From contig JANPLN010000015.1 in NCBI GenBank assembly GCA_031426555.1, positions 128,001-192,000 of the forward strand: a stretch of 64,000 bases of DNA. Reading direction: 5' to 3'. Under the pieces are notes generated by a model. That model saw only the letters and a list, made by a program, of their open reading frames with translations. It was not told the origin of the DNA and searched no databases. This document shows positions 1 to 64,000 of the stretch, one piece after another. The translations under genes and the position numbers were made by a program. This DNA comes from Bdellovibrionales bacterium. GTDB lineage: Bacteria; Bdellovibrionota; Bdellovibrionia; Bdellovibrionales; JAGQZY01. Numbering within the stretch: position 1 is the stretch's first letter; the number at the start of each line of letters is the position of its first letter.

Positions 1-13
1 AAAAAATCCGACC

Positions 14-367
14 CTAGCGCCCACAGCTAATGGATACTGTGTACAAAGATTCCTTATCTTGACCGAGCCCTATGGTTGAGGAGTCGTAATGGTTTGGACT
101 TTTTGAAGCAGCACTAAACCCGCATGTCGCATTCATGGTGACGTATGTTGCTACTGATTTGTGTATGCACATAAGATGTCTGGTTTCAGGTTTACTTTTT
201 TTCGGGTCGATTTTGTCTAATTCACAGTTCCACTCGCCAGCTGTAAACTTATAACTGTCATCTCCAACCGTTTTTTGCACGCCCTTCAAATAAACGTCCC
301 ATTTATATTCGGATGCGGAACTAGCAGATAGGTACATCAGAGACATAATTATGATCAGTGGTTTCAT
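14..367 (-). CDS. Hypothetical exported protein (Cys-containing)
   Basis: 117-aa ORF with an N-terminal signal-like segment (MKPLIIIMSLMYLSASSA); no recognisable family. Confidence 0.6.
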   Translation of the reverse strand: MKPLIIIMSLMYLSASSASEYKWDVYLKGVQKTVGDDSYKFTAGEWNCELDKIDPKKSKPETRHLMCIHKSVATYVTMNATCGFSAASKSPNHYDSSTIGLGQDKESLYTVSISCGR

Positions 368-442
368 AGATACATTGTTAGCGAATTGTAAAATCAGTTG
401 AAGCGATAACGACTTGACCCGAGTAAGAACTGGTCTTCAGGT

Positions 443-463
443 TGTAGGTACAAGTGTAGGTAC
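443..463. repeat. Direct repeat TGTAGGTAC x2 (12-bp period), possibly integrase arm-type sites
   Basis: tgtaggtac at 443-451 and 455-463, about 55 bp beyond the 3' end of tRNA-Ser. Confidence 0.45.
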
Positions 464-516
464 GTCTCAGGCCGAAACGTTAACCTGTTATTTTTACAGC
501 TAAATAAGAATCTTAT

Positions 517-608
517 TGGCGGAGAAAGGCGGATTCGAACCGCCGGAACCGGTTTCCCAGTTCGGTTGTTTAGCAAACAACTGGTTTCAGCCACTCACCC
601 ATTTCTCC
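517..608 (-). tRNA. tRNA-Ser(GCT)
   Basis: Reverse complement GGAGAAATGGGTGAGTGGCTGAAACCAGTTGTTTGCTAAACAAC...GGTTCGAATCCGCCTTTCTCCGCCA: GCT anticodon, long variable arm, T-loop, encoded CCA. Confidence 0.95.
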
Positions 609-653
609 GAGATTTACGACTTCGAACAACATTGCCACAGCGGGCAGGGGCGA

Positions 654-1253
654 TCAATAATTTTCCGGGAAAAGACGTCGCTCGATGGTTTCGATGACCG
701 TATGTAAAATTATCATATGGATTTCTTGGATGCGATCGCTGGTCTTGCCGGGGACGACAATAGAAAGATCACTGACAGTTTTTAAAGGGCCGCCGCCTTT
801 GCCCAAGAGAGCCACCGTGGAAATACCTAAAGCCTTCGCTTTTTCAAAAGCGACAATGAGATTCTTAGAGTTACCACTGGTGGAAAGGCCGATCAGGATA
901 TCCCCTTTGCGAGCCAACGCTTCGAGTTGCCGGGAAAAAATATGTTCAAAACCATAGTCGTTGGTCACGCAGGTAACGTGGCTAGCATCGCCCAAAGCTA
1001 ATGCCCCCAAGGGCCGCCGGTCTTTTTGGTAACGGCCGGTGAGTTCTTCGGCAAAATGCATGGCGTCACAATGGCTGCCGCCATTTCCGCAAATAAAGAC
1101 GCTGGCTTTGCTTTCATAGGCCTGGATAAGCACTTGGCTAAAGCTCTCCAGAAGTCCCAAGGAACCAGGCTCGTTGAGGAACTGAGTGAGTAAAAGCGAC
1201 GCCTCTTGCAGTGAATTTTGCCATACTGTTTTGGTATCTAATTGAGTTTTCAT
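654..1253 (-). CDS. gmhA: Phosphoheptose isomerase (SIS domain)
   Basis: CGNGGSHCDAMHFAEELTGRY, NDYGFEHIFSRQ, STSGNSKN, RIQEIH motifs. Confidence 0.95.
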   Translation of the reverse strand: MKTQLDTKTVWQNSLQEASLLLTQFLNEPGSLGLLESFSQVLIQAYESKASVFICGNGGSHCDAMHFAEELTGRYQKDRRPLGALALGDASHVTCVTNDYGFEHIFSRQLEALARKGDILIGLSTSGNSKNLIVAFEKAKALGISTVALLGKGGGPLKTVSDLSIVVPGKTSDRIQEIHMIILHTVIETIERRLFPENY

Positions 1254-1346
1254 GGGCTCTTACAGTGCCAGAAAATCCTATAACTTTCCAGAGATAGCTT
1301 GATTTTGAATTTAAAAGCTTTTAAACCCAAAGCCTTGTCGATTTGT

Positions 1347-1423
1347 GCGGTCGTAGCTCAGCTGGATAGAGTACCAGACTACGAATCTGGTGGTCGCAGG
1401 TTCAACTCCTGCCGACCGCACCA
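1347..1423 (+). tRNA. tRNA-Arg(ACG)
   Basis: GCGGTCGTAGCTCAGCTGGATAGAGTACCAGACTACGAATCTGGTGGTCGCAGGTTCAACTCCTGCCGACCGCACCA cloverleaf with ACG anticodon. Confidence 0.95.
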
Positions 1424-1438
1424 TTTTTCAAAAAATTC

Positions 1439-1906
1439 TTAACTCAAAAGCGAACGCAACATCCACGCGGTTTTTTCGTGCAGTTGAATTCGCTGGGTGA
1501 GCAAATCCAACGACGCTTCATCGCCAGCCTTTTCGGCAGCGGGAAAAATCGATCGCGCCGTGCGCGCCACAGCTTCGTGACCTTCAAGCAGTTGTTGAAT
1601 CATTTCTGTGGCATTCGGAACATCTTCGGATTCAGTGAGGGATGTGAGCTTTGCGTATTTTTTATAAGAGCCAGGCGCGTACTCACCCAGCGCGCGAATA
1701 CGTTCGGCAATCAAATCCAAGGCATTCCAAAGTTCTGTGTATTGCTCCATAAACATTTGATGAAGAGTATTAAACATGAGGCCTTCCACATTCCAGTGAA
1801 AGTTATGAGTTTTTAGATAAAGTATAGAACTGTCGGCTAAAAGTTTTGCAAGTCCATCAGCTACTTTTTTGCGGTCGCCGTTAGAAATTCCAATATTAAT
1901 TTTCAT
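1439..1906 (-). CDS. dps: DNA starvation/stationary-phase protection protein (Dps ferritin)
   Basis: [42 protein letters not shown] motifs. Confidence 0.95.
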
Positions 1907-1909
1907 AAA

Positions 1910-2191
1910 TCACTCCGGTGGGGTTAGATCCGACTGATCTTCATCCTTGATCTGATCTTCGGTGGTTTTTTCGGGATTCGCCTTTTGTGGCTCGACTTTG
2001 CGAGGAGCGCGCCATTTTTTTAATTTGGCTTTTTCCTTTTTCGACAATTTCTTTTCTTCTTTGGCAACATCAGCAGTGTACTTTGGTTTCGGCTCTTGAA
2101 TGACCTCAGTCGGTGAATTTGCCGGCGAATCGTTCTGTGCAAATGAGAGACTCGCGGTAAATAAGACAAAGCTCAGTAGAAATGAATGCAT
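1910..2191 (-). CDS. Hypothetical exported low-complexity charged protein
   Basis: Start moved to the ATG after a GGAGG RBS (MHSFLLSFVLFTASLSFAQ signal peptide); Lys/Glu-rich body. Confidence 0.6.
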   Translation of the reverse strand: MHSFLLSFVLFTASLSFAQNDSPANSPTEVIQEPKPKYTADVAKEEKKLSKKEKAKLKKWRAPRKVEPQKANPEKTTEDQIKDEDQSDLTPPE

Positions 2192-2265
2192 GGGGCCTCC
2201 TAAGCTTAAATAGTCTAAAATAAAATGCCGTTGCTGTAAACCCAATTAAACGCTAGATCTAGGAG

Positions 2266-3651
2266 ATGGTACTAACTCCACGTTACGCCGATTTTCCAGA
2301 AACATTTTTCGAAAAGCTCGACGCCGTTGAGTTTTCTCAAAATCCCATTCTCCATTGGAACGAGGCCCTCGCCAAAGAGTTGGGCATGACGGATCGGTTG
2401 TTTTACAGCTCGGTGCAAGTGGCACAGGCCTATGCTGGACATCAGTTTGGTCACTTTGTGCCGCAGCTGGGAGACGGACGTGCTCGACTTGTCGGCGAGT
2501 TCCAGGATTCTCAAGGGCGATTGTTCGAAGTGCACCTCAAAGGCTCCGGACCGACAAAATTTTCGCGACGAGGTGATGGCCTTGCCACATTGGATGCTGT
2601 TTTGCGGGAACTCTTGGTCAGTGAGGATATGCACGCTCTTGGAATTCCAACCACACGAACTCTCGCAGTGCTTGGAACGGGCAAAAAAGTGATCCGCGAA
2701 AATGAGCATCCCGGTGCGATTCAGGTGCGCATCGCAAAAAGCCATGTGCGCGTTGGAACGTTTGAGTATTTTGCCTCTCGGGGAAATACAGCAGCTATAA
2801 AAATACTTGCCGATGAAATGCTCGAACGGCTGTTTCCGCAACTCACAATCGAAGCCAATGTTTATCTTGCACTGTTCGAAGCAGTTATGGAAAAACAAAT
2901 TCAGCTTGTCTGCCGCTGGCTCCAGGTTGGTTTTATTCACGGCGTGATGAACACCGATAACACTTTAATATCCGGCGAGACAATTGATTACGGACCGTGC
3001 GCTTTTATGGAGGAATACGATCCCCTCAAAGTATTTAGCTCCATCGATCATCAAGGCCGCTACGCCTACGCTCGACAACCGCAAATTATAAAATGGAATC
3101 TCACTGTTTTGGGACAGTGCTTATTGCCCTTGTTTTCCGAAAGCCAAGATGAGGCCACACAAATTTTACAGCGTACACTTGCAAATTTTGAAGATCAATT
3201 TGACGCAAAATGGCTTTCGGGCATGGGGCGAAAACTTGGTCTCGAAGAGGCGAAAAGTAGCGATGCCGTATTGATTCAAGATTTTTTATCTTTACTGCAA
3301 AAGTATGAAATGGATTTTACTTTGGGATTTCGAAATTTAAGTGAGCAAATTGAGCATAAAGAAAAAGATCTCAAGGAGTGGTCGATACGGTGGAAATCGC
3401 GCATCGGTGAAAACAAAAAAACGTTACAGCAAACACTCAACGACTTAAACTTCACAAACCCTCTATTCATTCCGCGGAATCATCTTGTGGAAGCCGCGAT
3501 CAAAGCAGCCGCGCAAAAAAACAACTTTGCGCCCGTCGAACGCTTACTAGCAGCTTTTAAGAACCCGTTTCAAAATTCCACTGATTTTGTCGATTTACAA
3601 CTTCCCGCAAAGCCCGAAGAGCGTGTTCAAGCAACGTTTTGTGGTACTTAG
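2266..3651 (+). CDS. selO: Protein adenylyltransferase SelO/YdiU family
   Basis: AQAYAGHQFG..LGDGRA, KGSGPT.FSRRGDG, HGVMNTDN, IDYGPCAF, C-terminal TFCGT. Confidence 0.93.
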   Translation: MVLTPRYADFPETFFEKLDAVEFSQNPILHWNEALAKELGMTDRLFYSSVQVAQAYAGHQFGHFVPQLGDGRARLVGEFQDSQGRLFEVHLKGSGPTKFSRRGDGLATLDAVLRELLVSEDMHALGIPTTRTLAVLGTGKKVIRENEHPGAIQVRIAKSHVRVGTFEYFASRGNTAAIKILADEMLERLFPQLTIEANVYLALFEAVMEKQIQLVCRWLQVGFIHGVMNTDNTLISGETIDYGPCAFMEEYDPLKVFSSIDHQGRYAYARQPQIIKWNLTVLGQCLLPLFSESQDEATQILQRTLANFEDQFDAKWLSGMGRKLGLEEAKSSDAVLIQDFLSLLQKYEMDFTLGFRNLSEQIEHKEKDLKEWSIRWKSRIGENKKTLQQTLNDLNFTNPLFIPRNHLVEAAIKAAAQKNNFAPVERLLAAFKNPFQNSTDFVDLQLPAKPEERVQATFCGT

Positions 3652-3826
3652 GCGACATTTATTACGAATAACTGATTATGTGCGTCAAGCGCGTTCACTT
3701 TTTATGCGCGTCGTTTTTGTGTTAGGAATTTTTGTTTTTCGTAGAAACTTTTCACTGAAAAATTTGCGGGTTATCTATTTTTAAAAACCTCATTAAGTTT
3801 TCACCACACGGGTTAACTTAGGGGTT

Positions 3827-4990
3827 ATGATGAAAAGGAAACTGGTTTTATTTTTTGCAAGTTTACTACTTGTGAATGTGTCGTCGGGGAATGTTGAGCA
3901 AGCCTATCTGGAAAACCAGCTTGTTTTGATTTCTGATTATGATGAAACTCTCACCGGTCGAGCCTGGAACACGCTTTGGTTTCTAAAAAAAATTCCGTCA
4001 ATTCAATCTTATTTACAAATTGCAGCGATTCCGACATTAATTCCTGATGCGACATTCGAGTCTCTACCGAATTCGGTTGCCGTAACCTCAAGAGAAGTTG
4101 GCGAAATTTTAGGGGAGCGGTTAGCAGTGGTGGAGGCGAATGGTAAAATTACGCCAAAGTCCTCGGGCCTCTACGTGCTTCCGGCCCTCCCAGGAACTCC
4201 CGAAAGATCACAACCGCAGTCGTTTATTCCTGGGCTCTATCGTGTGACCGAAGAAACCTGGGAACGCTTTCGACCGGACCCGAACAATAACTATGTTTTG
4301 GAGGACAACGAACGCGCACGGATTTTTGAACGAGCCACAGGGGAATCCCGATTTGGCCCCTCATTTCCGATGGTTCGGTTACTTACAAATTCTCGAAAGT
4401 CAGTGGACCACATCCATATCGTGACGGCGCGGCCCCAATCTGCAATCGAGTTTCAACCTTTGTTTCAAAGTTGGCAAAGAGAGGGTCTTATCAAGAACAT
4501 TCAAGGTCGAAGGTACACCTTAGACCGGCTTTACTCTCTCTTAGCCGCCATCAATATTTATGGGGTGGGTGAGGGGTTGAGCCTTCTTTACGGAGACTCC
4601 ATCACAGAGCGTAAGATTCAAGTGGTAAGAGATCAAATTATTAATCAGTACCTGCTTTTGGCAAAGCAGCAGCAGAAAAAATTCACGGTGGTGGTTGCCG
4701 AGAACGATCCGCGAACAGTGGCAAGTTATGTAAGAATGCTGCAGGAACTTATGGGAATACCAGATTATCAAAAACATTTTGATTTTATCTTTCTGCATGC
4801 GGGAACAGATTTCGAAGTCTCGCGCAGCGGCTTACCTTCGCGGTGGGTGAGAATTTTCGGAGCCTTCATTTTGCCGTTAGAACTCAACGAAGTAAAATTT
4901 TTGTCCAGTAAGACGGAGCCTGAAACTAAAAAGTTGCCAACAAATGTATCGACTTTGGGAGCTGGCGTGTCCTGCTCGGTTCTATTTTAA
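3827..4990 (+). CDS. Exported HAD-superfamily phosphatase-like protein
   Basis: Signal peptide; HAD-like motifs ISDYDETL (I), HIVTARP (II), VVAENDPR (IV-like); ends in CSVLF. Confidence 0.5.
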   Translation: MMKRKLVLFFASLLLVNVSSGNVEQAYLENQLVLISDYDETLTGRAWNTLWFLKKIPSIQSYLQIAAIPTLIPDATFESLPNSVAVTSREVGEILGERLAVVEANGKITPKSSGLYVLPALPGTPERSQPQSFIPGLYRVTEETWERFRPDPNNNYVLEDNERARIFERATGESRFGPSFPMVRLLTNSRKSVDHIHIVTARPQSAIEFQPLFQSWQREGLIKNIQGRRYTLDRLYSLLAAINIYGVGEGLSLLYGDSITERKIQVVRDQIINQYLLLAKQQQKKFTVVVAENDPRTVASYVRMLQELMGIPDYQKHFDFIFLHAGTDFEVSRSGLPSRWVRIFGAFILPLELNEVKFLSSKTEPETKKLPTNVSTLGAGVSCSVLF

Positions 4991-5002
4991 GGGGGTTTAA
5001 AA

Positions 5003-7315
5003 GTGAATAAAATCGTAATTGTTATTCTTTTGGTTATATTGCAAAACACGGCCCAGGCGCGACGTTGCGACTCGGTATTTTTAAAATCGACCTTGTCGCA
5101 ATTGGAACTGTTGTCTCAACGGGAGAAGTTAGCGGCAGCAGGAGTTGATTTTTTTGCAAACTTTTTGCGGATTCCAACGAACACGGAGTTGGCAAAATAC
5201 TCTGACTTTAAGGTTAAGGCGTCGCTGGTCGATGAAGTCATTGGCGACCGGCACCTTTTTTGGGAAAATGCTTTTGCGCAGAATCCAAAAAAACTCGAAG
5301 ATGCTCGGATGCTGATGATGGTGGCCTACCATGATTTTATCAAAGGCGCCAAAAGCCAAGGAGTTACGCCACGTTCTGCGACATCCGAAGAATTCTTTGC
5401 GCAGTTAATGAATACTTACCGCTATCTCGACAAAGAAAGCAGTCGCGGTGAATTTAAATGGAAGCATGTTCAGCGTATTTTAGGCGAACGAGTGCGACAG
5501 GCCGGCGAAATTCCTTACCCAATCCTATTTGAAGGCGTGGAAGGCCTGCGCCGAGCCACACAGGAAAAGTTTCCCAATTCGTTCAAGGGGATTCGCGATG
5601 CAAGATTTGGAATCGCTTACAACAAAGAAACTTTAAAGCTCATCGTAAACAAGTACCGGGGAGTCATTGCTGTTTCGATTTTAGGCGGAGTTCCCTGGGA
5701 TATTGGGCGTTTGCAGTTTGAATCTTTAAAGTTGTTAGCAAAAGCAAGAAATCTTTTGATTGTGGTCAAAGAGGTGAATGGCGAAACAGATTTGATCCCA
5801 CGTGAAATTTTGGATTATGAACACACAAGAATACTAACCAACACTGTGGATCTGGGAGATGAACTCAGAATTTTAGGTGGATTGGTGGTGATACCCACAA
5901 ATCCAAACCCTCTTACCGGTCTACAAGATGGCAGGCAGTCGCGGGTGCGCGGTCAAACGCAAATCGTTTTTGGTACGCAAAGAACCATGAAAACCGTCGC
6001 CACCGAACTCAATCATATCTCGTCGCACGATATTTGGTCCACTGGCACGCTCAACGATCCAGAGCTTCCGTATGCAAACTACCGATCAAGTCGGGTGACT
6101 ACGCTCGCCAGTGCGCGCTTAATTAATTCAGTGGTGATCGCCGAAAAGTCCGATGCGCAATCGGGCCCTAACAACCGAGGCGCTCCTGGCCGCTGGCACG
6201 TTCGTGCTGCGGATTTTGAAAACGCTACATCGGACGCCAAGTATGGAACGTGGGACGCCGGTACGGCTGATAATTTTATGTTTTATCCAGCAGATGGTTC
6301 GCAACCCAGACCGATTCCTGCTGTGGCTGTCGTGCCTGGCGATTACCATTCTGGTTTTGAGGATCCGCGTTTTCTGCGCGCTATTAAAGAGCAAATTCTC
6401 GACGAGTCTCGCCGTGCGGGACGCCCTGTAGAATTTATGCGCTATCACGACTTCTACGATATTGGATCAGTAAGTCCTTACGACTCTCCAAGTTCTAAGG
6501 CGATTAAACATCTTATGGGTGAGCTCGATTTACAACATGAAATCAACCGAGGCCGTTCCGACTTAAATTCTCTCCTTGTGTCAGAGCCGCAAATGATCGC
6601 GATCCTTTCAGAGGCCGACAATCACCACATTTGGTTAAGCAGAATGTTTAACGACATGAACGCACTCAACGATCCTATCAATGGGCCGTTTCTTGCAAAG
6701 CTTCGCGAGATGCACCTTCAAGGATTTGGTCCTTTGGATTACCTTCTTCGGCGGCAAAAAGATTTTGATGAAGCCACGCCCGAAATGAATATGCGCATGC
6801 GTTTGCTGGGAAGAAACGTTTATGTGGAAAATCCCGATCGAGTGAGAGTTCTTCGGGAGGGAGAGTCCCTGTTTGTTGGCCCCGTGGACCGCGCAGTGAA
6901 CATCGCTCCCCATGGTCACAAAATCGCAGGCGGGGCGCGAGGCGGCGCCTCGTTAGTTCCTCATGCAAGTGCTAACTCGCGCGTGATTGTCGGGCACACT
7001 CACACAGCAGCTATTTGGGGGAATGCTTACAATGTGGCAATGTCGGTGCGGTTGCGAAGTCAGCCCTATGCTCTTGGTGGCTACAGCGCACAAAAAAATT
7101 CAGTGGCGGTGGTTTACTTAAACGGTGCGATTCAACTGTTCAACTTTGATCCGTTCATTGGTCGCTTAACGCCCGATCTCTCGGCTCCCACATTACCTGG
7201 CCGAAGTTTTTTTACGTCCGAACCGTTTGTGATACCCGATCCGAACGATCGCATTATCGACTCTGGAGCCACAGCCACCACACTTACAAATTACAACTCA
7301 AAGTCGGTGCGATAA
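5003..7315 (+). CDS. Exported calcineurin-like metallophosphoesterase, phage T5 A1-like putative nuclease
   Basis: Signal peptide; metal motifs GDYH, HDFYD, DNHH, HGH, GHTH; A1-like segments PTNPNPLTGL, HGHKIAGGARGG, VVYLNG. Confidence 0.65.
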   Translation: MNKIVIVILLVILQNTAQARRCDSVFLKSTLSQLELLSQREKLAAAGVDFFANFLRIPTNTELAKYSDFKVKASLVDEVIGDRHLFWENAFAQNPKKLEDARMLMMVAYHDFIKGAKSQGVTPRSATSEEFFAQLMNTYRYLDKESSRGEFKWKHVQRILGERVRQAGEIPYPILFEGVEGLRRATQEKFPNSFKGIRDARFGIAYNKETLKLIVNKYRGVIAVSILGGVPWDIGRLQFESLKLLAKARNLLIVVKEVNGETDLIPREILDYEHTRILTNTVDLGDELRILGGLVVIPTNPNPLTGLQDGRQSRVRGQTQIVFGTQRTMKTVATELNHISSHDIWSTGTLNDPELPYANYRSSRVTTLASARLINSVVIAEKSDAQSGPNNRGAPGRWHVRAADFENATSDAKYGTWDAGTADNFMFYPADGSQPRPIPAVAVVPGDYHSGFEDPRFLRAIKEQILDESRRAGRPVEFMRYHDFYDIGSVSPYDSPSSKAIKHLMGELDLQHEINRGRSDLNSLLVSEPQMIAILSEADNHHIWLSRMFNDMNALNDPINGPFLAKLREMHLQGFGPLDYLLRRQKDFDEATPEMNMRMRLLGRNVYVENPDRVRVLREGESLFVGPVDRAVNIAPHGHKIAGGARGGASLVPHASANSRVIVGHTHTAAIWGNAYNVAMSVRLRSQPYALGGYSAQKNSVAVVYLNGAIQLFNFDPFIGRLTPDLSAPTLPGRSFFTSEPFVIPDPNDRIIDSGATATTLTNYNSKSVR

Positions 7316-7408
7316 AACCACGCTGACGAACCGACGGGGTGCTTTGCACGAAAATCTCAATGGGTACATTCGATCAACGGATCGTGGTCGCGAAATTTGT
7401 TTCCATAT

Positions 7409-7438
7409 TAAGTAGTTTAGTGTATGTTAAACTACTTA
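7409..7438. promoter_or_regulatory. 11-bp perfect inverted repeat, putative operator of the GbsR/MarR regulator
   Basis: TAAGTAGTTTA-gtgtatgt-TAAACTACTTA about 20 bp upstream of the regulator start. Confidence 0.65.
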
Positions 7439-7458
7439 TTTAAGCAAGGAGTCCCGCC

Positions 7459-8010
7459 ATGGCCAAAAAAAAGTCGCCACCTATTAAAACCGGTAAAAAG
7501 CTTCCGAAAGACCTTATCCAGCTTGAAAAAGTAATTGGTCAATTTATGGAGTACTGGGGCTTTAAAAGCATCCACGGGCGTATCTGGGCCCACCTCTACA
7601 CTTCAAAGATGCCACTGGACTCCTTAGATTTGATGGCAAGGTTGCGCGTATCAAAGGGACTGATGAGTCTCGCCATGCGTGAACTGGTTGAGTATGACGT
7701 TATAAAAGTGGATCATGTCGGCCGCCATGGAAGCGCATTTTATGTTCCAAATCCAGATATTCTAAAAGTGATCACGGGCGTTCTGCGCATTCGCGAAATG
7801 AAAATGATTGCCCAAGCGCAAGAAGCTTGCGAAGCCTTGCAAAAATTAAAAGCCCACGACCTCGAAAGCGCGGGTCTTGAGCAGCAAAAAATCCAGTCCG
7901 TTCTTGATTTAACGGTTTCGGCTAAATTTTTACTCGATGCCTTTCTCATTCAAGAAGGCGAAGGACCATCCCTCTCCATGTTTAACTCCGTCATCTCGGG
8001 CCCGCACTAA
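7459..8010 (+). CDS. GbsR/MarR-family transcriptional regulator
   Basis: IGQFMEYWGFKSIHGRIWAHLY, then wHTH LRVSKGLMSLAMRELVEY. Confidence 0.8.
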   Translation: MAKKKSPPIKTGKKLPKDLIQLEKVIGQFMEYWGFKSIHGRIWAHLYTSKMPLDSLDLMARLRVSKGLMSLAMRELVEYDVIKVDHVGRHGSAFYVPNPDILKVITGVLRIREMKMIAQAQEACEALQKLKAHDLESAGLEQQKIQSVLDLTVSAKFLLDAFLIQEGEGPSLSMFNSVISGPH

Positions 8011-9285
8011 ATGGCGGAACGAAGTTTAATTTGGTTTACCAAAGATTTACGCACAATAGACAACGAGTATCTGAACTGGCTCGATAAATCGCAGAGTGCC
8101 GCCATCGCCCTGGTATTCAGCCCCCATGGCCTCTCCGTTTTCCAGCAGGAATTTTTTCGTCAATCGGTCGTCGATTTACAAAATAACCTGGCATTAAAAA
8201 ATATGAAGTTGTTTTGCATACAAGGTTCACCCGAACAGGAAATTATAAAATGGGTGCAAGAAAACTCTATCCAGTTTGTTTTCGCCAGCAGTACCTACAA
8301 CACTCGAGACCAACAGACCATCGACGCCGTGGCAACGGCACTTAAGGCAAATACAGCAGCCCACTTGAAAACCTTTGATCAAAGCACTCTGTTGCATGCA
8401 GAAGACATTCGATTTGTTTTAAATCGGCTACCGCCAACCTTTACGCCTTTTCGTAAGCTTGTTGAGGAAGCGTGGACTGTGCGCGACGCAGCGACCACCG
8501 ATCTAGCAAATCTAAAAAGTTTTGAGCCAAGCATTCCCCTAGGCACGCAGCTTGTGGATCTCACAAACATGGATGGGGCCGCAAACCTTCCATACTCTTT
8601 CGCGGGAGGAGAAACCGCTGCTTGGCAAAGACTCAAAGAGTTTTTGTGGGAGACTCGAAGTATAGATAACTACAAAGACAATCGCAATGGCATGATCGAC
8701 AAGAATGATTCCTCAAAATTTTCTCCCTGGCTTGCGAACGGCTGCATCTCTGCTCGCAGCATTTATCATGAAATCAAGGCCTACGAGGCAACCAACGCCG
8801 CGAATGATTCCACTTACTGGCTAATCTTTGAACTTCTTTGGAGAGATTTTTTTAAATTTCATTCGTTAAAAATCGGCGAGCAACTTTTTAATATCGATGG
8901 GTTTTTAAAAAGAGAAAAATTCTGGAACGATGACGAAGACGTTTTTTTGCGTTGGCAAAGAGGGCAAACCGGAGAAGATTTCGTCGATGCGAATATGCGG
9001 GAGCTAGTGCAGACAGGTTGGATGTCCAACCGCGGCCGTCAAAATGTGGCCAGTTACTTTGCAAAACAGCTAAGACTCAACTGGACAAGGGGCGCCGAGT
9101 TCTTCGAAAAACATCTTCTCGACTACGACATCGAGAGTAATTGGGGAAACTGGCAGTATCTCTCGGGAGTCGGCACAGATCCCCGGGACCGAGATTTTAA
9201 CATTCAACGGCAAGCGGAACATTATGATCCTGATTTTAGATACCGAAACAAGTGGCTAGGAACGTCGTCTGCGAGCGGTCAATGA
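8011..9285 (+). CDS. Cryptochrome DASH / DNA photolyase family protein
   Basis: WFTKDLRTIDN, YKDNRNGM, SSKFSPWLANGCIS, STYWLIFELLWRDFF, GWMSNRGRQNVAS, SNWGNWQYLSGVGTDPR. Confidence 0.9.
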   Translation: MAERSLIWFTKDLRTIDNEYLNWLDKSQSAAIALVFSPHGLSVFQQEFFRQSVVDLQNNLALKNMKLFCIQGSPEQEIIKWVQENSIQFVFASSTYNTRDQQTIDAVATALKANTAAHLKTFDQSTLLHAEDIRFVLNRLPPTFTPFRKLVEEAWTVRDAATTDLANLKSFEPSIPLGTQLVDLTNMDGAANLPYSFAGGETAAWQRLKEFLWETRSIDNYKDNRNGMIDKNDSSKFSPWLANGCISARSIYHEIKAYEATNAANDSTYWLIFELLWRDFFKFHSLKIGEQLFNIDGFLKREKFWNDDEDVFLRWQRGQTGEDFVDANMRELVQTGWMSNRGRQNVASYFAKQLRLNWTRGAEFFEKHLLDYDIESNWGNWQYLSGVGTDPRDRDFNIQRQAEHYDPDFRYRNKWLGTSSASGQ

Positions 9286-9665
9286 ATCAAAAATCCATAA
9301 GCCAAACCACAAAAATTTGCGAACACTGCGGGAGAGTCATCGAATACCGAAAAAAATGGGCTTTAAACTGGGAGCAGATAAAGTACTGCGGCGAAAAATG
9401 CCGGCGCTCCAAAAACAGTCCTGATTTTGAAAATGATTTACTACAACTTTTAAAAAAACGCGGGGCCGATAAAACCATTTGCCCGTCCGAAATTCTTTCC
9501 GAGGACTTAAAACAAGACAAGGCTGTGATGGAGCAGGTTCGACAAGCGGCCCGTCGCTTGGTCGCTAAAGGCGACATTGAAATCACACAAAAAGGACACG
9601 TCGTGGATCCGTCCACGGCAAAGGGTCCTATTCGATTAAAACTTAAAAGAGGAGGTTCACTATGA
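9282..9665 (+). CDS. DUF2256-DUF3253 fusion protein
   Basis: KICEHCGR..YRKKW..NWEQIKYCGEKCRR (DUF2256) plus KTICPSE..VRQAARRL..ITQKG..KGPIRL (DUF3253); ATGA overlap with upstream gene. Confidence 0.8.
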   Translation: MNQKSISQTTKICEHCGRVIEYRKKWALNWEQIKYCGEKCRRSKNSPDFENDLLQLLKKRGADKTICPSEILSEDLKQDKAVMEQVRQAARRLVAKGDIEITQKGHVVDPSTAKGPIRLKLKRGGSL

Positions 9666-10102
9666 ATCAATATCCAATGGCATTTTCTGTTAGCTCACAA
9701 AGTCCTTCGGGAATTCAAACAGCTTGGACAACCAAAGCTGAAAAATTCCCCACGCAAATTCCCATGGCCATTCCCCCAGAGTTTGAGGGCCCAGGCACGG
9801 GCTTAAGCCCCGAAGATCTTTACGCCATGGCACTGCAAAACTGTTTTATCGCCACCTTTAAAGTGTTCGCAGAAAAATCACGACTGCTGTTTAAAGACAT
9901 TCACTTGGATTCTACTCTCGAGGTAGACCGCGACGAAAAGGGACGTCCTTGGATGGCGCGGATTCATTTAAAAGTAAAACTCAGCGGAGCGGCGCAGGTG
10001 GAAAACGCACGGCGAATTTTAGACCGCACCTCCCAGAGCTGCATGATTTTAAACTCGGTGAATTCCGTGAAGACTTTTGAGTTCGATGTTACAGAGGGAT
10101 AG
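9662..10102 (+). CDS. OsmC-family protein
   Basis: PPEFEGPG..SPEDLY..ALQNCFIATF and second Cys in SCMILNS. Confidence 0.85.
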   Translation: MNQYPMAFSVSSQSPSGIQTAWTTKAEKFPTQIPMAIPPEFEGPGTGLSPEDLYAMALQNCFIATFKVFAEKSRLLFKDIHLDSTLEVDRDEKGRPWMARIHLKVKLSGAAQVENARRILDRTSQSCMILNSVNSVKTFEFDVTEG

Positions 10103-11027
10103 GGATTGCTTCGGCCGAGCTGACGGCTCCGCGAAGACTTGCACCACCAAAGGCATCACCCAATAAAAAGATATTTTTCGAAGGCCCCACGACCGTGTAG
10201 GGTGTTGAGTGGTGCGTGATAGGGTGACTAAAACGCCATTTTTTAATCTGTTGCTTTTTGATGGTAAACGAAGAGTCGATTGTTTTTAAATGGCCTGAAA
10301 ACGCATCGGCGATTTTTTGTAAATTCTCAACGTCTGTGTCTGCGAAATGTTTTTGGCTCCAGGCTGGTTGCATGGCCACGGTGTAAGCCAGACAAAGCGA
10401 AACGTTTTTCGACAACTGATTGCTGATCGAAAAAATATCCCCATTTATATTTTGCAGATATTTTATTTTTTCCAGCAACCCCGAAGTGCTCGTGACTTCA
10501 AAAAGTCCAACCAGAGCGCTAGCGTAATTAATGGATTCTAACTCCTTTGGGTACTGAATTTGTGAGGCACGAAGGATGTCTAAAGTCTGCGGCAGTGGAG
10601 AGCTGACAAAGATGTGCTTACTTTTGAAAATTCGGCCCGACTCGCAACGCACTTCATTTGTTTTCGAGATAGAAATCACCTTTTGCTCTAAAACGATATT
10701 TAGATTTTGAGCCAGGTGTTTTGCCAAACGAGTCATCCCGCCATCTGCGCATTTAAAAATCGAGTTCTCAACTTGAAACCAGGTTTTGGCAAGTTTTTCC
10801 CGACTCCAGATATGGTCGATCTCCCAGGCGGCTTGATTTGAGACTTTGTAAAATTGAGCCCCGTGATCATAGGTGGCAGAGCCGTCTCTGCGGGTGGCAA
10901 TCCTTCCACCAACGCCTTTGGACTTTTCTAAGATCAATACGGTCAAGCCCGCGGATTCCAGTCGGCGAGCTAAAACCAGGCCAGAAATTCCGGCTCCTAC
11001 AATCAGACAATCTACTTCGCGTTCCAT
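10089..11027 (-). CDS. Renalase-like FAD-dependent oxidoreductase
   Basis: IVGAGISG, EKSKGVGGRIATRR, DHGAQF, KWRFSHP, GDAF motifs; start at the ATG after GGAG. Confidence 0.85.
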   Translation of the reverse strand: MEREVDCLIVGAGISGLVLARRLESAGLTVLILEKSKGVGGRIATRRDGSATYDHGAQFYKVSNQAAWEIDHIWSREKLAKTWFQVENSIFKCADGGMTRLAKHLAQNLNIVLEQKVISISKTNEVRCESGRIFKSKHIFVSSPLPQTLDILRASQIQYPKELESINYASALVGLFEVTSTSGLLEKIKYLQNINGDIFSISNQLSKNVSLCLAYTVAMQPAWSQKHFADTDVENLQKIADAFSGHLKTIDSSFTIKKQQIKKWRFSHPITHHSTPYTVVGPSKNIFLLGDAFGGASLRGAVSSAEAIPIPL

Positions 11028-11075
11028 AATCTCCACTATTCAATGAGTTTAATAGATGGTAATCTTTTAAGCAAG

Positions 11076-11840
11076 ATGGATCCAATAAAGCAAAAATCCT
11101 TGTTTCGCAAAATCGCCCTCACTCTCTGGAATAAGCACGGAGATCCGTCGGTCTACAGTTTAGTAGAGCTCGATGTGACTCATTTAAAAAGCAAAGCACA
11201 GTTGCTTTCCATGGTGGTGAAATCTCTCGGCGAGACTATGAGCAGAAACAAAGAGCTTTCATCCATTATCAAGTGGGGCGGGATCGTTCAACGTCCCGAT
11301 AAAACAATTTCGGTAATGGTGAATATTCCAGGCCTCAAAATGGACGATTTATCGGCTCTTAATATCGAAGACACTCATTTAGTCTCCCTTGAACAACTGC
11401 AAAGTAAAATTGAAAGCAAAGCGATTTCCGTGCGAGAATACCGAGACCCGCATCTCGGACCCATGTTGAATCTCGTTCGCTATATACCGAGAATACTTTT
11501 AAAGTTTTTTTTAAAACTTTATGAGTTCTCGATCTACGAACTGGGCTTTCGCTTCGGTTTAAGATTTCTGCCCTTTAAACCCTTTGGCTCCATCATCGTC
11601 TCCAATGTGGGATCTTTAGGAATCAAAAATGCACTTTTACCGTTAGTGCCCATGGCGCGGGCTGTTTTGATGGTGTCGGTTGGTAAAATTTCAAAAGAAC
11701 CTCGCGTCGTGGACGACACTGTTTGTGTTCGCGAGGTGGTGCAAATCGGTGTCACCTTTGATCACAGATTTTTCGATGGCTCCCATGCTGCTAAAATGCT
11801 GGGCGATTTCGAAACCTGTTTCTATTCACTGGCCAAATAA
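11076..11840 (+). CDS. Stand-alone 2-oxoacid dehydrogenase acyltransferase catalytic-domain protein
   Basis: FRKIA..W...DPSVY, GSIIVSNVGSLG, TFDHRFFDG; no lipoyl domain; alternative start 11043. Confidence 0.8.
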   Translation: MDPIKQKSLFRKIALTLWNKHGDPSVYSLVELDVTHLKSKAQLLSMVVKSLGETMSRNKELSSIIKWGGIVQRPDKTISVMVNIPGLKMDDLSALNIEDTHLVSLEQLQSKIESKAISVREYRDPHLGPMLNLVRYIPRILLKFFLKLYEFSIYELGFRFGLRFLPFKPFGSIIVSNVGSLGIKNALLPLVPMARAVLMVSVGKISKEPRVVDDTVCVREVVQIGVTFDHRFFDGSHAAKMLGDFETCFYSLAK

Positions 11841-11843
11841 ATT

Positions 11844-13340
11844 TTAAGCATTTTCGGTGATGCGCTTTTTAAGCTCTTTAGCAGCCGCATAGATTTTCTT
11901 TTTTCGATCCGCGGGCATTTTTTCGACGGTTCTTGCCATCATGGAGAGGCGGGGATTTTTTAAGAAAAACGTTTTGTGCTTTTCGATAAAGCCCCAATAC
12001 AAACCATCCACGGCGTCTTGCCAGTCCCCGGTTTTGTAGCCACCCATTTTGCGATAGTAGTTAGAGCCGCAAAAATAAGGCTTCGTGGCAAAAATCCCAC
12101 CGTCGCTAAATAGGGCCATGCCATAGACATTGGGGCCCATCACCCAGTCCGAAGAATCAATAAACATTTCCATAAACCAACGATGAGCTTCGTGCGGGTG
12201 AATTTCGAGCAGAAGCATCAATGAGCCCACTACCATGAGGCGTTCAATGTGGTGAGCGTAGCCCAGACGAACTGTTTTTTTAATCACATGATCCAGTGGG
12301 GGAATTCCGGTTTCGCCGTTATACCAGTGCGGAGTTAGCTTTTGCGTATGATTCCAAAAGTTTGCGGCGTCCTGCTGCTCGCTAAAGTTTTGATAAATTC
12401 CACGGATAAATTCTCGCCAACCCACCACTTGGCGGATAAAACCCTCCGCAGAGTTGAGCGGAATTTTTTCGGCACTGATTGCTTTGATCGCCTCGTTCAC
12501 CACTTCGCGAGGAGTGAGCAAGCCCGTATTCAGGTAGGGTGTTAGAACGGAGTGATTTACAAAATCAAATTTTTCGGTCATGGCGTCCTCAAAGGGACCA
12601 AAATCTTTAAAGCGCTCTTTGATAAACTTTTTAAGCCAAACCTTAGCGTCGCTGCGCCCAGTGGGAAGCCAGTAGTTTTTCGACGAACCCGGGTGTTTAG
12701 CAAAAGTTTTCTCCACCAGCGCCATGACCTCTTTTTCGATGGCATCGGCTGTGTACTCAACAAGGGGACTTTCGGTGTAAGTTTTTGGCAGCGGCTTTCG
12801 ATTGTCTTCGTCGAAACTCCATTTGCCACCCACAGGAGTGCCATCTTGGTTAAGCAAAATCTTAAATTTTTTGCGCTGACCTTCGTAAAACGACTTCATA
12901 AAAGGCCGTTTGGTTTTTGCGAGGTAGGCTTCGAAATCGGCGCGCGAAGTTAAAAACATCAACGAAGGCAAGGCATTCGCTTCGACGCCCACGTCTTTAC
13001 AAATTTTAAAAATACGTTTTTCAAAAAATTTATCTTCGATTTCGTAAAAACTGAGCTGCTTGATTTTATTTTTTTGCAAAAAATGGGTCAAGGACTCATC
13101 AAAATTTTTAAATTTTGTAGTACCCAACTTTTCGTAATGAACTTTTAGGCTCAGATCTGTGACTTCTTCAGCATACTTTCGCATCGCCGCCAAAAAAAAT
13201 ATAATTTTATGTTTGTGATAGGTAAAATGTGTGCACAGTTCATTATCTTCGCGCATGTACACAAATGCTTTTTTATCCAGATGGGAAAGGGCCGTTTTTG
13301 GCTCAAAGAGCTGGTTGCCTAAAACAAGTTGCGCTTTCAT
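11844..13340 (-). CDS. PhrB-like bacterial (6-4) photolyase/cryptochrome, lacking the Fe-S cysteines
   Basis: LVLGNQL, HKHKIIFFLAAMR, PVGGKWSFDEDNRK, EGFIRQVVGWREF, GYAHHIERLM, DWVMGPNVYGM, ATKPY; start by ATGA coupling. Confidence 0.9.
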   Translation of the reverse strand: MKAQLVLGNQLFEPKTALSHLDKKAFVYMREDNELCTHFTYHKHKIIFFLAAMRKYAEEVTDLSLKVHYEKLGTTKFKNFDESLTHFLQKNKIKQLSFYEIEDKFFEKRIFKICKDVGVEANALPSLMFLTSRADFEAYLAKTKRPFMKSFYEGQRKKFKILLNQDGTPVGGKWSFDEDNRKPLPKTYTESPLVEYTADAIEKEVMALVEKTFAKHPGSSKNYWLPTGRSDAKVWLKKFIKERFKDFGPFEDAMTEKFDFVNHSVLTPYLNTGLLTPREVVNEAIKAISAEKIPLNSAEGFIRQVVGWREFIRGIYQNFSEQQDAANFWNHTQKLTPHWYNGETGIPPLDHVIKKTVRLGYAHHIERLMVVGSLMLLLEIHPHEAHRWFMEMFIDSSDWVMGPNVYGMALFSDGGIFATKPYFCGSNYYRKMGGYKTGDWQDAVDGLYWGFIEKHKTFFLKNPRLSMMARTVEKMPADRKKKIYAAAKELKKRITENA

Positions 13341-13765
13341 GCGCGGCATCCGACCACAAGCCAATAACTTGTGAGGCCTACTTTTGCGGTCCACAAAATA
13401 GTTCTCGGCCAATTTGTTGTTACGAGCTTTTGGATCGCCACGGGATTAAATCCAGCCGCCAGCTGATTGTGCAAAGGCACGCTTACAAAAAATGTAAAAA
13501 ACCAAAGCAGCGCAATGATTCCCAGGTTGAGCAAACTAAAGTCGGTTATTTTATTGTTCACCAGCCATAATCCAGCGAGCAGCTCCAAGACCATGGCAGG
13601 TCCGGCAATCAAACCCATCAATGAGGAGTGGCGCTGGTGAGCTTCGACGAACTGCGCGGGATTTATATAGGCAAAACTTGGGTAGTGAATCAATTGGATC
13701 ACCCAAATCACTCCGCACATATAGGTCGCGCAAATTTGACTCAAGATGAGCGGCCATGAATTCAT
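13337..13765 (-). CDS. Four-TM membrane protein
   Basis: GVIWVIQLIHYPSF, SVPLHNQL, TNWPRTILW; hydrophobic helices; coupled in operon. Confidence 0.7.
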   Translation of the reverse strand: MNSWPLILSQICATYMCGVIWVIQLIHYPSFAYINPAQFVEAHQRHSSLMGLIAGPAMVLELLAGLWLVNNKITDFSLLNLGIIALLWFFTFFVSVPLHNQLAAGFNPVAIQKLVTTNWPRTILWTAKVGLTSYWLVVGCRA

Positions 13766-14154
13766 TTTTTTTCCTTAATTTCGCAGAACGGGCTGGTTTC
13801 ACAGGACCGCCGAGGAAGATACGGACGGATTTTGACAAACAAAGCATAGTTGAGCTGGAGAAATTTGTTAACCACGCTGTTTTTAGCTAAACGCGACAGC
13901 CAATTGAGTTTATCGAGGCGCGACCAAATCAGTATAAACGCATCCACGCCAATGTGTAATTTGCCGTCGCTGTCTTTGGCGTGCAGTTCGATGTTCACTT
14001 TTACCGGATCTAACTTTTCTTTTTTGGCATCAAAGTCTGCGCCAGCAATGTCGACAAAGTTAATATTTTCACTTCCACGCATTTTTTTGTACTGATTGAT
14101 CTCGGCTGAGCAAACAACGCAGAGTCCGTCGAAATAAAGAGTAATGGGTTTCAT
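13762..14154 (-). CDS. DCC1-like thiol-disulfide oxidoreductase (DUF393)
   Basis: LYFDGLCVVCSAEI (DxxCxxC), GVDAFILIW. Confidence 0.85.
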   Translation of the reverse strand: MKPITLYFDGLCVVCSAEINQYKKMRGSENINFVDIAGADFDAKKEKLDPVKVNIELHAKDSDGKLHIGVDAFILIWSRLDKLNWLSRLAKNSVVNKFLQLNYALFVKIRPYLPRRSCETSPFCEIKEKK

Positions 14155-14174
14155 TTTGGCCTGCTTCCGTTATT

Positions 14175-14192
14175 GTTTACAATACAGTAAAC
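14175..14192. promoter_or_regulatory. Second copy of the putative operator GTTTA-N8-TAAAC
   Basis: GTTTAcaatacagTAAAC (minus strand GTTTActgtattgTAAAC) about 20 bp upstream of the DUF393-PhrB operon. Confidence 0.55.
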
Positions 14193-14208
14193 TTTTACAA
14201 AAAGCAAA

Positions 14209-14568
14209 TTGACTGCTTCTAGCAGATTTAAGATCACAGTTTCTGGCAAGGAAAAAGAACTGCTACTTACATGGGGCATGTTTTGGAAAAATTTTAAAAT
14301 AAATATTGGTGGCGAATTAGTTGGTGGATTTGAAAGCCAAAAGGAGCTTAGACTTGGTAAAGATTTTAAATTAATAGATGGGTCCACGCTTTCGATTAAA
14401 TTGGCTCAAAACGGCATCGCGCCCGAATTGCAGATTCTTAAAGATGGTCAAGCTTTGGAGGGAAGCGCTACTGCTCCCGAAACCCGCTTGAAAACTGCAT
14501 ATGGAATTGTTTTATTTCTGGGTGGACTTAACTTAGTAATGGCTGTCATAGCGTATAAGAAGAAGTGA
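14209..14568 (+). CDS. Hypothetical protein with C-terminal TM helix
   Basis: 119-aa ORF; start uncertain; may be truncated. Confidence 0.45.
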   Translation: MTASSRFKITVSGKEKELLLTWGMFWKNFKINIGGELVGGFESQKELRLGKDFKLIDGSTLSIKLAQNGIAPELQILKDGQALEGSATAPETRLKTAYGIVLFLGGLNLVMAVIAYKKK

Positions 14569-14660
14569 TTGCGTTTGGAGGGATTGACCTCGGGCTCAAT
14601 CCGTCCTGTATCCCGGATACTGTTAACCGTATCCTGGATTCTGAATTTGAGTATTTAAAT

Positions 14661-14735
14661 TGGCTCAGGAGGAGGGACTCGAACCCCCGACCAAGCGGTT
14701 AACAGCCGCTTGCTCTACCACTGAGCTACTCCTGA
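14661..14735 (-). tRNA. tRNA-Asn(GTT)
   Basis: Reverse complement TCAGGAGTAGCTCAGTGGTAGAGCAAGCGGCTGTTAACCGCTTGGTCGGGGGTTCGAGTCCCTCCTCCTGAGCCA. Confidence 0.95.
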
Positions 14736-14809
14736 ACGATGCTCATAGAACAAAGATTTATAGCAGGTCCTCAAATCGCAAGTAAATCACTTTTAAACTC
14801 TAACGCGCC

Positions 14810-15493
14810 CTACAAGTTTTGCAGGTGCTGCTTATAGAGTGAGTGATTATCGGGATTTCTGTCGAGTTTGATACAGTCCTTAAAGCACACATCGGCTTTG
14901 GCAAAGTTTCGCACTTTTTTATAAGCATGGGCCAAACCCAAACGAGCCGCTAAAAACCGTGGACGAAGCTGCAAAGAATGCTCAAACCATAAGATCGCCT
15001 CATTTTCTGGACCGTTTTTCCACAGAAGATGCTGAGCCAGCACGTACGAGGCGTAAGGGTTTAAAGGCTGTAGCGCAAGCAGATCACGCAATGCCTTCTC
15101 GCCGTCGGCGTACAAGCCATCCTGCAGGAGGGACTGGCTCTTTAGCACGGCATCAAACTCCAAGGCAGACGTGTTGATCGGATCTATGAGGAGTGCCTGT
15201 GTGACCGCGGCCTCGGCTTTTTTCCGAGCCCCGCCCAATTCGTTTGGCATCTCGAAAAGAATTTTTGCCTGCAGCACAAAAAAATCGGCGTTGCGGATTA
15301 AAATATGTTCTGCATTGATGATATGTTCGCAGAGTGCCTGTGCCTCGAAGTTTTGCCCCGAATGGGCCAAGCCCTCGATTTGTTGCAAAAGGTGCTCTGG
15401 ACTTGTGTGGTTTTTAATAAATAGCGAAACCGTACTCGCGGTCTCGCTCTCGCCCAATACCAATAAATGACGAGCTGAACGACGCGTGTTCAT
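14810..15493 (-). CDS. Tetratricopeptide-repeat protein
   Basis: TPR-like helices (ALLIDP, LLALQPLNPYA, SLQLRPRFLAARLGLA, CIKLD). Confidence 0.7.
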   Translation of the reverse strand: MNTRRSARHLLVLGESETASTVSLFIKNHTSPEHLLQQIEGLAHSGQNFEAQALCEHIINAEHILIRNADFFVLQAKILFEMPNELGGARKKAEAAVTQALLIDPINTSALEFDAVLKSQSLLQDGLYADGEKALRDLLALQPLNPYASYVLAQHLLWKNGPENEAILWFEHSLQLRPRFLAARLGLAHAYKKVRNFAKADVCFKDCIKLDRNPDNHSLYKQHLQNL

Positions 15494-15777
15494 CTCTTCT
15501 CCCCCCCAATATCTTTACCCCAGTGCTTCGCTTTGAAGCTTGTTATCAGTTTTTTACACTTCCCCAAAAAAAGAAAGACCAATTTTTTAATAGCAGCTAT
15601 TACGCGAAGATGAATCGTTGTGAAATCGGTGACCAGCTGCTGCGCATTGGCGCAATGATAGTTCTAGTCATTTCAGGGTTTTAGGGTTAGCACCACGAAA
15701 AGCATTTGGCCGGAAAGCGGCTCCAAAGTAGAATCACACCGTGTATTTTTTATACAGGTCCTTGTAACGGAGTATTT

Positions 15778-16920
15778 ATGGAATTCATAATTGGCGCCAT
15801 CCTTCTCGTGCTTGTCTGCATGGTTGCAATTTATTTTTATCATCGCAAAATTTCGCAGCAGATGCGCGACACATTTCAGGCTCTTGCATCGCAAACTTTG
15901 CAGTCACAAACTCGGCAGTTTTTAGAGCTCGCCGAGCAGTCCTTGGGAAAACAAAACGAAAGCGCCCGCGGAGAATTGGAAAAACGGCAAACCTCCATCG
16001 AGAACGCCATTTCGCCTCTGCAAAAAGCTCTGGAGTCTGTGCAACGGCAAACGCAGGAGTTGGAAATAGAACGGCAAAAATCCTACGCGCTCATCGAAAA
16101 CGAACTCAAGCGCGTGGTGGAGGGCAGTGTGGCGCTGTCCAGCGAAACCCGCGCTCTTAAAAATGCCCTTAAAAAACCCCATGTCCGCGGGCGGTGGGGC
16201 GAAGTTCAATTAAAAAATTGCGTGGAGCTTGCTGGAATGTCTGAGTATGCGGATGTGCAGTTTCAAGACGTCAACACCGACGACGACGGCCAACGATTGA
16301 TTCCAGACATGACGGTAAAAATGCCCGGTGGACGCTTGGTGATTGTGGATGCGAAGACGCCCATCGACGCCTTCATCGCATCGCTGGAGGCGCCCACCGA
16401 GGACGAAAAAAATATCGAAATGCGCCGCCATGGCATGCAGGTGAAAGAGCACATCAAAAAACTCGCGCTCAAAGCCTACAGTGACCATCTGAAGGACAGC
16501 GCCGATTTCACGGTGATGTTTTTGCCCAACGAATCCTTTTTATATGCCGCTCTCGAAACGCAACCTGATTTAGTAGAGTTTGCCATCGAGAAAAAAATTC
16601 TCATCGCCACGCCACCAACTTTCATCGGTTTAATGAAGGTGATTCGCTACGGCTGGAACGAGGAGCGTCTTGCAGCCAACGCCGAAAAAATTCGCGATGT
16701 GGGAAAAGAACTCCATAAGCGCGCCGCCGAGTTTGTCGAAACTTATATCGCAGTTGGAAAGTATTTGGGCTTAGCTTCTGACAAATATGAAGATGGCTTA
16801 AAAAGACTCAATCAGAGACTGTTACCTCAAGGGCGAAAAATGGAAGAGCTCGGTGCCAAGAGCATCAAAGATCTTCCGGAACCCATGGGGTTCGAAGTTC
16901 CCGGCGATTTAGAGGCTTGA
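15778..16920 (+). CDS. rmuC: DNA recombination protein RmuC
   Basis: N-terminal TM and coiled coil; RGRWGEVQL, PDMTVKMPGGR.VIVDAKTP, DFTVMFLPNES, ATPPTFI. Confidence 0.92.
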   Translation: MEFIIGAILLVLVCMVAIYFYHRKISQQMRDTFQALASQTLQSQTRQFLELAEQSLGKQNESARGELEKRQTSIENAISPLQKALESVQRQTQELEIERQKSYALIENELKRVVEGSVALSSETRALKNALKKPHVRGRWGEVQLKNCVELAGMSEYADVQFQDVNTDDDGQRLIPDMTVKMPGGRLVIVDAKTPIDAFIASLEAPTEDEKNIEMRRHGMQVKEHIKKLALKAYSDHLKDSADFTVMFLPNESFLYAALETQPDLVEFAIEKKILIATPPTFIGLMKVIRYGWNEERLAANAEKIRDVGKELHKRAAEFVETYIAVGKYLGLASDKYEDGLKRLNQRLLPQGRKMEELGAKSIKDLPEPMGFEVPGDLEA

Positions 16921-17784
16921 GCGCTTTTTAAATTTTGCGCGCAACCATTCGTTTAACCACTCAACGACTCGCGCGCCGTGGTTTTTTTTCCACGCATGAT
17001 CGCCTTCATTTGCAAATACAGCCTGCTGCGGAATTTTATTTTCTCGCAGCCGCGATTGATACATTTCCACAGAGTTAAAGGGCACGATGGAGTCATCTTT
17101 ATTGGCGACTAATAAAGTCGGAGGATGATAGGCAGGGAGGTGGGCGGGAATGTGGCACTGCCAAGGTGAACACTCCCCATAGGAGGCAGAGTGCACAACA
17201 ATGCCGCGAATGAGTTGAGCGATGGGTGCCTCTTGCGCCAGTCGACTCGCCATGTAGCCACCGCTGGAAAACCCGGAAAGAAAAATATGATCGCGATCAA
17301 TGGGGGTGTCGGATAAATCTTCGAGGTTTTTTAAAAGGTATTCAGTGAGCTGATAATCGCGGCCGCGTTTGAAATGAGACGAATAGGGTGAAACGTTTGC
17401 TTCCCAGGCCAGCACCGAAGGACCCACATAAAAAGGCACAATTCTGTTTGCTGTGGGTGCGATAACAACAAAACCCGCGTCGGTCAGCGCCTGGATATAA
17501 GCATTTTCGTGGGCGAGTCCATAGGCGGCATTCAGGGGACGTGAGAGCTCGACGGGAAAGTTTGTTCCATGGAAGTAAATCATCACCGGTGCGGGCGAAG
17601 ACGTCGCTTGAGTGGGCCGGAAGATCAAGAGCTCCCTTTGCGTGTCCGCCACAGAGACCAAATGGTAGGTGCCATTGGTGAGGTCCACCGATTTTTTAAT
17701 AAAAGTGTCCGCACAGGCCATTTTGCCTTGAGCCCGCAACGAAACTGCTAAAAATGTAAGAAAAAGGAACCCCTTAAAACCCAT
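16909..17784 (-). CDS. Exported alpha/beta-hydrolase (esterase/PHB-depolymerase-like)
   Basis: Signal peptide, YFHG, GFSSGG nucleophile elbow, DDSIVP, GDHAW. Confidence 0.8.
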   Translation of the reverse strand: MGFKGFLFLTFLAVSLRAQGKMACADTFIKKSVDLTNGTYHLVSVADTQRELLIFRPTQATSSPAPVMIYFHGTNFPVELSRPLNAAYGLAHENAYIQALTDAGFVVIAPTANRIVPFYVGPSVLAWEANVSPYSSHFKRGRDYQLTEYLLKNLEDLSDTPIDRDHIFLSGFSSGGYMASRLAQEAPIAQLIRGIVVHSASYGECSPWQCHIPAHLPAYHPPTLLVANKDDSIVPFNSVEMYQSRLRENKIPQQAVFANEGDHAWKKNHGARVVEWLNEWLRAKFKKRSSL

Positions 17785-17876
17785 CGGGCTTGAATAGCAG
17801 ATTTTTACAGCTTCTGCTTGAGAAAATAAGGGAAATCGCTATATTAGCCGCTTTTGCTAGGGAAAATGCCAGGAAA

Positions 17877-18902
17877 ATGACTGACGCTGAACTTGTTCTT
17901 CATCTTAAAAAAAATCCATTTGTGCTGGCGCCCATGGCGGGCATTACGGACATGCCTTTTCGGCTCTTCATGAAAGAGCTCGGAGCCGGCATTGTTATTA
18001 GCGAGCTTGTTTCCGCCAACGGAATTAAATATGCCGGCGAAAAAACCCTGCAGCTTTTGGCCTTCAACGAAAAAGAGCGCCCAGTGGGGTTACAACTCTT
18101 TGGTGAAGATCTCGAGGCGTTGGCTCTAGCGGCGAAAAAAGTGGAAGCTCTCGGAGCTGACTTCGTAGATCTTAATTTTGGCTGTCCTGTAAAAAAAGTT
18201 GTTTCAAAAGGCGCGGGATCGGCGCTTTTAAAAGACCTCAATCAACTGCGTTTGGTTTTAAAAACCGTTCGCGCTGCCGTTAAAATTCCTGTGACTATTA
18301 AAATTCGAACAGGCTGGGAGCCCTCGCAGCGCAATGCCGTTGAAGTGGCAAAAATCGCTCACGAAGAGGGCATTGCCTGGGTCGCCATTCATGGACGAAC
18401 CCGCAGCCAAGGCTATTCGGGGCAGGCGGACTGGGAGTACATCACTTCGGTCAAAGCCGTCAGCCCGTTACCAATTATCGGAAATGGTGATATTTTAAGC
18501 GCCGAGCAAGCAGAAAACCGTTTGCGACTTTCGGGCTGCGACGGAGTGATGATTGGTCGCGGTTGCCTAAAAAATCCGTGGATTTTTAAAGAAGCGGCAA
18601 ATTTGCTCGCGGGAAAAAGCTCTGAAAGTGGCATCGATTACAATTACTTACCGCTTTTTGCACGACTCAAAGATTTGTTGACGCAAACCCACGATGAGCG
18701 CGCAGCGATGATTCAATTGCGCAAGTTTTCGATGTGGTATTCGGCGGGATTTCCCGAATCGTCAGCCTTTCGTAAAGAGATATTTTCCACTCGCACAGTT
18801 CAGGATACCTATGATAGGATCGCTGACTACTATTCACAAATCGATCTCGGCCACAAACAAGACACAAGTCATGAGGAATTCCTCATGGGAGGACACGGAT
18901 AA
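17877..18902 (+). CDS. dusB: tRNA-dihydrouridine synthase B
   Basis: LAPMAGITD.PFR, DLNFGCP, KIRTGW, HGRTR, GNGDI, MIGRG. Confidence 0.92.
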   Translation: MTDAELVLHLKKNPFVLAPMAGITDMPFRLFMKELGAGIVISELVSANGIKYAGEKTLQLLAFNEKERPVGLQLFGEDLEALALAAKKVEALGADFVDLNFGCPVKKVVSKGAGSALLKDLNQLRLVLKTVRAAVKIPVTIKIRTGWEPSQRNAVEVAKIAHEEGIAWVAIHGRTRSQGYSGQADWEYITSVKAVSPLPIIGNGDILSAEQAENRLRLSGCDGVMIGRGCLKNPWIFKEAANLLAGKSSESGIDYNYLPLFARLKDLLTQTHDERAAMIQLRKFSMWYSAGFPESSAFRKEIFSTRTVQDTYDRIADYYSQIDLGHKQDTSHEEFLMGGHG

Positions 18903-20707
18903 TGAGCGACTTGCAAAGAAGTCCCGATAAAATCAGAAACATTGCGATCATAGCACACGTGGATCACGGGAAAACCACGCTTGTCGATCATTTACTACGT
19001 CAAAGCGGTATGTACCGCGACAACGAACGCATGGATGAAAGAGTCATGGATTCCATGGATCTCGAAAAAGAACGCGGGATCACGATTGCTGCGAAAAACA
19101 CGAGCATTCTCTACAAAGACTACAAGATCAATATCGTCGATACGCCCGGGCACTCGGATTTCGGTGGTGAGGTTGAGCGAATTTTAGATATGGTGGATGG
19201 AGCGATTCTTTTGGTGGATGCCTCCGAAGGTCCACTTCCGCAAACACGCTTCGTGCTTTCAAAGGCCTTAGCTAAAAACATCAAGGTGTTTGTTTGTATT
19301 AATAAAATTGATAGAAAAGATGCGCGAATTCAAGAAGTGCAAAACGAAATTTTCGATCTGTTCATCGATCTCGAGGCTCCCGAAGAGCAAGCTGAATACG
19401 ATTGCATCTACGCCATTGCCCGCGAAGGCTTAGTCACTCTGGATCCAGAAGTGATTCCAGAGAAGAAAAGTCTTGAGATGATGTACGACTGGATTATCGA
19501 AAAACTTCCACCGCCAGTTGCAAAATTAGAAGGCTCCCTACAGATCATGATTTCGAACATCGGCTATAATAACTTTGTTGGACGCTTGGCCATTGGCCGC
19601 GTTCGCCAAGGCGCGATCAAGATGGGCGAAGAAGTCACACTTTCTGCGGAAAATGGCTTTAAGAAATTTAAAGTTACAGCCCTCTATTTGTACGATGGAC
19701 TTAAACAAGTTGCAGTGAACGAAATCTCAGCTGGGGACATCGCGGTTGTAGCGGGGTTTGAAGATTTTGGTATCGGCGACACCATCACGTCTTCGGCGAA
19801 TCCACAGCCACTTCCACGTTTGAAGGTTGATGAGCCCACTGTGGAAATCACAATTTCTGTCAACGACAGTCCGTTTGCGGGTAAAGATGGAAAGCACATC
19901 ACATCTCGTAAAATTTTAGAGCGTCTTGAAAAAGAGCTCCTTACGAATGTGGCCATTCGCATGATCCCTACCGATCGCCCCGAAGTTTGGCGCTTGCTCG
20001 GTCGCGGTGAATTGCAACTATCGGTTCTTGCCGAGCAAATGCGCCGTGAAGGATACGAGTTTATTTTAGGTAAGCCGCAAGTTATTTTGAAGAAAGATGG
20101 CGACAAAGTTCTTGAACCTATGGAAAAAATCTTTGTGGATGTACCTGAGCAATACACAGGGATTGTTTCTGAGAAACTTGGGCCTCGTAAAGGTGTGATG
20201 ATGAACATGACACCGATGCACGGTGGACGTATGCGTTTGGAATTTATGATTCCATCGCGCGGTTTGATTGGTTATCGTTCTGAATTTTTAACGGACACCA
20301 AAGGGATGGGCTTACTCAACCGGGAATTCGCAGGTTTTGAAGTTTTTAAAGGTGATATTGCAACACGAATGAACGGTGCGCTTATTTCGGATCGCACAGG
20401 TAAAACAACTCAGTATGCGATTTTCCATCTGGAAGACCGCGGCCGATTTTTTATCAACGCGAGCACCGAAGTTTATGAAGGTATGATCGTTGGTGAAAAC
20501 GCAAAAGAGAATAATATGTATGTGAACGCCGTTCGTGAGAAAAAACTGACCAACGTTCGCGCGTCGGGCTCTGATGAAGCGATTCGTTTAACTCCTGTGA
20601 AGCCGTTTACCATCGAACAAGCCATGGAGTGGATTAAAGACGACGAGTTGATCGAGATCACGCCAAACTTTGTCCGCATGCGTACAAAACATCTTAAACA
20701 GACTTAG
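18902..20707 (+). CDS. typA: Translational GTPase TypA/BipA
   Basis: [58 protein letters not shown]. Confidence 0.97.
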
Positions 20708-20749
20708 TAGCCTGTCGGCTACTGAAACTTAAGATGTCCTAAAAAACAG

Positions 20750-20782
20750 AAAAAGCCTTCTGGATCCAGGAGGCTTTTTTTT
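20750..20782. terminator. Bidirectional intrinsic terminator between convergent typA and mtgA-like genes
   Basis: AAAAAGCCTTCTGGATCCAGGAGGCTTTTTTTT hairpin flanked by A and T tracts. Confidence 0.8.
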
Positions 20783-20801
20783 GTCTGGAAAATCCTCAGA
20801 T

Positions 20802-21743
20802 TTAAAAATTACTACTGCTGTCGATATCAGATTCCATAGAAGGTGCCTCAGAGGGCGCGTCTGTCGCTGAATCAGATTCGTCAGACGAGTCAGTCTGCGG
20901 GTTGGTCGGCGAGTTGGCGGACGAATCCCGTCGTATTTCCTCAATACCCACCGCACTGGGCTCTGTTTCATCATCGTAATTTGGTGCCGGGCTCCATAAG
21001 CCGTAATCAACGCGTGCTGATTCCGCATCGTGGTCCTCTTGGGAAATTTTCCCCTGCAACAACAACAAACTCAAGGTGCGATTGACCCGGCTTTTGTTGT
21101 AGCGGCTGAGCTCTTTGTTCGCGTGAAAAGAGTTGGAGTATTTCACTGGGCTTGGCAAAAGCGAAATCAAATAAGCCCCTTCGGCGGGAGAGAGTTCGCT
21201 GGGAGATTTTTGAAAGTAATGCTGAGAGGCTTTGCGAATTCCGTAAATGTTTTTTCCAAACTCCACCACGTTAAAATACTTTTCGATGATTTGCGTTTTA
21301 GTTAATTTTTTTTCGATCTCTTGCGAGACAAAAAACTCTTTCATTTTGCGGATTAAACTTTTTTCTTTGCTCAGGTACAAATTTTTAGCCAGCTGCTGCG
21401 TAATTGTGGAACCCCCACGCACCCAGCGGCCGGCATCCATGCTTTTTTCTAAACTGTCTTTGATTTCGTCCCAGTCGAAACCTTGATGAAAATAAAAACT
21501 CGCATCTTCCGAGGCGATGAGCGAAGACACTAGATGTTTCGGCAACTGGTTGTAGCGCACGTAGGTTGATTTTTTTGGACAAAGCTCCACCTGAAACATA
21601 GAGGTGGTAAAACAATCGTTGATATTTGCGGTGGAGGGAATGCTTCGATAAGCAACCACGGCAAAAGCACCCATCACCAGAGTGAAAATGAGTAGAAAAA
21701 TTAAAAATGTATAAAGAAAAGATTTTTTACGAGAGGTAGCCAT
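20802..21743 (-). CDS. mtgA: Monofunctional peptidoglycan transglycosylase (GT51) with acidic tail
   Basis: SEDASFYFHQGFD, RGGSTITQQLAKNLYL, RKMKE, YFNVVEFG. Confidence 0.85.
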   Translation of the reverse strand: MATSRKKSFLYTFLIFLLIFTLVMGAFAVVAYRSIPSTANINDCFTTSMFQVELCPKKSTYVRYNQLPKHLVSSLIASEDASFYFHQGFDWDEIKDSLEKSMDAGRWVRGGSTITQQLAKNLYLSKEKSLIRKMKEFFVSQEIEKKLTKTQIIEKYFNVVEFGKNIYGIRKASQHYFQKSPSELSPAEGAYLISLLPSPVKYSNSFHANKELSRYNKSRVNRTLSLLLLQGKISQEDHDAESARVDYGLWSPAPNYDDETEPSAVGIEEIRRDSSANSPTNPQTDSSDESDSATDAPSEAPSMESDIDSSSNF

Positions 21744-22713
21744 TTTTTATCATCCACTCCACGCTGTCCTGGATAGCCAGTTTAGCAGGAGTGACTTTAA
21801 GGCCAAGTTCTTTTTGTGCTTTTTCGCTAGAAAACCAATGATACATGGACGAGGTCCAGGCGGTTTCGCGGCTCAACGGACCTTTCAGGCCAAGGGGAGT
21901 TAAAACGTTATCACCCAGCGCACCCAAAGTGTGCAGCGCCCAGCGGGGCAACAGCAAACCAGGGGCCTTCACTCCCGCAACAGCGGCGATCATGGCAAAC
22001 ACGTCTTTGAGCAAGAGGTTTTCACCCGCCACAATGTAGCGCTCGCCCACACGACCTTTTTGCGCGACAACCTTTAAACAGTAAACAACATCGTTGATAT
22101 GAACCACATTGACGCCACCTGGGGTATAAAAGGGAAATTTTCCCATGGCCACCTTGCGCTGAACATTGCGACTGCCCTTGGTGGCATCGCCCGCGCCGTA
22201 CACCGTGGAGGGATTAAGTATATAGGCGTTAAGACCATTGTGCTGAACCGCTGTCTTCACAAGCTCTTCGGCGGCGTGCTTGGTTTCGAAATAGCCTAAC
22301 TGTAAATGTTTAATATTGTAGGGAGCCGTTTCTGTAAGAGACGAGGGCTTAAAACTTGCGCCGATGGCCACCACAGAGCTCATGTAAACCAACGCTGGAG
22401 TTTTTTGCGTGACACAGGCATCAACCACTTTTTGAGTGCCACCCACGTTTACTTTTTCCATCTCTTTGCGCTCGGAGGGCTTGTAGGCAATTTTGCCCGC
22501 TAAATGATAAACGATGTCTTGGTTTTCGGTGGCCGTAAGCAACGAGTGAAAATCGGTGACGTCGCCGAGGGCGGCGCGAACCGGGAGACCTTTGAGTTCT
22601 GTGTCTTTGAGGGGTCTACGAACTAAAACGGTCACATCGTGACCGTCTTTTATGAGTTGATTTACGAGATGCTGTCCGATGAAGCCAGTGGCTCCAGTGA
22701 CTAAAGCTTTCAT
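21727..22713 (-). CDS. NAD-dependent epimerase/dehydratase (HpnA/dihydroflavonol-reductase-like)
   Basis: VTGATGFIG, YFETK (YxxxK), NPSTVYG, GRVGERYI. Confidence 0.85.
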   Translation of the reverse strand: MKALVTGATGFIGQHLVNQLIKDGHDVTVLVRRPLKDTELKGLPVRAALGDVTDFHSLLTATENQDIVYHLAGKIAYKPSERKEMEKVNVGGTQKVVDACVTQKTPALVYMSSVVAIGASFKPSSLTETAPYNIKHLQLGYFETKHAAEELVKTAVQHNGLNAYILNPSTVYGAGDATKGSRNVQRKVAMGKFPFYTPGGVNVVHINDVVYCLKVVAQKGRVGERYIVAGENLLLKDVFAMIAAVAGVKAPGLLLPRWALHTLGALGDNVLTPLGLKGPLSRETAWTSSMYHWFSSEKAQKELGLKVTPAKLAIQDSVEWMIKNGYLS

Positions 22714-22727
22714 TGGGCTTTCACAAT

Positions 22728-23324
22728 TTAGAAGCAGTCTTTAAGATCTTTAATTGTGCGGCCATTGCCGAGTTTTGCATTGATTTCGTTGATCTTAACC
22801 AACAACACGCCCTCGTTACCAAGATCGCTACGTGAAGACACGCTTTCGATCATTGTTGCAACATCATTGATCTTTACAAGATCAACTGTTCCAGCGGTGT
22901 CGTTCGAAATAGTTTCAACAACAGACGTTGCCATTTTAGAAGCGGCTTCTAAAACCAGCTTCCCGTTTTCACCAAGAGCCGTAACCGCTTTTGCGTTGAC
23001 CACGGTGTTCGTCATTTTTCCAAGGAGTGCACTAACAGATGCTTTTGCTTCTGGGCTTCTGTCTTTTAAATTACGAATAGTTTCAGCTTTCATTTCTGGT
23101 AATCCAGCGCGAACATAACCATCCACCAAGCGTTCAGCTTCTTTGCTATCTTTAGCAATACCTGAATTGACGAGATCTGTTTTCATTGTTGTTTGAGCGG
23201 CACGAGAGATTCGGCCTTCTGAGCGAACTTCTGCAGCTCCTGCGGGTTTACCACCGGTCGGACCGGCAAATGCAGTGCTTGTTAGAAGAGAAAGAGTAAT
23301 AAAAATTTTTGCAGTTAAACGCAT
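22728..23324 (-). CDS. Hypothetical exported helical protein
   Basis: Signal peptide MRLTAKIFITLSLLTSTAFA; AAGGAG RBS. Confidence 0.7.
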   Translation of the reverse strand: MRLTAKIFITLSLLTSTAFAGPTGGKPAGAAEVRSEGRISRAAQTTMKTDLVNSGIAKDSKEAERLVDGYVRAGLPEMKAETIRNLKDRSPEAKASVSALLGKMTNTVVNAKAVTALGENGKLVLEAASKMATSVVETISNDTAGTVDLVKINDVATMIESVSSRSDLGNEGVLLVKINEINAKLGNGRTIKDLKDCF

Positions 23325-23354
23325 AGGGTCTCCTTTTATGCTTTTGTGAGGTTA

Positions 23355-26336
23355 TTATTCCTTGGTTAAATTAAATAATCCAGCTAAAAATATATACGAA
23401 TCATAGTAGTTGTTAGTTTCCTCTAAAAGCAGCCTAATGTGTTTTACAATCTGCAAGACTGTGTATTTTTTATATTCCGCGGGGGTCATTTGGCTCACTT
23501 GCTGGGCCGTAAAAGTAATTTCCGTGGCGATATTATCGATATCGTCGAAATTTAAACCTACGAGATCGGCGCTCAATTCGCCACTGAGATCCATCAACTG
23601 ACCCATGCGTTGGGTTTTTTCCTCAAAAGAATTTCCAAATAAAGTGCGCGATACATCCTGGGTGAACAAGAAAGGATTGGGGCTAGTAATATTCTCGAGG
23701 GGAATATCGTTGATCGAGGCCGCATCATTCGCATGCCGTATATGGCGCGTATGTTCGGCAAAAAGCAGTAAAAAGTGATCTAATTTTTGTTTGAGTGCAA
23801 CTCTTCGCTGATTGGGACCTGGGTAAAAACCACCTGTCACTTTTTCGAGGGCTTTAGTGTAAATTTGCATCTGGCCAATCAATGACATATTGACGCTTTC
23901 GCGATTTAAAACTTTATGGTGAACGTTGCTTTCGTTGGTCGGCGTTGCCGCGCTTCGTGGTCCACGATAGACACTGTTGTTTGCCACAAGCAAGGAAGGG
24001 CTTTCGTAACTGACAAACGAAATTAAGTTGTCGTCCACCATTTGTTTATAGCTTGCGACAAACTTTTTATAAAAAGACATAACTTCGAACGTCATGAGTG
24101 AGTTCCACCATCTACGTGCATCATCAGCTGTGGCTCCAGTTGTTAAACGCATTCGAGTGTCAGTGAGTACGGAGAGTGGATCAATGTATTTAGAAAAGTT
24201 TGTTAACCAAACGGCGCCGGGTTTGATATCAGAAAACTCCGCGCTTTCGTCCATATCCTTCGCCAAGAACAAAGGATTGATGCGTGCGAAATTACAGCTT
24301 TCTGAGTAAAAAGCGTCGTTTGAAAGAGCGACCAAGCGTGGCAGTTCGAGCGTCGCTGGAAGACCATCCATCTTCGCATTGGATTTGAAAATGAAGTCGT
24401 TGGAACACAGTACCTGGCGGAGTGTATTTTCGATGGGAAGTGTGTCAGTTAAAAGGTGTGTCCACTCGACGTTGTAAGATACAAAAGAATTTCTGTTTTG
24501 AGAGAAGAAGAGGTCTTTGCTCGCGGGGATAAATCGCAAAATCTTCATTGCACGGCAAAAAGAGGGATCACGATCGAAGCCGCCACAAATGCGCTCAGAG
24601 TTCCAAGGCTGTTGAGCAGTTATTTTTTGTTTAAATCCGACCAGAAGAGTTGCGAGTTGAGTTTCGAGAGTGCTGCGATTGCTGACCGAAGCATCTTTAA
24701 ATGAATCTTTGTACGCGGTGAAAGCGGCTTCGAGCTGAGCCATATCCTTCTGCAAAAAGATTTGATGAGACTGCACGAGGGGTGCGGTTGAGGCGCGAAA
24801 GTACTCTTCCCATGTGGTTTTTACGGCAAAAGCGGTATCATAAAGAGAAAGTAATGTGGGCGGTTTCTCGCTTCGCTGCGTGTAGATTTCTTGCAATAAA
24901 AATTTAGCGGAAAAGAATGAAGAGACATATTTTTCCCACTTCATCATGTAGTCCGGAAAAGAACGTGTGAGGCGAGCCAGCGTTACACGCTCACGGTACC
25001 GACGAGAAAAGAAATCCAGATCTTTAAGAGATTGTGCTAAATAATCCACCGATTTACATCTTTGAATAGATCCACCGCGGGTTCTCTGCATGGTGCAAGA
25101 GACGTCCACACTTTCCGGCGACAAACCCTGAGCTCTTTCGATGGCGGACGCCGTTGCTAAAAGCTGTTGGGTATTGCGACGGACATCAGGTGCATCGTAC
25201 AGGTACCACACCATTTGCATGGTTGGTATTTCGAGAACTTTGGTCCACGCCAGAAAAATAACAAGCTCTCCAACCATAATAAACACGCCACCAACACCGG
25301 AGCTACCAGCGCCAACGCGCACAACTCTGAGGGCGGTTTTTGCAACCCGCAAGGTGCGAGTTTGGTTCATGTAGCGCAGGAGGGCGCTTTGAGAAGCGCG
25401 AGCTTGCGCGGGAGCGTTAAAGAATTTGCCGTTATTGAGAAGCCACTGAAAGAACTTCTGCGAACCCGCGGACATCATGGCACCGCCGATGAGAGATGGA
25501 ATGCCGGCACCGAAATCGAGCCAGAATTTTTCGGCAGATAAAAAGTGATTGAGTGCAGATTTGCAAAATGTGCTAGAAAAATCTATTTTCGCAAGATCAC
25601 GGAAGCATTCTTTAAAAGTTGGAATGGTAAGAAGATGCGAAACTACCTGTTGAGCCGCCATACCAAAAGACATCCCAGCATATCCAATAAGAGGGCGCCA
25701 CTTGCGCATCACTTTTTCCGTGATGGGCTTACCGCGAAGTTCGGAGGCAAAAATGACGGCGTTATTAATATTTGATGAAGCAATACGGTTTCCTAAAACA
25801 AAGCTAAAAAAGCCAATGTTACCTTCGAGCGTGGTCATGGCCTTGAGAAGATGTTCCGCACAAAGAGGTGTGTTGGAGTTGGTTGTTGGGGCCCATGTCC
25901 ACTCATTAAAAAGAGAGCCGTTTCCTATGCCATAACAGCCCACAAGCTCCATCACGATCATGGCCGCATTGAATTTTCCATACTCTGCGGGAAATCCACG
26001 GACGGCACCGGTAAAGTTTCTGCGAAAGTTTCCGTCCTGTTTCAGTGCCGCATTTAAATCTCGGGCGGTGGCAATATCGATGGGAATTAATTGTCGGCCG
26101 TTTTCAGTTTCGGCAACGGTATAAAAAACTTCGGTGAGCCTTCCCGTCATGGGATCAAGGCTTCTTTGGATATACATGTTGGGTGTGGTGGGATGCGGAA
26201 CTAAATTTGCGGGATGGGAGCCGTCGACAGTTGTTAGACTGCTAACATCCACGCGAGATTCGTCTGCGGGGCTGGCGAAGCTGAAAAGCGGGAACGTAGC
26301 CAAACATATAAATAGATAAAAACTTCTTATCGACAT
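23355..26336 (-). CDS. Large hypothetical exported protein (993 aa)
   Basis: Signal peptide; several Gly-rich hydrophobic helices in the N-terminal half; no recognisable family. Confidence 0.7.
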   Translation of the reverse strand: MSIRSFYLFICLATFPLFSFASPADESRVDVSSLTTVDGSHPANLVPHPTTPNMYIQRSLDPMTGRLTEVFYTVAETENGRQLIPIDIATARDLNAALKQDGNFRRNFTGAVRGFPAEYGKFNAAMIVMELVGCYGIGNGSLFNEWTWAPTTNSNTPLCAEHLLKAMTTLEGNIGFFSFVLGNRIASSNINNAVIFASELRGKPITEKVMRKWRPLIGYAGMSFGMAAQQVVSHLLTIPTFKECFRDLAKIDFSSTFCKSALNHFLSAEKFWLDFGAGIPSLIGGAMMSAGSQKFFQWLLNNGKFFNAPAQARASQSALLRYMNQTRTLRVAKTALRVVRVGAGSSGVGGVFIMVGELVIFLAWTKVLEIPTMQMVWYLYDAPDVRRNTQQLLATASAIERAQGLSPESVDVSCTMQRTRGGSIQRCKSVDYLAQSLKDLDFFSRRYRERVTLARLTRSFPDYMMKWEKYVSSFFSAKFLLQEIYTQRSEKPPTLLSLYDTAFAVKTTWEEYFRASTAPLVQSHQIFLQKDMAQLEAAFTAYKDSFKDASVSNRSTLETQLATLLVGFKQKITAQQPWNSERICGGFDRDPSFCRAMKILRFIPASKDLFFSQNRNSFVSYNVEWTHLLTDTLPIENTLRQVLCSNDFIFKSNAKMDGLPATLELPRLVALSNDAFYSESCNFARINPLFLAKDMDESAEFSDIKPGAVWLTNFSKYIDPLSVLTDTRMRLTTGATADDARRWWNSLMTFEVMSFYKKFVASYKQMVDDNLISFVSYESPSLLVANNSVYRGPRSAATPTNESNVHHKVLNRESVNMSLIGQMQIYTKALEKVTGGFYPGPNQRRVALKQKLDHFLLLFAEHTRHIRHANDAASINDIPLENITSPNPFLFTQDVSRTLFGNSFEEKTQRMGQLMDLSGELSADLVGLNFDDIDNIATEITFTAQQVSQMTPAEYKKYTVLQIVKHIRLLLEETNNYYDSYIFLAGLFNLTKE

Positions 26337-26349
26337 AGCAATATCCTGA

Positions 26350-26364
26350 GCAAAGATTGGACCA
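26350..26364 (-). promoter_or_regulatory. Putative sigma54 -24/-12 promoter
   Basis: Minus strand TGGTCCAATCTTTGC (GG-N10-GC) just upstream of the 993-aa gene. Confidence 0.5.
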
Positions 26365-26497
26365 CTTTTAAAATCATAAACGGGCTTTAAGCTCTCCTTT
26401 AATACGAGATAGGCTCAAAATTGCAAGGAGAGTGTATTAAAATTAGACACTACTGAGCATTAGTTTCAATCAGGCGTATTTGGAGGCGGACGCTTGG

Positions 26498-26512
26498 TGG
26501 CACTCAAATTGC
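26498..26512 (+). promoter_or_regulatory. Sigma54 -24/-12 promoter
   Basis: TGGCACTCAAATTGC matches the consensus TGGCAC-N5-TTGC, 35 bp before the lipoprotein start. Confidence 0.7.
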
Positions 26513-26547
26513 TCAATAGGAGGTTGGACAGATGACTTGGGGTAAAT

Positions 26548-27207
26548 ATGACATTGAATTTAAAGCTAAAGATACTAATTCTGTTTGTAGTGGGTTGCGG
26601 TTTTACGGCCTGTGCAGACAAATCTTTTGAATCGGCATCGCCATCGGTTAATGATGACGATATTTTTCAGCCGCCAACACCCACCGATGATGATGACGAT
26701 ATCATTGTAAATCCAGACCCTATTGTAAATCCAGATCCCATTGTTTGTCCTCGCTACGATCTCATCGTGGACTCCGTGGACCAACAAACCGCACATCGCA
26801 ACTTCCGCTTTAATTTTAATTCCGAAATGAAAATGAATAGCACTCAAGGTGATATTGATATTGTATTTCAGCGGGACAGCTCTTCAGTTCGCTACACACG
26901 TTGCTCTGGATCTTTTTTGAACACCGCAATGATGCCTGGGCTTAAACCGTTAGATATTACTCAAGAACTCACCAAGCAGATTCTGATCAGTCATGGCAAG
27001 GTTTGCGCATCGGTGATGCCGGAACGCTACTCAACCATTCGCGTGATCGATTCTGCCACTGGACGCACACTGTTCGATGAGCAAGTTTTTCGTCAGCAAA
27101 ATGGAGCCTGTGAGTTTGGTTATTCCACATCGGGCCAGGAATTGCGCCGCCAGTTGATCGACTTCTCGCGCGCCATCGTAGACATCAAAGCCGCATCCTG
27201 CATCTAA
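26548..27207 (+). CDS. Hypothetical lipoprotein
   Basis: Lipobox FTAC; acidic Pro-rich linker; Cys-containing globular domain. Confidence 0.7.
   Translation: MTLNLKLKILILFVVGCGFTACADKSFESASPSVNDDDIFQPPTPTDDDDDIIVNPDPIVNPDPIVCPRYDLIVDSVDQQTAHRNFRFNFNSEMKMNSTQGDIDIVFQRDSSSVRYTRCSGSFLNTAMMPGLKPLDITQELTKQILISHGKVCASVMPERYSTIRVIDSATGRTLFDEQVFRQQNGACEFGYSTSGQELRRQLIDFSRAIVDIKAASCI
26704..26744 (+). repeat. 18-bp coding tandem repeat (IVNPDP x2)
   Basis: attgtaaatccagaccct / attgtaaatccagatccc / attgt. Confidence 0.8.
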
Positions 27208-27224
27208 AAGGATCGGCGTACGCT

Positions 27225-28628
27225 CTAGGTATCCGCGTAGTTTTCGACGTCGAACTCTAAGCTTAATTCATGCGGGAGTGGGCGTCGAATCGCGCGGTAA
27301 TACGTTCGCGGCGACATCGACAACAAATCTGTGAGTATAGGCATGTAGATGTCGGCAAAGCGATCCACTTGATACGCAAAATAACTTTCTTCGTTTCCGG
27401 CACGCATGGTTTGTCCCCAGTAGGGATTAAAAATCGCTTGGATCTCTTCGATCAGTTTACTGATCTGCTGATCAATGCGGGTGGTTTCATCCTGAATTTT
27501 CTTAAGCTCTTCCGTATGCGTTTTTCCAGTTTCGATCTCTTCGGACGCCAGGCGAACCGCTTCGTGTTCGAGGGGCGATTTTTTCTGCATCAACTGTTGG
27601 ATTTGCAGTTGGCAAGGATTGGCTTTTCGTAAACTTTCGATTTCGCTCTCAAGCTCATCGATAACAACAGCTGTGCGCCATTTGCTATCTTTTTTTAAGC
27701 GAACAATATCACCGTAGATATGATCGCCCACATAAAGAATATCTTCGCCCTTCACGTCCAGGCTTTCTTCAAACAAAGGAGCACAGCCCCCTTGGTAGAT
27801 GCCGGGAACGAGTTTAGCGTCGTAATTCGTGAGCGAGCCATCTGTCGGATTCACTTTAAGAAAATTTTGGTTATCGTAAAAAAATCTCGGCTTGCGAGCG
27901 CTTGTGATCACATATTCAAAAAGATCCGTCCAAGATTTGTGTTCTTTTAAATATGGGGTCACTGCAAAATCGAGCAGGGCCTTTGAGTAGTGGTAGTCGG
28001 AGTTGGTAACGATAAAGAGTCTCTTGCCATGTTTTTTGTAGCGCTCGAGGCCTTCAACAAGTTTGGGATCGGCAATGATATATTTTGCGAGATCCTTGCG
28101 AACAATACTTTTTAGCGAATCATCTCTGTGTGCCATATCCATAGCTTCGATGATGTCGCTTAAGAGCTTGGGATACTCGGGCATCTTGTGCTCAGGCGTG
28201 GTGTCTTTAACATCCACCAACTGGCCAAACAGGATGGCAACGGAAAGCGAGAAAGCGGTGTCCACCGCTACAAAATTTTTATCGCTTAAGTCAACATAGG
28301 TGCCATGATAATCTTTTTGTTGCTGGCGGTAATCGATACGTTTTGTTCCATGGTGACTTACGCGAATGGCGCCATGCCGACTCACTTTGAGGATATTACC
28401 TTTGGCAGAATCGATCACCAGTCCGCGAATGACGGAGGTAAACTCAAAAGGTAATTTTAATATTTTTTCAGGGTAGCCTTGAACTTGTACAAGCTTTTTT
28501 AAAAGGTGTTGGTGAGCCAAAGCTTCGAAAGTATGGCTGTAGTAGCGCACCAACGTGTGATCCATATCAAAGCCAATATGCTTAATTTTTCTGAGATTGA
28601 GAGTTCTGTTTGTGAAGACGTTGGCCAT
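27225..28628 (-). CDS. HAD-IG family 5'-nucleotidase (cN-II-like)
   Basis: VFTNRTLNL, GFDMDHTLVRY, FIVTNS, KPRFF, YVGDHIYGDI. Confidence 0.92.
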   Translation of the reverse strand: MANVFTNRTLNLRKIKHIGFDMDHTLVRYYSHTFEALAHQHLLKKLVQVQGYPEKILKLPFEFTSVIRGLVIDSAKGNILKVSRHGAIRVSHHGTKRIDYRQQQKDYHGTYVDLSDKNFVAVDTAFSLSVAILFGQLVDVKDTTPEHKMPEYPKLLSDIIEAMDMAHRDDSLKSIVRKDLAKYIIADPKLVEGLERYKKHGKRLFIVTNSDYHYSKALLDFAVTPYLKEHKSWTDLFEYVITSARKPRFFYDNQNFLKVNPTDGSLTNYDAKLVPGIYQGGCAPLFEESLDVKGEDILYVGDHIYGDIVRLKKDSKWRTAVVIDELESEIESLRKANPCQLQIQQLMQKKSPLEHEAVRLASEEIETGKTHTEELKKIQDETTRIDQQISKLIEEIQAIFNPYWGQTMRAGNEESYFAYQVDRFADIYMPILTDLLSMSPRTYYRAIRRPLPHELSLEFDVENYADT

Positions 28629-28651
28629 AGGTAAGTCAGCTTTCCTTATTA

Positions 28652-29002
28652 TTATTTTTCGATTTTGAGACCGTACTCATTCCAAAGTAACATGCCACCG
28701 CGCATATTATAAACTTCGCTAAAGCCACTTTCGAGAGCAAAGCTTGTGGCCTGCGCGGAGCGACCGCCACTCCGACAAACAAAAACGATGGCTTTATCCT
28801 TTGGAAGGGAGTCGATTTTGGCCGGGAGTTGGTGGAGAGTGAGAAGAGTTGCGCCGGGAATGTGCCCCAGTTCGCCAACGAATTCGTCGGGTCGACGAAC
28901 ATCAATCAAGGTGAGCTCGGCGGTTTTGCTTTGGATCTCTTTTGGGTCTAAATCCCACACTTCAGGGAAATGGGGGTTTTCACTTTTCGAAGTAAATTCC
29001 AT
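28652..29002 (-). CDS. Rhodanese-like domain protein
   Basis: LIDVRRPDEF..GHIPGA, VCRSGGRS, GGMLLW; start after GGAGG. Confidence 0.88.
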   Translation of the reverse strand: MEFTSKSENPHFPEVWDLDPKEIQSKTAELTLIDVRRPDEFVGELGHIPGATLLTLHQLPAKIDSLPKDKAIVFVCRSGGRSAQATSFALESGFSEVYNMRGGMLLWNEYGLKIEK

Positions 29003-29151
29003 GACTTCCTCCAGAGGACGATTATGGTCGTTAAGAGGGAAGTCGCCTACCAAAATCTTAAAAATGATATGCTGCGCACAACAAGTGCGCACTGTGATAG
29101 ACGCAAATGCAAAGATGTGTCATCCATTCAACTGGTTGCCGAGGAGGACTT

Positions 29152-30183
29152 ATGGAACTTAATCCCGTTGGATTGAACGGTATGGATTTTATCGAATACT
29201 GTGGCCCGAAAGCCCGTGAACTAGAAGCACTTTTTGTGCGACTGGGAATGACTGCGGTGGCCCAGCATAAGAGCAAAAAAATCAAACTTTTCAAGCAAGG
29301 CGATATACAGTTTTTCCTTAACGAAGACGCTACCGGCTTTGCAGCGGACTTTGGCAAGGCCCATGGACCAAGTATTTGCTCTACGGGATTTCGTGTAGAA
29401 AATGCGGACAAAGCCTTCAGAGCGGCAGTGGACCGCGGCGGAAAACCATTTGGTCAAGATGCACAAAAATCCTTCGCTGCTCCTGCGATCTACGGTATCG
29501 GTGACTCGTTGATATATTTTATCGACGAAACTGCAAAACAAAAAATCTACCAAAGCGAATTTAATTTCAATCCCAACAGCATGGAGCCCAAAGGTAAAGG
29601 TTTGTATCTGATCGATCACTTAACAAACAATGTTCCTGTTGGCGAAATGCAAAAGTGGTGTGATTTTTATGAAAATGTATTTAATTTTAAAGAGCGTCGC
29701 TTTTTTGATATCAAAGGTGCAAAAACGGGTTTGATCTCCAAAGTGATGCGCTCACCCTGCGGAAAAATCACCATTCCCATCAACGAGCCCACTGATCAGA
29801 AATCACAGATTCAAGAATACCTGGAAGAGTATGATGGCTCTGGGATTCAACACGTGGCTTTATCCACTGAGGATATTTGTTTGTCCATTTCGCAGCTTCG
29901 CAAAGATGGAATTCCGGTATTGGATATTCCAGGCACGTACTACGAAATGATTCCGCAGCGTCTGCCCCAAGTGACCGAGGACCTCGAGGAATTGAAGGAG
30001 TTGCAAATTCTGGTGGATGGTGACCCCGAGGGATATTTATTGCAGCTGTTCACTAAAAATTTAATCGGTCCTATTTTCTTTGAATTTATTCAGCGAAAAA
30101 ATCATTTTGGTTTTGGCGAGGGAAATTTTCAAGCTCTGTTTGAAGCCATCGAACGCGACCAAGCGCAACGGGGAGTATTGTAA
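29152..30183 (+). CDS. hppD: 4-hydroxyphenylpyruvate dioxygenase
   Basis: IDHLTNNV, IPINEP, SQIQEYL..GSGIQHVAL, LLQLFT, FFEFIQRK..GFGEGNFQALFEAIE. Confidence 0.95.
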   Translation: MELNPVGLNGMDFIEYCGPKARELEALFVRLGMTAVAQHKSKKIKLFKQGDIQFFLNEDATGFAADFGKAHGPSICSTGFRVENADKAFRAAVDRGGKPFGQDAQKSFAAPAIYGIGDSLIYFIDETAKQKIYQSEFNFNPNSMEPKGKGLYLIDHLTNNVPVGEMQKWCDFYENVFNFKERRFFDIKGAKTGLISKVMRSPCGKITIPINEPTDQKSQIQEYLEEYDGSGIQHVALSTEDICLSISQLRKDGIPVLDIPGTYYEMIPQRLPQVTEDLEELKELQILVDGDPEGYLLQLFTKNLIGPIFFEFIQRKNHFGFGEGNFQALFEAIERDQAQRGVL

Positions 30184-30185
30184 AG

Positions 30186-31220
30186 GTGCCCGCTAAGGGC
30201 GACGTCCTCTCAGCGCAGCAAGCCCAAGATTTAGCTCTTAGCGAGGCGAGCAAAGGGGCTGGTTGGGTTTCTCCCAATCCTCTGGTGGGTTGTGTTGTTG
30301 TGGACCAACACCAGCGGTTTTTGGCTTCGGGCTTCCACGGTTACTACGGCGGGCCCCATGCGGAAAGAGATGCTTTTGCGAAACTCGAACCGGGAGCGCT
30401 GCAGGGGACGACGGTGTACGTCACGCTGGAGCCCTGCTCGCACCAAGGTAAAACTCCACCATGTACGGATGTTTTCGTAAATCAAGGTATCAAAAAAGTT
30501 GTGGTGGGACAAACGGATCCCAATCCACTTGTGGCAGGGCGCGGGCTGGCGCGCCTGAAGCGAGAAAATATCGAAATCGCCACCGACGAAGAGTTTTCGA
30601 AAAAATCAACCCGACTCGCAGAGATATTTTTATGGCACATGCAAAATAAAAAACCCTATGTGACGTTGAAGGTGGCACTTTCCGCGGACGGAAAGATTGC
30701 AGGCCCACTAGGGTCAGATCCCGCCATTACTTCGGAAGCTGCGCGCTTTCGCGCTCGCGAGCTGCGCGCAACGTATGATGCCACTATGATCGGCGCCGAA
30801 ACGTTTTTGCGCGACAACCCTCTGCTCGATTTTCGTGACACCCAGTGGGCGGGAAAAAAGCCACCGAAGGTGGTCATTTTAGATCCTCGGGGGCGAGCTC
30901 AAACGTTCTTTGCTCAATCACGGTTGGCACAAACTGTAAAAAGTGAAAACGTTTTCTTTGTCCCCACGCTGGACGAAGCCATGCTTCGCGATCTCTATCT
31001 CAAAGGCATTTATTCGTTATACGTGGAAGGCGGGGCGAAAACCCACCAGCTGTTTATTGAGAAGAAGTGCTATCAGAAATTAATTTGCTTTGTATCGCCA
31101 AAAAAGCGCGAAGCGGGTGTTTCATGGCTTTGGACACCCGAAGAGATTGCGATACACGCAGACCTCCTGGAGGCATTTTCTGTTGGGGAAGACCAGGTGC
31201 GAGAATATGCTCCTTTTTGA
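30186..31220 (+). CDS. ribD: Riboflavin biosynthesis deaminase/reductase
   Basis: PNPLVGCVV, HAE, TLEPCSHQGKTPPC, DPNPLV, VEGGA. Confidence 0.93.
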   Translation: MPAKGDVLSAQQAQDLALSEASKGAGWVSPNPLVGCVVVDQHQRFLASGFHGYYGGPHAERDAFAKLEPGALQGTTVYVTLEPCSHQGKTPPCTDVFVNQGIKKVVVGQTDPNPLVAGRGLARLKRENIEIATDEEFSKKSTRLAEIFLWHMQNKKPYVTLKVALSADGKIAGPLGSDPAITSEAARFRARELRATYDATMIGAETFLRDNPLLDFRDTQWAGKKPPKVVILDPRGRAQTFFAQSRLAQTVKSENVFFVPTLDEAMLRDLYLKGIYSLYVEGGAKTHQLFIEKKCYQKLICFVSPKKREAGVSWLWTPEEIAIHADLLEAFSVGEDQVREYAPF

Positions 31221-31269
31221 GGGGCATATTCGTAAATAACGCCTCGCAGGCATTGCTCTGAAACGGGGC

Positions 31270-32268
31270 ATGAATTATAGCTTACGCATGTCAAAATATG
31301 TCGCACAAAAATATACCGTCGAACACGCTCTGACGCTTTATCGAAAACCGCTATTTGATTTAATTTATCACGCCCACTCTCTGCATAAGGAATTTCAACC
31401 TGAAAACCAAATTCAGAAGTGCAGTTTGTTATCCATCAAAACCGGTGGCTGCCCTGAGGACTGCTCTTACTGTCCGCAATCAGCTCACTACAAAACGGGT
31501 CTCGATAAACAGGGCCTTATGGATTTGGGCGAAGTAAAATTGGCGGTGGATGATGCCAAGGCTCAAGGGGCTGAGCGCTTTTGCATGGGCGCCGCTTGGA
31601 GAGAAGTGAAGGACGGCGCGCAGTTTGAACAGGTGCTCGAAATGGTTCGCATGGTTAAATCTGCGGGGATGGAAGCGTGTGTGACTTTAGGTATGTTGAA
31701 CGAACAGCAAGCACAGCGTCTTAAGGAGGCTGGTTTGGATGCTTACAATCACAACCTGGACACTTCGCGCGAATTTTACGACAAAATTATTTCTACACGC
31801 ACTTACGACGACCGCTTAAAAACTCTAAGCAACGTGAGACAAGCTGGAATTACAATTTGCAGCGGCGGAATTATTGGCATGGGCGAAACCGACACAGACC
31901 GTTGTGCCATGCTTGTGGAGCTCGCGAATTTACAGCCACAGCCCGAGTCCGTGCCCATCAATCTTTTGATTCCCGTCGAAGGCACGCCGCTGGCTCAACA
32001 GGCGCCGGTGGATGTGTTTGATCTGGTCCGTTGCATTGCGGTTGCCCGAATTTTGATGCCACAATCGAAGGTGCGTTTATCAGCCGGGCGAATCAATTTG
32101 TCGCGCGAAGGGCAAGCTCTGGCATTTTTCGCTGGAGCAAATTCGATCTTTCTGGGAGAAAAACTTCTCACCCGAGACAATCCCGAGTCGTTAGAGGATC
32201 AAAAACTTTTTGCCGATCTTGGTGTGCAGTTTACTGAATCAGCATCGATGCAGACACCTTTACAATAG
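31270..32268 (+). CDS. bioB: Biotin synthase
   Basis: KTGGCPEDCSYCPQS, RFCMGAAWR, YNHNLDTS, PESVPIN; alternative start 31288. Confidence 0.97.
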   Translation: MNYSLRMSKYVAQKYTVEHALTLYRKPLFDLIYHAHSLHKEFQPENQIQKCSLLSIKTGGCPEDCSYCPQSAHYKTGLDKQGLMDLGEVKLAVDDAKAQGAERFCMGAAWREVKDGAQFEQVLEMVRMVKSAGMEACVTLGMLNEQQAQRLKEAGLDAYNHNLDTSREFYDKIISTRTYDDRLKTLSNVRQAGITICSGGIIGMGETDTDRCAMLVELANLQPQPESVPINLLIPVEGTPLAQQAPVDVFDLVRCIAVARILMPQSKVRLSAGRINLSREGQALAFFAGANSIFLGEKLLTRDNPESLEDQKLFADLGVQFTESASMQTPLQ

Positions 32269-32285
32269 CGAGGAAACTTGAGACG

Positions 32286-33401
32286 ATGAATATTCACCTC
32301 CTGCAAAAACTCCAGCAGCACGAAGAGCAAAATCTCACGCGCTCGCTGCAAGAGCCCATCGGCGTCGATTTTTGCTCCAATGATTATTTATCCTTTGTCG
32401 CTGATCCCATCTTACAAAAAAGAATTTACGAAAACTTAGCAGCCGTAGCCAGCGGCTCCACCAGCTCGCGGTTGATCCGAGGACAGTACCCGCAGTTAAC
32501 TGACCTTGAGTCGCGCCTCGCGCACTGGTCGTCGCGCGAAACTGCGATCTACTTTTCGTCGGGCTACCAAGCCAATTTGGCGGCAATGACGGCGCTGCTC
32601 GACGAAGAGTCCATGGTTTTTTCGGACGAAAGCAATCACGCTTCTCTCGTTGACGGAATTCGGTTGTCTAAAAGCGACAAAATTATTTTCAAGCACAATG
32701 ATCTGTTGGATCTCGAAGAAAGGCTTTCTGTAAAAACTGTTAAAAATAAAATTGTTGTTATCGAAAGCCTATATAGTATGCGGGGCGACCGCGCACCGCT
32801 CAAGCAGGTAAGCGAGCTGTGCCAAAAGCACAATGCTCTCTTGGTGGTGGATGAAGCCCATGCTACGGGGTTGTACGGAGCGGGACTGGTTCAGCTTCAG
32901 AGCCTCCAATCACAAGTGCTGATGACCATTCATTGCGCCGGAAAATCTCTTGGAGTCGGTGGGGCTTGGATCGCGTGCGATGCGATCACCAAAGAGTATT
33001 TGGTTAATTTTTCGCGGCCTCTGATTTACTCCACGGCGCCTTCGCCGTTACTCGCTTCGGCGCTCACTACGGCCTTAGATTATTGGGATGACGTTGGTGC
33101 GGGTCGTGCGGAGTTGTGTTTACAAAAAATGCGTGAGTTCAAACAGAAGTTAGAACAGTTTATGAATCCTGAGATTCTGTCGGGCGACGGGCCCATCCTC
33201 TATTTTCAGTTGGGAGAAAATTTGCAAGCTCTTCACTGGGCCCAGTATCTTCAGTTCAATGGGTTTGACGTGCGCGCCATTCGCTATCCAACGGTTCCGC
33301 AGGGGCAAGCCGGCCTGCGAATATCTCTGCACGCCAGCCAGGCTCCCGATGATATTCAGGACCTCATTCGCTGCCTCCGCGAACGGGTGTTGGCGTGTTA
33401 A
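32286..33401 (+). CDS. bioF: 8-amino-7-oxononanoate synthase
   Basis: DFCSNDYL, SGYQAN, NHASLVDG, HND, VDEAHATG, AIRYPTVP. Confidence 0.93.
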   Translation: MNIHLLQKLQQHEEQNLTRSLQEPIGVDFCSNDYLSFVADPILQKRIYENLAAVASGSTSSRLIRGQYPQLTDLESRLAHWSSRETAIYFSSGYQANLAAMTALLDEESMVFSDESNHASLVDGIRLSKSDKIIFKHNDLLDLEERLSVKTVKNKIVVIESLYSMRGDRAPLKQVSELCQKHNALLVVDEAHATGLYGAGLVQLQSLQSQVLMTIHCAGKSLGVGGAWIACDAITKEYLVNFSRPLIYSTAPSPLLASALTTALDYWDDVGAGRAELCLQKMREFKQKLEQFMNPEILSGDGPILYFQLGENLQALHWAQYLQFNGFDVRAIRYPTVPQGQAGLRISLHASQAPDDIQDLIRCLRERVLAC

Positions 33402-35371
33402 AGCCCCGGGGAATTTTTATCACTGGCACTGACACTGGGGTGGGAAAAACGTTTGTGTCTGCTCTGTTATGCCAGGTCTTAAAAAAACATAAAGAGATTT
33501 GCTACTGGAAGCCCGTGCAAAGCGGGTATCAAGAGGATGACGAGACGACAGACGACACAACCACTGTTGTTGGGTGCGCCCAATTGACTGAAGCCCAGTG
33601 GTGTGCGCCCTCGTACCGCTTGCTTGCGCCTTTGTCTCCCGATCGGGCCGCAGAATTAGAAAACATTGTTGTGGACGAAAAAAAAATCCTGGAAGATTTT
33701 AAGGGGCTGGGAAATCGGTTTTTAATTTTGGAAGGCGCAGGTGGCTTGGAAGTGCCCCTCAACCAAACGACTCGCTTATCGGCGTTGATCAAGAAAATAA
33801 ATCTACCTGTTGTGGTGGTGGCCTCCACTCGCTTAGGAACGATTAATCACACTTTGTTAACTGTGCAGCGGGCGCAGAGTTTGGGCTTGCAAGTTTTAGG
33901 CGTCTTCCTCAATGGCCCCGAAGACCCAGGGCTCGAAGCAGTCCTGCAGCGCGAGGGTATTTCGATACTGCTTTCAATTCCTCAGTTTGATGGCGACGAC
34001 AAAGTCGGCGACGAAGCTCCGACTGCAGCTGTGGATAACTTTCTGCAAACGGTGGAAAATAAAATTTTAGATATTTTTAAGGATTCAGAATTACAAGACA
34101 ATATAAGTCACATCGATCGTGAGCACATTTGGCATCCCTTCACGCAGCATGGCTTTGACAACGATTTTCCAGTGGTGGTGTCTGGTGCCGGCAGCTTGCT
34201 CAAGCTAGCAAATGGCGAAGAGCTCATCGACGGGATTTCTTCATGGTGGGTCAACATTCACGGCCATGCGAATCCGACGCTGGCAAACGCGCTCACTCGG
34301 CAAGCCAACACCTTAGAGCATGTGATCTTTTCGGGCTACACCCATCAGCCGGCCAGTGAGTTAACTCAACGACTCGTGGGCAAATTAAAATCAGTGAATC
34401 CTGAATTGAAGCGCGTGTTTTTTTCGGACAACGGTTCCACCGCCGTGGAAGTGGCGCTGAAAATGGCGTATCAATTTCAAATTCAGAGTGGGCAAACTGC
34501 ACGTAAAAAATTTTTGGCTCTTAAAGGTTCGTATCATGGAGACACCTTGGCAGCCATGTCGGTGAGCGAGCGCGAAGGATTCCATCAGGTGTTCACACCG
34601 TTGATGGCACCCGTGGACTTTGCACAGCCCGATGATTTGCAAGAACTCGAACGATTAGATTTTTCGAAATATGCGGCAGTTATTTTTGAACCCTTAGTGC
34701 AGGGGGCTGGTGGAATGAAGTTTCACTCAGCGGCGTATTTGCAAAAGCTCTGCTCGAAAGCTCGAGAGGCTGGCGTGGTGATTGTGGCCGATGAGATTTT
34801 TACTGGGTTTTATCGAACGGGAAGTTATTTTGCGTGTGAGACAGCGGGAGTTCGGCCAGATGTGATGTGTCTTTCCAAAGGCATAACCGGTGGCTTTTTA
34901 CCGCTTGCAGTGACCGTGGCCAGTGAACATATTTTTTCGGCTTTTAAGGCCAACGATATGTCTCAAGCATTTTTGCACGGCCATTCCTATACGGGCAATC
35001 CTTTGTCCTGTGCGGTGGCTGTGGCGTCCATGGATCTGCTTGAAAACGCGGACGTTGTGCGACAGGTACAAAATATAGTTCGTTGGACGAAGGACGAAAT
35101 TAAGGCCTTGCACGAGCTCCCGATGGTGAGTGGGGCTCGAGCACTGGGGACCATTGGTGCATTTGAAATCAAAGACTCCGGCAATTATTTGCATAGCGGG
35201 CTGTTTGCTAAGCGCTTTGCAAAAGCCTGTGAGGCTCGGGGCGTATTACTGCGGCCCCTCGGCGGCACGGTGTACTGTGTTCCACCGTACTCGACAACGC
35301 AAAGGCAATTTCAACAAATTTACACAGCGATTCGCGACACACTTTTTGATGTGGAAAGAGGTTTGATATGA
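33395..35371 (+). CDS. bioDA: Fused dethiobiotin synthase / DAPA aminotransferase (BioD-BioA)
   Basis: N-terminal ITGTDTGVGKT, WKPVQSG, EGAGG, LGTINHT; C-terminal WHPFTQH, SSWWVNIHGH, DNGSTAVEVALK, SKGITGG, HGHSYTGNP in one frame. Confidence 0.93.
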   Translation: MLKPRGIFITGTDTGVGKTFVSALLCQVLKKHKEICYWKPVQSGYQEDDETTDDTTTVVGCAQLTEAQWCAPSYRLLAPLSPDRAAELENIVVDEKKILEDFKGLGNRFLILEGAGGLEVPLNQTTRLSALIKKINLPVVVVASTRLGTINHTLLTVQRAQSLGLQVLGVFLNGPEDPGLEAVLQREGISILLSIPQFDGDDKVGDEAPTAAVDNFLQTVENKILDIFKDSELQDNISHIDREHIWHPFTQHGFDNDFPVVVSGAGSLLKLANGEELIDGISSWWVNIHGHANPTLANALTRQANTLEHVIFSGYTHQPASELTQRLVGKLKSVNPELKRVFFSDNGSTAVEVALKMAYQFQIQSGQTARKKFLALKGSYHGDTLAAMSVSEREGFHQVFTPLMAPVDFAQPDDLQELERLDFSKYAAVIFEPLVQGAGGMKFHSAAYLQKLCSKAREAGVVIVADEIFTGFYRTGSYFACETAGVRPDVMCLSKGITGGFLPLAVTVASEHIFSAFKANDMSQAFLHGHSYTGNPLSCAVAVASMDLLENADVVRQVQNIVRWTKDEIKALHELPMVSGARALGTIGAFEIKDSGNYLHSGLFAKRFAKACEARGVLLRPLGGTVYCVPPYSTTQRQFQQIYTAIRDTLFDVERGLI

Positions 35372-36003
35372 CGGGATGGCAAAAGGTTTTAACAGATGTC
35401 GTTAACCGGCCAGAGATTCACGGGCGATTTTTAAACACGCTGAGCCTTCTCGAGTACATCGGGGCTCGGAAAATTATGAAAAGCCAGGACGAAGCGCGTA
35501 TCACGCCCATAACACTGGCCCATATGACCGAAGAAATTCGCCATGCGCAAATTATAAAAAAGCTCGCGCTGAAAGTTGGCGGTGACGGTGTAAAGACGTA
35601 CTCCGAAGACAGCCTCATCTGTGGTCATGAGGCCCGCGCTTACATTCAAGCCATTGATTCTGCAGCGGCGTCGGTTGTTGGGCCGAAAAATTCGTGGATT
35701 AATTATTTATTAACGACATTAGTGATCGAGGAGCGTGCCCAGGAGCTGTATCCGTTCTACGACGAGCTTTTAATTCCCCTTGGACTGGGTGGTCCCTTAA
35801 GAGCCATATTCCGCGAGGAAGAAGGGCATCTTGAACAAGTGATCACGGCGCTCAAAGAAAACGGCAAAATTACAGAAACTCAGCTTGAACTGGTTCGGCA
35901 GGAAGAACGGATTTACTTCACTACATTTTTTGCAGCCGTTGCAGAGAGGATGCTGGAAACGCCCGGCACCCTGTCTGAACATAAGACTACGATTTTGTCT
36001 TGA
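35368..36003 (+). CDS. Ferritin-like diiron protein, BioE-like pimeloyl-generating oxygenase
   Basis: FLNTLSLLEYIGARKI, EEIRH, IEERA, EEGHL diiron ligands; ATGA-coupled to bioDA. Confidence 0.7.
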   Translation: MTGWQKVLTDVVNRPEIHGRFLNTLSLLEYIGARKIMKSQDEARITPITLAHMTEEIRHAQIIKKLALKVGGDGVKTYSEDSLICGHEARAYIQAIDSAAASVVGPKNSWINYLLTTLVIEERAQELYPFYDELLIPLGLGGPLRAIFREEEGHLEQVITALKENGKITETQLELVRQEERIYFTTFFAAVAERMLETPGTLSEHKTTILS

Positions 36004-36586
36004 TAGAAAATGCGAGGTCGATGTTATTTTTAATAACTTTGTCTTTGGCCGATTTTACAAGATCAGGAACAAAAGATTTTGAATTATATTTCACATCAAA
36101 CTTCGTGCGATCCAATTCAAGTTTACCACTGGCCATCATAACAGCACCATCTTTTTTAACAGTTACTGGAATTTTCACTGCTGCAGTTTTTCCACGAATG
36201 GTGGCATTCCCCTCAAAGGTTTGCTCTGTGGCCGTTTTTGCAGTCACCTTGGTGATTACAAATTTAGCTTCTTTGTGGTTTGCCACATCAAAAAAATCTG
36301 CAGACTTTAGATGACCCACTAACTTTGCATTCATTGCAGCGTCGCTGAGATCTGTGTTCTTGATGGAATCCATGTCAACCGTAAACTCACCGCCGGTGAT
36401 CTTATCGCCATCAACAGTTAAAAAACCGTTAGATAAGGCAACAGTTCCCGAGTGCTTATCGCTTAAAAATTCTTTACCACCAGTCCAATTAATTGTGCTG
36501 GCTGTTGTATCAATCATTTTTTGTGCAGGTGCCGCCAAGGCAACCGCTGGAACAAAAGCTAATAGCGCTACTACTTTTTTAAACAT
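35987..36586 (-). CDS. YceI-family protein
   Basis: Signal peptide; STINWTG, HLKSADFFDV, LDRTKFDVKY. Confidence 0.9.
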   Translation of the reverse strand: MFKKVVALLAFVPAVALAAPAQKMIDTTASTINWTGGKEFLSDKHSGTVALSNGFLTVDGDKITGGEFTVDMDSIKNTDLSDAAMNAKLVGHLKSADFFDVANHKEAKFVITKVTAKTATEQTFEGNATIRGKTAAVKIPVTVKKDGAVMMASGKLELDRTKFDVKYNSKSFVPDLVKSAKDKVIKNNIDLAFSIKTKS

Positions 36587-36600
36587 TACTTTCTCCTTTT

Positions 36601-37023
36601 TTATCTCTCTAACATCGAGAGGTTTTTTTTTAATGAATCACGAATTTCTCTCAAGAGGAGAACGTCCTCAGGAGTTGGTGCCGGGGTCGGTGTCGACACT
36701 GGCGGAGCTTTTTTCATCCGGTTCATCATTTTGATGACGGCGAAGAGGCAAAAAGCCACGATGACAAAATCAAGAACAGTTTGCAGAAAAAAACCATACC
36801 CAATGGCAACTTCTCCTTTACCATCAGCACCGGCTTCAACGATGACTGCTTTTAAACTCGTAAAGTCCACGCCGCCCATCAAAACGCCGATGATTGGCAT
36901 TAAAATTTTATCGACCATGGAGGAAACGATTTTACCAAAAGCGCCACCGATGATAACACCGACAGCAAGGTCAACCACATTGCCCTTCATTGCAAACTCT
37001 TTAAACTCTTTCACTACGCTCAC
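36601..37023 (-). CDS. mscL: Large-conductance mechanosensitive channel
   Basis: [35 protein letters not shown]. Confidence 0.96.
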
Positions 37024-37128
37024 GCTTACTCCTTGTTTAGCACCACGGCAAACATACTATGCTAGTATTTTCGTTGAAAGCAAGAAATGAGCTCGTTATA
37101 GTTTAGATGCATATCTCAGGAGGATTTC

Positions 37129-39939
37129 ATGGTTCGATTTTTGTGTTTCAGTCTCGTGTTCATTGTTAGTTCATGTTCAATAAGTAAGCAGCCCAGCGTC
37201 AATTCGCAAAATATCAACGGAATGGAATTTTCCTCTTTGGTTTTACCAAACCAGTTGGATGTATTGATCGTGTCTGATGCACGTTTTAAAAAATCGTCTG
37301 CGGCTATGGCTGTTGCCGTGGGCTCCCTCGAGGATCCCGAGGACGCTCAGGGTATGGCGCATTATCTAGAGCACATGTTATTTTTGGGCACCAAAGAATT
37401 TCCGAAATCAGACGAATATTCAACGTTCATGGAAACCAACGGTGGTTGGGACAATGCCTATACCTCCGATGAAGTAACCAACTACATGTTCGAAGTGGAC
37501 AACCAAGCCATTAACGGGGCTCTCCATCGGTTTTCTCGGTTTTTTAGTTCGCCGCTTTTTGATGCTACGTATCTTGAGCGAGAAAAGAATGCGGTAAATA
37601 GCGAATTCGAAAAGAACATCAAACAAGATGGCTGGCGCGTGGATCGGTATATTAATTCTCTCGCTGGGCAAGCCCACCCGTATCGAAAATTTAGCACAGG
37701 CAACGTCAAAACACTGAAGGCTGTCACTCGCGAAAATGTAATTACTTTTTATAAAAAGTACTACTCCGCAAATAACATGAAGCTGGTGGTCATGAGTTCA
37801 CTTCCTACCAAGGAGATCCGCGCGCAGGTGACAAAGTATTTTTCGGATGTTCCCAATTTTAATACGACCAAACCAGTTTATCAGGATGCATTTTTCGATG
37901 CGAAGCTTCAGCAACATTTGCACTTTATTAAGACCATTAATGATAAAGAGGAAATGACGATTTTATTCAACGTTCCCGATGAGACTCAGTTTTGGAAAAC
38001 AAAGCCATTGGCAATTATCAGTAAGCTTTTGGGTGATGAGGGCCCCGGTTCCGTTTTATCGGTGCTGAAAAAGGAGGGCTTAGCTCTCGAGATGGCTGTG
38101 AGTCAAGACTTCTGGCGCACACTTTCTGTGGATGTAACACTCACCCCAAAGGGTCGAAAGCAGTACCAGAGAGTTCTCTCTGTGATCGAAAAGTACATGC
38201 AACATATGCGCGAGCAAAAATATCCTGAATATATTTTTAAAGATGAAAGCGCTGTGCGCAAAATCGCCTTGGACAATCTGGAGCCGTCGTCTTCGGGTCA
38301 GCGGGCAGCAAGTTTTGCAAAAAGCCTTATCGATTTTCCGGCCAAGGACTTTTTAGCTAGAAACTATTTGATTCAAGAATATTCTCCCAAAGATTTTCAG
38401 TTATTTTTGGATATGTTGGATTTTAAAAAAGCACACGTTCTGATCCTCGGTAAAAACGAAAAGACCAATCGCAAAGAGTCTATCTTTGGGGTTGAGTATC
38501 AGCAGGCAAAACTCGACTTTCCGGTTCTAAAGACCCAGTTGGCGTTAAAATACCCAGAGGAAAATAAATACATTCCTACTGATTTTTCTTTGATTGCCGG
38601 AAAACGCGTGGTCACCGAGCCGCAGACCAAGAAAACTCCCTCTGGCACTGAAATCTTCGTGCGCACAGATACGGAACTGGGTGTGGCTAAATCCACCATT
38701 CGCTTTACAATTCAAGGAGCCGCCGCCACAACCGCGCGCGAGGCGGCGTTGTTGGCTCTTTTCGTTATGGGGAAGGAAGAGGAGCTTCGTGAATGGTCCT
38801 ATCCAATCTCCGAAGCCGGAGCACGCTTTGATTTAAGCTCTGGCGAAATTCCCCGCGAAATGGTCATCACGGTTTCGGGTTACAGCCAAAGATTGAAGGA
38901 AATTTTTCGCGACGGAGTGGGCAGCGCCAGCACCAATCGCCAACTGCAAGTTATGAATATCAGTAATGCTACCTTCGAAGATATGAAACTGCGCTTTGTG
39001 CGCGACCTTTCAAATCTCGAAGAGGCCGTGGCTGCCAATCGTTTGAGTGTCGAAGTCAGACACATGCAAAATGCCCAGTCTGTTCATTGGAAAGAGCTTT
39101 TAAAAGAAGTTCGTAAGGCACGCATCGACGAAGTGAAGGCTTTTGCAAAAAAGTTTTTTTCGAAAATTTCTGTTCGTGCTATTGCCTATGGAAACATCGA
39201 CTTGCAAAGCGTTGAGGGCATGCTGAGTTTGTTGCCGCTGGCAGAGGGGGAGCTGGAAAAAATAAAATACCGAGTTGTACCCGAACAAAAAACCTACTCG
39301 GGTCCAATCAAGGGTCAGAATAACAATCATGCAATGATCACAATGTACAATATGGCTCCGTGGTCCGTGGAAAATCACGCGCGAGTTCTTGTGCTGAGTC
39401 AGCTTGTGTCTCAACCCTATTTTTCTGAGCTCAGAACAAATCAGCAGCTAGGTTATGTGGCTCGCGCTGGCGGCGTTCATCAAAGCGGCTTTGTGGGGTT
39501 GAGTTCCATGTTGCAATCGCCAAAAGTGGCGTCGGTGACCTTGCAGGAAAAGTCCCATGCGTTTTTAGTGCAGTTCCTGCAACAAAAAATAGGGACTTTA
39601 ACAGATGCAGAGTTAAAGCCGATTTTAAGCTCCATCGAAAATGAGCTATTGATGCAGCCGACCACTCTTCCCGAGCGCGAAGCTGAGTTTTTTCAGGCAG
39701 CGGTAAAATATGAAGGACGCTTTACGATTCGCAAGGATATCGCGGCGGCGGTCAAAAAAATCAATGCTCAACAGATGAAGGAATTTATAGAAGCCCATTT
39801 TTTAAAGCAAAATCCAGCCACGGTCTCACTTTTTTACTTTGGAACTGGATCAAATTTGGATAAGAAAAAGCTACCGGGCAATATTTTTGAAAAGACGGAT
39901 GACGTGGCATGGGATGTGGTAAATCCCTATGTGCGCTAA
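37129..39939 (+). CDS. M16A (insulinase/pitrilysin-like) metallopeptidase, probable lipoprotein
   Basis: GMAHYLEHMLFLGT (HxxEH), NAYT, REKNAVNSE, LRTNQQLGY; lipobox VSSC. Confidence 0.9.
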   Translation: MVRFLCFSLVFIVSSCSISKQPSVNSQNINGMEFSSLVLPNQLDVLIVSDARFKKSSAAMAVAVGSLEDPEDAQGMAHYLEHMLFLGTKEFPKSDEYSTFMETNGGWDNAYTSDEVTNYMFEVDNQAINGALHRFSRFFSSPLFDATYLEREKNAVNSEFEKNIKQDGWRVDRYINSLAGQAHPYRKFSTGNVKTLKAVTRENVITFYKKYYSANNMKLVVMSSLPTKEIRAQVTKYFSDVPNFNTTKPVYQDAFFDAKLQQHLHFIKTINDKEEMTILFNVPDETQFWKTKPLAIISKLLGDEGPGSVLSVLKKEGLALEMAVSQDFWRTLSVDVTLTPKGRKQYQRVLSVIEKYMQHMREQKYPEYIFKDESAVRKIALDNLEPSSSGQRAASFAKSLIDFPAKDFLARNYLIQEYSPKDFQLFLDMLDFKKAHVLILGKNEKTNRKESIFGVEYQQAKLDFPVLKTQLALKYPEENKYIPTDFSLIAGKRVVTEPQTKKTPSGTEIFVRTDTELGVAKSTIRFTIQGAAATTAREAALLALFVMGKEEELREWSYPISEAGARFDLSSGEIPREMVITVSGYSQRLKEIFRDGVGSASTNRQLQVMNISNATFEDMKLRFVRDLSNLEEAVAANRLSVEVRHMQNAQSVHWKELLKEVRKARIDEVKAFAKKFFSKISVRAIAYGNIDLQSVEGMLSLLPLAEGELEKIKYRVVPEQKTYSGPIKGQNNNHAMITMYNMAPWSVENHARVLVLSQLVSQPYFSELRTNQQLGYVARAGGVHQSGFVGLSSMLQSPKVASVTLQEKSHAFLVQFLQQKIGTLTDAELKPILSSIENELLMQPTTLPEREAEFFQAAVKYEGRFTIRKDIAAAVKKINAQQMKEFIEAHFLKQNPATVSLFYFGTGSNLDKKKLPGNIFEKTDDVAWDVVNPYVR

Positions 39940-39956
39940 GTTTTAACCAGTTAAAA

Positions 39957-40790
39957 TTATACAGGCGCGACGGCTTGCGCCTGCATAAATGAGTACAGGA
40001 AAACAGCGTTGGGATTTTTCTGCGCTTTTTTTAATTCCAACATCCCAGCGTCCACAACCTCTTGCGTAACATAACCTGCTTTTACCAATTGATCGGCCGC
40101 GCTTAATAACAACTCCGCCCAGTATTCAATAATTTTTCGTCGCTTCTCGGGCTGTCGATTGTCTAAATGCCAGGTAATAACTTCGGTTTTTATCTTCTGA
40201 AACCCCACGGCGGATAAAAAGTTGCCTAGCTTCGCGCCCACAAAGGGATCCCCAGCACCGTCAAACTGATAGTCGTTAAAAGCCATCCAATACTTCCATA
40301 AATTCGGAGAGTAGGGATCAAGAAAAAACGACGAGTTGACGACCTCGGTGATGTAAATAACGCCACCGGGACGCAATACACGGCGGACCTCGTTTAAGAT
40401 CTGCAGGGGATCCGGCACGTGCTCTAAGATCCAACAGAGAAAGGCCCCGTCAAAGGAGTGCGCACTAAAATCCATGTTCTGTGCGTCCATTTTTTGAATC
40501 GTATAGCGACCCTTGGCCATCGGTAGCTGCTCAAGGGTCACGTTTGCCGCGGCTAGCTGTTCTTCGTTGAGATCAATTCCAGTGATTTTAATTTTTGGAA
40601 AGCGACGAAGTAGAATGGAGGTTTGAGCACCAACGCCACAACCGACTTCCAATAAATTTTGCACTTCGGTTAAATCAACGTTCTTATACACCGTGTGTTC
40701 AGCGAATTCGGCCTGGCGCATGAGCCGATCTTGTTCGAGGGGCGAGTAGCCATGCAGGTACGGAAGAGAATTTTGGTCTTTTTTGCTCAT
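39957..40790 (-). CDS. Class I SAM-dependent methyltransferase
   Basis: YLHGY, LEVGCGVG, GIDLN, LEHVPDP, RVLRPGG. Confidence 0.88.
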   Translation of the reverse strand: MSKKDQNSLPYLHGYSPLEQDRLMRQAEFAEHTVYKNVDLTEVQNLLEVGCGVGAQTSILLRRFPKIKITGIDLNEEQLAAANVTLEQLPMAKGRYTIQKMDAQNMDFSAHSFDGAFLCWILEHVPDPLQILNEVRRVLRPGGVIYITEVVNSSFFLDPYSPNLWKYWMAFNDYQFDGAGDPFVGAKLGNFLSAVGFQKIKTEVITWHLDNRQPEKRRKIIEYWAELLLSAADQLVKAGYVTQEVVDAGMLELKKAQKNPNAVFLYSFMQAQAVAPV

Positions 40791-40832
40791 GATTTACAGT
40801 TAAAGGAGAATTCCAACCTCTGCAACTAAAAG

Positions 40833-40860
40833 AAACATGGGCCACGGGGGACCCATGTTT
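40833..40860 (-). terminator. Putative intrinsic terminator
   Basis: AAACATGGG...CCCATGTTT hairpin just downstream of the 64-aa gene. Confidence 0.55.
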
Positions 40861-40880
40861 TTTCACTTATAAAAGGAGAA

Positions 40881-41075
40881 TTAAGCGTTTTCAGCCGGGG
40901 CTGCCTCAGCTGGCGCTTCCTTTTTCTTTGGGGGCGCTTTAAATAAGCCTTCCTTCGTCAGAATCTCAATTTTTTTCTCTGCGTTGATCCACTTGTTTTG
41001 GGTATCTAAAACGCAATAACGGCCACTCGATTTTTTGAATACTTTGTATTCTTTTGTCTCTTTAACCTTTTCCAT
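40881..41075 (-). CDS. Small basic hypothetical protein
   Basis: GAGGAG RBS; Lys-rich 64 aa with Ala/Pro tail; own terminator. Confidence 0.7.
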   Translation of the reverse strand: MEKVKETKEYKVFKKSSGRYCVLDTQNKWINAEKKIEILTKEGLFKAPPKKKEAPAEAAPAENA

Positions 41076-41214
41076 TTTTACTCCTCAATAGGGTTGAGCT
41101 TTGCACAAGTACCCAGCAAATGGGTCTTGGTCAAGGAAGCGAAGGCGTCTTGAATACTATTATTTGCGAGCCTCCCGGTTGATTTGCTCAAAATTATGGA
41201 TAAAAATATGAGTT

Positions 41215-42042
41215 ATGAAAAAAATACCGTATTTTTTAATGTTGCTTACTTTTGCTTCGACGTTCGGTTGCAGTAAAATTGATCCGGGCAATCGCTCTAA
41301 AACCATCAAAGAGTTGATGGCGAACCGTTATACGGTGAGGTCGTACGACACCGACAAGAATGTTTCCGAAAAAGATCTTAAGATGATATTGGAAGCTGGC
41401 TTGGTATCCCCTTCTAAAAATTTCTTATATCCTTACCGCGCATTTATTCTCAAACAATCCAGTGCAAACGGCAAAGCGGTCATAGATTATCTTTACAAAA
41501 AGGCCACATACTATGACGACCATTGCCTTGCCGAGGGCAATCAAAAAATGAACCACTATCTAACCGCTCTTAAAACTGCGCCAGTCAGCGTCCTTTTTTT
41601 TATGGACGGAGCCCGAGAGAAAGAAAACCCGCTAAACGTGCCTTGGTATGAACTTGAAAGGAGAGCGGCAAGAGACACCATGATTGTGGTCACAGCAATG
41701 ATGCTGCAAGCGGAGCAACTTGGTTACGGCACAACGTTCACGGCGGCCCTCCGTGGCGATTCGCAACTCGTTGGCGACTCCGAGCTTAAAAAGAAGCTGG
41801 GCTTGGACGCAAAACACAATCCGCTAGTGATTCTTTCTTTTGGCACGCCAGTGGCCCCAGAAAAAACTCGTCCAGCCAACTATAAACCATCCCTTGTTAA
41901 ATATGGATGTATCGGAGAGCCGACTTTGGCAACTACGATTCATATTGGAGAAGAAGATGGGAAACCAGCGATGTTACAGTCGATTCACGATGGTCCAACT
42001 CCAAATCGAAAGCCCCGCTGGGAAAACATCAAAGAGCTTTAG
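41215..42042 (+). CDS. Nitroreductase-family protein with lipoprotein signal
   Basis: Lipobox TFGC; NRYTVRSY, SPSKN..YP, AMMLQAEQLGYGT. Confidence 0.75.
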   Translation: MKKIPYFLMLLTFASTFGCSKIDPGNRSKTIKELMANRYTVRSYDTDKNVSEKDLKMILEAGLVSPSKNFLYPYRAFILKQSSANGKAVIDYLYKKATYYDDHCLAEGNQKMNHYLTALKTAPVSVLFFMDGAREKENPLNVPWYELERRAARDTMIVVTAMMLQAEQLGYGTTFTAALRGDSQLVGDSELKKKLGLDAKHNPLVILSFGTPVAPEKTRPANYKPSLVKYGCIGEPTLATTIHIGEEDGKPAMLQSIHDGPTPNRKPRWENIKEL

Positions 42043-42044
42043 CT

Positions 42045-43619
42045 CTAGTGGCCATTCCGATTCAAATACGTCTCTTTAATATTTTTCCAAAATATTTTGG
42101 TAGATTGATGCTGAGGCTCAAAAATCCTGTGGGGGATGATTAGGATTTTGCCTTTTTGTTGTTGAACGATCATTAATGGTGCGTAAATTTTTTCAGGAAT
42201 ACTTAGTGGTGTTCTTACGATTTTGCCATAAGATTTTAGCTCAATATCCTGATGGCCTTGGCAACAACCTAAAAACGTACCTTCGGTTTGCATCTCTGCA
42301 TATCCCAACAAATCCACTGGCAGGCATCGACCGTTCATTAATTCGGAACACCAACCACCGTAAGAATCTTTTTTCAATACGGCTCCTAAACTCCAATCGG
42401 TCACTGAGTGCAGCTTTTCCGTGCTATCTAACTCAATGTTTTTTAATAAAGTATGCTTCTTATTAACAAAACGAAAAGGATGGCCACCGTTTTTTCGAGC
42501 GATGAAGGTCCTTCCATACTTTATCGAAGCACCAAAAAAACTTTCAATATCCCGGTGCGGCGATAAATCCGAAGCTAACTGGTTTTTATCAATCCCGTTC
42601 ATTGGGTCTATTGAAGGTTGAGGGAAAAAGAAGAAAGATTCATTTTTAGATAGTCTTATGGTGCGAAATGAAAATTCGTTGCCAACAAGAACAACAAAAC
42701 CTCCACGCTTAATGTATTGTTCGATTGTATCTATAAACTTTTTTGTAACATATTCTTGAACAGCGCTAAGAAAAACGACTTTGTACTTCTGTAATTGCTC
42801 TCCACTTAAATCTTCGAACTTCGTATTTGTAATAACGGAGGCAGATGATTGTTCATTGGCAAATAACGTGAGCCAGGAGAGCGTAAAATCAAAGTTCTTT
42901 TTGCGAAAGCCATTATCATCGAAATGAAAGTTTGCTTGTGGTCTTTTAAAAGAAAACTCAGTAGGCGCCTCTTTTTTGTTTGGAAAACGCCCCATTTTAT
43001 AAACGATATTCTTTGACATGTAAGCGTAAGGACTTGCGCCGGCATAGATATTATAGGCATTGATTGTATTCCAATCAAAAACGAACAGCACGTCTGCAGG
43101 ATTTTTATCATAAACAATAAAAGGGGCACCAAACGGCTTAACGGAATTTTCATTTTTTCGAACGGCAGAATAAACGCCTGATTTCCAAAGTCGAGAAATC
43201 TCGATAGACGCTACAGATTGCCAATTGCATCCCTTGTCGTAAGAGCACTGAGAATACGTGTTGTTCATTCGGTTGGCCGTAATCTTTGCGACGACTTCCT
43301 TGGGTTCAGGGTACAACCTAACAATCTGCAGGTCCTCCTGAGGCTCCTGCAACATAAAATAGAAATCAACTCTCTCTTCAGGCTGACCTTGATAGGGGAA
43401 AGCGTAACCACGATCGACTTCGTTTGGAAATACGTCTTTAAATTTATTCGCGGATTCTACTTGCTCTAGAGTCGGGTTTTCGTAAAGGAAATCAAAGTCT
43501 GACTTCATTTTCTGATGTGAGACTCGTTCACAGCTCGAATTGAGCAATCCCAAAACCGGCAAGATGAACCAAACAGAATAGGGATAAAAAAAGATTCGTT
43601 GAAATTTATTTGTAAGCAT
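42045..43619 (-). CDS. N,N-dimethylformamidase beta-subunit-like protein, probable lipoprotein
   Basis: WKSGVY, NTINAYN.Y.G.S.Y, FSFKRP, QEYVT, YIKRGG; lipobox NSSC. Confidence 0.6.
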   Translation of the reverse strand: MLTNKFQRIFFYPYSVWFILPVLGLLNSSCERVSHQKMKSDFDFLYENPTLEQVESANKFKDVFPNEVDRGYAFPYQGQPEERVDFYFMLQEPQEDLQIVRLYPEPKEVVAKITANRMNNTYSQCSYDKGCNWQSVASIEISRLWKSGVYSAVRKNENSVKPFGAPFIVYDKNPADVLFVFDWNTINAYNIYAGASPYAYMSKNIVYKMGRFPNKKEAPTEFSFKRPQANFHFDDNGFRKKNFDFTLSWLTLFANEQSSASVITNTKFEDLSGEQLQKYKVVFLSAVQEYVTKKFIDTIEQYIKRGGFVVLVGNEFSFRTIRLSKNESFFFFPQPSIDPMNGIDKNQLASDLSPHRDIESFFGASIKYGRTFIARKNGGHPFRFVNKKHTLLKNIELDSTEKLHSVTDWSLGAVLKKDSYGGWCSELMNGRCLPVDLLGYAEMQTEGTFLGCCQGHQDIELKSYGKIVRTPLSIPEKIYAPLMIVQQQKGKILIIPHRIFEPQHQSTKIFWKNIKETYLNRNGH

Positions 43620-43633
43620 TTTTTGGAATGAAA

Positions 43634-44827
43634 TCAGACATCATCCGAAAAGAAGTGGCGAAAGTTGTCGGGAACAAGATGAAAAAAATCGTTTTTTCGA
43701 ATTAAATCGAATTTCTTTGTCTCAGCTAAAAAATGTCTCCAACGCACTAGATCTTCCGGGCCCTGCAGCCATTGAATCAACCTCTTGTAATGGAGTCCGG
43801 GTAGTTCCCGGTATTTTTCAATTAAAGCGTGCTTCATTTTTTGCGGAAGGATCTCTGCCGATAAATATTTAGGGGAGTCGAGAAAATTAAGTACTAGCCA
43901 CAGCTTTTTATGCGAGCACCAGTCCACAAGTTTTTCAATTTCAAAGATGCTGTAAATTTGTACAGTGCAGACAACCTTAATGATGGCGTTAGGTAGCTTT
44001 TCTTTTATTCGATCTATGGTGGCATTTGTTTTTTCCCACTTCGAGGGTGGGCGAATGTATTCACTGATTTCAGCGTAGCCATCGACGCTGCAGTCGATAA
44101 TAACATTTTTGAACTGGGCAGCTCGATCGATAAAGCGATCGTCAAAAAAGGAAAGATTTGTGCTCCATCGAACTGTCATATTCTTTGCTGCGCTAGTCTC
44201 TATTGCGAAGTCGAGTAGGGATAAGTGCGATTTAATAAGAGTGGGTTCGCCACCTAGAAAATAAATTTCCTCAGCATACGGGATGATCATTTTGAGCTCT
44301 TCGAAAAATTTAGGAAATTTTAGTAGGTCACTTGTCGCTTTTGAGTAAGCTAACCCAGCTTCTTTATCTTCCCAACCCTGCGAAATTGACTCCGCCATAA
44401 GTGCTGTGCTTGTGATTGAATCACACATTCGGCATTTTAAATTACAATTGCTGCCCAACTTGATATCCCAGGAGAGAGGTTTAAAGGCAAGCGAGTTGGT
44501 TTTTATTCTGTCCAATGTTTTTTCAAGGTATCGGTTTCCGTCGTGTATGCGCTTACTTCGAAATCCCAAAGATTCATGCTTCCAGCACAGATTACAACGT
44601 TCGTCTTGAATGCCATTGAGCAAATTCCTTCGCAGAGAATGCATATACTCGGATTCGTAAGCATCTTTAAATGTATGGCCCTTAAGAATATCGAAGGGTT
44701 CACCCTGATCATCACGAATAATGCCTTCGGCATGGCAACAGGCTTTCATTTTGCCGTCCATTTGGTTGCAGATGTGAACAAACGGCAGAGTGCAGAAAGT
44801 TTTTTCATTAACAAGTGAGGACATCAT
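43634..44827 (-). CDS. N-terminal twitch-domain radical SAM protein #1
   Basis: FCTLPFVH..G..KACC, CNLCWKHE..G..SKR, CNLKCRMC, GGEP, SVDG. Confidence 0.9.
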   Translation of the reverse strand: MMSSLVNEKTFCTLPFVHICNQMDGKMKACCHAEGIIRDDQGEPFDILKGHTFKDAYESEYMHSLRRNLLNGIQDERCNLCWKHESLGFRSKRIHDGNRYLEKTLDRIKTNSLAFKPLSWDIKLGSNCNLKCRMCDSITSTALMAESISQGWEDKEAGLAYSKATSDLLKFPKFFEELKMIIPYAEEIYFLGGEPTLIKSHLSLLDFAIETSAAKNMTVRWSTNLSFFDDRFIDRAAQFKNVIIDCSVDGYAEISEYIRPPSKWEKTNATIDRIKEKLPNAIIKVVCTVQIYSIFEIEKLVDWCSHKKLWLVLNFLDSPKYLSAEILPQKMKHALIEKYRELPGLHYKRLIQWLQGPEDLVRWRHFLAETKKFDLIRKNDFFHLVPDNFRHFFSDDV

Positions 44828-44945
44828 TGGATAATGATACTTTCTCTTTTTTTGAGCAATTGGAGATGCGACATAATGCGTGGCGTTTTTCGTTAGGGGT
44901 TGGTGTAATGAGTGAGAGTCTGTATTCTTTGACTAGGAAAGCCGC

Positions 44946-46202
44946 ATGCGATCAGAATTTTTAAAATTTACTAATGATTCATTACGAAAATCCAAGGTCG
45001 CCTTTATCATTTGGGACACCTACACGAACGGCAACAAAGCTGACCCCCAGATGGTAGACCTTTGCTTATCACTTATAGAGGTTCACCTCTACTTTATGAT
45101 CGATGGAAAAAGCGACAAAGTGAATCTGTTCAAAAGTGGCCATCAAACTTTTGCCAAGATCCGAGGCCTGGGTTACTCGTATGTTCTATGCCTCCATCCT
45201 GATACGCTGATAAAATGTGAAGGCGCCGTGGAAGAGTTGCTAGCACAGGTTCATCGGGATCCTCATCGTGGCGGTTATGGTTATAAAAAAGGGCACAAGC
45301 TTTTCGGTACGATTCTCTTGAATTTGGAACAGTGCGAACCGTCGGAAATTGATGGCTATTTAAAAACGAACTCTGTGTGTAGTCTTGTAGAAAAATACGT
45401 CTGTTCCGTTGCGGATAATTCCCAAAGGGAAATTCACTCCTCTCGAGCTGATTTAGCAGCGGGCGCAACCCAACTCGTGATTGTTCAGGAAGACACCGCA
45501 CTTAAAAAGCATTTGCAAGAAGGGTTCAATGTTTGTTTTGCCTTTAATACAGAGTCTTACGATGATATCGAAAAGTTTGAAGGGTTGCTCTCTGCCGAGC
45601 ACGTTGTTGGCTTTGCATCAGGCTTCAAATTGAATAGGATCGCTTGGAAGAGTAGGGAGACCTGTCTTAAATTGACCTTTGTTGATTTGAACGAAAACGC
45701 CTTAACATTTAAAAAAAGAATGTATACGGAATGGGATGGCTTTGATCTGCCCGCGTGGTTTCAAGCGAATTTTGCTGGGCAGCCTTTCTTTTACGAAAAA
45801 ACAGAAAGCCACTTTCAGGCAAGTTGGCAAAGGGAACTGTCGTTGTGGGGCGGGCAAAAAAATTTCGCCGAGCACTGGTCTTGGTTTAGAAATCTCCCTG
45901 TTACTTTTGAAAGAATAAATTTTTTGTTGGAGCCCGGTAAGTTGAGATTTATTCTTCAGCAAACGGAGAGTTCGCTTCTATGGTACAGTAACCTCTGGAA
46001 CAATGAGTATGTGGCCCATCTCTACGGGGTAAAACAGCTTGCTTCAGCGCAGCTACAATGGTTGGAAAAGGCTATTCCCGAAGATCTTTCTGTAACTCTT
46101 TTTCAAGATCCAATCAGAGTCGGCCCAAAAAAAATCTATTTGAGTGGCCAGCCTTCGATTGAGGCCATCAAAAGACTAAACGAAAGCCTTTCGGGTTTTT
46201 AA
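44946..46202 (+). CDS. Hypothetical protein, paralogue of the C-terminal part of the 48887-51109 protein
   Basis: Shared motifs FNTE, D.N...L..KK..Y..WDG.D.P, W..EL..WG, LWYSN. Confidence 0.75.
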   Translation: MRSEFLKFTNDSLRKSKVAFIIWDTYTNGNKADPQMVDLCLSLIEVHLYFMIDGKSDKVNLFKSGHQTFAKIRGLGYSYVLCLHPDTLIKCEGAVEELLAQVHRDPHRGGYGYKKGHKLFGTILLNLEQCEPSEIDGYLKTNSVCSLVEKYVCSVADNSQREIHSSRADLAAGATQLVIVQEDTALKKHLQEGFNVCFAFNTESYDDIEKFEGLLSAEHVVGFASGFKLNRIAWKSRETCLKLTFVDLNENALTFKKRMYTEWDGFDLPAWFQANFAGQPFFYEKTESHFQASWQRELSLWGGQKNFAEHWSWFRNLPVTFERINFLLEPGKLRFILQQTESSLLWYSNLWNNEYVAHLYGVKQLASAQLQWLEKAIPEDLSVTLFQDPIRVGPKKIYLSGQPSIEAIKRLNESLSGF

Positions 46203-46925
46203 GTAAGCTAAATTAAACCAGCGTCGAAAAGGATGAGTGTTTTCAAAAGCCGACAACAACTCTCTAATATACTCTTTGTGAAAATTTCCATGCAGGCACT
46301 CTACAGTAATATGAAATCGATCCTCGTTGGATTGGTTCCACACCGAGTGGCGATTTGATAAGTCCAAAATATAAAATCCCCCGGGTTTTATGGGAATCAC
46401 TCCAAACTCTTCCATAGCAAAACGGCAGTCTTTTGGGGCGTTTAGGGCAACGGACAATGGGCCAAGACCTTTAGTGTTACGGTCACGATGGGGGCCTACA
46501 AATCCACCCGGCTCTACCAGCATAAAGCGAATGCGTTTGTATTTTTCGGCGGGGAAGATGTTTTGAAAATAGTTGGTTGCCACTGGACACAGCTTTGCGA
46601 TTTCGGTCCAGCGGTAGGTATTGGAGTCTTCCTGGAGATTGTAATCAAAATGACACATTGTTTTTTCGGCAGAAATCCCATGCAGGCAAATGGATTTCCA
46701 CCCTTTGTGTTGACTGGTCTCGCGATGCTCAACAAAAAGATGCTTTATACTTTTGGCCTCTCGTAGAATTTCATCTGTCGGGAAATCGCGCATAAAAAAC
46801 TCAAACCAGGGCATTTGTGATGGCGGAGTTAATTTGAGATTTTGGTCAAAAGGTAAATCCCCAAATGAGGATGGTCCGACTTTTTTGCTGAAGAAAAATT
46901 TTTCTACGTCTTCAATGGGCGTCAT
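46176..46925 (-). CDS. Aspartyl/asparaginyl beta-hydroxylase-like Fe(II)/2OG oxygenase
   Basis: GWKSICLHG, WTEIAKLCP, RIRFMLVEPGG..PHRD, HSVWN.S..RFH. Confidence 0.8.
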   Translation of the reverse strand: MTPIEDVEKFFFSKKVGPSSFGDLPFDQNLKLTPPSQMPWFEFFMRDFPTDEILREAKSIKHLFVEHRETSQHKGWKSICLHGISAEKTMCHFDYNLQEDSNTYRWTEIAKLCPVATNYFQNIFPAEKYKRIRFMLVEPGGFVGPHRDRNTKGLGPLSVALNAPKDCRFAMEEFGVIPIKPGGFYILDLSNRHSVWNQSNEDRFHITVECLHGNFHKEYIRELLSAFENTHPFRRWFNLAYLKTRKAFV

Positions 46926-47439
46926 AGGGCTCCCGCATTACGTCGGAATTCATGAGTAGAACCGCGAAAAGGCTCACGAAAAGACAGAGCCATTCAACAT
47001 GAATATGGAAAGACGTGTATTTTAAAAGCCCAAAAAAGGAGGCTGCGAGAAATCCAAAGCAAATGAGTCTGGCAGAACCTGAATTGGTAAAAAATAATTT
47101 CAGTTTATTAAGCATGCGTAGAGTAAGTTCTGGCGCTAAACTAACGACGAGGTGAACATAAAAATAGAGGAATAGACTCCAGTTTTGGAAGGCAAAGGTT
47201 TCTTTCCACACAAAAAACAAACTCGCACACGAAAAAATTCTTAAAAAAAGACTTGCTGGGAAGAGCGCAACTAAAAAATAACCGCCCCAAAAACAAGTCA
47301 TTTTTAGGCTGAGGATTCTCCAGTCTATCATAGACTGTGCCAAATTTCTCCAATGCACGATCGTAGCTAAATGCACATGACCGGCGAGAAAGGCGAAGTA
47401 GATGGATAAAAAAAGATGGGCCTGAGGTTTAAGATGCAT
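46912..47439 (-). CDS. Polytopic membrane protein of unknown function
   Basis: Highly hydrophobic 175 aa; overlaps neighbours on the same strand. Confidence 0.55.
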   Translation of the reverse strand: MHLKPQAHLFLSIYFAFLAGHVHLATIVHWRNLAQSMIDWRILSLKMTCFWGGYFLVALFPASLFLRIFSCASLFFVWKETFAFQNWSLFLYFYVHLVVSLAPELTLRMLNKLKLFFTNSGSARLICFGFLAASFFGLLKYTSFHIHVEWLCLFVSLFAVLLMNSDVMREPYDAH

Positions 47440-48427
47440 TTTTTGGAGTCCTTATCAGCCAAACAAAGGGTGGCAGGCGAAACAGCTGCTTTAAAGCTGC
47501 AAATACTTTTCTTGGCCGGTCGAAGGGGGAGAGGAAGAAGACGATCGCAACCGGGGCTGCCATTGCAGAAAAATTAACTCCAAAAAATAAAAAAGTTCCA
47601 AGATGAAAGATAAGCCGTAAAAAGCCAAATGTCCTGTGCAAGTTAAGTCGAAAGGCAAAGTGGAAGGAAGCAAGGTGTATCCAAATCGTTGCCATATAAG
47701 AAACAAAGCTTAACCATGGGTATTTATAAAAAGCGTCGCGCCACGGGGCAAACTGGTGGTAGAAAATAGCTTCGCGCGCAGAAATATTAGTGAGTATCCA
47801 CCGATCCAGTTGGCATTGAAGGTTTGAGTCGAAAGCGCAACGAAGAATACTTGTCACCTTCCAAAAACCGCTCATCGCATAAAACGTGCAAACCATCAGC
47901 TGGACAAACCAGACACTGAGTAAAATTTTATGGCGATGAATCCTTTGACTCTGCGAAGGCGGCCCGCGCCCTGAAAGGGGTAGCAGGCAAAACAGCATAG
48001 ACATCCAAAGAAAGCCGTGGTGGTTATTACTAAAATGTCCGTCGGAATTAATGATCGCGACCATAAAAAAAACAGCCATCGCCTGAAGCAGACGAACCAA
48101 TTGGGTCTCAAAGAAAAAGACCAAAAATAGAGAACTAAAAATCCACGCCCATAAAATAGTCGGTACTAAATACTGCAGCTGTGCCGGCTGGAGTGGGCCA
48201 AACACCCAAAGCGGTCTATAGAACACTTTGTTTCCGTAAAGAGACATAAAGTTATGATAGGAGCTTACGGCGATGATGAATGAGTAGCCGTAAAACGCCC
48301 GTAAGAGAACAATCAATTTTCGAAAGTTGGTAGAATGAGCAGCAAAAAGGCCCTCATCGAGATAAAAAAACTTTTGGCCTCGTAAGGAGCGTATGATTAT
48401 TTTTAGGTAGTTATTGATTGGATTCAT
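47429..48427 (-). CDS. HTTM-like integral membrane protein (copy 1)
   Basis: Multiple TMs; GHFSNNHHG, FYAMSGFWKV, IFHLGTFLFFGVNF. Confidence 0.65.
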   Translation of the reverse strand: MNPINNYLKIIIRSLRGQKFFYLDEGLFAAHSTNFRKLIVLLRAFYGYSFIIAVSSYHNFMSLYGNKVFYRPLWVFGPLQPAQLQYLVPTILWAWIFSSLFLVFFFETQLVRLLQAMAVFFMVAIINSDGHFSNNHHGFLWMSMLFCLLPLSGRGPPSQSQRIHRHKILLSVWFVQLMVCTFYAMSGFWKVTSILRCAFDSNLQCQLDRWILTNISAREAIFYHQFAPWRDAFYKYPWLSFVSYMATIWIHLASFHFAFRLNLHRTFGFLRLIFHLGTFLFFGVNFSAMAAPVAIVFFLSPFDRPRKVFAALKQLFRLPPFVWLIRTPKNAS

Positions 48428-48878
48428 GTTTTCCTAAAAATTTTTCGTCGATGAGTTCGTTCTTCCAAAAAAAGTCTATGGGATTAAATAACTGCTCACG
48501 GATTTCCCAAACCACAACATCGTGTGGGTGGTCTAAAGTAAATAGTCGATCAAATTCGAGGACGACATTCTTTCGAGCCTCTTTGTCACCGGCATAGTCC
48601 TGCACTTTTTTCGTAAATTCATAAATTCTTATTCGCGGGAACATTTTTTCGATAAAAATGGATCCTCTTTGAGGAGGGTTGAATATTTTGTTGTCTATTT
48701 GATGAATGTAGATTTCGCGGTTAACAAGGTACTTGTCTGGCTGAGTGTGAAAAATCCGCCAGGTGTAGGCGGGGTAAAGATTGATGTTGCCAGTGATCCA
48801 TTCGAAAAACATGGAAAAAATTAATTGTAAAACTACAAACAAAACCATGAAAAACTTTATTCGTTTAAGGTCTTTCAT
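48411..48878 (-). CDS. Membrane-anchored partner of the HTTM-like protein (copy 1)
   Basis: N-terminal TM followed by YPAYTWRIF; directly upstream of the HTTM-like gene. Confidence 0.6.
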   Translation of the reverse strand: MKDLKRIKFFMVLFVVLQLIFSMFFEWITGNINLYPAYTWRIFHTQPDKYLVNREIYIHQIDNKIFNPPQRGSIFIEKMFPRIRIYEFTKKVQDYAGDKEARKNVVLEFDRLFTLDHPHDVVVWEIREQLFNPIDFFWKNELIDEKFLGKHESNQ

Positions 48879-48886
48879 TTTAGCAC

Positions 48887-51109
48887 CTAACAAAAGACGT
48901 TATTGATGTCGACACCAAAGCCTGGCACCTTAAAGCTCTCAACAACATCTTCGCCGTAAACAGTAATTTTTAAATTATTTTTTTTCGAAAGTCGCAAAAG
49001 AGAATTCATAAAGGTGACGCCCGAGGCGCGTAATGCATCCATATTCCATCCCAGCATGGCGAGACTTGGCGTATAATTGAAACAGTTGCTGTACCAGAGG
49101 GCGACATGCAGGTTTTTGTACTTTTCTAATTCAGTCATTAAAAGCTCGGAGGAACTCACGATATTGGTTTGAAGGTAAGTTTTTTTAAGGGGTTTGATCT
49201 GGTTGAAAGTTTTTAAAAAAAGAGTTTCGTTCCCCCAAATTTCTAGCTCCTGCTCCCATTTGCAGAGCAACTGATCTCGATCCACTGTCATAAGTTTATT
49301 TTCGAATATCTCGGGCCTGCGGCTTTCGAGCTGCCGCCAAAACGCGGGAAAGTCTTTGCCATCCCACTGAGTATAGAATTCTTTTTTTATTTCCAGCATG
49401 CTTTGGTTAACGTCGAAGTAAATAAATTGAGCGTTTTCGTTAAGCTGATGTCTTTGGGTGAGATGCATATCCATCTGCCCCGCAGGCAAACCGACGTACA
49501 AATCAAATTTTTTAATGCGGTCTTCCTGGTAGGGGGAGCGCGCCTGTTCCGTGTTGAATAAGAAAATTTTTTTATCGAGCCCGTAGGCCTCGATATGCAG
49601 GCTCTCAAAAATTTCCTCTTGGTGATCGCTGAGTTTATTTTTATTTCTGAGTGCTTCTAACGGCTGCTGAATTTGGTTAAATCTTTCTAGGAGTGAACTT
49701 TGATTTTGCTCAGGGTATAAAAACTGTTTTTTTTCTCGAAGATCGTTGGGAAAATTGACCAATTCGTAATTTGCGGACAGGGCAGCCCTTACCCAATTCC
49801 AACCAAACAGTTGTGGGCGAAAGGTCTGCGAACCCGGTGCTGTACGTAAATACAAAGGAGTGTAGTCATCATGCACGTTTTCGGCGCTTCGTTCAGCCAG
49901 AGGTAATTTTTGAGACTGAGTGGGACCGCCAAAGTGAGGGCGTCCCAATTTTTCCCAGAGCTCAACATTAATAAAAAAGGCCTGCGCATGCAGTCCAAAC
50001 CATCGGTCAGCTCGATCGAGAAGATGTCCGACTAAAAAGACATTTTCGGAAAGATCGCGCAAAAAAGTTCTGGCACACGAATAAAACTGATCTTTTAATA
50101 GAGTTCCGGGTGTACAGACAAATGCCCACTTGGTGCCCATTTCGGAACAACGAGCCAGTAAGTCTGAAAGTTGCACACCCGCAGATAGCCGATGTTGTCG
50201 ATTGGCTTTCAGTCGCATAAAATGTTCTGTGATATTTGCACACTTATTGAAGAGGTCTGCGTTTGAAATTTCTGGATTGTATTTCCAGAGAATATTCGCG
50301 AAGGCGGTAGGATCTGGTTTTTTCTCGTTGATCATCGGAGTTTTAACGATCGAGTGCTTACTGAGTTCCCGGCGCCTTAGGCTGACGCTTTCAGCAATTT
50401 TGTTATAATAATTCGCACCATAGCGTCCGTGTAAAATAAGATGAACGCGCGTTTCTTTCGAAAAATTCCATACTCCGTGTTGATTGGAAATATCGACAGC
50501 ATATCCGCTGCCGGGTTCAAAGGGAACTGTTCCCCAATTTTTAAAAACCCAGTGGCATTCAGGTGGCATATTCAAGGCCACGTTCAGCGGACCCAAGGAT
50601 TTGTTATGATCATCGCGATCTTGATGGAAGTTAATTCGACCACCAGGTTCAAGGTACATAAAGCGAACCCGATGAAATCGCTCGAAATGCTCAGTTTGCA
50701 GGAGGTCTTTTAAAAAGCGTGTTGTTTCAGGGCACTGTTCACTGATTTCTGTCCATCGATAAGGTGCTTCCAATTCCGAAGAGTAGCCATATCGGTCTGA
50801 GGAAAGCGTTTTATCCGAAGCAATGCCATGCAGGCATAAGCTCTTCCAGCCGTAGTTGTCTTTGGAGCGGTGACCCACGGCGCGTGACTCCAGCTCCAAG
50901 GCTTCTTTGAGCATTTGCTCGTGGCTAAAAGCGGGAAGAGAAAGTTTTAAAAAGGGAATCTGCAATTTTTTATGAAGTTCTTGACCAGAGATGCCATCGG
51001 CAAAAAGCTTTATTCGTTCCGCTGTAAAGGCCTCTGTCATGGCGTTTAGCGGCAAGTAAGTATCGACCACGAATTGCTCGCTGACGGAATCAGTTAGAAT
51101 CTCTTGCAT
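48887..51109 (-). CDS. Multidomain protein: Asp/Asn beta-hydroxylase-like domain fused to an uncharacterised transferase-like region
   Basis: N-terminal GWKSLCLHG..RVRFMYLEPGG..FHQD..HGVWN; middle VGHLLDR..LHAQAFFINVELWEKLGRP; C-terminal FNTE/WDG/WYSN region. Confidence 0.75.
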   Translation of the reverse strand: MQEILTDSVSEQFVVDTYLPLNAMTEAFTAERIKLFADGISGQELHKKLQIPFLKLSLPAFSHEQMLKEALELESRAVGHRSKDNYGWKSLCLHGIASDKTLSSDRYGYSSELEAPYRWTEISEQCPETTRFLKDLLQTEHFERFHRVRFMYLEPGGRINFHQDRDDHNKSLGPLNVALNMPPECHWVFKNWGTVPFEPGSGYAVDISNQHGVWNFSKETRVHLILHGRYGANYYNKIAESVSLRRRELSKHSIVKTPMINEKKPDPTAFANILWKYNPEISNADLFNKCANITEHFMRLKANRQHRLSAGVQLSDLLARCSEMGTKWAFVCTPGTLLKDQFYSCARTFLRDLSENVFLVGHLLDRADRWFGLHAQAFFINVELWEKLGRPHFGGPTQSQKLPLAERSAENVHDDYTPLYLRTAPGSQTFRPQLFGWNWVRAALSANYELVNFPNDLREKKQFLYPEQNQSSLLERFNQIQQPLEALRNKNKLSDHQEEIFESLHIEAYGLDKKIFLFNTEQARSPYQEDRIKKFDLYVGLPAGQMDMHLTQRHQLNENAQFIYFDVNQSMLEIKKEFYTQWDGKDFPAFWRQLESRRPEIFENKLMTVDRDQLLCKWEQELEIWGNETLFLKTFNQIKPLKKTYLQTNIVSSSELLMTELEKYKNLHVALWYSNCFNYTPSLAMLGWNMDALRASGVTFMNSLLRLSKKNNLKITVYGEDVVESFKVPGFGVDINNVFC

Positions 51110-51194
51110 TGAAAGTCGTCCCCCGGTGTTTCTGTGAAAAATAGTAGAGCGATTTTAGAAAAAATGATATTAAATTTAAGCGAAGGGAGCGTAT

Positions 51195-52079
51195 TTGCTA
51201 AGCCAATTTTCATTAAATCCAAACCTCAAAAACCCCTTTGTCGAGTTTGATTTGACTCACTCGGATATTTTGGCACCGAGTCGAGAGCTCGTAGATAGTT
51301 TACAAAATAACTTCGAAGATGGGAACATTCTGATTATTGAGGGGTTGGTCCCCGAATCGTTAGAATATTTTTTAGATCAGCCGGCGGTGCGTTTTTCGGA
51401 ATGGGTTCCCCCGGTCGAAGATCATGAAATTTTAAACGACAACATTCTTTCGACCCACCCGTTCTGGGCTTTTTATCCCCACGAGCCTACGATTCGTCGT
51501 TTTCAGCACCACCTGCGTCTCTTTCAGGAAAGTTGGGAGCCATTACAGAAAAACCTGTTTCCTCGATACGAATATAAGAGGCGCTACTGGAGCTGGCGCA
51601 TGAATCAAATGGATTTGGGCTATCTTCATCTTGATGTTCCACCTTTGTACAAAGAGCACCAAATGCGGAGCTTTATGAATTTGAGTCGCAGAGCAAGAAT
51701 CATTGAGGTCGGGCCAAGTTTAGAGAGCTTGATCGCAAAATACTATTCCTCTGAAAAGCTGGATGAGCTAAAGCATCTGAACGCAACAGATTACCTGCAG
51801 GAAATTAAGAGTCGTTTGTTTAAAAAATTGAAGCTCGATGAACATTATCTTCCCCGACACGTCTTGCGTTTGGCTCCCGGGGCAATTTGGATCAGTCATT
51901 CGTCGCTCATCACCCATGGCATTGTTTACGGCGAAAAAACTGTTTGTTTGGAAACAAGAATACCGGCCGAGCAAATTCGAAAAAAAGAACGAATTTTTAG
52001 TAGAATTTTAGAAGATGTGAAACACCAGAGAAGTTCCACTTGCGACGATTTTAAGGTGCATCAAGCACAGTCTCCTTGA
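51195..52079 (+). CDS. KdoO (Kdo hydroxylase)-like Fe(II)/2OG oxygenase
   Basis: FEDGNIL, LFPRY, SWR, LHLD, MRSFMNL..R.IEVG, PGAIWI..S..ITHGIVYG. Confidence 0.6.
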   Translation: MLSQFSLNPNLKNPFVEFDLTHSDILAPSRELVDSLQNNFEDGNILIIEGLVPESLEYFLDQPAVRFSEWVPPVEDHEILNDNILSTHPFWAFYPHEPTIRRFQHHLRLFQESWEPLQKNLFPRYEYKRRYWSWRMNQMDLGYLHLDVPPLYKEHQMRSFMNLSRRARIIEVGPSLESLIAKYYSSEKLDELKHLNATDYLQEIKSRLFKKLKLDEHYLPRHVLRLAPGAIWISHSSLITHGIVYGEKTVCLETRIPAEQIRKKERIFSRILEDVKHQRSSTCDDFKVHQAQSP

Positions 52080-53310
52080 GTTCAAAGAGCGGCCCAAGCT
52101 CGGGGACGACGTCTAACAGCGCTGTCCCACGCATTTTATCAAGCTCAGAGTTGAAGTCGCAAAACTGCGAAATCAATAATGATTTTTTTTGCGAACTAAA
52201 GACTTCTTTTTTTAAACTGGCTCGAATCAATTGCTTTCCCGAATCCCCCAGCAAACGACGACCAGAGTGATGTGGGCCCTCCAAAATTTTTGAATTTTCG
52301 AGCCGTTGCAGAGCGAGCTCTTTCATTTTTTGCGGTAAAATTTGGAAGTTAAGATAAGCGGGGCGGACAACTGCATTTGAAAAAGTAATTTCATCGTGCG
52401 GTTGGTAGACTTTTTCGAACCAGTCCCATAGCTCATCAAGTTTGAAGATGTTATAAATTGACACTGCGGCTGTAAACATCACCGTTAACTGCGGAATTTT
52501 TCGAAATTGTAGCAAATTTTTTTCGAGGTCTTCGATAGAAAACTTATCGCCCCCTCGAATGTATCGATAAAGCTCTCCAGCGCCGTCGACACTCACGTAA
52601 AGGTCGATCTGTTTGAAATGCGACATAAGCTTTAGCAGCTGTGGAGTCACCATTGTGCCATTTGTGGAAATATCTAAAATCACTTGCGGTGCGATTTCCC
52701 ATTCAACCAATTTTTCAAGCACCTTTACGCCTTCAGACTCGAGCAAGGGTTCTCCACCGCGGAGGGCGACGTACGCCAAATTCTTAAAAATTTGCCGATT
52801 GGAAAATAGCTTTAAAATACTTTCGAGTTCTAGTTTTTCGGATCGTAGACCATCGGGTCTGTTGAGGCGGGAGCCAAATTTGGCAATGAGTTCACGGTCC
52901 TCGGCAAGCCAAGACGTGGATGAGACGGAGTTGCACATACGGCATTTTAAATTGCATTTGTTGGAAAGATTTAAGTCGAGATATTGGAGGTTTATTTCAC
53001 GATCATTCTTCTGCGGAAGTTCTAAGTTAAACCTACGAAGTGTGTGTTCAAAAAAAATCCGCCGAGAATGTCCAAGAGTTGCCTCTTTTTTTGCACAGTT
53101 ACCACAGGCGGAAGAAAATTTTTGCTCTTGCATCTCCGAGCGCAAGGTTTGAAATTCAGAACCCGACAGAATTTCTTCTAGAGATTGCGTTAAAATATTA
53201 CCATAGGGCTTGGCGTACTGGGCATCGGGCCCAACGTCTCCGTTGGGTTTTACCGACAAAGCCAGCCAGGGCGCAAGACAAGGAAGGGAGTTAGGAGGTG
53301 TAATCTTCAA
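52051..53310 (-). CDS. N-terminal twitch/SPASM radical SAM protein #2
   Basis: CLAPW..KPNGDVGPDA, CGNCAKKE..G.SRR, CNLKCRMC, GGEP, SVDG; start inferred at TTG after a G-rich RBS. Confidence 0.88.
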   Translation of the reverse strand: MKITPPNSLPCLAPWLALSVKPNGDVGPDAQYAKPYGNILTQSLEEILSGSEFQTLRSEMQEQKFSSACGNCAKKEATLGHSRRIFFEHTLRRFNLELPQKNDREINLQYLDLNLSNKCNLKCRMCNSVSSTSWLAEDRELIAKFGSRLNRPDGLRSEKLELESILKLFSNRQIFKNLAYVALRGGEPLLESEGVKVLEKLVEWEIAPQVILDISTNGTMVTPQLLKLMSHFKQIDLYVSVDGAGELYRYIRGGDKFSIEDLEKNLLQFRKIPQLTVMFTAAVSIYNIFKLDELWDWFEKVYQPHDEITFSNAVVRPAYLNFQILPQKMKELALQRLENSKILEGPHHSGRRLLGDSGKQLIRASLKKEVFSSQKKSLLISQFCDFNSELDKMRGTALLDVVPELGPLFELKETVLDAP

Positions 53311-54373
53311 GCCCCCCTGTGCGGCGAATATCCAAAGTGACGCAATGAATGGCGCCGTCCCAAAAATACTGATGGCGAAAGTTCCAAGGAATAGCTTCGA
53401 CCCCATGATGTTTAAGTTTGTCGAACACGTCCTTGTTATAGCCATTGGTGATCACACACTTTTCAGACACACTAAACATGTTGACATCAAAAACTGTTTC
53501 GTCGACGTAGCCAATCCATTCTTTCAGCCACTGTTGAACAAAGTCTTTGTAAAAGCGTTGCTTTTTGATCTTCTGAAAATATTCAGGAAATGGATTGGGG
53601 CTGTTCACTTGAATGATGTCCCAATTAGAAAGAGCTTCTGGAATATGTTTTGGGTTCCAAGCAATAACTAGGCCTGGCTTAAGCAGGGCAATTTTTCCGT
53701 CGAGATGCCCTGCGCAGGGCGCTGCCTGAAAGCGGTAGGTGTCTCCTAACTCCTGCTGCAGCCACTGGATGCCGCTGGGAGTTCCCTTTCCTTTTTCAAC
53801 CCATTCGCCGTCACCCGCGTGGCTGTAAAAAATGTCTTTGCCACACTTCAAAAGATTTGCAGCGTGAAAAAGAATTTTTTTATCTTCAAAGAGATCGTAC
53901 GTCGAAGGGTGTTCTGTAAAGAAGGGAGCGGGCATCGACGTCCAGCGCGCTCCTTGGTCAAAATAGTCTTTAAAAAGAGAATAGTAAGCCCAATTTTCCA
54001 AGTAGCGGTTGGCGCTTTTCGTGTACGTTTGGATCAATTGATTTCCGGCCACTAGCACGGTGTCTCTGGGCATGAGGGGATGATTTGGAAACGTAAAATC
54101 AAAGAGGTTGAGATCTAGAGTTCGCGCTTTGCCGGTGTTTGTGCCCAATTCAAACAAAGTGGATGGGCGTCGGACTTTTACGCCAAAGCTTTCAAATATC
54201 TGAACGAGCTTCTGTAAATCTTCTTCGGTTTCACTAAGAATCCGATCGATTCCGTCACGCAACTCGTTATCTTGGGAATAAGCAAAAGAACCCGGTGGAT
54301 AGGCTTGGCCGACAAGAACTTCCTCCAGAGGCTGAAATTCTGAGAAAATAGAAATAGGACAGTTTGTGGTCAT
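53291..54373 (-). CDS. Glycine/inosamine-phosphate amidinotransferase-family protein
   Basis: SEFQPLEEVLVG, GVKVRRP, MPRD, FHAAN, HLDG, FDVN, GAIHCVTLDIRR. Confidence 0.88.
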   Translation of the reverse strand: MTTNCPISIFSEFQPLEEVLVGQAYPPGSFAYSQDNELRDGIDRILSETEEDLQKLVQIFESFGVKVRRPSTLFELGTNTGKARTLDLNLFDFTFPNHPLMPRDTVLVAGNQLIQTYTKSANRYLENWAYYSLFKDYFDQGARWTSMPAPFFTEHPSTYDLFEDKKILFHAANLLKCGKDIFYSHAGDGEWVEKGKGTPSGIQWLQQELGDTYRFQAAPCAGHLDGKIALLKPGLVIAWNPKHIPEALSNWDIIQVNSPNPFPEYFQKIKKQRFYKDFVQQWLKEWIGYVDETVFDVNMFSVSEKCVITNGYNKDVFDKLKHHGVEAIPWNFRHQYFWDGAIHCVTLDIRRTGGLEDYTS

Positions 54374-54930
54374 GGTGAAAGCGTATTTTCTGCGGCGGCC
54401 CCAGCCAAGTAGCGTTGGTAGTATTCCCCTCTGCGGCCAACCACTTCGTTATAATAATCCTGCGGCCAGTGATCATAGTACCCTCGGATTTTTAACTCTG
54501 CAGATGCCGCTACAAGGCTGGAAAGCCGCTGAATCATAAAGATCAGCAATTGCCCGTGATTCAGAGAAAACCCATCGATGACCTCGGGGAGCGAGGGATG
54601 ATCGTAAAGAGTCCAAAGGTTTTGACTATAAAATTTTTCGCGCAGACTGGAAATAATGAGTTGCACTTCGATGGGGTCACAATTTTGCCAATCCGCCACC
54701 GCGAGGATGGAAACCTCTGTGGTGCTATCTTTATTAAAGTTCATCAGCTGCAGATGGAGAGCGTCTTTAAAAGTTTGCGAGGTCGCTTCGGCTATTTGAA
54801 TTTTATTTTTAAAAAATGCATCGCGCGCGAAGGGGCACGGCGGAATGTTGCCGAGGAAAGACAACGGTGAAGACAGCCGTGTTTCAATCCATATTTTAAT
54901 AGAATTATTTAAATCCAAATCCGTCCCCAC
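54370..54930 (-). CDS. Hypothetical protein (DUF1415-like CPFA motif)
   Basis: WI...L..PPCPFAR, DHP, QRLSSL..AS..L..GYY..W. Confidence 0.6.
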   Translation of the reverse strand: MGTDLDLNNSIKIWIETRLSSPLSFLGNIPPCPFARDAFFKNKIQIAEATSQTFKDALHLQLMNFNKDSTTEVSILAVADWQNCDPIEVQLIISSLREKFYSQNLWTLYDHPSLPEVIDGFSLNHGQLLIFMIQRLSSLVAASAELKIRGYYDHWPQDYYNEVVGRRGEYYQRYLAGAAAENTLSP

Positions 54931-54968
54931 CGGTTGAAAAGTAACAACAGTATGCTAATTTAAGTCCC

Positions 54969-55931
54969 ATGATAAGATCACCAGAACAAGGCTTGACCTC
55001 GAGCGTTACCGAGCCACTTCACGAGCGCCTTCTGACTAAAACAGGTAACGCTGTTTATAACGATGATGTTCGAGTGTTCCTCGGCAAAAATATTGCGAAC
55101 TGGTTTTCCAACGACGAGCAGTTTGGCTCTATGGTGGACACCGAGAGCTATATTTGCGAAATGAAGACGTGGATTCGTTCGAGCCAAAGCTGCACAGTGC
55201 TTGGTCTTGAAGACTTTGAGGTGGGCTGCGTTAGTCTCGGCGTCACACAAGCCCTCGATCAATTTCATTATGATATTTTACAAAGTGGGCGTCGCTTGCG
55301 CCTGCTGCGGGGCGAGTATCCTTATCACCGCGACGTGCACCCATTCTGTTTTGAAACAGATTTTATTGACGATGCAGCTCTCACTCCGGGGGACGCGGTG
55401 ATCATCAGTTTTCCTTTCAGTGCCAGCGGAAACGAACCGCCGCGGCTGACTGAAATTCTTGATAGTTGTTTGCGTTTGGAAGTGCCGGTATTTTTAGATC
55501 TGGCTTGGTTTGGAACCTGCGGTGATCTGGTTTTCGATTTGCGGCACCCGGCCATCACCCATGTCGCATTTTCACTCACCAAAGGTCTGACCTGTGGCAA
55601 CTATCGATCAGGTGTTCGATGGACACGAAAAAAAACCGACCTTTCCACCACAGATCGCTTATTGCTGCAACAGGAGTGGAATCACAGCGTACATCTCAAT
55701 CTAAAGATTGGCCGCGAGTTGATGAAAAAGTTTGGTCCAGATACCCAGTTTCATAAATATCGAACGGCGCAAATGAAAGTGTGCGAGCGTTTTTCCCTAG
55801 AACCCAGCCCCTGTGTGCATATTGCCACCTCCAAAGAGGACCGCTGGCGAGAGTTTAGCCGCGATGGAGTGATCCAGCGAATTAATTTGCGCGACGCGAT
55901 TAAGTTGCTGAATCGCGTACAAGCTGAATAA
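54969..55931 (+). CDS. PLP-dependent (fold type I) enzyme of unknown specificity
   Basis: GVTQALD, GEYPYH, SFPFS, LDLAWFG, FSLTKG (PLP lysine), RSGVR. Confidence 0.7.
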   Translation: MIRSPEQGLTSSVTEPLHERLLTKTGNAVYNDDVRVFLGKNIANWFSNDEQFGSMVDTESYICEMKTWIRSSQSCTVLGLEDFEVGCVSLGVTQALDQFHYDILQSGRRLRLLRGEYPYHRDVHPFCFETDFIDDAALTPGDAVIISFPFSASGNEPPRLTEILDSCLRLEVPVFLDLAWFGTCGDLVFDLRHPAITHVAFSLTKGLTCGNYRSGVRWTRKKTDLSTTDRLLLQQEWNHSVHLNLKIGRELMKKFGPDTQFHKYRTAQMKVCERFSLEPSPCVHIATSKEDRWREFSRDGVIQRINLRDAIKLLNRVQAE

Positions 55932-57128
55932 ATGAAGGCCATGCAGGTCACTCGTCAAACCAGCCCAACAATATGTCCGTTACCGTTTATGCACACCTAC
56001 ATTACGGCGAATGGTTCAGCCGTAGCCTGTTGTGAGTCACAGGAAAGTATTTTGTCGCCGTCAATCAACAACTTTCAGGCGATGTGGAACTCGCAGAATT
56101 ATAAAAATTTGCGTCAGTCGCTTTTGCGCGGTGAAAAACCCGAAGTGTGCCGTAAATGTTGGTCCAATGAAGAGATCGGAATGCCTTCCAATAGAGAGGA
56201 TATGTGGCGCGATCTCGAAAATGGTCTTTTTGGTGATCCGAGCCTCGCAGTGCAAGAAGATTTTTTGGTGAGCGAAACACCGGCGGCCATCGAGATCAAA
56301 ACCAATAACCTCTGCAATCTCAAGTGCCGAATGTGCCATCCCGAAAGCAGTCATCGCGTGGGAGAAGATAAAGAAATCATTGTGAAGTACAGAAAGAACC
56401 TACCTTGGTCGCAAACTGTGTTGAGCTCGGGTCAGACTGTGGGGGCGCTAATTTCTGAAGGGGATGCATTTTTTGAAAAATTATCAGTTGTTCAATACTC
56501 GGGTGGCGAGCCTCTTATCAGCGACGAGCAGCTCGAGTTGACGCAAAAATTAATGCAATTTGATCCTGGAAAAATTCATTTGCGCTACTCAACAAATTTG
56601 ACTCATCTGAGCTATAAGAAAACAAGCTATCCCGACATCTGGAAAAATTTCCAAAAGGTCCATGTGAAGGTGAGCATCGATGGTGTTAACGACGTCTACG
56701 ACTACATTCGTGTTGGTGGTCATTTTGAAAAAGTTGTGGAAAATATCAAACGACTGCAAGACTTTCAGCTCCCAAACCTGCAGCTGAGCATCGGTTTTAC
56801 GACTCAAGCGTACAATGTATTTCAGCTCCCAGAATTTCTCGAGTATTTCGAAAAAATAGTGCCGCGAAACTCGATCACCACCCATCTACTGCATTCACCC
56901 AAAATGATGATGGTGGATGTTTACCCACCGGCTATTCGAGAACGTCTGATTCACAAACTGCAGAGCCGGAGAGCTGACATTAACAACGTGATTGCGGTTC
57001 TCCAAAAATCCACACCAGAGGCTTCGTATTGGACTGCTCTTTGTAATTATACGCAAGAATTGGAAAGCAAATATTCCGTCAGTTTCGGCTTTCATTCTCT
57101 GCTCGACAAGTACTTAGCGGATTATTGA
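55932..57128 (+). CDS. N-terminal twitch-domain radical SAM protein #3
   Basis: ICPLPFMH..NG..ACC, CRKCWSNE..G..SNR, CNLKCRMC, GGEP, SIDG. Confidence 0.9.
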   Translation: MKAMQVTRQTSPTICPLPFMHTYITANGSAVACCESQESILSPSINNFQAMWNSQNYKNLRQSLLRGEKPEVCRKCWSNEEIGMPSNREDMWRDLENGLFGDPSLAVQEDFLVSETPAAIEIKTNNLCNLKCRMCHPESSHRVGEDKEIIVKYRKNLPWSQTVLSSGQTVGALISEGDAFFEKLSVVQYSGGEPLISDEQLELTQKLMQFDPGKIHLRYSTNLTHLSYKKTSYPDIWKNFQKVHVKVSIDGVNDVYDYIRVGGHFEKVVENIKRLQDFQLPNLQLSIGFTTQAYNVFQLPEFLEYFEKIVPRNSITTHLLHSPKMMMVDVYPPAIRERLIHKLQSRRADINNVIAVLQKSTPEASYWTALCNYTQELESKYSVSFGFHSLLDKYLADY

Positions 57129-57129
57129 C

Positions 57130-58344
57130 GTGTCGAAAGATTATTCCTGTCACTATTTAGAAAAATCGCTAACGCTTTTGCCCACCTCCGAAGTGCGTCC
57201 GTGCTGTCGTTTTGATGTGAGTCGCTATGATGTTAAAGATTTCACCTGGGATCATAAAAAACCCCTCGAAGAATTTTATACAAGCGCGCAATACAAAACG
57301 ATTCGACAACAAAGCCGAAGCGGCCAGCCCGTGGCCGGTTGCCACCGTTGTTACCGTGAGGAGGATTTAGGGATTAAAAGCATGCGGCAAAAAGATTTTC
57401 CAGGAGATGCTGCAAACAACTATGATGGAACCCTCAAAATTTCTATGATCGAGCTAGGCGTGGGTCGAATTTGTAATTTGAAATGTAGAACTTGTGATCC
57501 TTACTTTAGTACAAAGTGGGAGGCCGATGCGTTGGTCGCCAATAAGCCCATCCCCGACAAGGCATTGGATGTGGATCTCGATGCTCTCGATGTACAATTT
57601 TTTAGAAATACGCGATTTTTGAAGATCACTGGTGGTGAGCCTTTTTATCATCCGGCTTTTGAGACGCTCATTCATCGCCTGGTTCAAGAGGGACTGTCCG
57701 CAAATATTGACATCGAAATATTTAGCAACGCTACGAAAGTTCCTGTCGAGGTTTTTGTGGAAGCCTTGAAGCGTTTTCGCTCAGTAACGATGACTCTCAG
57801 CATCGACGGTTTGGGAGCTACGAATACATATCTTCGCCATCCAAGTCGGTGGAAGGACATCGAAAAAAGCGTCGATTTTTGGCGTGCTCTCAGGAGCAGC
57901 CAGACAGCACTGAAAGTTCAATTCGCAGTCACGGTTTCGGTTTTTAATATTTTAAGTCTCTTCGAATTATTCAATTGGCTCTACAAGATAGAAACAAACC
58001 AACCGGGGATCATTATTCAAAATGTACAGGACCCAACTCACTTAAATGTGTCCCATTGGCCGTTGCTCATTCGGAAAACGATTCAGTCGAAATTCTTACA
58101 GCAAAAAGAAACCTTCTTCGCAACCCATGTCGTAAACGCGACGCTTGCAAAAAGGATCGGGACCATCGAAAAAATGTTAGAATCTGCCATCGAACAAAAA
58201 AACGTCAGCGAACAGTTTTGGCAAGAAACCCTTGCATTAGATAAAGCGCGGAATGAATCCTTTGCTAAGGTATTTCCAGAGCTTTTTCAAATTGTCTCGA
58301 GCTCACTAAATGAAGAGTTCACCGAGTTCCGGAGCGGCATCTAA
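57130..58344 (+). CDS. N-terminal twitch-domain radical SAM protein #4
   Basis: SCHY..VRPCC, CHRCYREE..G..SMR, CNLKCRTC, GGEP, SIDG. Confidence 0.9.
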   Translation: MSKDYSCHYLEKSLTLLPTSEVRPCCRFDVSRYDVKDFTWDHKKPLEEFYTSAQYKTIRQQSRSGQPVAGCHRCYREEDLGIKSMRQKDFPGDAANNYDGTLKISMIELGVGRICNLKCRTCDPYFSTKWEADALVANKPIPDKALDVDLDALDVQFFRNTRFLKITGGEPFYHPAFETLIHRLVQEGLSANIDIEIFSNATKVPVEVFVEALKRFRSVTMTLSIDGLGATNTYLRHPSRWKDIEKSVDFWRALRSSQTALKVQFAVTVSVFNILSLFELFNWLYKIETNQPGIIIQNVQDPTHLNVSHWPLLIRKTIQSKFLQQKETFFATHVVNATLAKRIGTIEKMLESAIEQKNVSEQFWQETLALDKARNESFAKVFPELFQIVSSSLNEEFTEFRSGI

Positions 58345-59619
58345 AAGACGTGTCTGTCGTTTTCGATCAAGTCTGTCGGTGTAGTCCCGAAAAGCAGGAA
58401 TGAGGTGCGACCAGTCTCTGCCTTGCATATGTTGCAAATGATCTTTTATATGATTCTGAATATTGTTGAGAGTCGCTTGGGGCCATTTTTTTTCGGAAAG
58501 TATCTTTTCCTGATAAGCGAGAATTTCCGACTCTGCCTGATTTTTTAAATTTTGCGTAAGGACCTGCGTATTTAAAAACGCCGGCGCGGTGACTCTGTGG
58601 GAGTGGAACCGAACACCCCTGTTGGTAAAGTAGTCGATGATTTTTGGGAGCTGGAATACATTGTAGACCTGAATCGTGCAGGCCACAGCAATTTCTTCGA
58701 ACACGATATCGCTTCGCGATTGGACCTCATCGAGGTGCCTCTCAATGGTGGAAAACTGCGCACCCGTGCGAATATAATTATAAACATCGTGAATTCCATC
58801 AATGCTCGCGTAAATCGACACCGATTTAAATTTCTTCCAATAGTCAAAAACCGAGACACCTTTAAAATTTAATGTCGTTAAATTTGTACTGTACTTTAAA
58901 CGAATGTGCGGAGCGCGTTCCGAAAGCAGGTCTAAAATGCGGTAATGAAGTGGATCCATCAACGGTTCTCCACCAGCAAATTCAATGAGATCCAAAGATT
59001 CAGCCATTTTAGCAAAATCAATCCACCATTGCTCTTGATCCTGAAAACCAGAAATGAGCGGTTTTTTGGTTACATTTTGTTTTTCGGCCGATGAATAAGC
59101 CCACTGATTATACTTTTTCATAAGATCAGAAACTTCGTTCCACTCTGAGGCCCAGGAGCTTGAGTCCACGGGGTGGCACATTCGACACTTAAGGTTACAC
59201 AAGTTACTCAGCTTGAGTTCGATGGTCTTAGGCAAGTAGGGAACATGTCCAGAGGGATCTACCTGTTTTAACAACTGCGAATAATTGGACCATCGACTTC
59301 CCGGAAACGTGCGCAAAGCGCGCTGTCGCATGGAGCGTGTGCCCATGCTTTCCAGAGTCCAGCAGTCTTGGCACGCCTCGGGCTTTTCTCCGTTCAGAAG
59401 CTGTTTTCTAATCTCTTTGTACTGCGGGCTGTTCCATAACTCCACAGCCGAAGAGTCTCGTACATTGGATATGGGTTCGCTGCGGCAGCAAAGTTTAAAG
59501 GTGCCCTCTGTTTTGGTCGCAAGGTGGGTGAAGGGATAAATGCAAAAGGTGGCGCTTTTTTCGGCGTCCTTCAAAACCGAATTCACTTCTGTAGCAGTGG
59601 CGTCTGGTGTTTGCAGCAT
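58306..59619 (-). CDS. N-terminal twitch-domain radical SAM protein #5
   Basis: FCIYPFTH..G..KLCC, CQDCWTLE..G..SMR, CNLKCRMC, GGEP, SIDG. Confidence 0.9.
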   Translation of the reverse strand: MLQTPDATATEVNSVLKDAEKSATFCIYPFTHLATKTEGTFKLCCRSEPISNVRDSSAVELWNSPQYKEIRKQLLNGEKPEACQDCWTLESMGTRSMRQRALRTFPGSRWSNYSQLLKQVDPSGHVPYLPKTIELKLSNLCNLKCRMCHPVDSSSWASEWNEVSDLMKKYNQWAYSSAEKQNVTKKPLISGFQDQEQWWIDFAKMAESLDLIEFAGGEPLMDPLHYRILDLLSERAPHIRLKYSTNLTTLNFKGVSVFDYWKKFKSVSIYASIDGIHDVYNYIRTGAQFSTIERHLDEVQSRSDIVFEEIAVACTIQVYNVFQLPKIIDYFTNRGVRFHSHRVTAPAFLNTQVLTQNLKNQAESEILAYQEKILSEKKWPQATLNNIQNHIKDHLQHMQGRDWSHLIPAFRDYTDRLDRKRQTRLLDAAPELGELFI

Positions 59620-59719
59620 CCCCAAAAAGTCTCAGCTTTCCGAAGCCCTGACAAGGAGTTTGCTCGACATCTTCTTTTTAGATGCATGGAGCCAGCTCAC
59701 GATATAAAACGGAAGAGGT

Positions 59720-60745
59720 ATGAAAAAGCAATTAATGCGAGCTTTTTTGCTCGTGGCATCACTGGTCTTAGCAATTGCTTTGCTTGAAAGCTATTTCAGA
59801 ATTTTTGGCAGAGACAGGTTTGATATCACAATGCACCTAAAGCGTTCTTCACAGCCCGAAGACTTGCGGGTGCAACTCGAAAAAAATACTCACCATAAAT
59901 TTGATTTCCTCCATGAGGGCAAATTTGTTTATCGACAAGAGATCGAGACGGATGAGTGGGGGCGACGAAAATCCTACGGACCTAGGAATTCAAAATCCCT
60001 TGTTCTATTTTTTGGTTGCTCCTATACATTCGGGTCAGGCCTTCAGCAGCACGAAACCTTGCCCTATCAATTTAGCAAAACGACGCAAATTGATTCTCTG
60101 AATTACGCCTTGCCGGCCTACGGCCCCCATGGACTGCTTCGCCAGGTGGAGGTTTTACCCCTGGGTGAGCAAATTCCTTCGACCTACTCGTCGGTCTCTG
60201 CGGCCTATGTATTTTATGGCTTCCAATGGCGTCGAGCCACTGGTGGAATTGGATGGGTTGCAAAAATGGGAGGGAACCATCCCTTCTATAAATTGGATCC
60301 GACGACCAATGCGATCTCCTATCAAGGCCGTTTTGCCGAAGCGCAACCAGTTAAGATGTGGTTTATAAACCTGTTTAATAAGCTTCATTTGCTGCATTAC
60401 CTTCCTCAGATATGGGGTAACGATCGCGTAACCAAAGACGATCAACTTCTTTTTTGCGGTATGGTGAACAAAACCCAGGAACTTTTGCAAGAAAAGATTG
60501 GCCGCGAATTTAAAGGATTAAAAATAATACATCCCTCTTTTGATCACGAAAAAATGTGGAGTGAATTTCTTTCGGGCGCCAAGGAATGTTTTTCTCCGCA
60601 GGTCGAGCTCATCGAAATTAAAATGCCTGGGAGCAGAGAGCAATGGGCCATCGATAGTGTATTGGAGGATCATCCCAATAGTGATTTTAATAAGCTGTTG
60701 AGCGATCTTCTTGCGCAGCGATGGCAGGGACAATTAGAAAAATAA
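59720..60745 (+). CDS. Membrane-anchored SGNH-hydrolase-like protein
   Basis: N-terminal TM ending LLESYFR; FFGCSYTFG, NYALPAYG, C-terminal DHPN. Confidence 0.65.
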   Translation: MKKQLMRAFLLVASLVLAIALLESYFRIFGRDRFDITMHLKRSSQPEDLRVQLEKNTHHKFDFLHEGKFVYRQEIETDEWGRRKSYGPRNSKSLVLFFGCSYTFGSGLQQHETLPYQFSKTTQIDSLNYALPAYGPHGLLRQVEVLPLGEQIPSTYSSVSAAYVFYGFQWRRATGGIGWVAKMGGNHPFYKLDPTTNAISYQGRFAEAQPVKMWFINLFNKLHLLHYLPQIWGNDRVTKDDQLLFCGMVNKTQELLQEKIGREFKGLKIIHPSFDHEKMWSEFLSGAKECFSPQVELIEIKMPGSREQWAIDSVLEDHPNSDFNKLLSDLLAQRWQGQLEK

Positions 60746-61478
60746 AAGTAATCAATTGCAGCTGCATTTGAAAGTCGACCCCCAAAATAAAGGCTGTCCC
60801 CAGATGAAAAAAGATTAGCAGCCACCCCCAAAAGAAATCGAACTTTGGCATAAATAAAATACCAACCGTAGAAAGCTGAAGACCGATGAGCGCCAGCCAA
60901 AGAAGTCCCGACAGGTAATAGTGATTTTGCAGAAATATCATGAGGTCGATATTGGCCATGACACCCTCACAATAGGTGCGAGCGATATGACTGGGCAGCG
61001 TGGAGGAAACATCTTGAAACCAGTGGTCGGCATGATTTAAAAAAAGTCCTCTTAATTTCCACATGCCAGAGCTACAATAAATACTCAAACAGAACGCTCG
61101 CAAACATAAAAAAATCTGGGCAGAGTTCAAAACTGATAAGGGTATTATCAAAATAAAATGCGCTGCTAGCCAGCCGAAGTGATCGTGGCTAAAGTCGCCA
61201 AATGAATACGTCGAGTAGATCAAAAGCAACCAGGCAGAGGCAGTCATTGTACGAAAAACGAGAAGTCTTGGTACGAAGGCGGTGATGAGCTGTAGACCGA
61301 GCGCCAGAAAATAAAAAACTTTTAAAGAAGGGGGTTCAGCAATAGTCATTTGGGCTTTTTCGTAAATTTGCGACCGCAAAGTCAGCAAAACTAAAAACCC
61401 CAAGGTGTAGAATATGGATAAACACCGTTCGTGCAAACTCGTTGTTTTAAAATCTAAAAATTTCGTCAACATTTTCAT
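60687..61478 (-). CDS. HTTM-like integral membrane protein (copy 2)
   Basis: GDFSHDH, IYCSSGMWKL, FFHLGTAFILGVDF; multiple TMs. Confidence 0.65.
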   Translation of the reverse strand: MKMLTKFLDFKTTSLHERCLSIFYTLGFLVLLTLRSQIYEKAQMTIAEPPSLKVFYFLALGLQLITAFVPRLLVFRTMTASAWLLLIYSTYSFGDFSHDHFGWLAAHFILIIPLSVLNSAQIFLCLRAFCLSIYCSSGMWKLRGLFLNHADHWFQDVSSTLPSHIARTYCEGVMANIDLMIFLQNHYYLSGLLWLALIGLQLSTVGILFMPKFDFFWGWLLIFFHLGTAFILGVDFQMQLQLITFIFLIVPAIAAQEDRSTAY

Positions 61479-61872
61479 ATTTCTCTTTTGGATTTAAAAG
61501 AATATATCCTGCAAGTGGTAATTTTATTTTGTAGATTCGTAAAGGCGTTAGACCCTGACTCTTTAGATGCGAAAATAAAAAATCTTTCTCGGTGATAGGC
61601 TCCCCTTGTGCAACTTGCGAGGCCAATCTTTGCAAGTTATACCAAGTCTCAGATTTTTTTAAGGAGGAAGAGCTGTAGAGTTCCAGGCCGCGGGTCCCCT
61701 GGACTTCCAAATCATAAAAATTCCAATGAACGGAACTTTTGGAAAACAACGACCAATCAAAAAAGGGCCCCCATTCAGACGTATTTTTCCAGGGCAGTAC
61801 TACTTGCGCCATGAAAACAAAACTAACAAAAGTTAAGGCGGGAGAAATTTGGCGAAGGTTCCAGTTTTTCAT
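61447..61872 (-). CDS. Membrane-anchored partner of the HTTM-like protein (copy 2)
   Basis: N-terminal TM followed by GPFFDWSLF; ATGA-coupled to the upstream gene. Confidence 0.6.
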   Translation of the reverse strand: MKNWNLRQISPALTFVSFVFMAQVVLPWKNTSEWGPFFDWSLFSKSSVHWNFYDLEVQGTRGLELYSSSSLKKSETWYNLQRLASQVAQGEPITEKDFLFSHLKSQGLTPLRIYKIKLPLAGYILLNPKEKYENVDEIFRF

Positions 61873-63116
61873 TTCCGATTTACTTTCTCTGCGGTTCTCT
61901 GAGCGAGATGCTCCCACAATACGGTGTGGCCTTTGTCGTTGAGATGACAACAATCATCTGTAAAAACCGATTCGGCTGTGTTTTTAAAAATCGACGCAAG
62001 GTTAATGACTGGTAAACCAGCTTGTTGAAGCTCCCGCGCTTTTTTATGCAATAACAGGTAGTTGGTTTTTCGTTCATTGAGTTCATTGGTATCCGTCTTG
62101 GCTAAAAAACCCAATTCTTCTGCCGTCAGTATTTTTTCGACCAGATAGGGTGCTGGCTGGAGCGCATAAATGGATGTGACGTTCAACGACCGAGCCATGG
62201 TTTCTTGTTGCCGTATAAACTTAGACCAAAGCTGTAGGTTCGTCTTTTTGAGTTGCGATGAATGAGCTGACTTCCATAGACCGTCCCTGGGTTTATTGAT
62301 TTCTTGCAAGGTCAAAAAAATTCTTTGCCAGCGTTTTAAAATTTGCGTTTTAAGGATGGTGCTCACAACAGAAAACCCTGCGCCATAGTTTTGTAGCGCT
62401 TTCTGTTTTTGGGAAATTTCCAAATAATCGCTAAAAAGATGCAGCTGTTTCCTTTTTGTCTCGTAGTGATCGTTGGAAAAATAGAGTCCTGAAACCAAGG
62501 ATGTTGGAAAATAAGGCGGATAAATGGAAGAAGCCCGGGGATGCGCTTCATTGACGCCTTCGATATTGATTGAAACGTCGAGCTTGTCTAAAAAAAACGA
62601 CGCGATGACAAACTGCTGAGGTTGTCTGTAGCCAGAATAGGCGAAGTTGAGGATCTTGATTTTTTTAGAACGTTTGAGCAGTCGATTGAGGTTGTTTTTA
62701 AAAACGTTATTTTTTTCCTCAAAGTAGTGCGCTTGCGTTGCCACTGATCCGCCAAAAATTCCCACGTAAAGGGTGTCGGGTTGTTTTTCAAGATTCCAAA
62801 GTTCGGGTCTTTCCACAAAGCCGTAAACGAGGGTTTCTAAAGATTGGTTTTCTTGAGTAAGAGGGCGGGAGTAACCAAAAAAAGGATGGGGGTATTTGGG
62901 ACTTTGGCGATTGAGGTTTGTAGCGTCTCCCAACTTGTCAAAAAGCTCCTCGGCAGGACTGCCCTCGCTCAGGTCATTGAGAAGCAGCTGTAGCTTTTTG
63001 TCCAGGCGAGGCTCTAAAAAAAACCGACAACCAAGCTCGGCCAAGAACGCGCAAATACATAACGAAAGACAAAATAAAAACATTTTACGACGCAAAGATC
63101 GCACGCTCGGAGCCAT
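61869..63116 (-). CDS. Membrane-anchored SGNH-hydrolase-like protein
   Basis: TM ending LAELGCR; HPFFGY, GIFGGSVA, NFAYSGYRQPQQ, EGVNE, DDCCHLNDKG; start inferred. Confidence 0.65.
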   Translation of the reverse strand: MAPSVRSLRRKMFLFCLSLCICAFLAELGCRFFLEPRLDKKLQLLLNDLSEGSPAEELFDKLGDATNLNRQSPKYPHPFFGYSRPLTQENQSLETLVYGFVERPELWNLEKQPDTLYVGIFGGSVATQAHYFEEKNNVFKNNLNRLLKRSKKIKILNFAYSGYRQPQQFVIASFFLDKLDVSINIEGVNEAHPRASSIYPPYFPTSLVSGLYFSNDHYETKRKQLHLFSDYLEISQKQKALQNYGAGFSVVSTILKTQILKRWQRIFLTLQEINKPRDGLWKSAHSSQLKKTNLQLWSKFIRQQETMARSLNVTSIYALQPAPYLVEKILTAEELGFLAKTDTNELNERKTNYLLLHKKARELQQAGLPVINLASIFKNTAESVFTDDCCHLNDKGHTVLWEHLAQRTAEKVNRK

Positions 63117-63199
63117 ATCGTATCTTACTGAGAAGAAGATGAAGGGAGCAAGATATCTTGACCGTTGCCACCTTGCGCTGATTGGGCTAGGATTCCCCC

Positions 63200-64000
63200 A
63201 TGGCGACTCAACAATCTTCGACTTTTTGTTCCGTGCCTTGGACGCAGCTTGCGACGAACTCGTCAGGTTACTATCGAGTGTGTTGCAATGCGCTGCCCGT
63301 GAAGAATCTTGTTCGCGATGGGCAGGGAAAAGTTTTAACAGTTTACAAAAATACCTTCGAAGAGGCATGGAACGCGCCGACGTACCTCCAAATTCGCAAA
63401 GAGATGCAGTCCTCTGTTCGTCCGGAAATGTGCACTCGCTGTTTTCGTGAGGAGGACGCCGGAGTTGAAAGTGCACGGCAAAGATGGAATCGCCGCTGGC
63501 CCGAGCCGGCGCTTCAGCAGAAAGCAGAAGGGGCAGCTCCTGCAGTTAAGTATGTGGATTTGCGCTTAGGAAATCTGTGTAACTTAAAATGCAGAATGTG
63601 CAATCCCTACTCCAGCAGTAAGTGGGTCGAAGAGTGGAACTCGGTTGCTGGAGTTAAAGGTTTAGTGCCAGACAGCTCGCTGTCTCCCGCAGAAGCGGAG
63701 CGCCTGCAAAAAATGGACTGGCCCGAGGACGAAAAAACCTGGGTCCATTTATTGCCAATTCTCAACACCGTCGAAGAAATATATCTTACCGGTGGCGAGC
63801 CATTTTTATCTTTGAAGCAAATCGATCTTTTGCAAAAACTGGTAGATAGCGGGCGCTCGCGCGAAGTGGTTATTAAATACAATACCAATGTGACGATCTT
63901 CCCAGAAAAAATCGTCGCTCTTTGGGCAAATTTTAAGACGGTTCGACTCAATTTAAGTATCGATGGCGTGGGCGCTACGAACGATTATATTCGTTTTCCT
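63200..64000 (+). CDS. N-terminal twitch-domain radical SAM protein #6 (partial, runs off the window)
   Basis: Manual translation MATQQSSTFCSVPWTQLATNSSGYYRVCC..CTRCFREEDAGVESAR..LGNLCNLKCRMC..GGEP..SIDG; no stop before 64000. Confidence 0.88.
   Translation, partial: MATQQSSTFCSVPWTQLATNSSGYYRVCCNALPVKNLVRDGQGKVLTVYKNTFEEAWNAPTYLQIRKEMQSSVRPEMCTRCFREEDAGVESARQRWNRRWPEPALQQKAEGAAPAVKYVDLRLGNLCNLKCRMCNPYSSSKWVEEWNSVAGVKGLVPDSSLSPAEAERLQKMDWPEDEKTWVHLLPILNTVEEIYLTGGEPFLSLKQIDLLQKLVDSGRSREVVIKYNTNVTIFPEKIVALWANFKTVRLNLSIDGVGATNDYIRFP

Follow-up and report, generated by a model that had tools for sequence, protein, structure and literature searches.

The analysed stretch of 64,000 nucleotides (hereafter the window) contains the left part of a chromosomal island of about 34 kb from an uncultured Bdellovibrio-like bacterium, which comprises 33 ORFs including 11 radical SAM genes. 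From gene content, protein folds, a fixed genomic site, gene co-occurrence and selection, which the analysis shows, we infer product and carrier: with a probability of about 0.55, the island, in which a conserved core is combined with accessory blocks open to exchange, encodes a variable system for building and editing a surface glycan, the carrier being perhaps a surface protein or LPS. A preliminary description of this DNA had proposed a single pathway directed at a cell-surface molecule. Folds and neighbouring genes related to glycans suggest a surface sugar as the target, while the single pathway gives way to a fixed core with swappable modules.

Extent and gene content of the island

Positions 41215-64000 hold 22 closely spaced ORFs, in line with the tightly packed block of about 20 genes initially described, and the island continues, as had been anticipated, for 11 kb and 11 more ORFs beyond the window to a right end at 75090. 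Positions beyond the window are given as extended coordinates, i.e. the position on the contig (C15) minus 128000; the numbering of locus L001 corresponds to extended coordinates minus 62000. Because the strand switches in 14 of 30 gene pairs, compared with 171 of 558 pairs across six other contigs, the island is not one operon. Eight of its 11 radical SAM genes belong to the N-terminal-twitch family NF033640.

41215..42042, +, nitroreductase-family protein (PF00881, E 3.6e-19), peripheral
42045..43619, -, DMFA2_C-domain protein (PF20254, E 2.7e-21), peripheral
43634..44827, -, N-terminal-twitch radical SAM 1 (NF033640, 316 bits)
44946..46202, +, 418-aa homologue of the GT-A and methyltransferase part of the 740-aa protein (21-22% in alignment; family HMM E 3.4e-11)
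46176..46925, -, Fe/2OG Asp/Arg-beta-hydroxylase-like enzyme (PF05118, E 5.8e-14)
46912..48893, -, membrane module 1: 175-aa (3 TM), 332-aa (5 TM, HTTM-like lead) and 160-aa (1 TM) proteins (TM scan, Atlas lead)
48887..51109, -, 740-aa fusion of Fe/2OG hydroxylase, GT-A fold and class I methyltransferase fold (PF05118; structure model)
51195..52079, +, distant Kdo-hydroxylase-like oxygenase (PF11004, 26.8 bits)
52051..53445, -, twitch radical SAM 2 (NF033640, 260 bits); translation probably begins downstream of the ORF start
53291..54373, -, amidinotransferase with FHAAN instead of FDAAN (StrB1 match)
54370..54930, -, 186-aa unknown protein with phage relatives (phrog_28122, E 2.9e-9)
54969..55931, +, short fold-type-I PLP enzyme (FSLxKG), class I-like
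55932..57128, +, twitch radical SAM 3 (NF033640, 287 bits)
57130..58344, +, twitch radical SAM 4 (NF033640, 259 bits)
58306..59625, -, twitch radical SAM 5 (NF033640, 375 bits)
59720..60745, +, membrane-anchored SGNH-like protein (motifs GCS...EDHP)
60687..61953, -, membrane module 2: 263-aa (5 TM) and 168-aa (1 TM) proteins (TM scan; no family match)
61869..63476, -, membrane-anchored SGNH-like protein (motifs GGS...DCCH)
63200..64000, +, twitch radical SAM 6 (NF033640, 350 bits), truncated where the window stops; the whole gene extends to 64414
64442-66656 (extended), +, two core radical SAMs
66656-67825 (extended), +, SGNH-like protein
67822-67971 (extended), -, DUF5989 microprotein ending FIYTIF
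67968-69785 (extended), -, NodU-type carbamoyltransferase
69792-70181 (extended), -, 129-aa membrane protein
70138-71562 (extended), -, core twitch radical SAM (NF033640, 425 bits)
71676-72839 (extended), +, core methyltransferase-like protein
72817-73905 (extended), -, radical SAM
73959-75090 (extended), +, frameshifted twitch radical SAM

The initial assignments of the nitroreductase, the DMFase-like (DMFA2_C) protein, the PLP enzyme and the amidinotransferase were all confirmed by family or structure-profile matches. In the island of a sister species (G301), the nitroreductase gene is replaced by another gene and the DMFA2_C gene is absent. Two of the three Fe/2OG-type domains reported are indeed Asp/Arg-hydroxylase domains; the protein at 51195 matches Kdo_hydroxy weakly (26.8 bits) and reaches 20 bits with the KdoO NCBIfam model, below its cut-off of 300. 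The two SGNH-like proteins are backed by their motifs (GCS...xxHP in 8 of 9 rows), their family matches being weak. As to the two HTTM-like modules, Atlas neighbours carry HTTM on 13% of members, and there was no Pfam match at E 10 and no PDB match. A lipobox scan called neither 41215 nor 42045, contrary to the proposed lipoprotein member. KdoO, HTTM and lipoprotein, from which a surface target had been argued, hence gave weak or failed tests. Neither the membrane-protein profile nor the SGNH profile had a significant PDB sequence match. A pair similar to membrane module 1 is present in G184.

The lack of a scaffold synthase noted at the outset extends downstream and to the whole genome (100% complete, 72 contigs), as searches for condensation, modular KS and SxtA-type domains revealed no NRPS, PKS or ACP-bearing multidomain synthase. 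Rfam gave no match in 36000-64000, promoter and terminator counts were at shuffle level (31 versus 27.8 and 19 versus 23.0, respectively), and repeats in the region are paralogue echoes or chance.

A conserved core with GT-A folds

A core made up of three radical SAMs, one methyltransferase-like protein and a pair of GT-A-fold proteins recurs in Bdellovibrionota and in phages, jumbo phages among them, and lies partly at other loci of the same genome, which speaks against the orphan cluster originally supposed. The kit is split over at least six loci of the genome, and a paralogue on C27 adjoins two GT2 genes. The 15 genomes with a core twitch orthologue contain the GT family in 14 cases (19/301 overall) and the methyltransferase-like gene in all 15 (27/301 overall), numbers to be read with the GT and methyltransferase profiles being partly built from the same genomes and with related genomes not being independent. 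Core genes co-occur even when unlinked, and the genes are found together across Bdellovibrionota and in aquatic phages, as the preliminary description had suggested checking.

The core radical SAM has matches in 80 viral loci with 52-70% identity, often behind tail genes. GT genes are present in 73 of these loci (counted with the c6 HMM, because the c10 HMM contained fusions and also matched methyltransferase), the methyltransferase in 74 and the second core radical SAM in 76. The phage copies are located in a tail operon, near tail genes rather than replication genes, and encode soluble versions, for which the membrane steps are not available. The core twitch tree, whose outgroup branches are long, follows bacterial genera, and 9 of the 10 viral rows fall into a clade apart from them; one viral contig, L042, is placed with the bacterial rows and may itself be bacterial. 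Several genes of the left block have higher scores with viral proteins than with bacterial ones. A conserved 74-aa protein occurs in 57 of the 80 viral loci and is phage-only, neither this genome nor 41 bacterial loci having a match; the search for a precursor-like small ORF in the island gaps likewise returned none, although a precursor farther away may exist.

NF033640 (N_Twi_rSAM; cut-off 170 bits) is a computational family with no function or pathway assigned in the literature searched. Seven island proteins exceed the cut-off at 259-425 bits and an eighth is split by a frameshift (the one contig that covers this split gene is identical to it and may be the source of this DNA); the genome has 11 matches above cut-off, and 79 of 301 sampled genomes of the phylum have at least one. 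The six twitch enzymes recognised early on in the window (43634, 52051, 55932, 57130, 58306 and 63200) all pass at 259-375 bits, keep CxxxCxxC together with the N-terminal C..CC..CxxC set and, judged by their 23-33% identity, are old paralogues. The N-terminal auxiliary Cys set before CxxxCxxC is invariant in 60 core orthologues.

The preliminary description listed no glycosyltransferase and missed the GT-A folds of the window. For the 740-aa fusion at 48887, the last 477 residues were modelled with a pLDDT of 89. The model indicates a GT-A fold over residues 1-246 (VIA Z 9-10.7 to GT-A chains), followed by residues 247-477 with Z 10.8 and 8.3, and its Foldseek top match is the capsid glycosyltransferase of PBCV-1 (E 3.7e-3), a protein that presumably also has a methyltransferase domain. 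The full-length hydroxylase-GT-A-methyltransferase fusion is found in 12 other homologues, and by homology to 48887 the protein at 44946 probably adopts a GT-A fold as well. Since both in-window GT-A domains are devoid of DxD, with TPG or HPD at that place, they may be inactive. Two DGDN GT-A proteins are encoded at C15:246666-248325, 44 kb from the island, and in this pair the DxD residues D60 and D62 are invariant in 44 rows. The DGDN model (pLDDT 92.6) reached VIA Z 10.8, many VIA rows being filled by nucleotidyltransferases, which share the GT-A fold; all 7 Foldseek matches at E<=0.001 are glycosyltransferases, and the DGDN profile had no significant PDB sequence match. The core methyltransferase-like protein has a putative label, drawn from motifs and an Atlas lead; its profile had no PDB match and did not match the fusion's profile (probability 0.2%).

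Accessory blocks at a fixed site

The same site is occupied in G253, G274, G301 and G305 with different contents. Congeners carry NeuB and CMP-transferase genes swapped in, and other relatives GT2, PMT_2 and nucleotide-sugar genes as well as SET, fatty-acid desaturase and hydroxylase genes. Compared with an O-antigen or capsule locus, the fixed site with exchanged contents is present, whereas flippase, polymerase and ligase are absent within the island, the Wzy_C and GT2 genes of the genome being on other contigs. In 27 of 29 paired island genes dN/dS was 0.04-0.22 (two were saturated). The left 11 genes show dS of 0.98-2.6 or saturation versus 0.24-0.56 in 10 of 11 flanking genes. Sequence comparison shows in this way purifying selection on the island and deep allele exchange in its left block.

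The amidinotransferase has StrB1, which acts on an aminocyclitol, as its best PDB match (E 7.5e-34, over full length). It keeps the His (GHLD) and Cys (AIHC), while FHAAN stands in place of FDAAN, a site that we take to be the Asp of the Cys-His-Asp triad of StrB1 and AGAT; this Asp is missing and replaced by His. The exchange at this catalytic-site position is shared by five genomes (this one, G301, G305, G308 and L188). The gene itself occurs in 6 of 31 genomes searched, source included, and in 3 of 80 viral loci. The PLP enzyme is of fold type I and resembles class I aminotransferases, with no match to DegT/DnrJ (PF01041).

The DUF5989 microprotein, presumably equivalent to SxtK, belongs to a cassette of carbamoyltransferase, DUF5989 and SGNH-like protein that 105 of the 301 genomes carry, so that its distribution is much broader than that of the core. 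All 30 DUF5989 peptides end in FxYxxF, an end found in only 2 of 9745 ORFs of the genome, the second being its only MBOAT, on C42. The accessible text of PMC12148441 defines FxYxxF as an acyl-shuttle motif and has zero occurrences of 'carbamoyl'. A complex predicted for the DUF5989 peptide and SGNH-like protein 66656 scored 0.00, which counts neither for nor against an interaction, and the literature searched describes neither this system nor DUF5989.

In the surface-glycan reading, the two DGDN GT-A proteins and the GT-A/methyltransferase fusions would attach sugars and cap them by O-methylation, possibly on residues that the fused Fe/2OG domain has hydroxylated beforehand. A single sugar unit, fixed and conserved, would come from the three core radical SAMs (64442, 65511 and 70138, extended), whereas their accessory twitch paralogues would epimerise, oxidise or dehydrate other positions, by analogy with related enzymes on aminoglycoside sugars. 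The block of radical SAM, PLP enzyme and amidinotransferase could convert a hydroxyl to an amine and further to a guanidino-type group. The carbamoyltransferase would place its group on the FxYxxF tyrosine; from the microprotein the group would pass to the membrane-anchored SGNH protein, which would transfer it beyond the inner membrane. Block swapping would then vary the coat, as it does at O-antigen loci.

A bolder version, which we regard as doubtful but possible, is that an undescribed chemistry of protein glycosylation is common to predatory Bdellovibrionota and jumbo phages. The hydroxylase-GT-methyltransferase fusion would prime surface fibres, glycosylate them and cap them, twitch radical SAMs in batteries would edit the sugar carbon by carbon as a code of antigenic variation, and an MBOAT-free carbamoyl-tyrosine shuttle would finish it outside the membrane. 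If the surface-glycan reading itself holds, radical sugar editing would be a routine means of surface-coat variation instead of being confined to a rare step in antibiotic synthesis, and acyl-tyrosine shuttling would extend to carbamoyl groups through the widespread carbamoyltransferase/DUF5989/SGNH set. Links to GT-A proteins, to a cultured phage and to a hypervariable site at a fixed position suggest a testable substrate class for NF033640, and the kit may yield new sugar enzymes for C-H functionalisation.

Alternative readings and known systems

That the island makes a diffusible aminocyclitol, an aminoglycoside-like or a guanidinium small molecule without a PKS/NRPS scaffold appears unlikely to us. 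Its amidinotransferase is closest to StrB1 and SxtG, it has a NodU-type carbamoyltransferase, and radical SAM epimerase and dehydrogenase chemistry on sugars and aminocyclitols is carried out by NeoN and BtrN in the neomycin and butirosin pathways (accessible text of PMC10991966). In saxitoxin biosynthesis, sxtI-J-K-L and sxtG encode a carbamoyltransferase, two small hypotheticals, a GDSL protein and an amidinotransferase, as at the island (accessible text of PMC2684587), and because of this similar four-gene set in a small-molecule cluster the cassette is, by analogy, no proof of a polymer target. However, the island is without an SxtA-type ACP multidomain protein, SxtG is a distant match only, and family searches recognised no transporter, resistance gene or regulator among the 33 ORFs. 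The alternating strands, the spread over at least six loci and the position of the phage copies in a tail operon also argue against a small molecule.

Less likely still, the core could hypermodify DNA or RNA bases by glycosylation and subsequent radical and PLP editing for protection from nucleases. Class I-like PLP enzymes, radical SAMs, Fe/2OG enzymes, glycosyltransferases and carbamoyltransferases all occur in phage base hypermodification, and T4Dam is among the matches for the fusion's methyltransferase fold. Against this, no base-targeting enzyme (nucleotide kinase, thymidylate synthase, TET/JBP or DpdA) was found in the island, the phage copies lie by tail genes, and the bacterial form has membrane-anchored SGNH and shuttle genes.

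It is improbable that radical SAMs and hydroxylases directly modify proteins, peptides or lipids, in the manner of RiPP or lipid tailoring, with sugars being incidental. Twitch/SPASM domains are common in peptide maturases, relatives add the SET, desaturase and hydroxylase genes, the 74-aa protein is frequent in viral loci, and the membrane pairs recall, in our view, SdpAB. Yet the twitch/SPASM matches are weak and the RiPP-maturase scores of the island radical SAMs all far under cut-off, the GT genes track the core, and both the lack of a precursor-like small ORF in the island and the phage-only 74-aa protein speak against it. A mere pile of phage cargo with no common pathway, which would fit the scrambled orientation, the more viral-like left-block genes and the one frameshifted gene, is most improbable in view of the purifying selection, the core twitch tree, the core genes staying together even unlinked and the absence of any phage structural or integrase gene from the island.

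Returning to the surface-glycan reading, the PBCV-1 capsid glycosyltransferase (PDB 2p6w/2p72) is the top or near-top Foldseek match for both models, a likeness in fold only at 10-13% identity. Among phages, ORF347-355 of the cultured Ralstonia phage RsoM2USA (MG752970.1; accessible text of PMC8504454) form a small, tail-linked version with both DGDN glycosyltransferases, a twitch radical SAM and a methyltransferase-like gene, all annotated as hypothetical, and a separate block has a carbamoyltransferase and a radical SAM. Unlike the island, RsoM2USA is without the three core radical SAM orthologues among 32 genes scanned and adds two further GT-like genes that were not found in this genome. 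Campylobacter phages CP220/CPt10 combine radical SAM genes and an amidinotransferase in an interchangeable block (accessible text of PMC2853527), and cyanophage S-SCSM2R has both among glycosyltransferases (accessible text of PMC12801897); neither was among the tblastn matches of the core twitch protein and GT, the likeness being one of gene content.

The DltX/DltD and PatA/PatB shuttles (accessible text of PMC12148441) share with the cassette a one-TM microprotein with C-terminal FxYxxF beside a membrane-anchored SGNH-like protein. In contrast to these shuttles, the cassette is without MBOAT and its donor enzyme is the NodU-type carbamoyltransferase. HygY is a further radical SAM that acts on sugars, and in NeoN, BtrN and HygY the twitch domain is C-terminal. 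By description, the island would direct its radical SAM chemistry at sugars or aminocyclitols as these three do, but they act singly in antibiotic clusters, whereas the island has batteries of radical SAMs.

Extent and conserved core of the island

The preliminary description had placed an orphan tailoring cluster of more than 22 kb from 41215 onwards and expected it to run past the window. It does so, ending at 75090 with 33 ORFs over 33,876 bp in a source genome of 3.14 Mb and 100% completeness, of which the window covers C15:128001-192000. The accompanying gene list proved correct by ORF calls and family searches in the window. The island holds eleven radical SAM genes: seven exceed the cut-off of the N-terminal-twitch family NF033640, an eighth gene of this type is split by a frameshift and the remaining three encode C-terminal cysteine sets. 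To its left lies an ordinary flank, whose class I/II aminotransferase and AAA_26/Aminotran_3 fusion we take to be biotin genes.

Features of the island and its surroundings (positions above 64000 are contig C15 positions minus 128000)
32286-40790: left flank; class I/II aminotransferase, AAA_26 + Aminotran_3 fusion, YceI, MscL, M16 peptidase, methyltransferase
44946..46202: 418-aa gene
48887..51109: 740-aa fusion
53291..54373: amidinotransferase
54969..55931: PLP enzyme
64442, 65511: core radical SAMs
70138: core twitch radical SAM, 474 aa
71676: core methyltransferase-like gene
island part past 64000: also NodU-type carbamoyltransferase, DUF5989 microprotein, third SGNH-like protein
C15:246666-248325 (contig positions): two core DGDN proteins

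Among 20 regions in further genomes, taken from the top ranks of the phylum survey, 14 encode orthologues of the core twitch protein at 61-88% identity. The protein is encoded at 26 genome loci, all from MAGs and all but one (25/26) titled Bdellovibrionales, Bdellovibrionia or Pseudobdellovibrionaceae. Within 10 kb of its gene lie radical SAMs of the 64442 type (22/26) and the 65511 type (21/26), the methyltransferase-like gene (16/26) and a DGDN protein (12/26); in the source genome, the two DGDN genes are situated 44 kb downstream of the island. Across the 301 phylum genomes the DGDN family occurs in 19, among them 14 of the 15 core-bearing ones, and the methyltransferase-like family in 27, among them all 15, counts for which both profiles were partly built from core-bearing genomes and related genomes are not independent. 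A pair of a small one-TM and a multi-TM protein apparently recurs beside the core (L204:8957-10214 in G093, L016:10583-12029 in G271), and an island variant (L011:2623-12915, G150) carries a SET-domain protein, TauD, desaturases, hydroxylases and B12-type radical SAM homologues.

Related genes elsewhere in the source genome
C30:138280-151791 (L123), second satellite: twitch radical SAM, two nitroreductases, SDR, desaturase, TauD, two hydroxylases; several families common to phage blocks
C27:13527-17737: twitch gene, two GT2
C59:56128-58190: twitch gene, Methyltransf_24
C68:4774-6890: pair of radical SAMs
C35:756-2775: TauD, hydroxylase
C15:211851-213248: single twitch gene

Glycosyltransferase, carbamoyl and guanidino modules

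The DGDN protein is modelled as a GT-A fold (pLDDT 92.6); its Foldseek matches at E<=0.001 are all glycosyltransferases (7/7), with a VIA Z of 10.8. In the predicted structure of the 740-aa protein, the last 477 residues form two domains, one of GT-A and one of class I methyltransferase type (VIA Z 8-11; no Foldseek match reaching E 0.001). Its three-part architecture is kept in 12 other full-length homologues, and its glycosyltransferase and methyltransferase part has a distant copy in the 418-aa gene. Catalysis by the in-window GT-A proteins is not assured, since they lack the DxD motif. One island of genome G305 (C1:745513-774880; L197, L198) carries four glycosyltransferase-methyltransferase paralogues, and that genome has 25 NF033640 matches.

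The DUF5989 protein (49 aa, one TM helix) ends in FIYTIF. All 30 fetched homologues end in FxYxxF, and 25 of them have a carbamoyltransferase within 1.5 kb. Only two of the 9745 ORFs of the source genome end in this way, the DUF5989 protein and the sole MBOAT (C42:54196-55563, FIYFRF), whose contig also holds five of the genome's 15 GT2 matches and a Wzy_C gene. PMC12148441 defines the C-terminal FxYxxF hexapeptide, found in DltX and PatA, as their acyl-tyrosine shuttle. As the neighbouring SGNH-like protein also keeps the Ser and His motifs of SGNH, these features together suggest that the cassette likely shuttles carbamoyl groups across the membrane. The cassette is present in 105 of the 301 phylum genomes and the saxitoxin cluster has a similar one (PMC2684587), which argues that it is a recruited module and by itself no proof of a polymer target. 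A small-molecule product appears improbable to us; the lack of an NRPS or PKS scaffold reported for the window holds genome-wide, where neither a condensation domain, a modular KS nor an ACP-bearing multidomain protein was found.

The amidinotransferase, with StrB1 as closest match, lies amid twitch genes at most two genes from the PLP enzyme in the source genome, G305 and the loci L181, L188 and L059, and not so in G205 and L048. The Asp of its FDAAN motif is replaced by His in five genomes at a dN/dS of 0.04, so this variant is being maintained. By class the PLP enzyme is class I-like and not DegT, which weakens a simple ketone-amine-guanidine route.

Counterparts in phages

In IMG/VR the core twitch protein has 104 matching stretches, and the 80 best loci, at 52-70% identity, contain the DGDN glycosyltransferase (73), the methyltransferase-like gene (74) and radical SAMs of the 65511 (76) and 64442 (27) types, and more rarely PLP enzymes (14), nitroreductases (9), carbamoyltransferases (6), hydroxylases (4), glycosyltransferase-methyltransferases (4) and amidinotransferases (3); tail-associated families lie inside the 10-kb flank in 21. 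Among 50,697 GenBank phages, DGDN glycosyltransferases were found in RsoM2USA only. Its ORF355-347 repeat a fixed order: a fibre-like and a small protein come first, then two GT-like proteins and an unknown one, and finally a twitch radical SAM between two GTs, followed by the methyltransferase. According to the locus and PMC8504454, this run adjoins ORF356, close to the tail sheath gene. Modification of nucleic acid is in our view unlikely. Two further RsoM2USA loci were observed: a nucleotide-sugar dehydratase-like ORF358 (L129:11242-12219) between tail sheath and ORF356, and, 90 kb from the tail-linked block, ORF199-203 (L130:8991-14567), which combine a carbamoyltransferase and a twitch radical SAM with three proteins bearing SGNH-like GCS motifs.

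Some genes are confined to the phages. A highly conserved 74-aa protein with the motif HHNSxNWY (e.g. L101:7610-7834) sits between the methyltransferase and radical SAM genes in 57 of the best 80 loci; it has no Pfam match and no counterpart in the source genome or 41 bacterial loci. A further GT-like pair, present in 26 of the best 80, was not found in the source genome. Direct modification of a peptide or lipid seems a slim prospect. The KdoO, HTTM and lipoprotein labels of the preliminary description were weak in family, PDB, Atlas and lipobox checks.

Viral blocks are co-oriented (strand switches in 101 of 1188 gene pairs), whereas bacterial regions are scrambled (253 of 631). In the core-protein tree, whose unsettled root gives no direction of transfer, bacterial rows cluster by genus and nine of ten viral rows form one clade (support 100/99), which means that the island is no recent prophage remnant. 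The IMG/VR contig L042 may itself derive from a bacterium: its strands are mixed and its core protein is placed among bacterial rows.

Variation at a fixed site and reading of the island

The islands of G253, G274 and G301 have one and the same 64-aa gene on one side and the deaminase-rpsU-dnaG-rpoD run (rpsU, dnaG and rpoD named from their sequences) on the other, and that of G305 shares the right border. While the right end is conserved, the left parts differ in G253 and G274, which carry NeuB and CMP-transferase genes. G301 shares the gene order of the source genome, and 29 of the 33 ORFs could be paired (dN/dS 0.04-0.22 in 27, dS saturated in two); that the genes are unrelated cargo is very doubtful. 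Between these two genomes, the 11 genes of 43634-54930 have a dS that is saturated or reaches 0.98-2.6, compared with 0.23-0.94 for the other 18 paired genes and 0.24-0.56 for ten of 11 flanking genes, the eleventh, a methyltransferase near the left border, reaching 1.28. Identity falls to 46% in the SGNH gene 66656, against 87-90% in the adjoining genes. We read the raised left-block dS and the divergent SGNH gene as exchange of old alleles, which would resemble surface-antigen loci. The split twitch gene (L001:11959-13090; contig C15 201959-203090) contains an A8 run in the source genome versus A7 in G301, and A/T runs of at least 8 reach about double the density in the island (19 per 33.9 kb) that they have in the genome (880 per 3.14 Mb); phase variation of this gene is possible.

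The island is real, and we regard it as a hypervariable glycan-tailoring locus of uncharacterised chemistry that would assemble a surface sugar and edit it by radical reactions, a reading to which we assign a probability of about 0.55. The core would make a fixed sugar unit and swappable blocks would tailor it, each enzymatic step being one that we infer. NeoN and BtrN (PMC10991966) are precedents for radical SAM enzymes acting on sugars. Our literature search, with incomplete coverage of the relevant papers, found no publication on this system. Its protein families are already catalogued, and radical SAM/amidinotransferase modules have been noted, with no function assigned, in Campylobacter phages (PMC2853527) and a cyanophage (PMC12801897).
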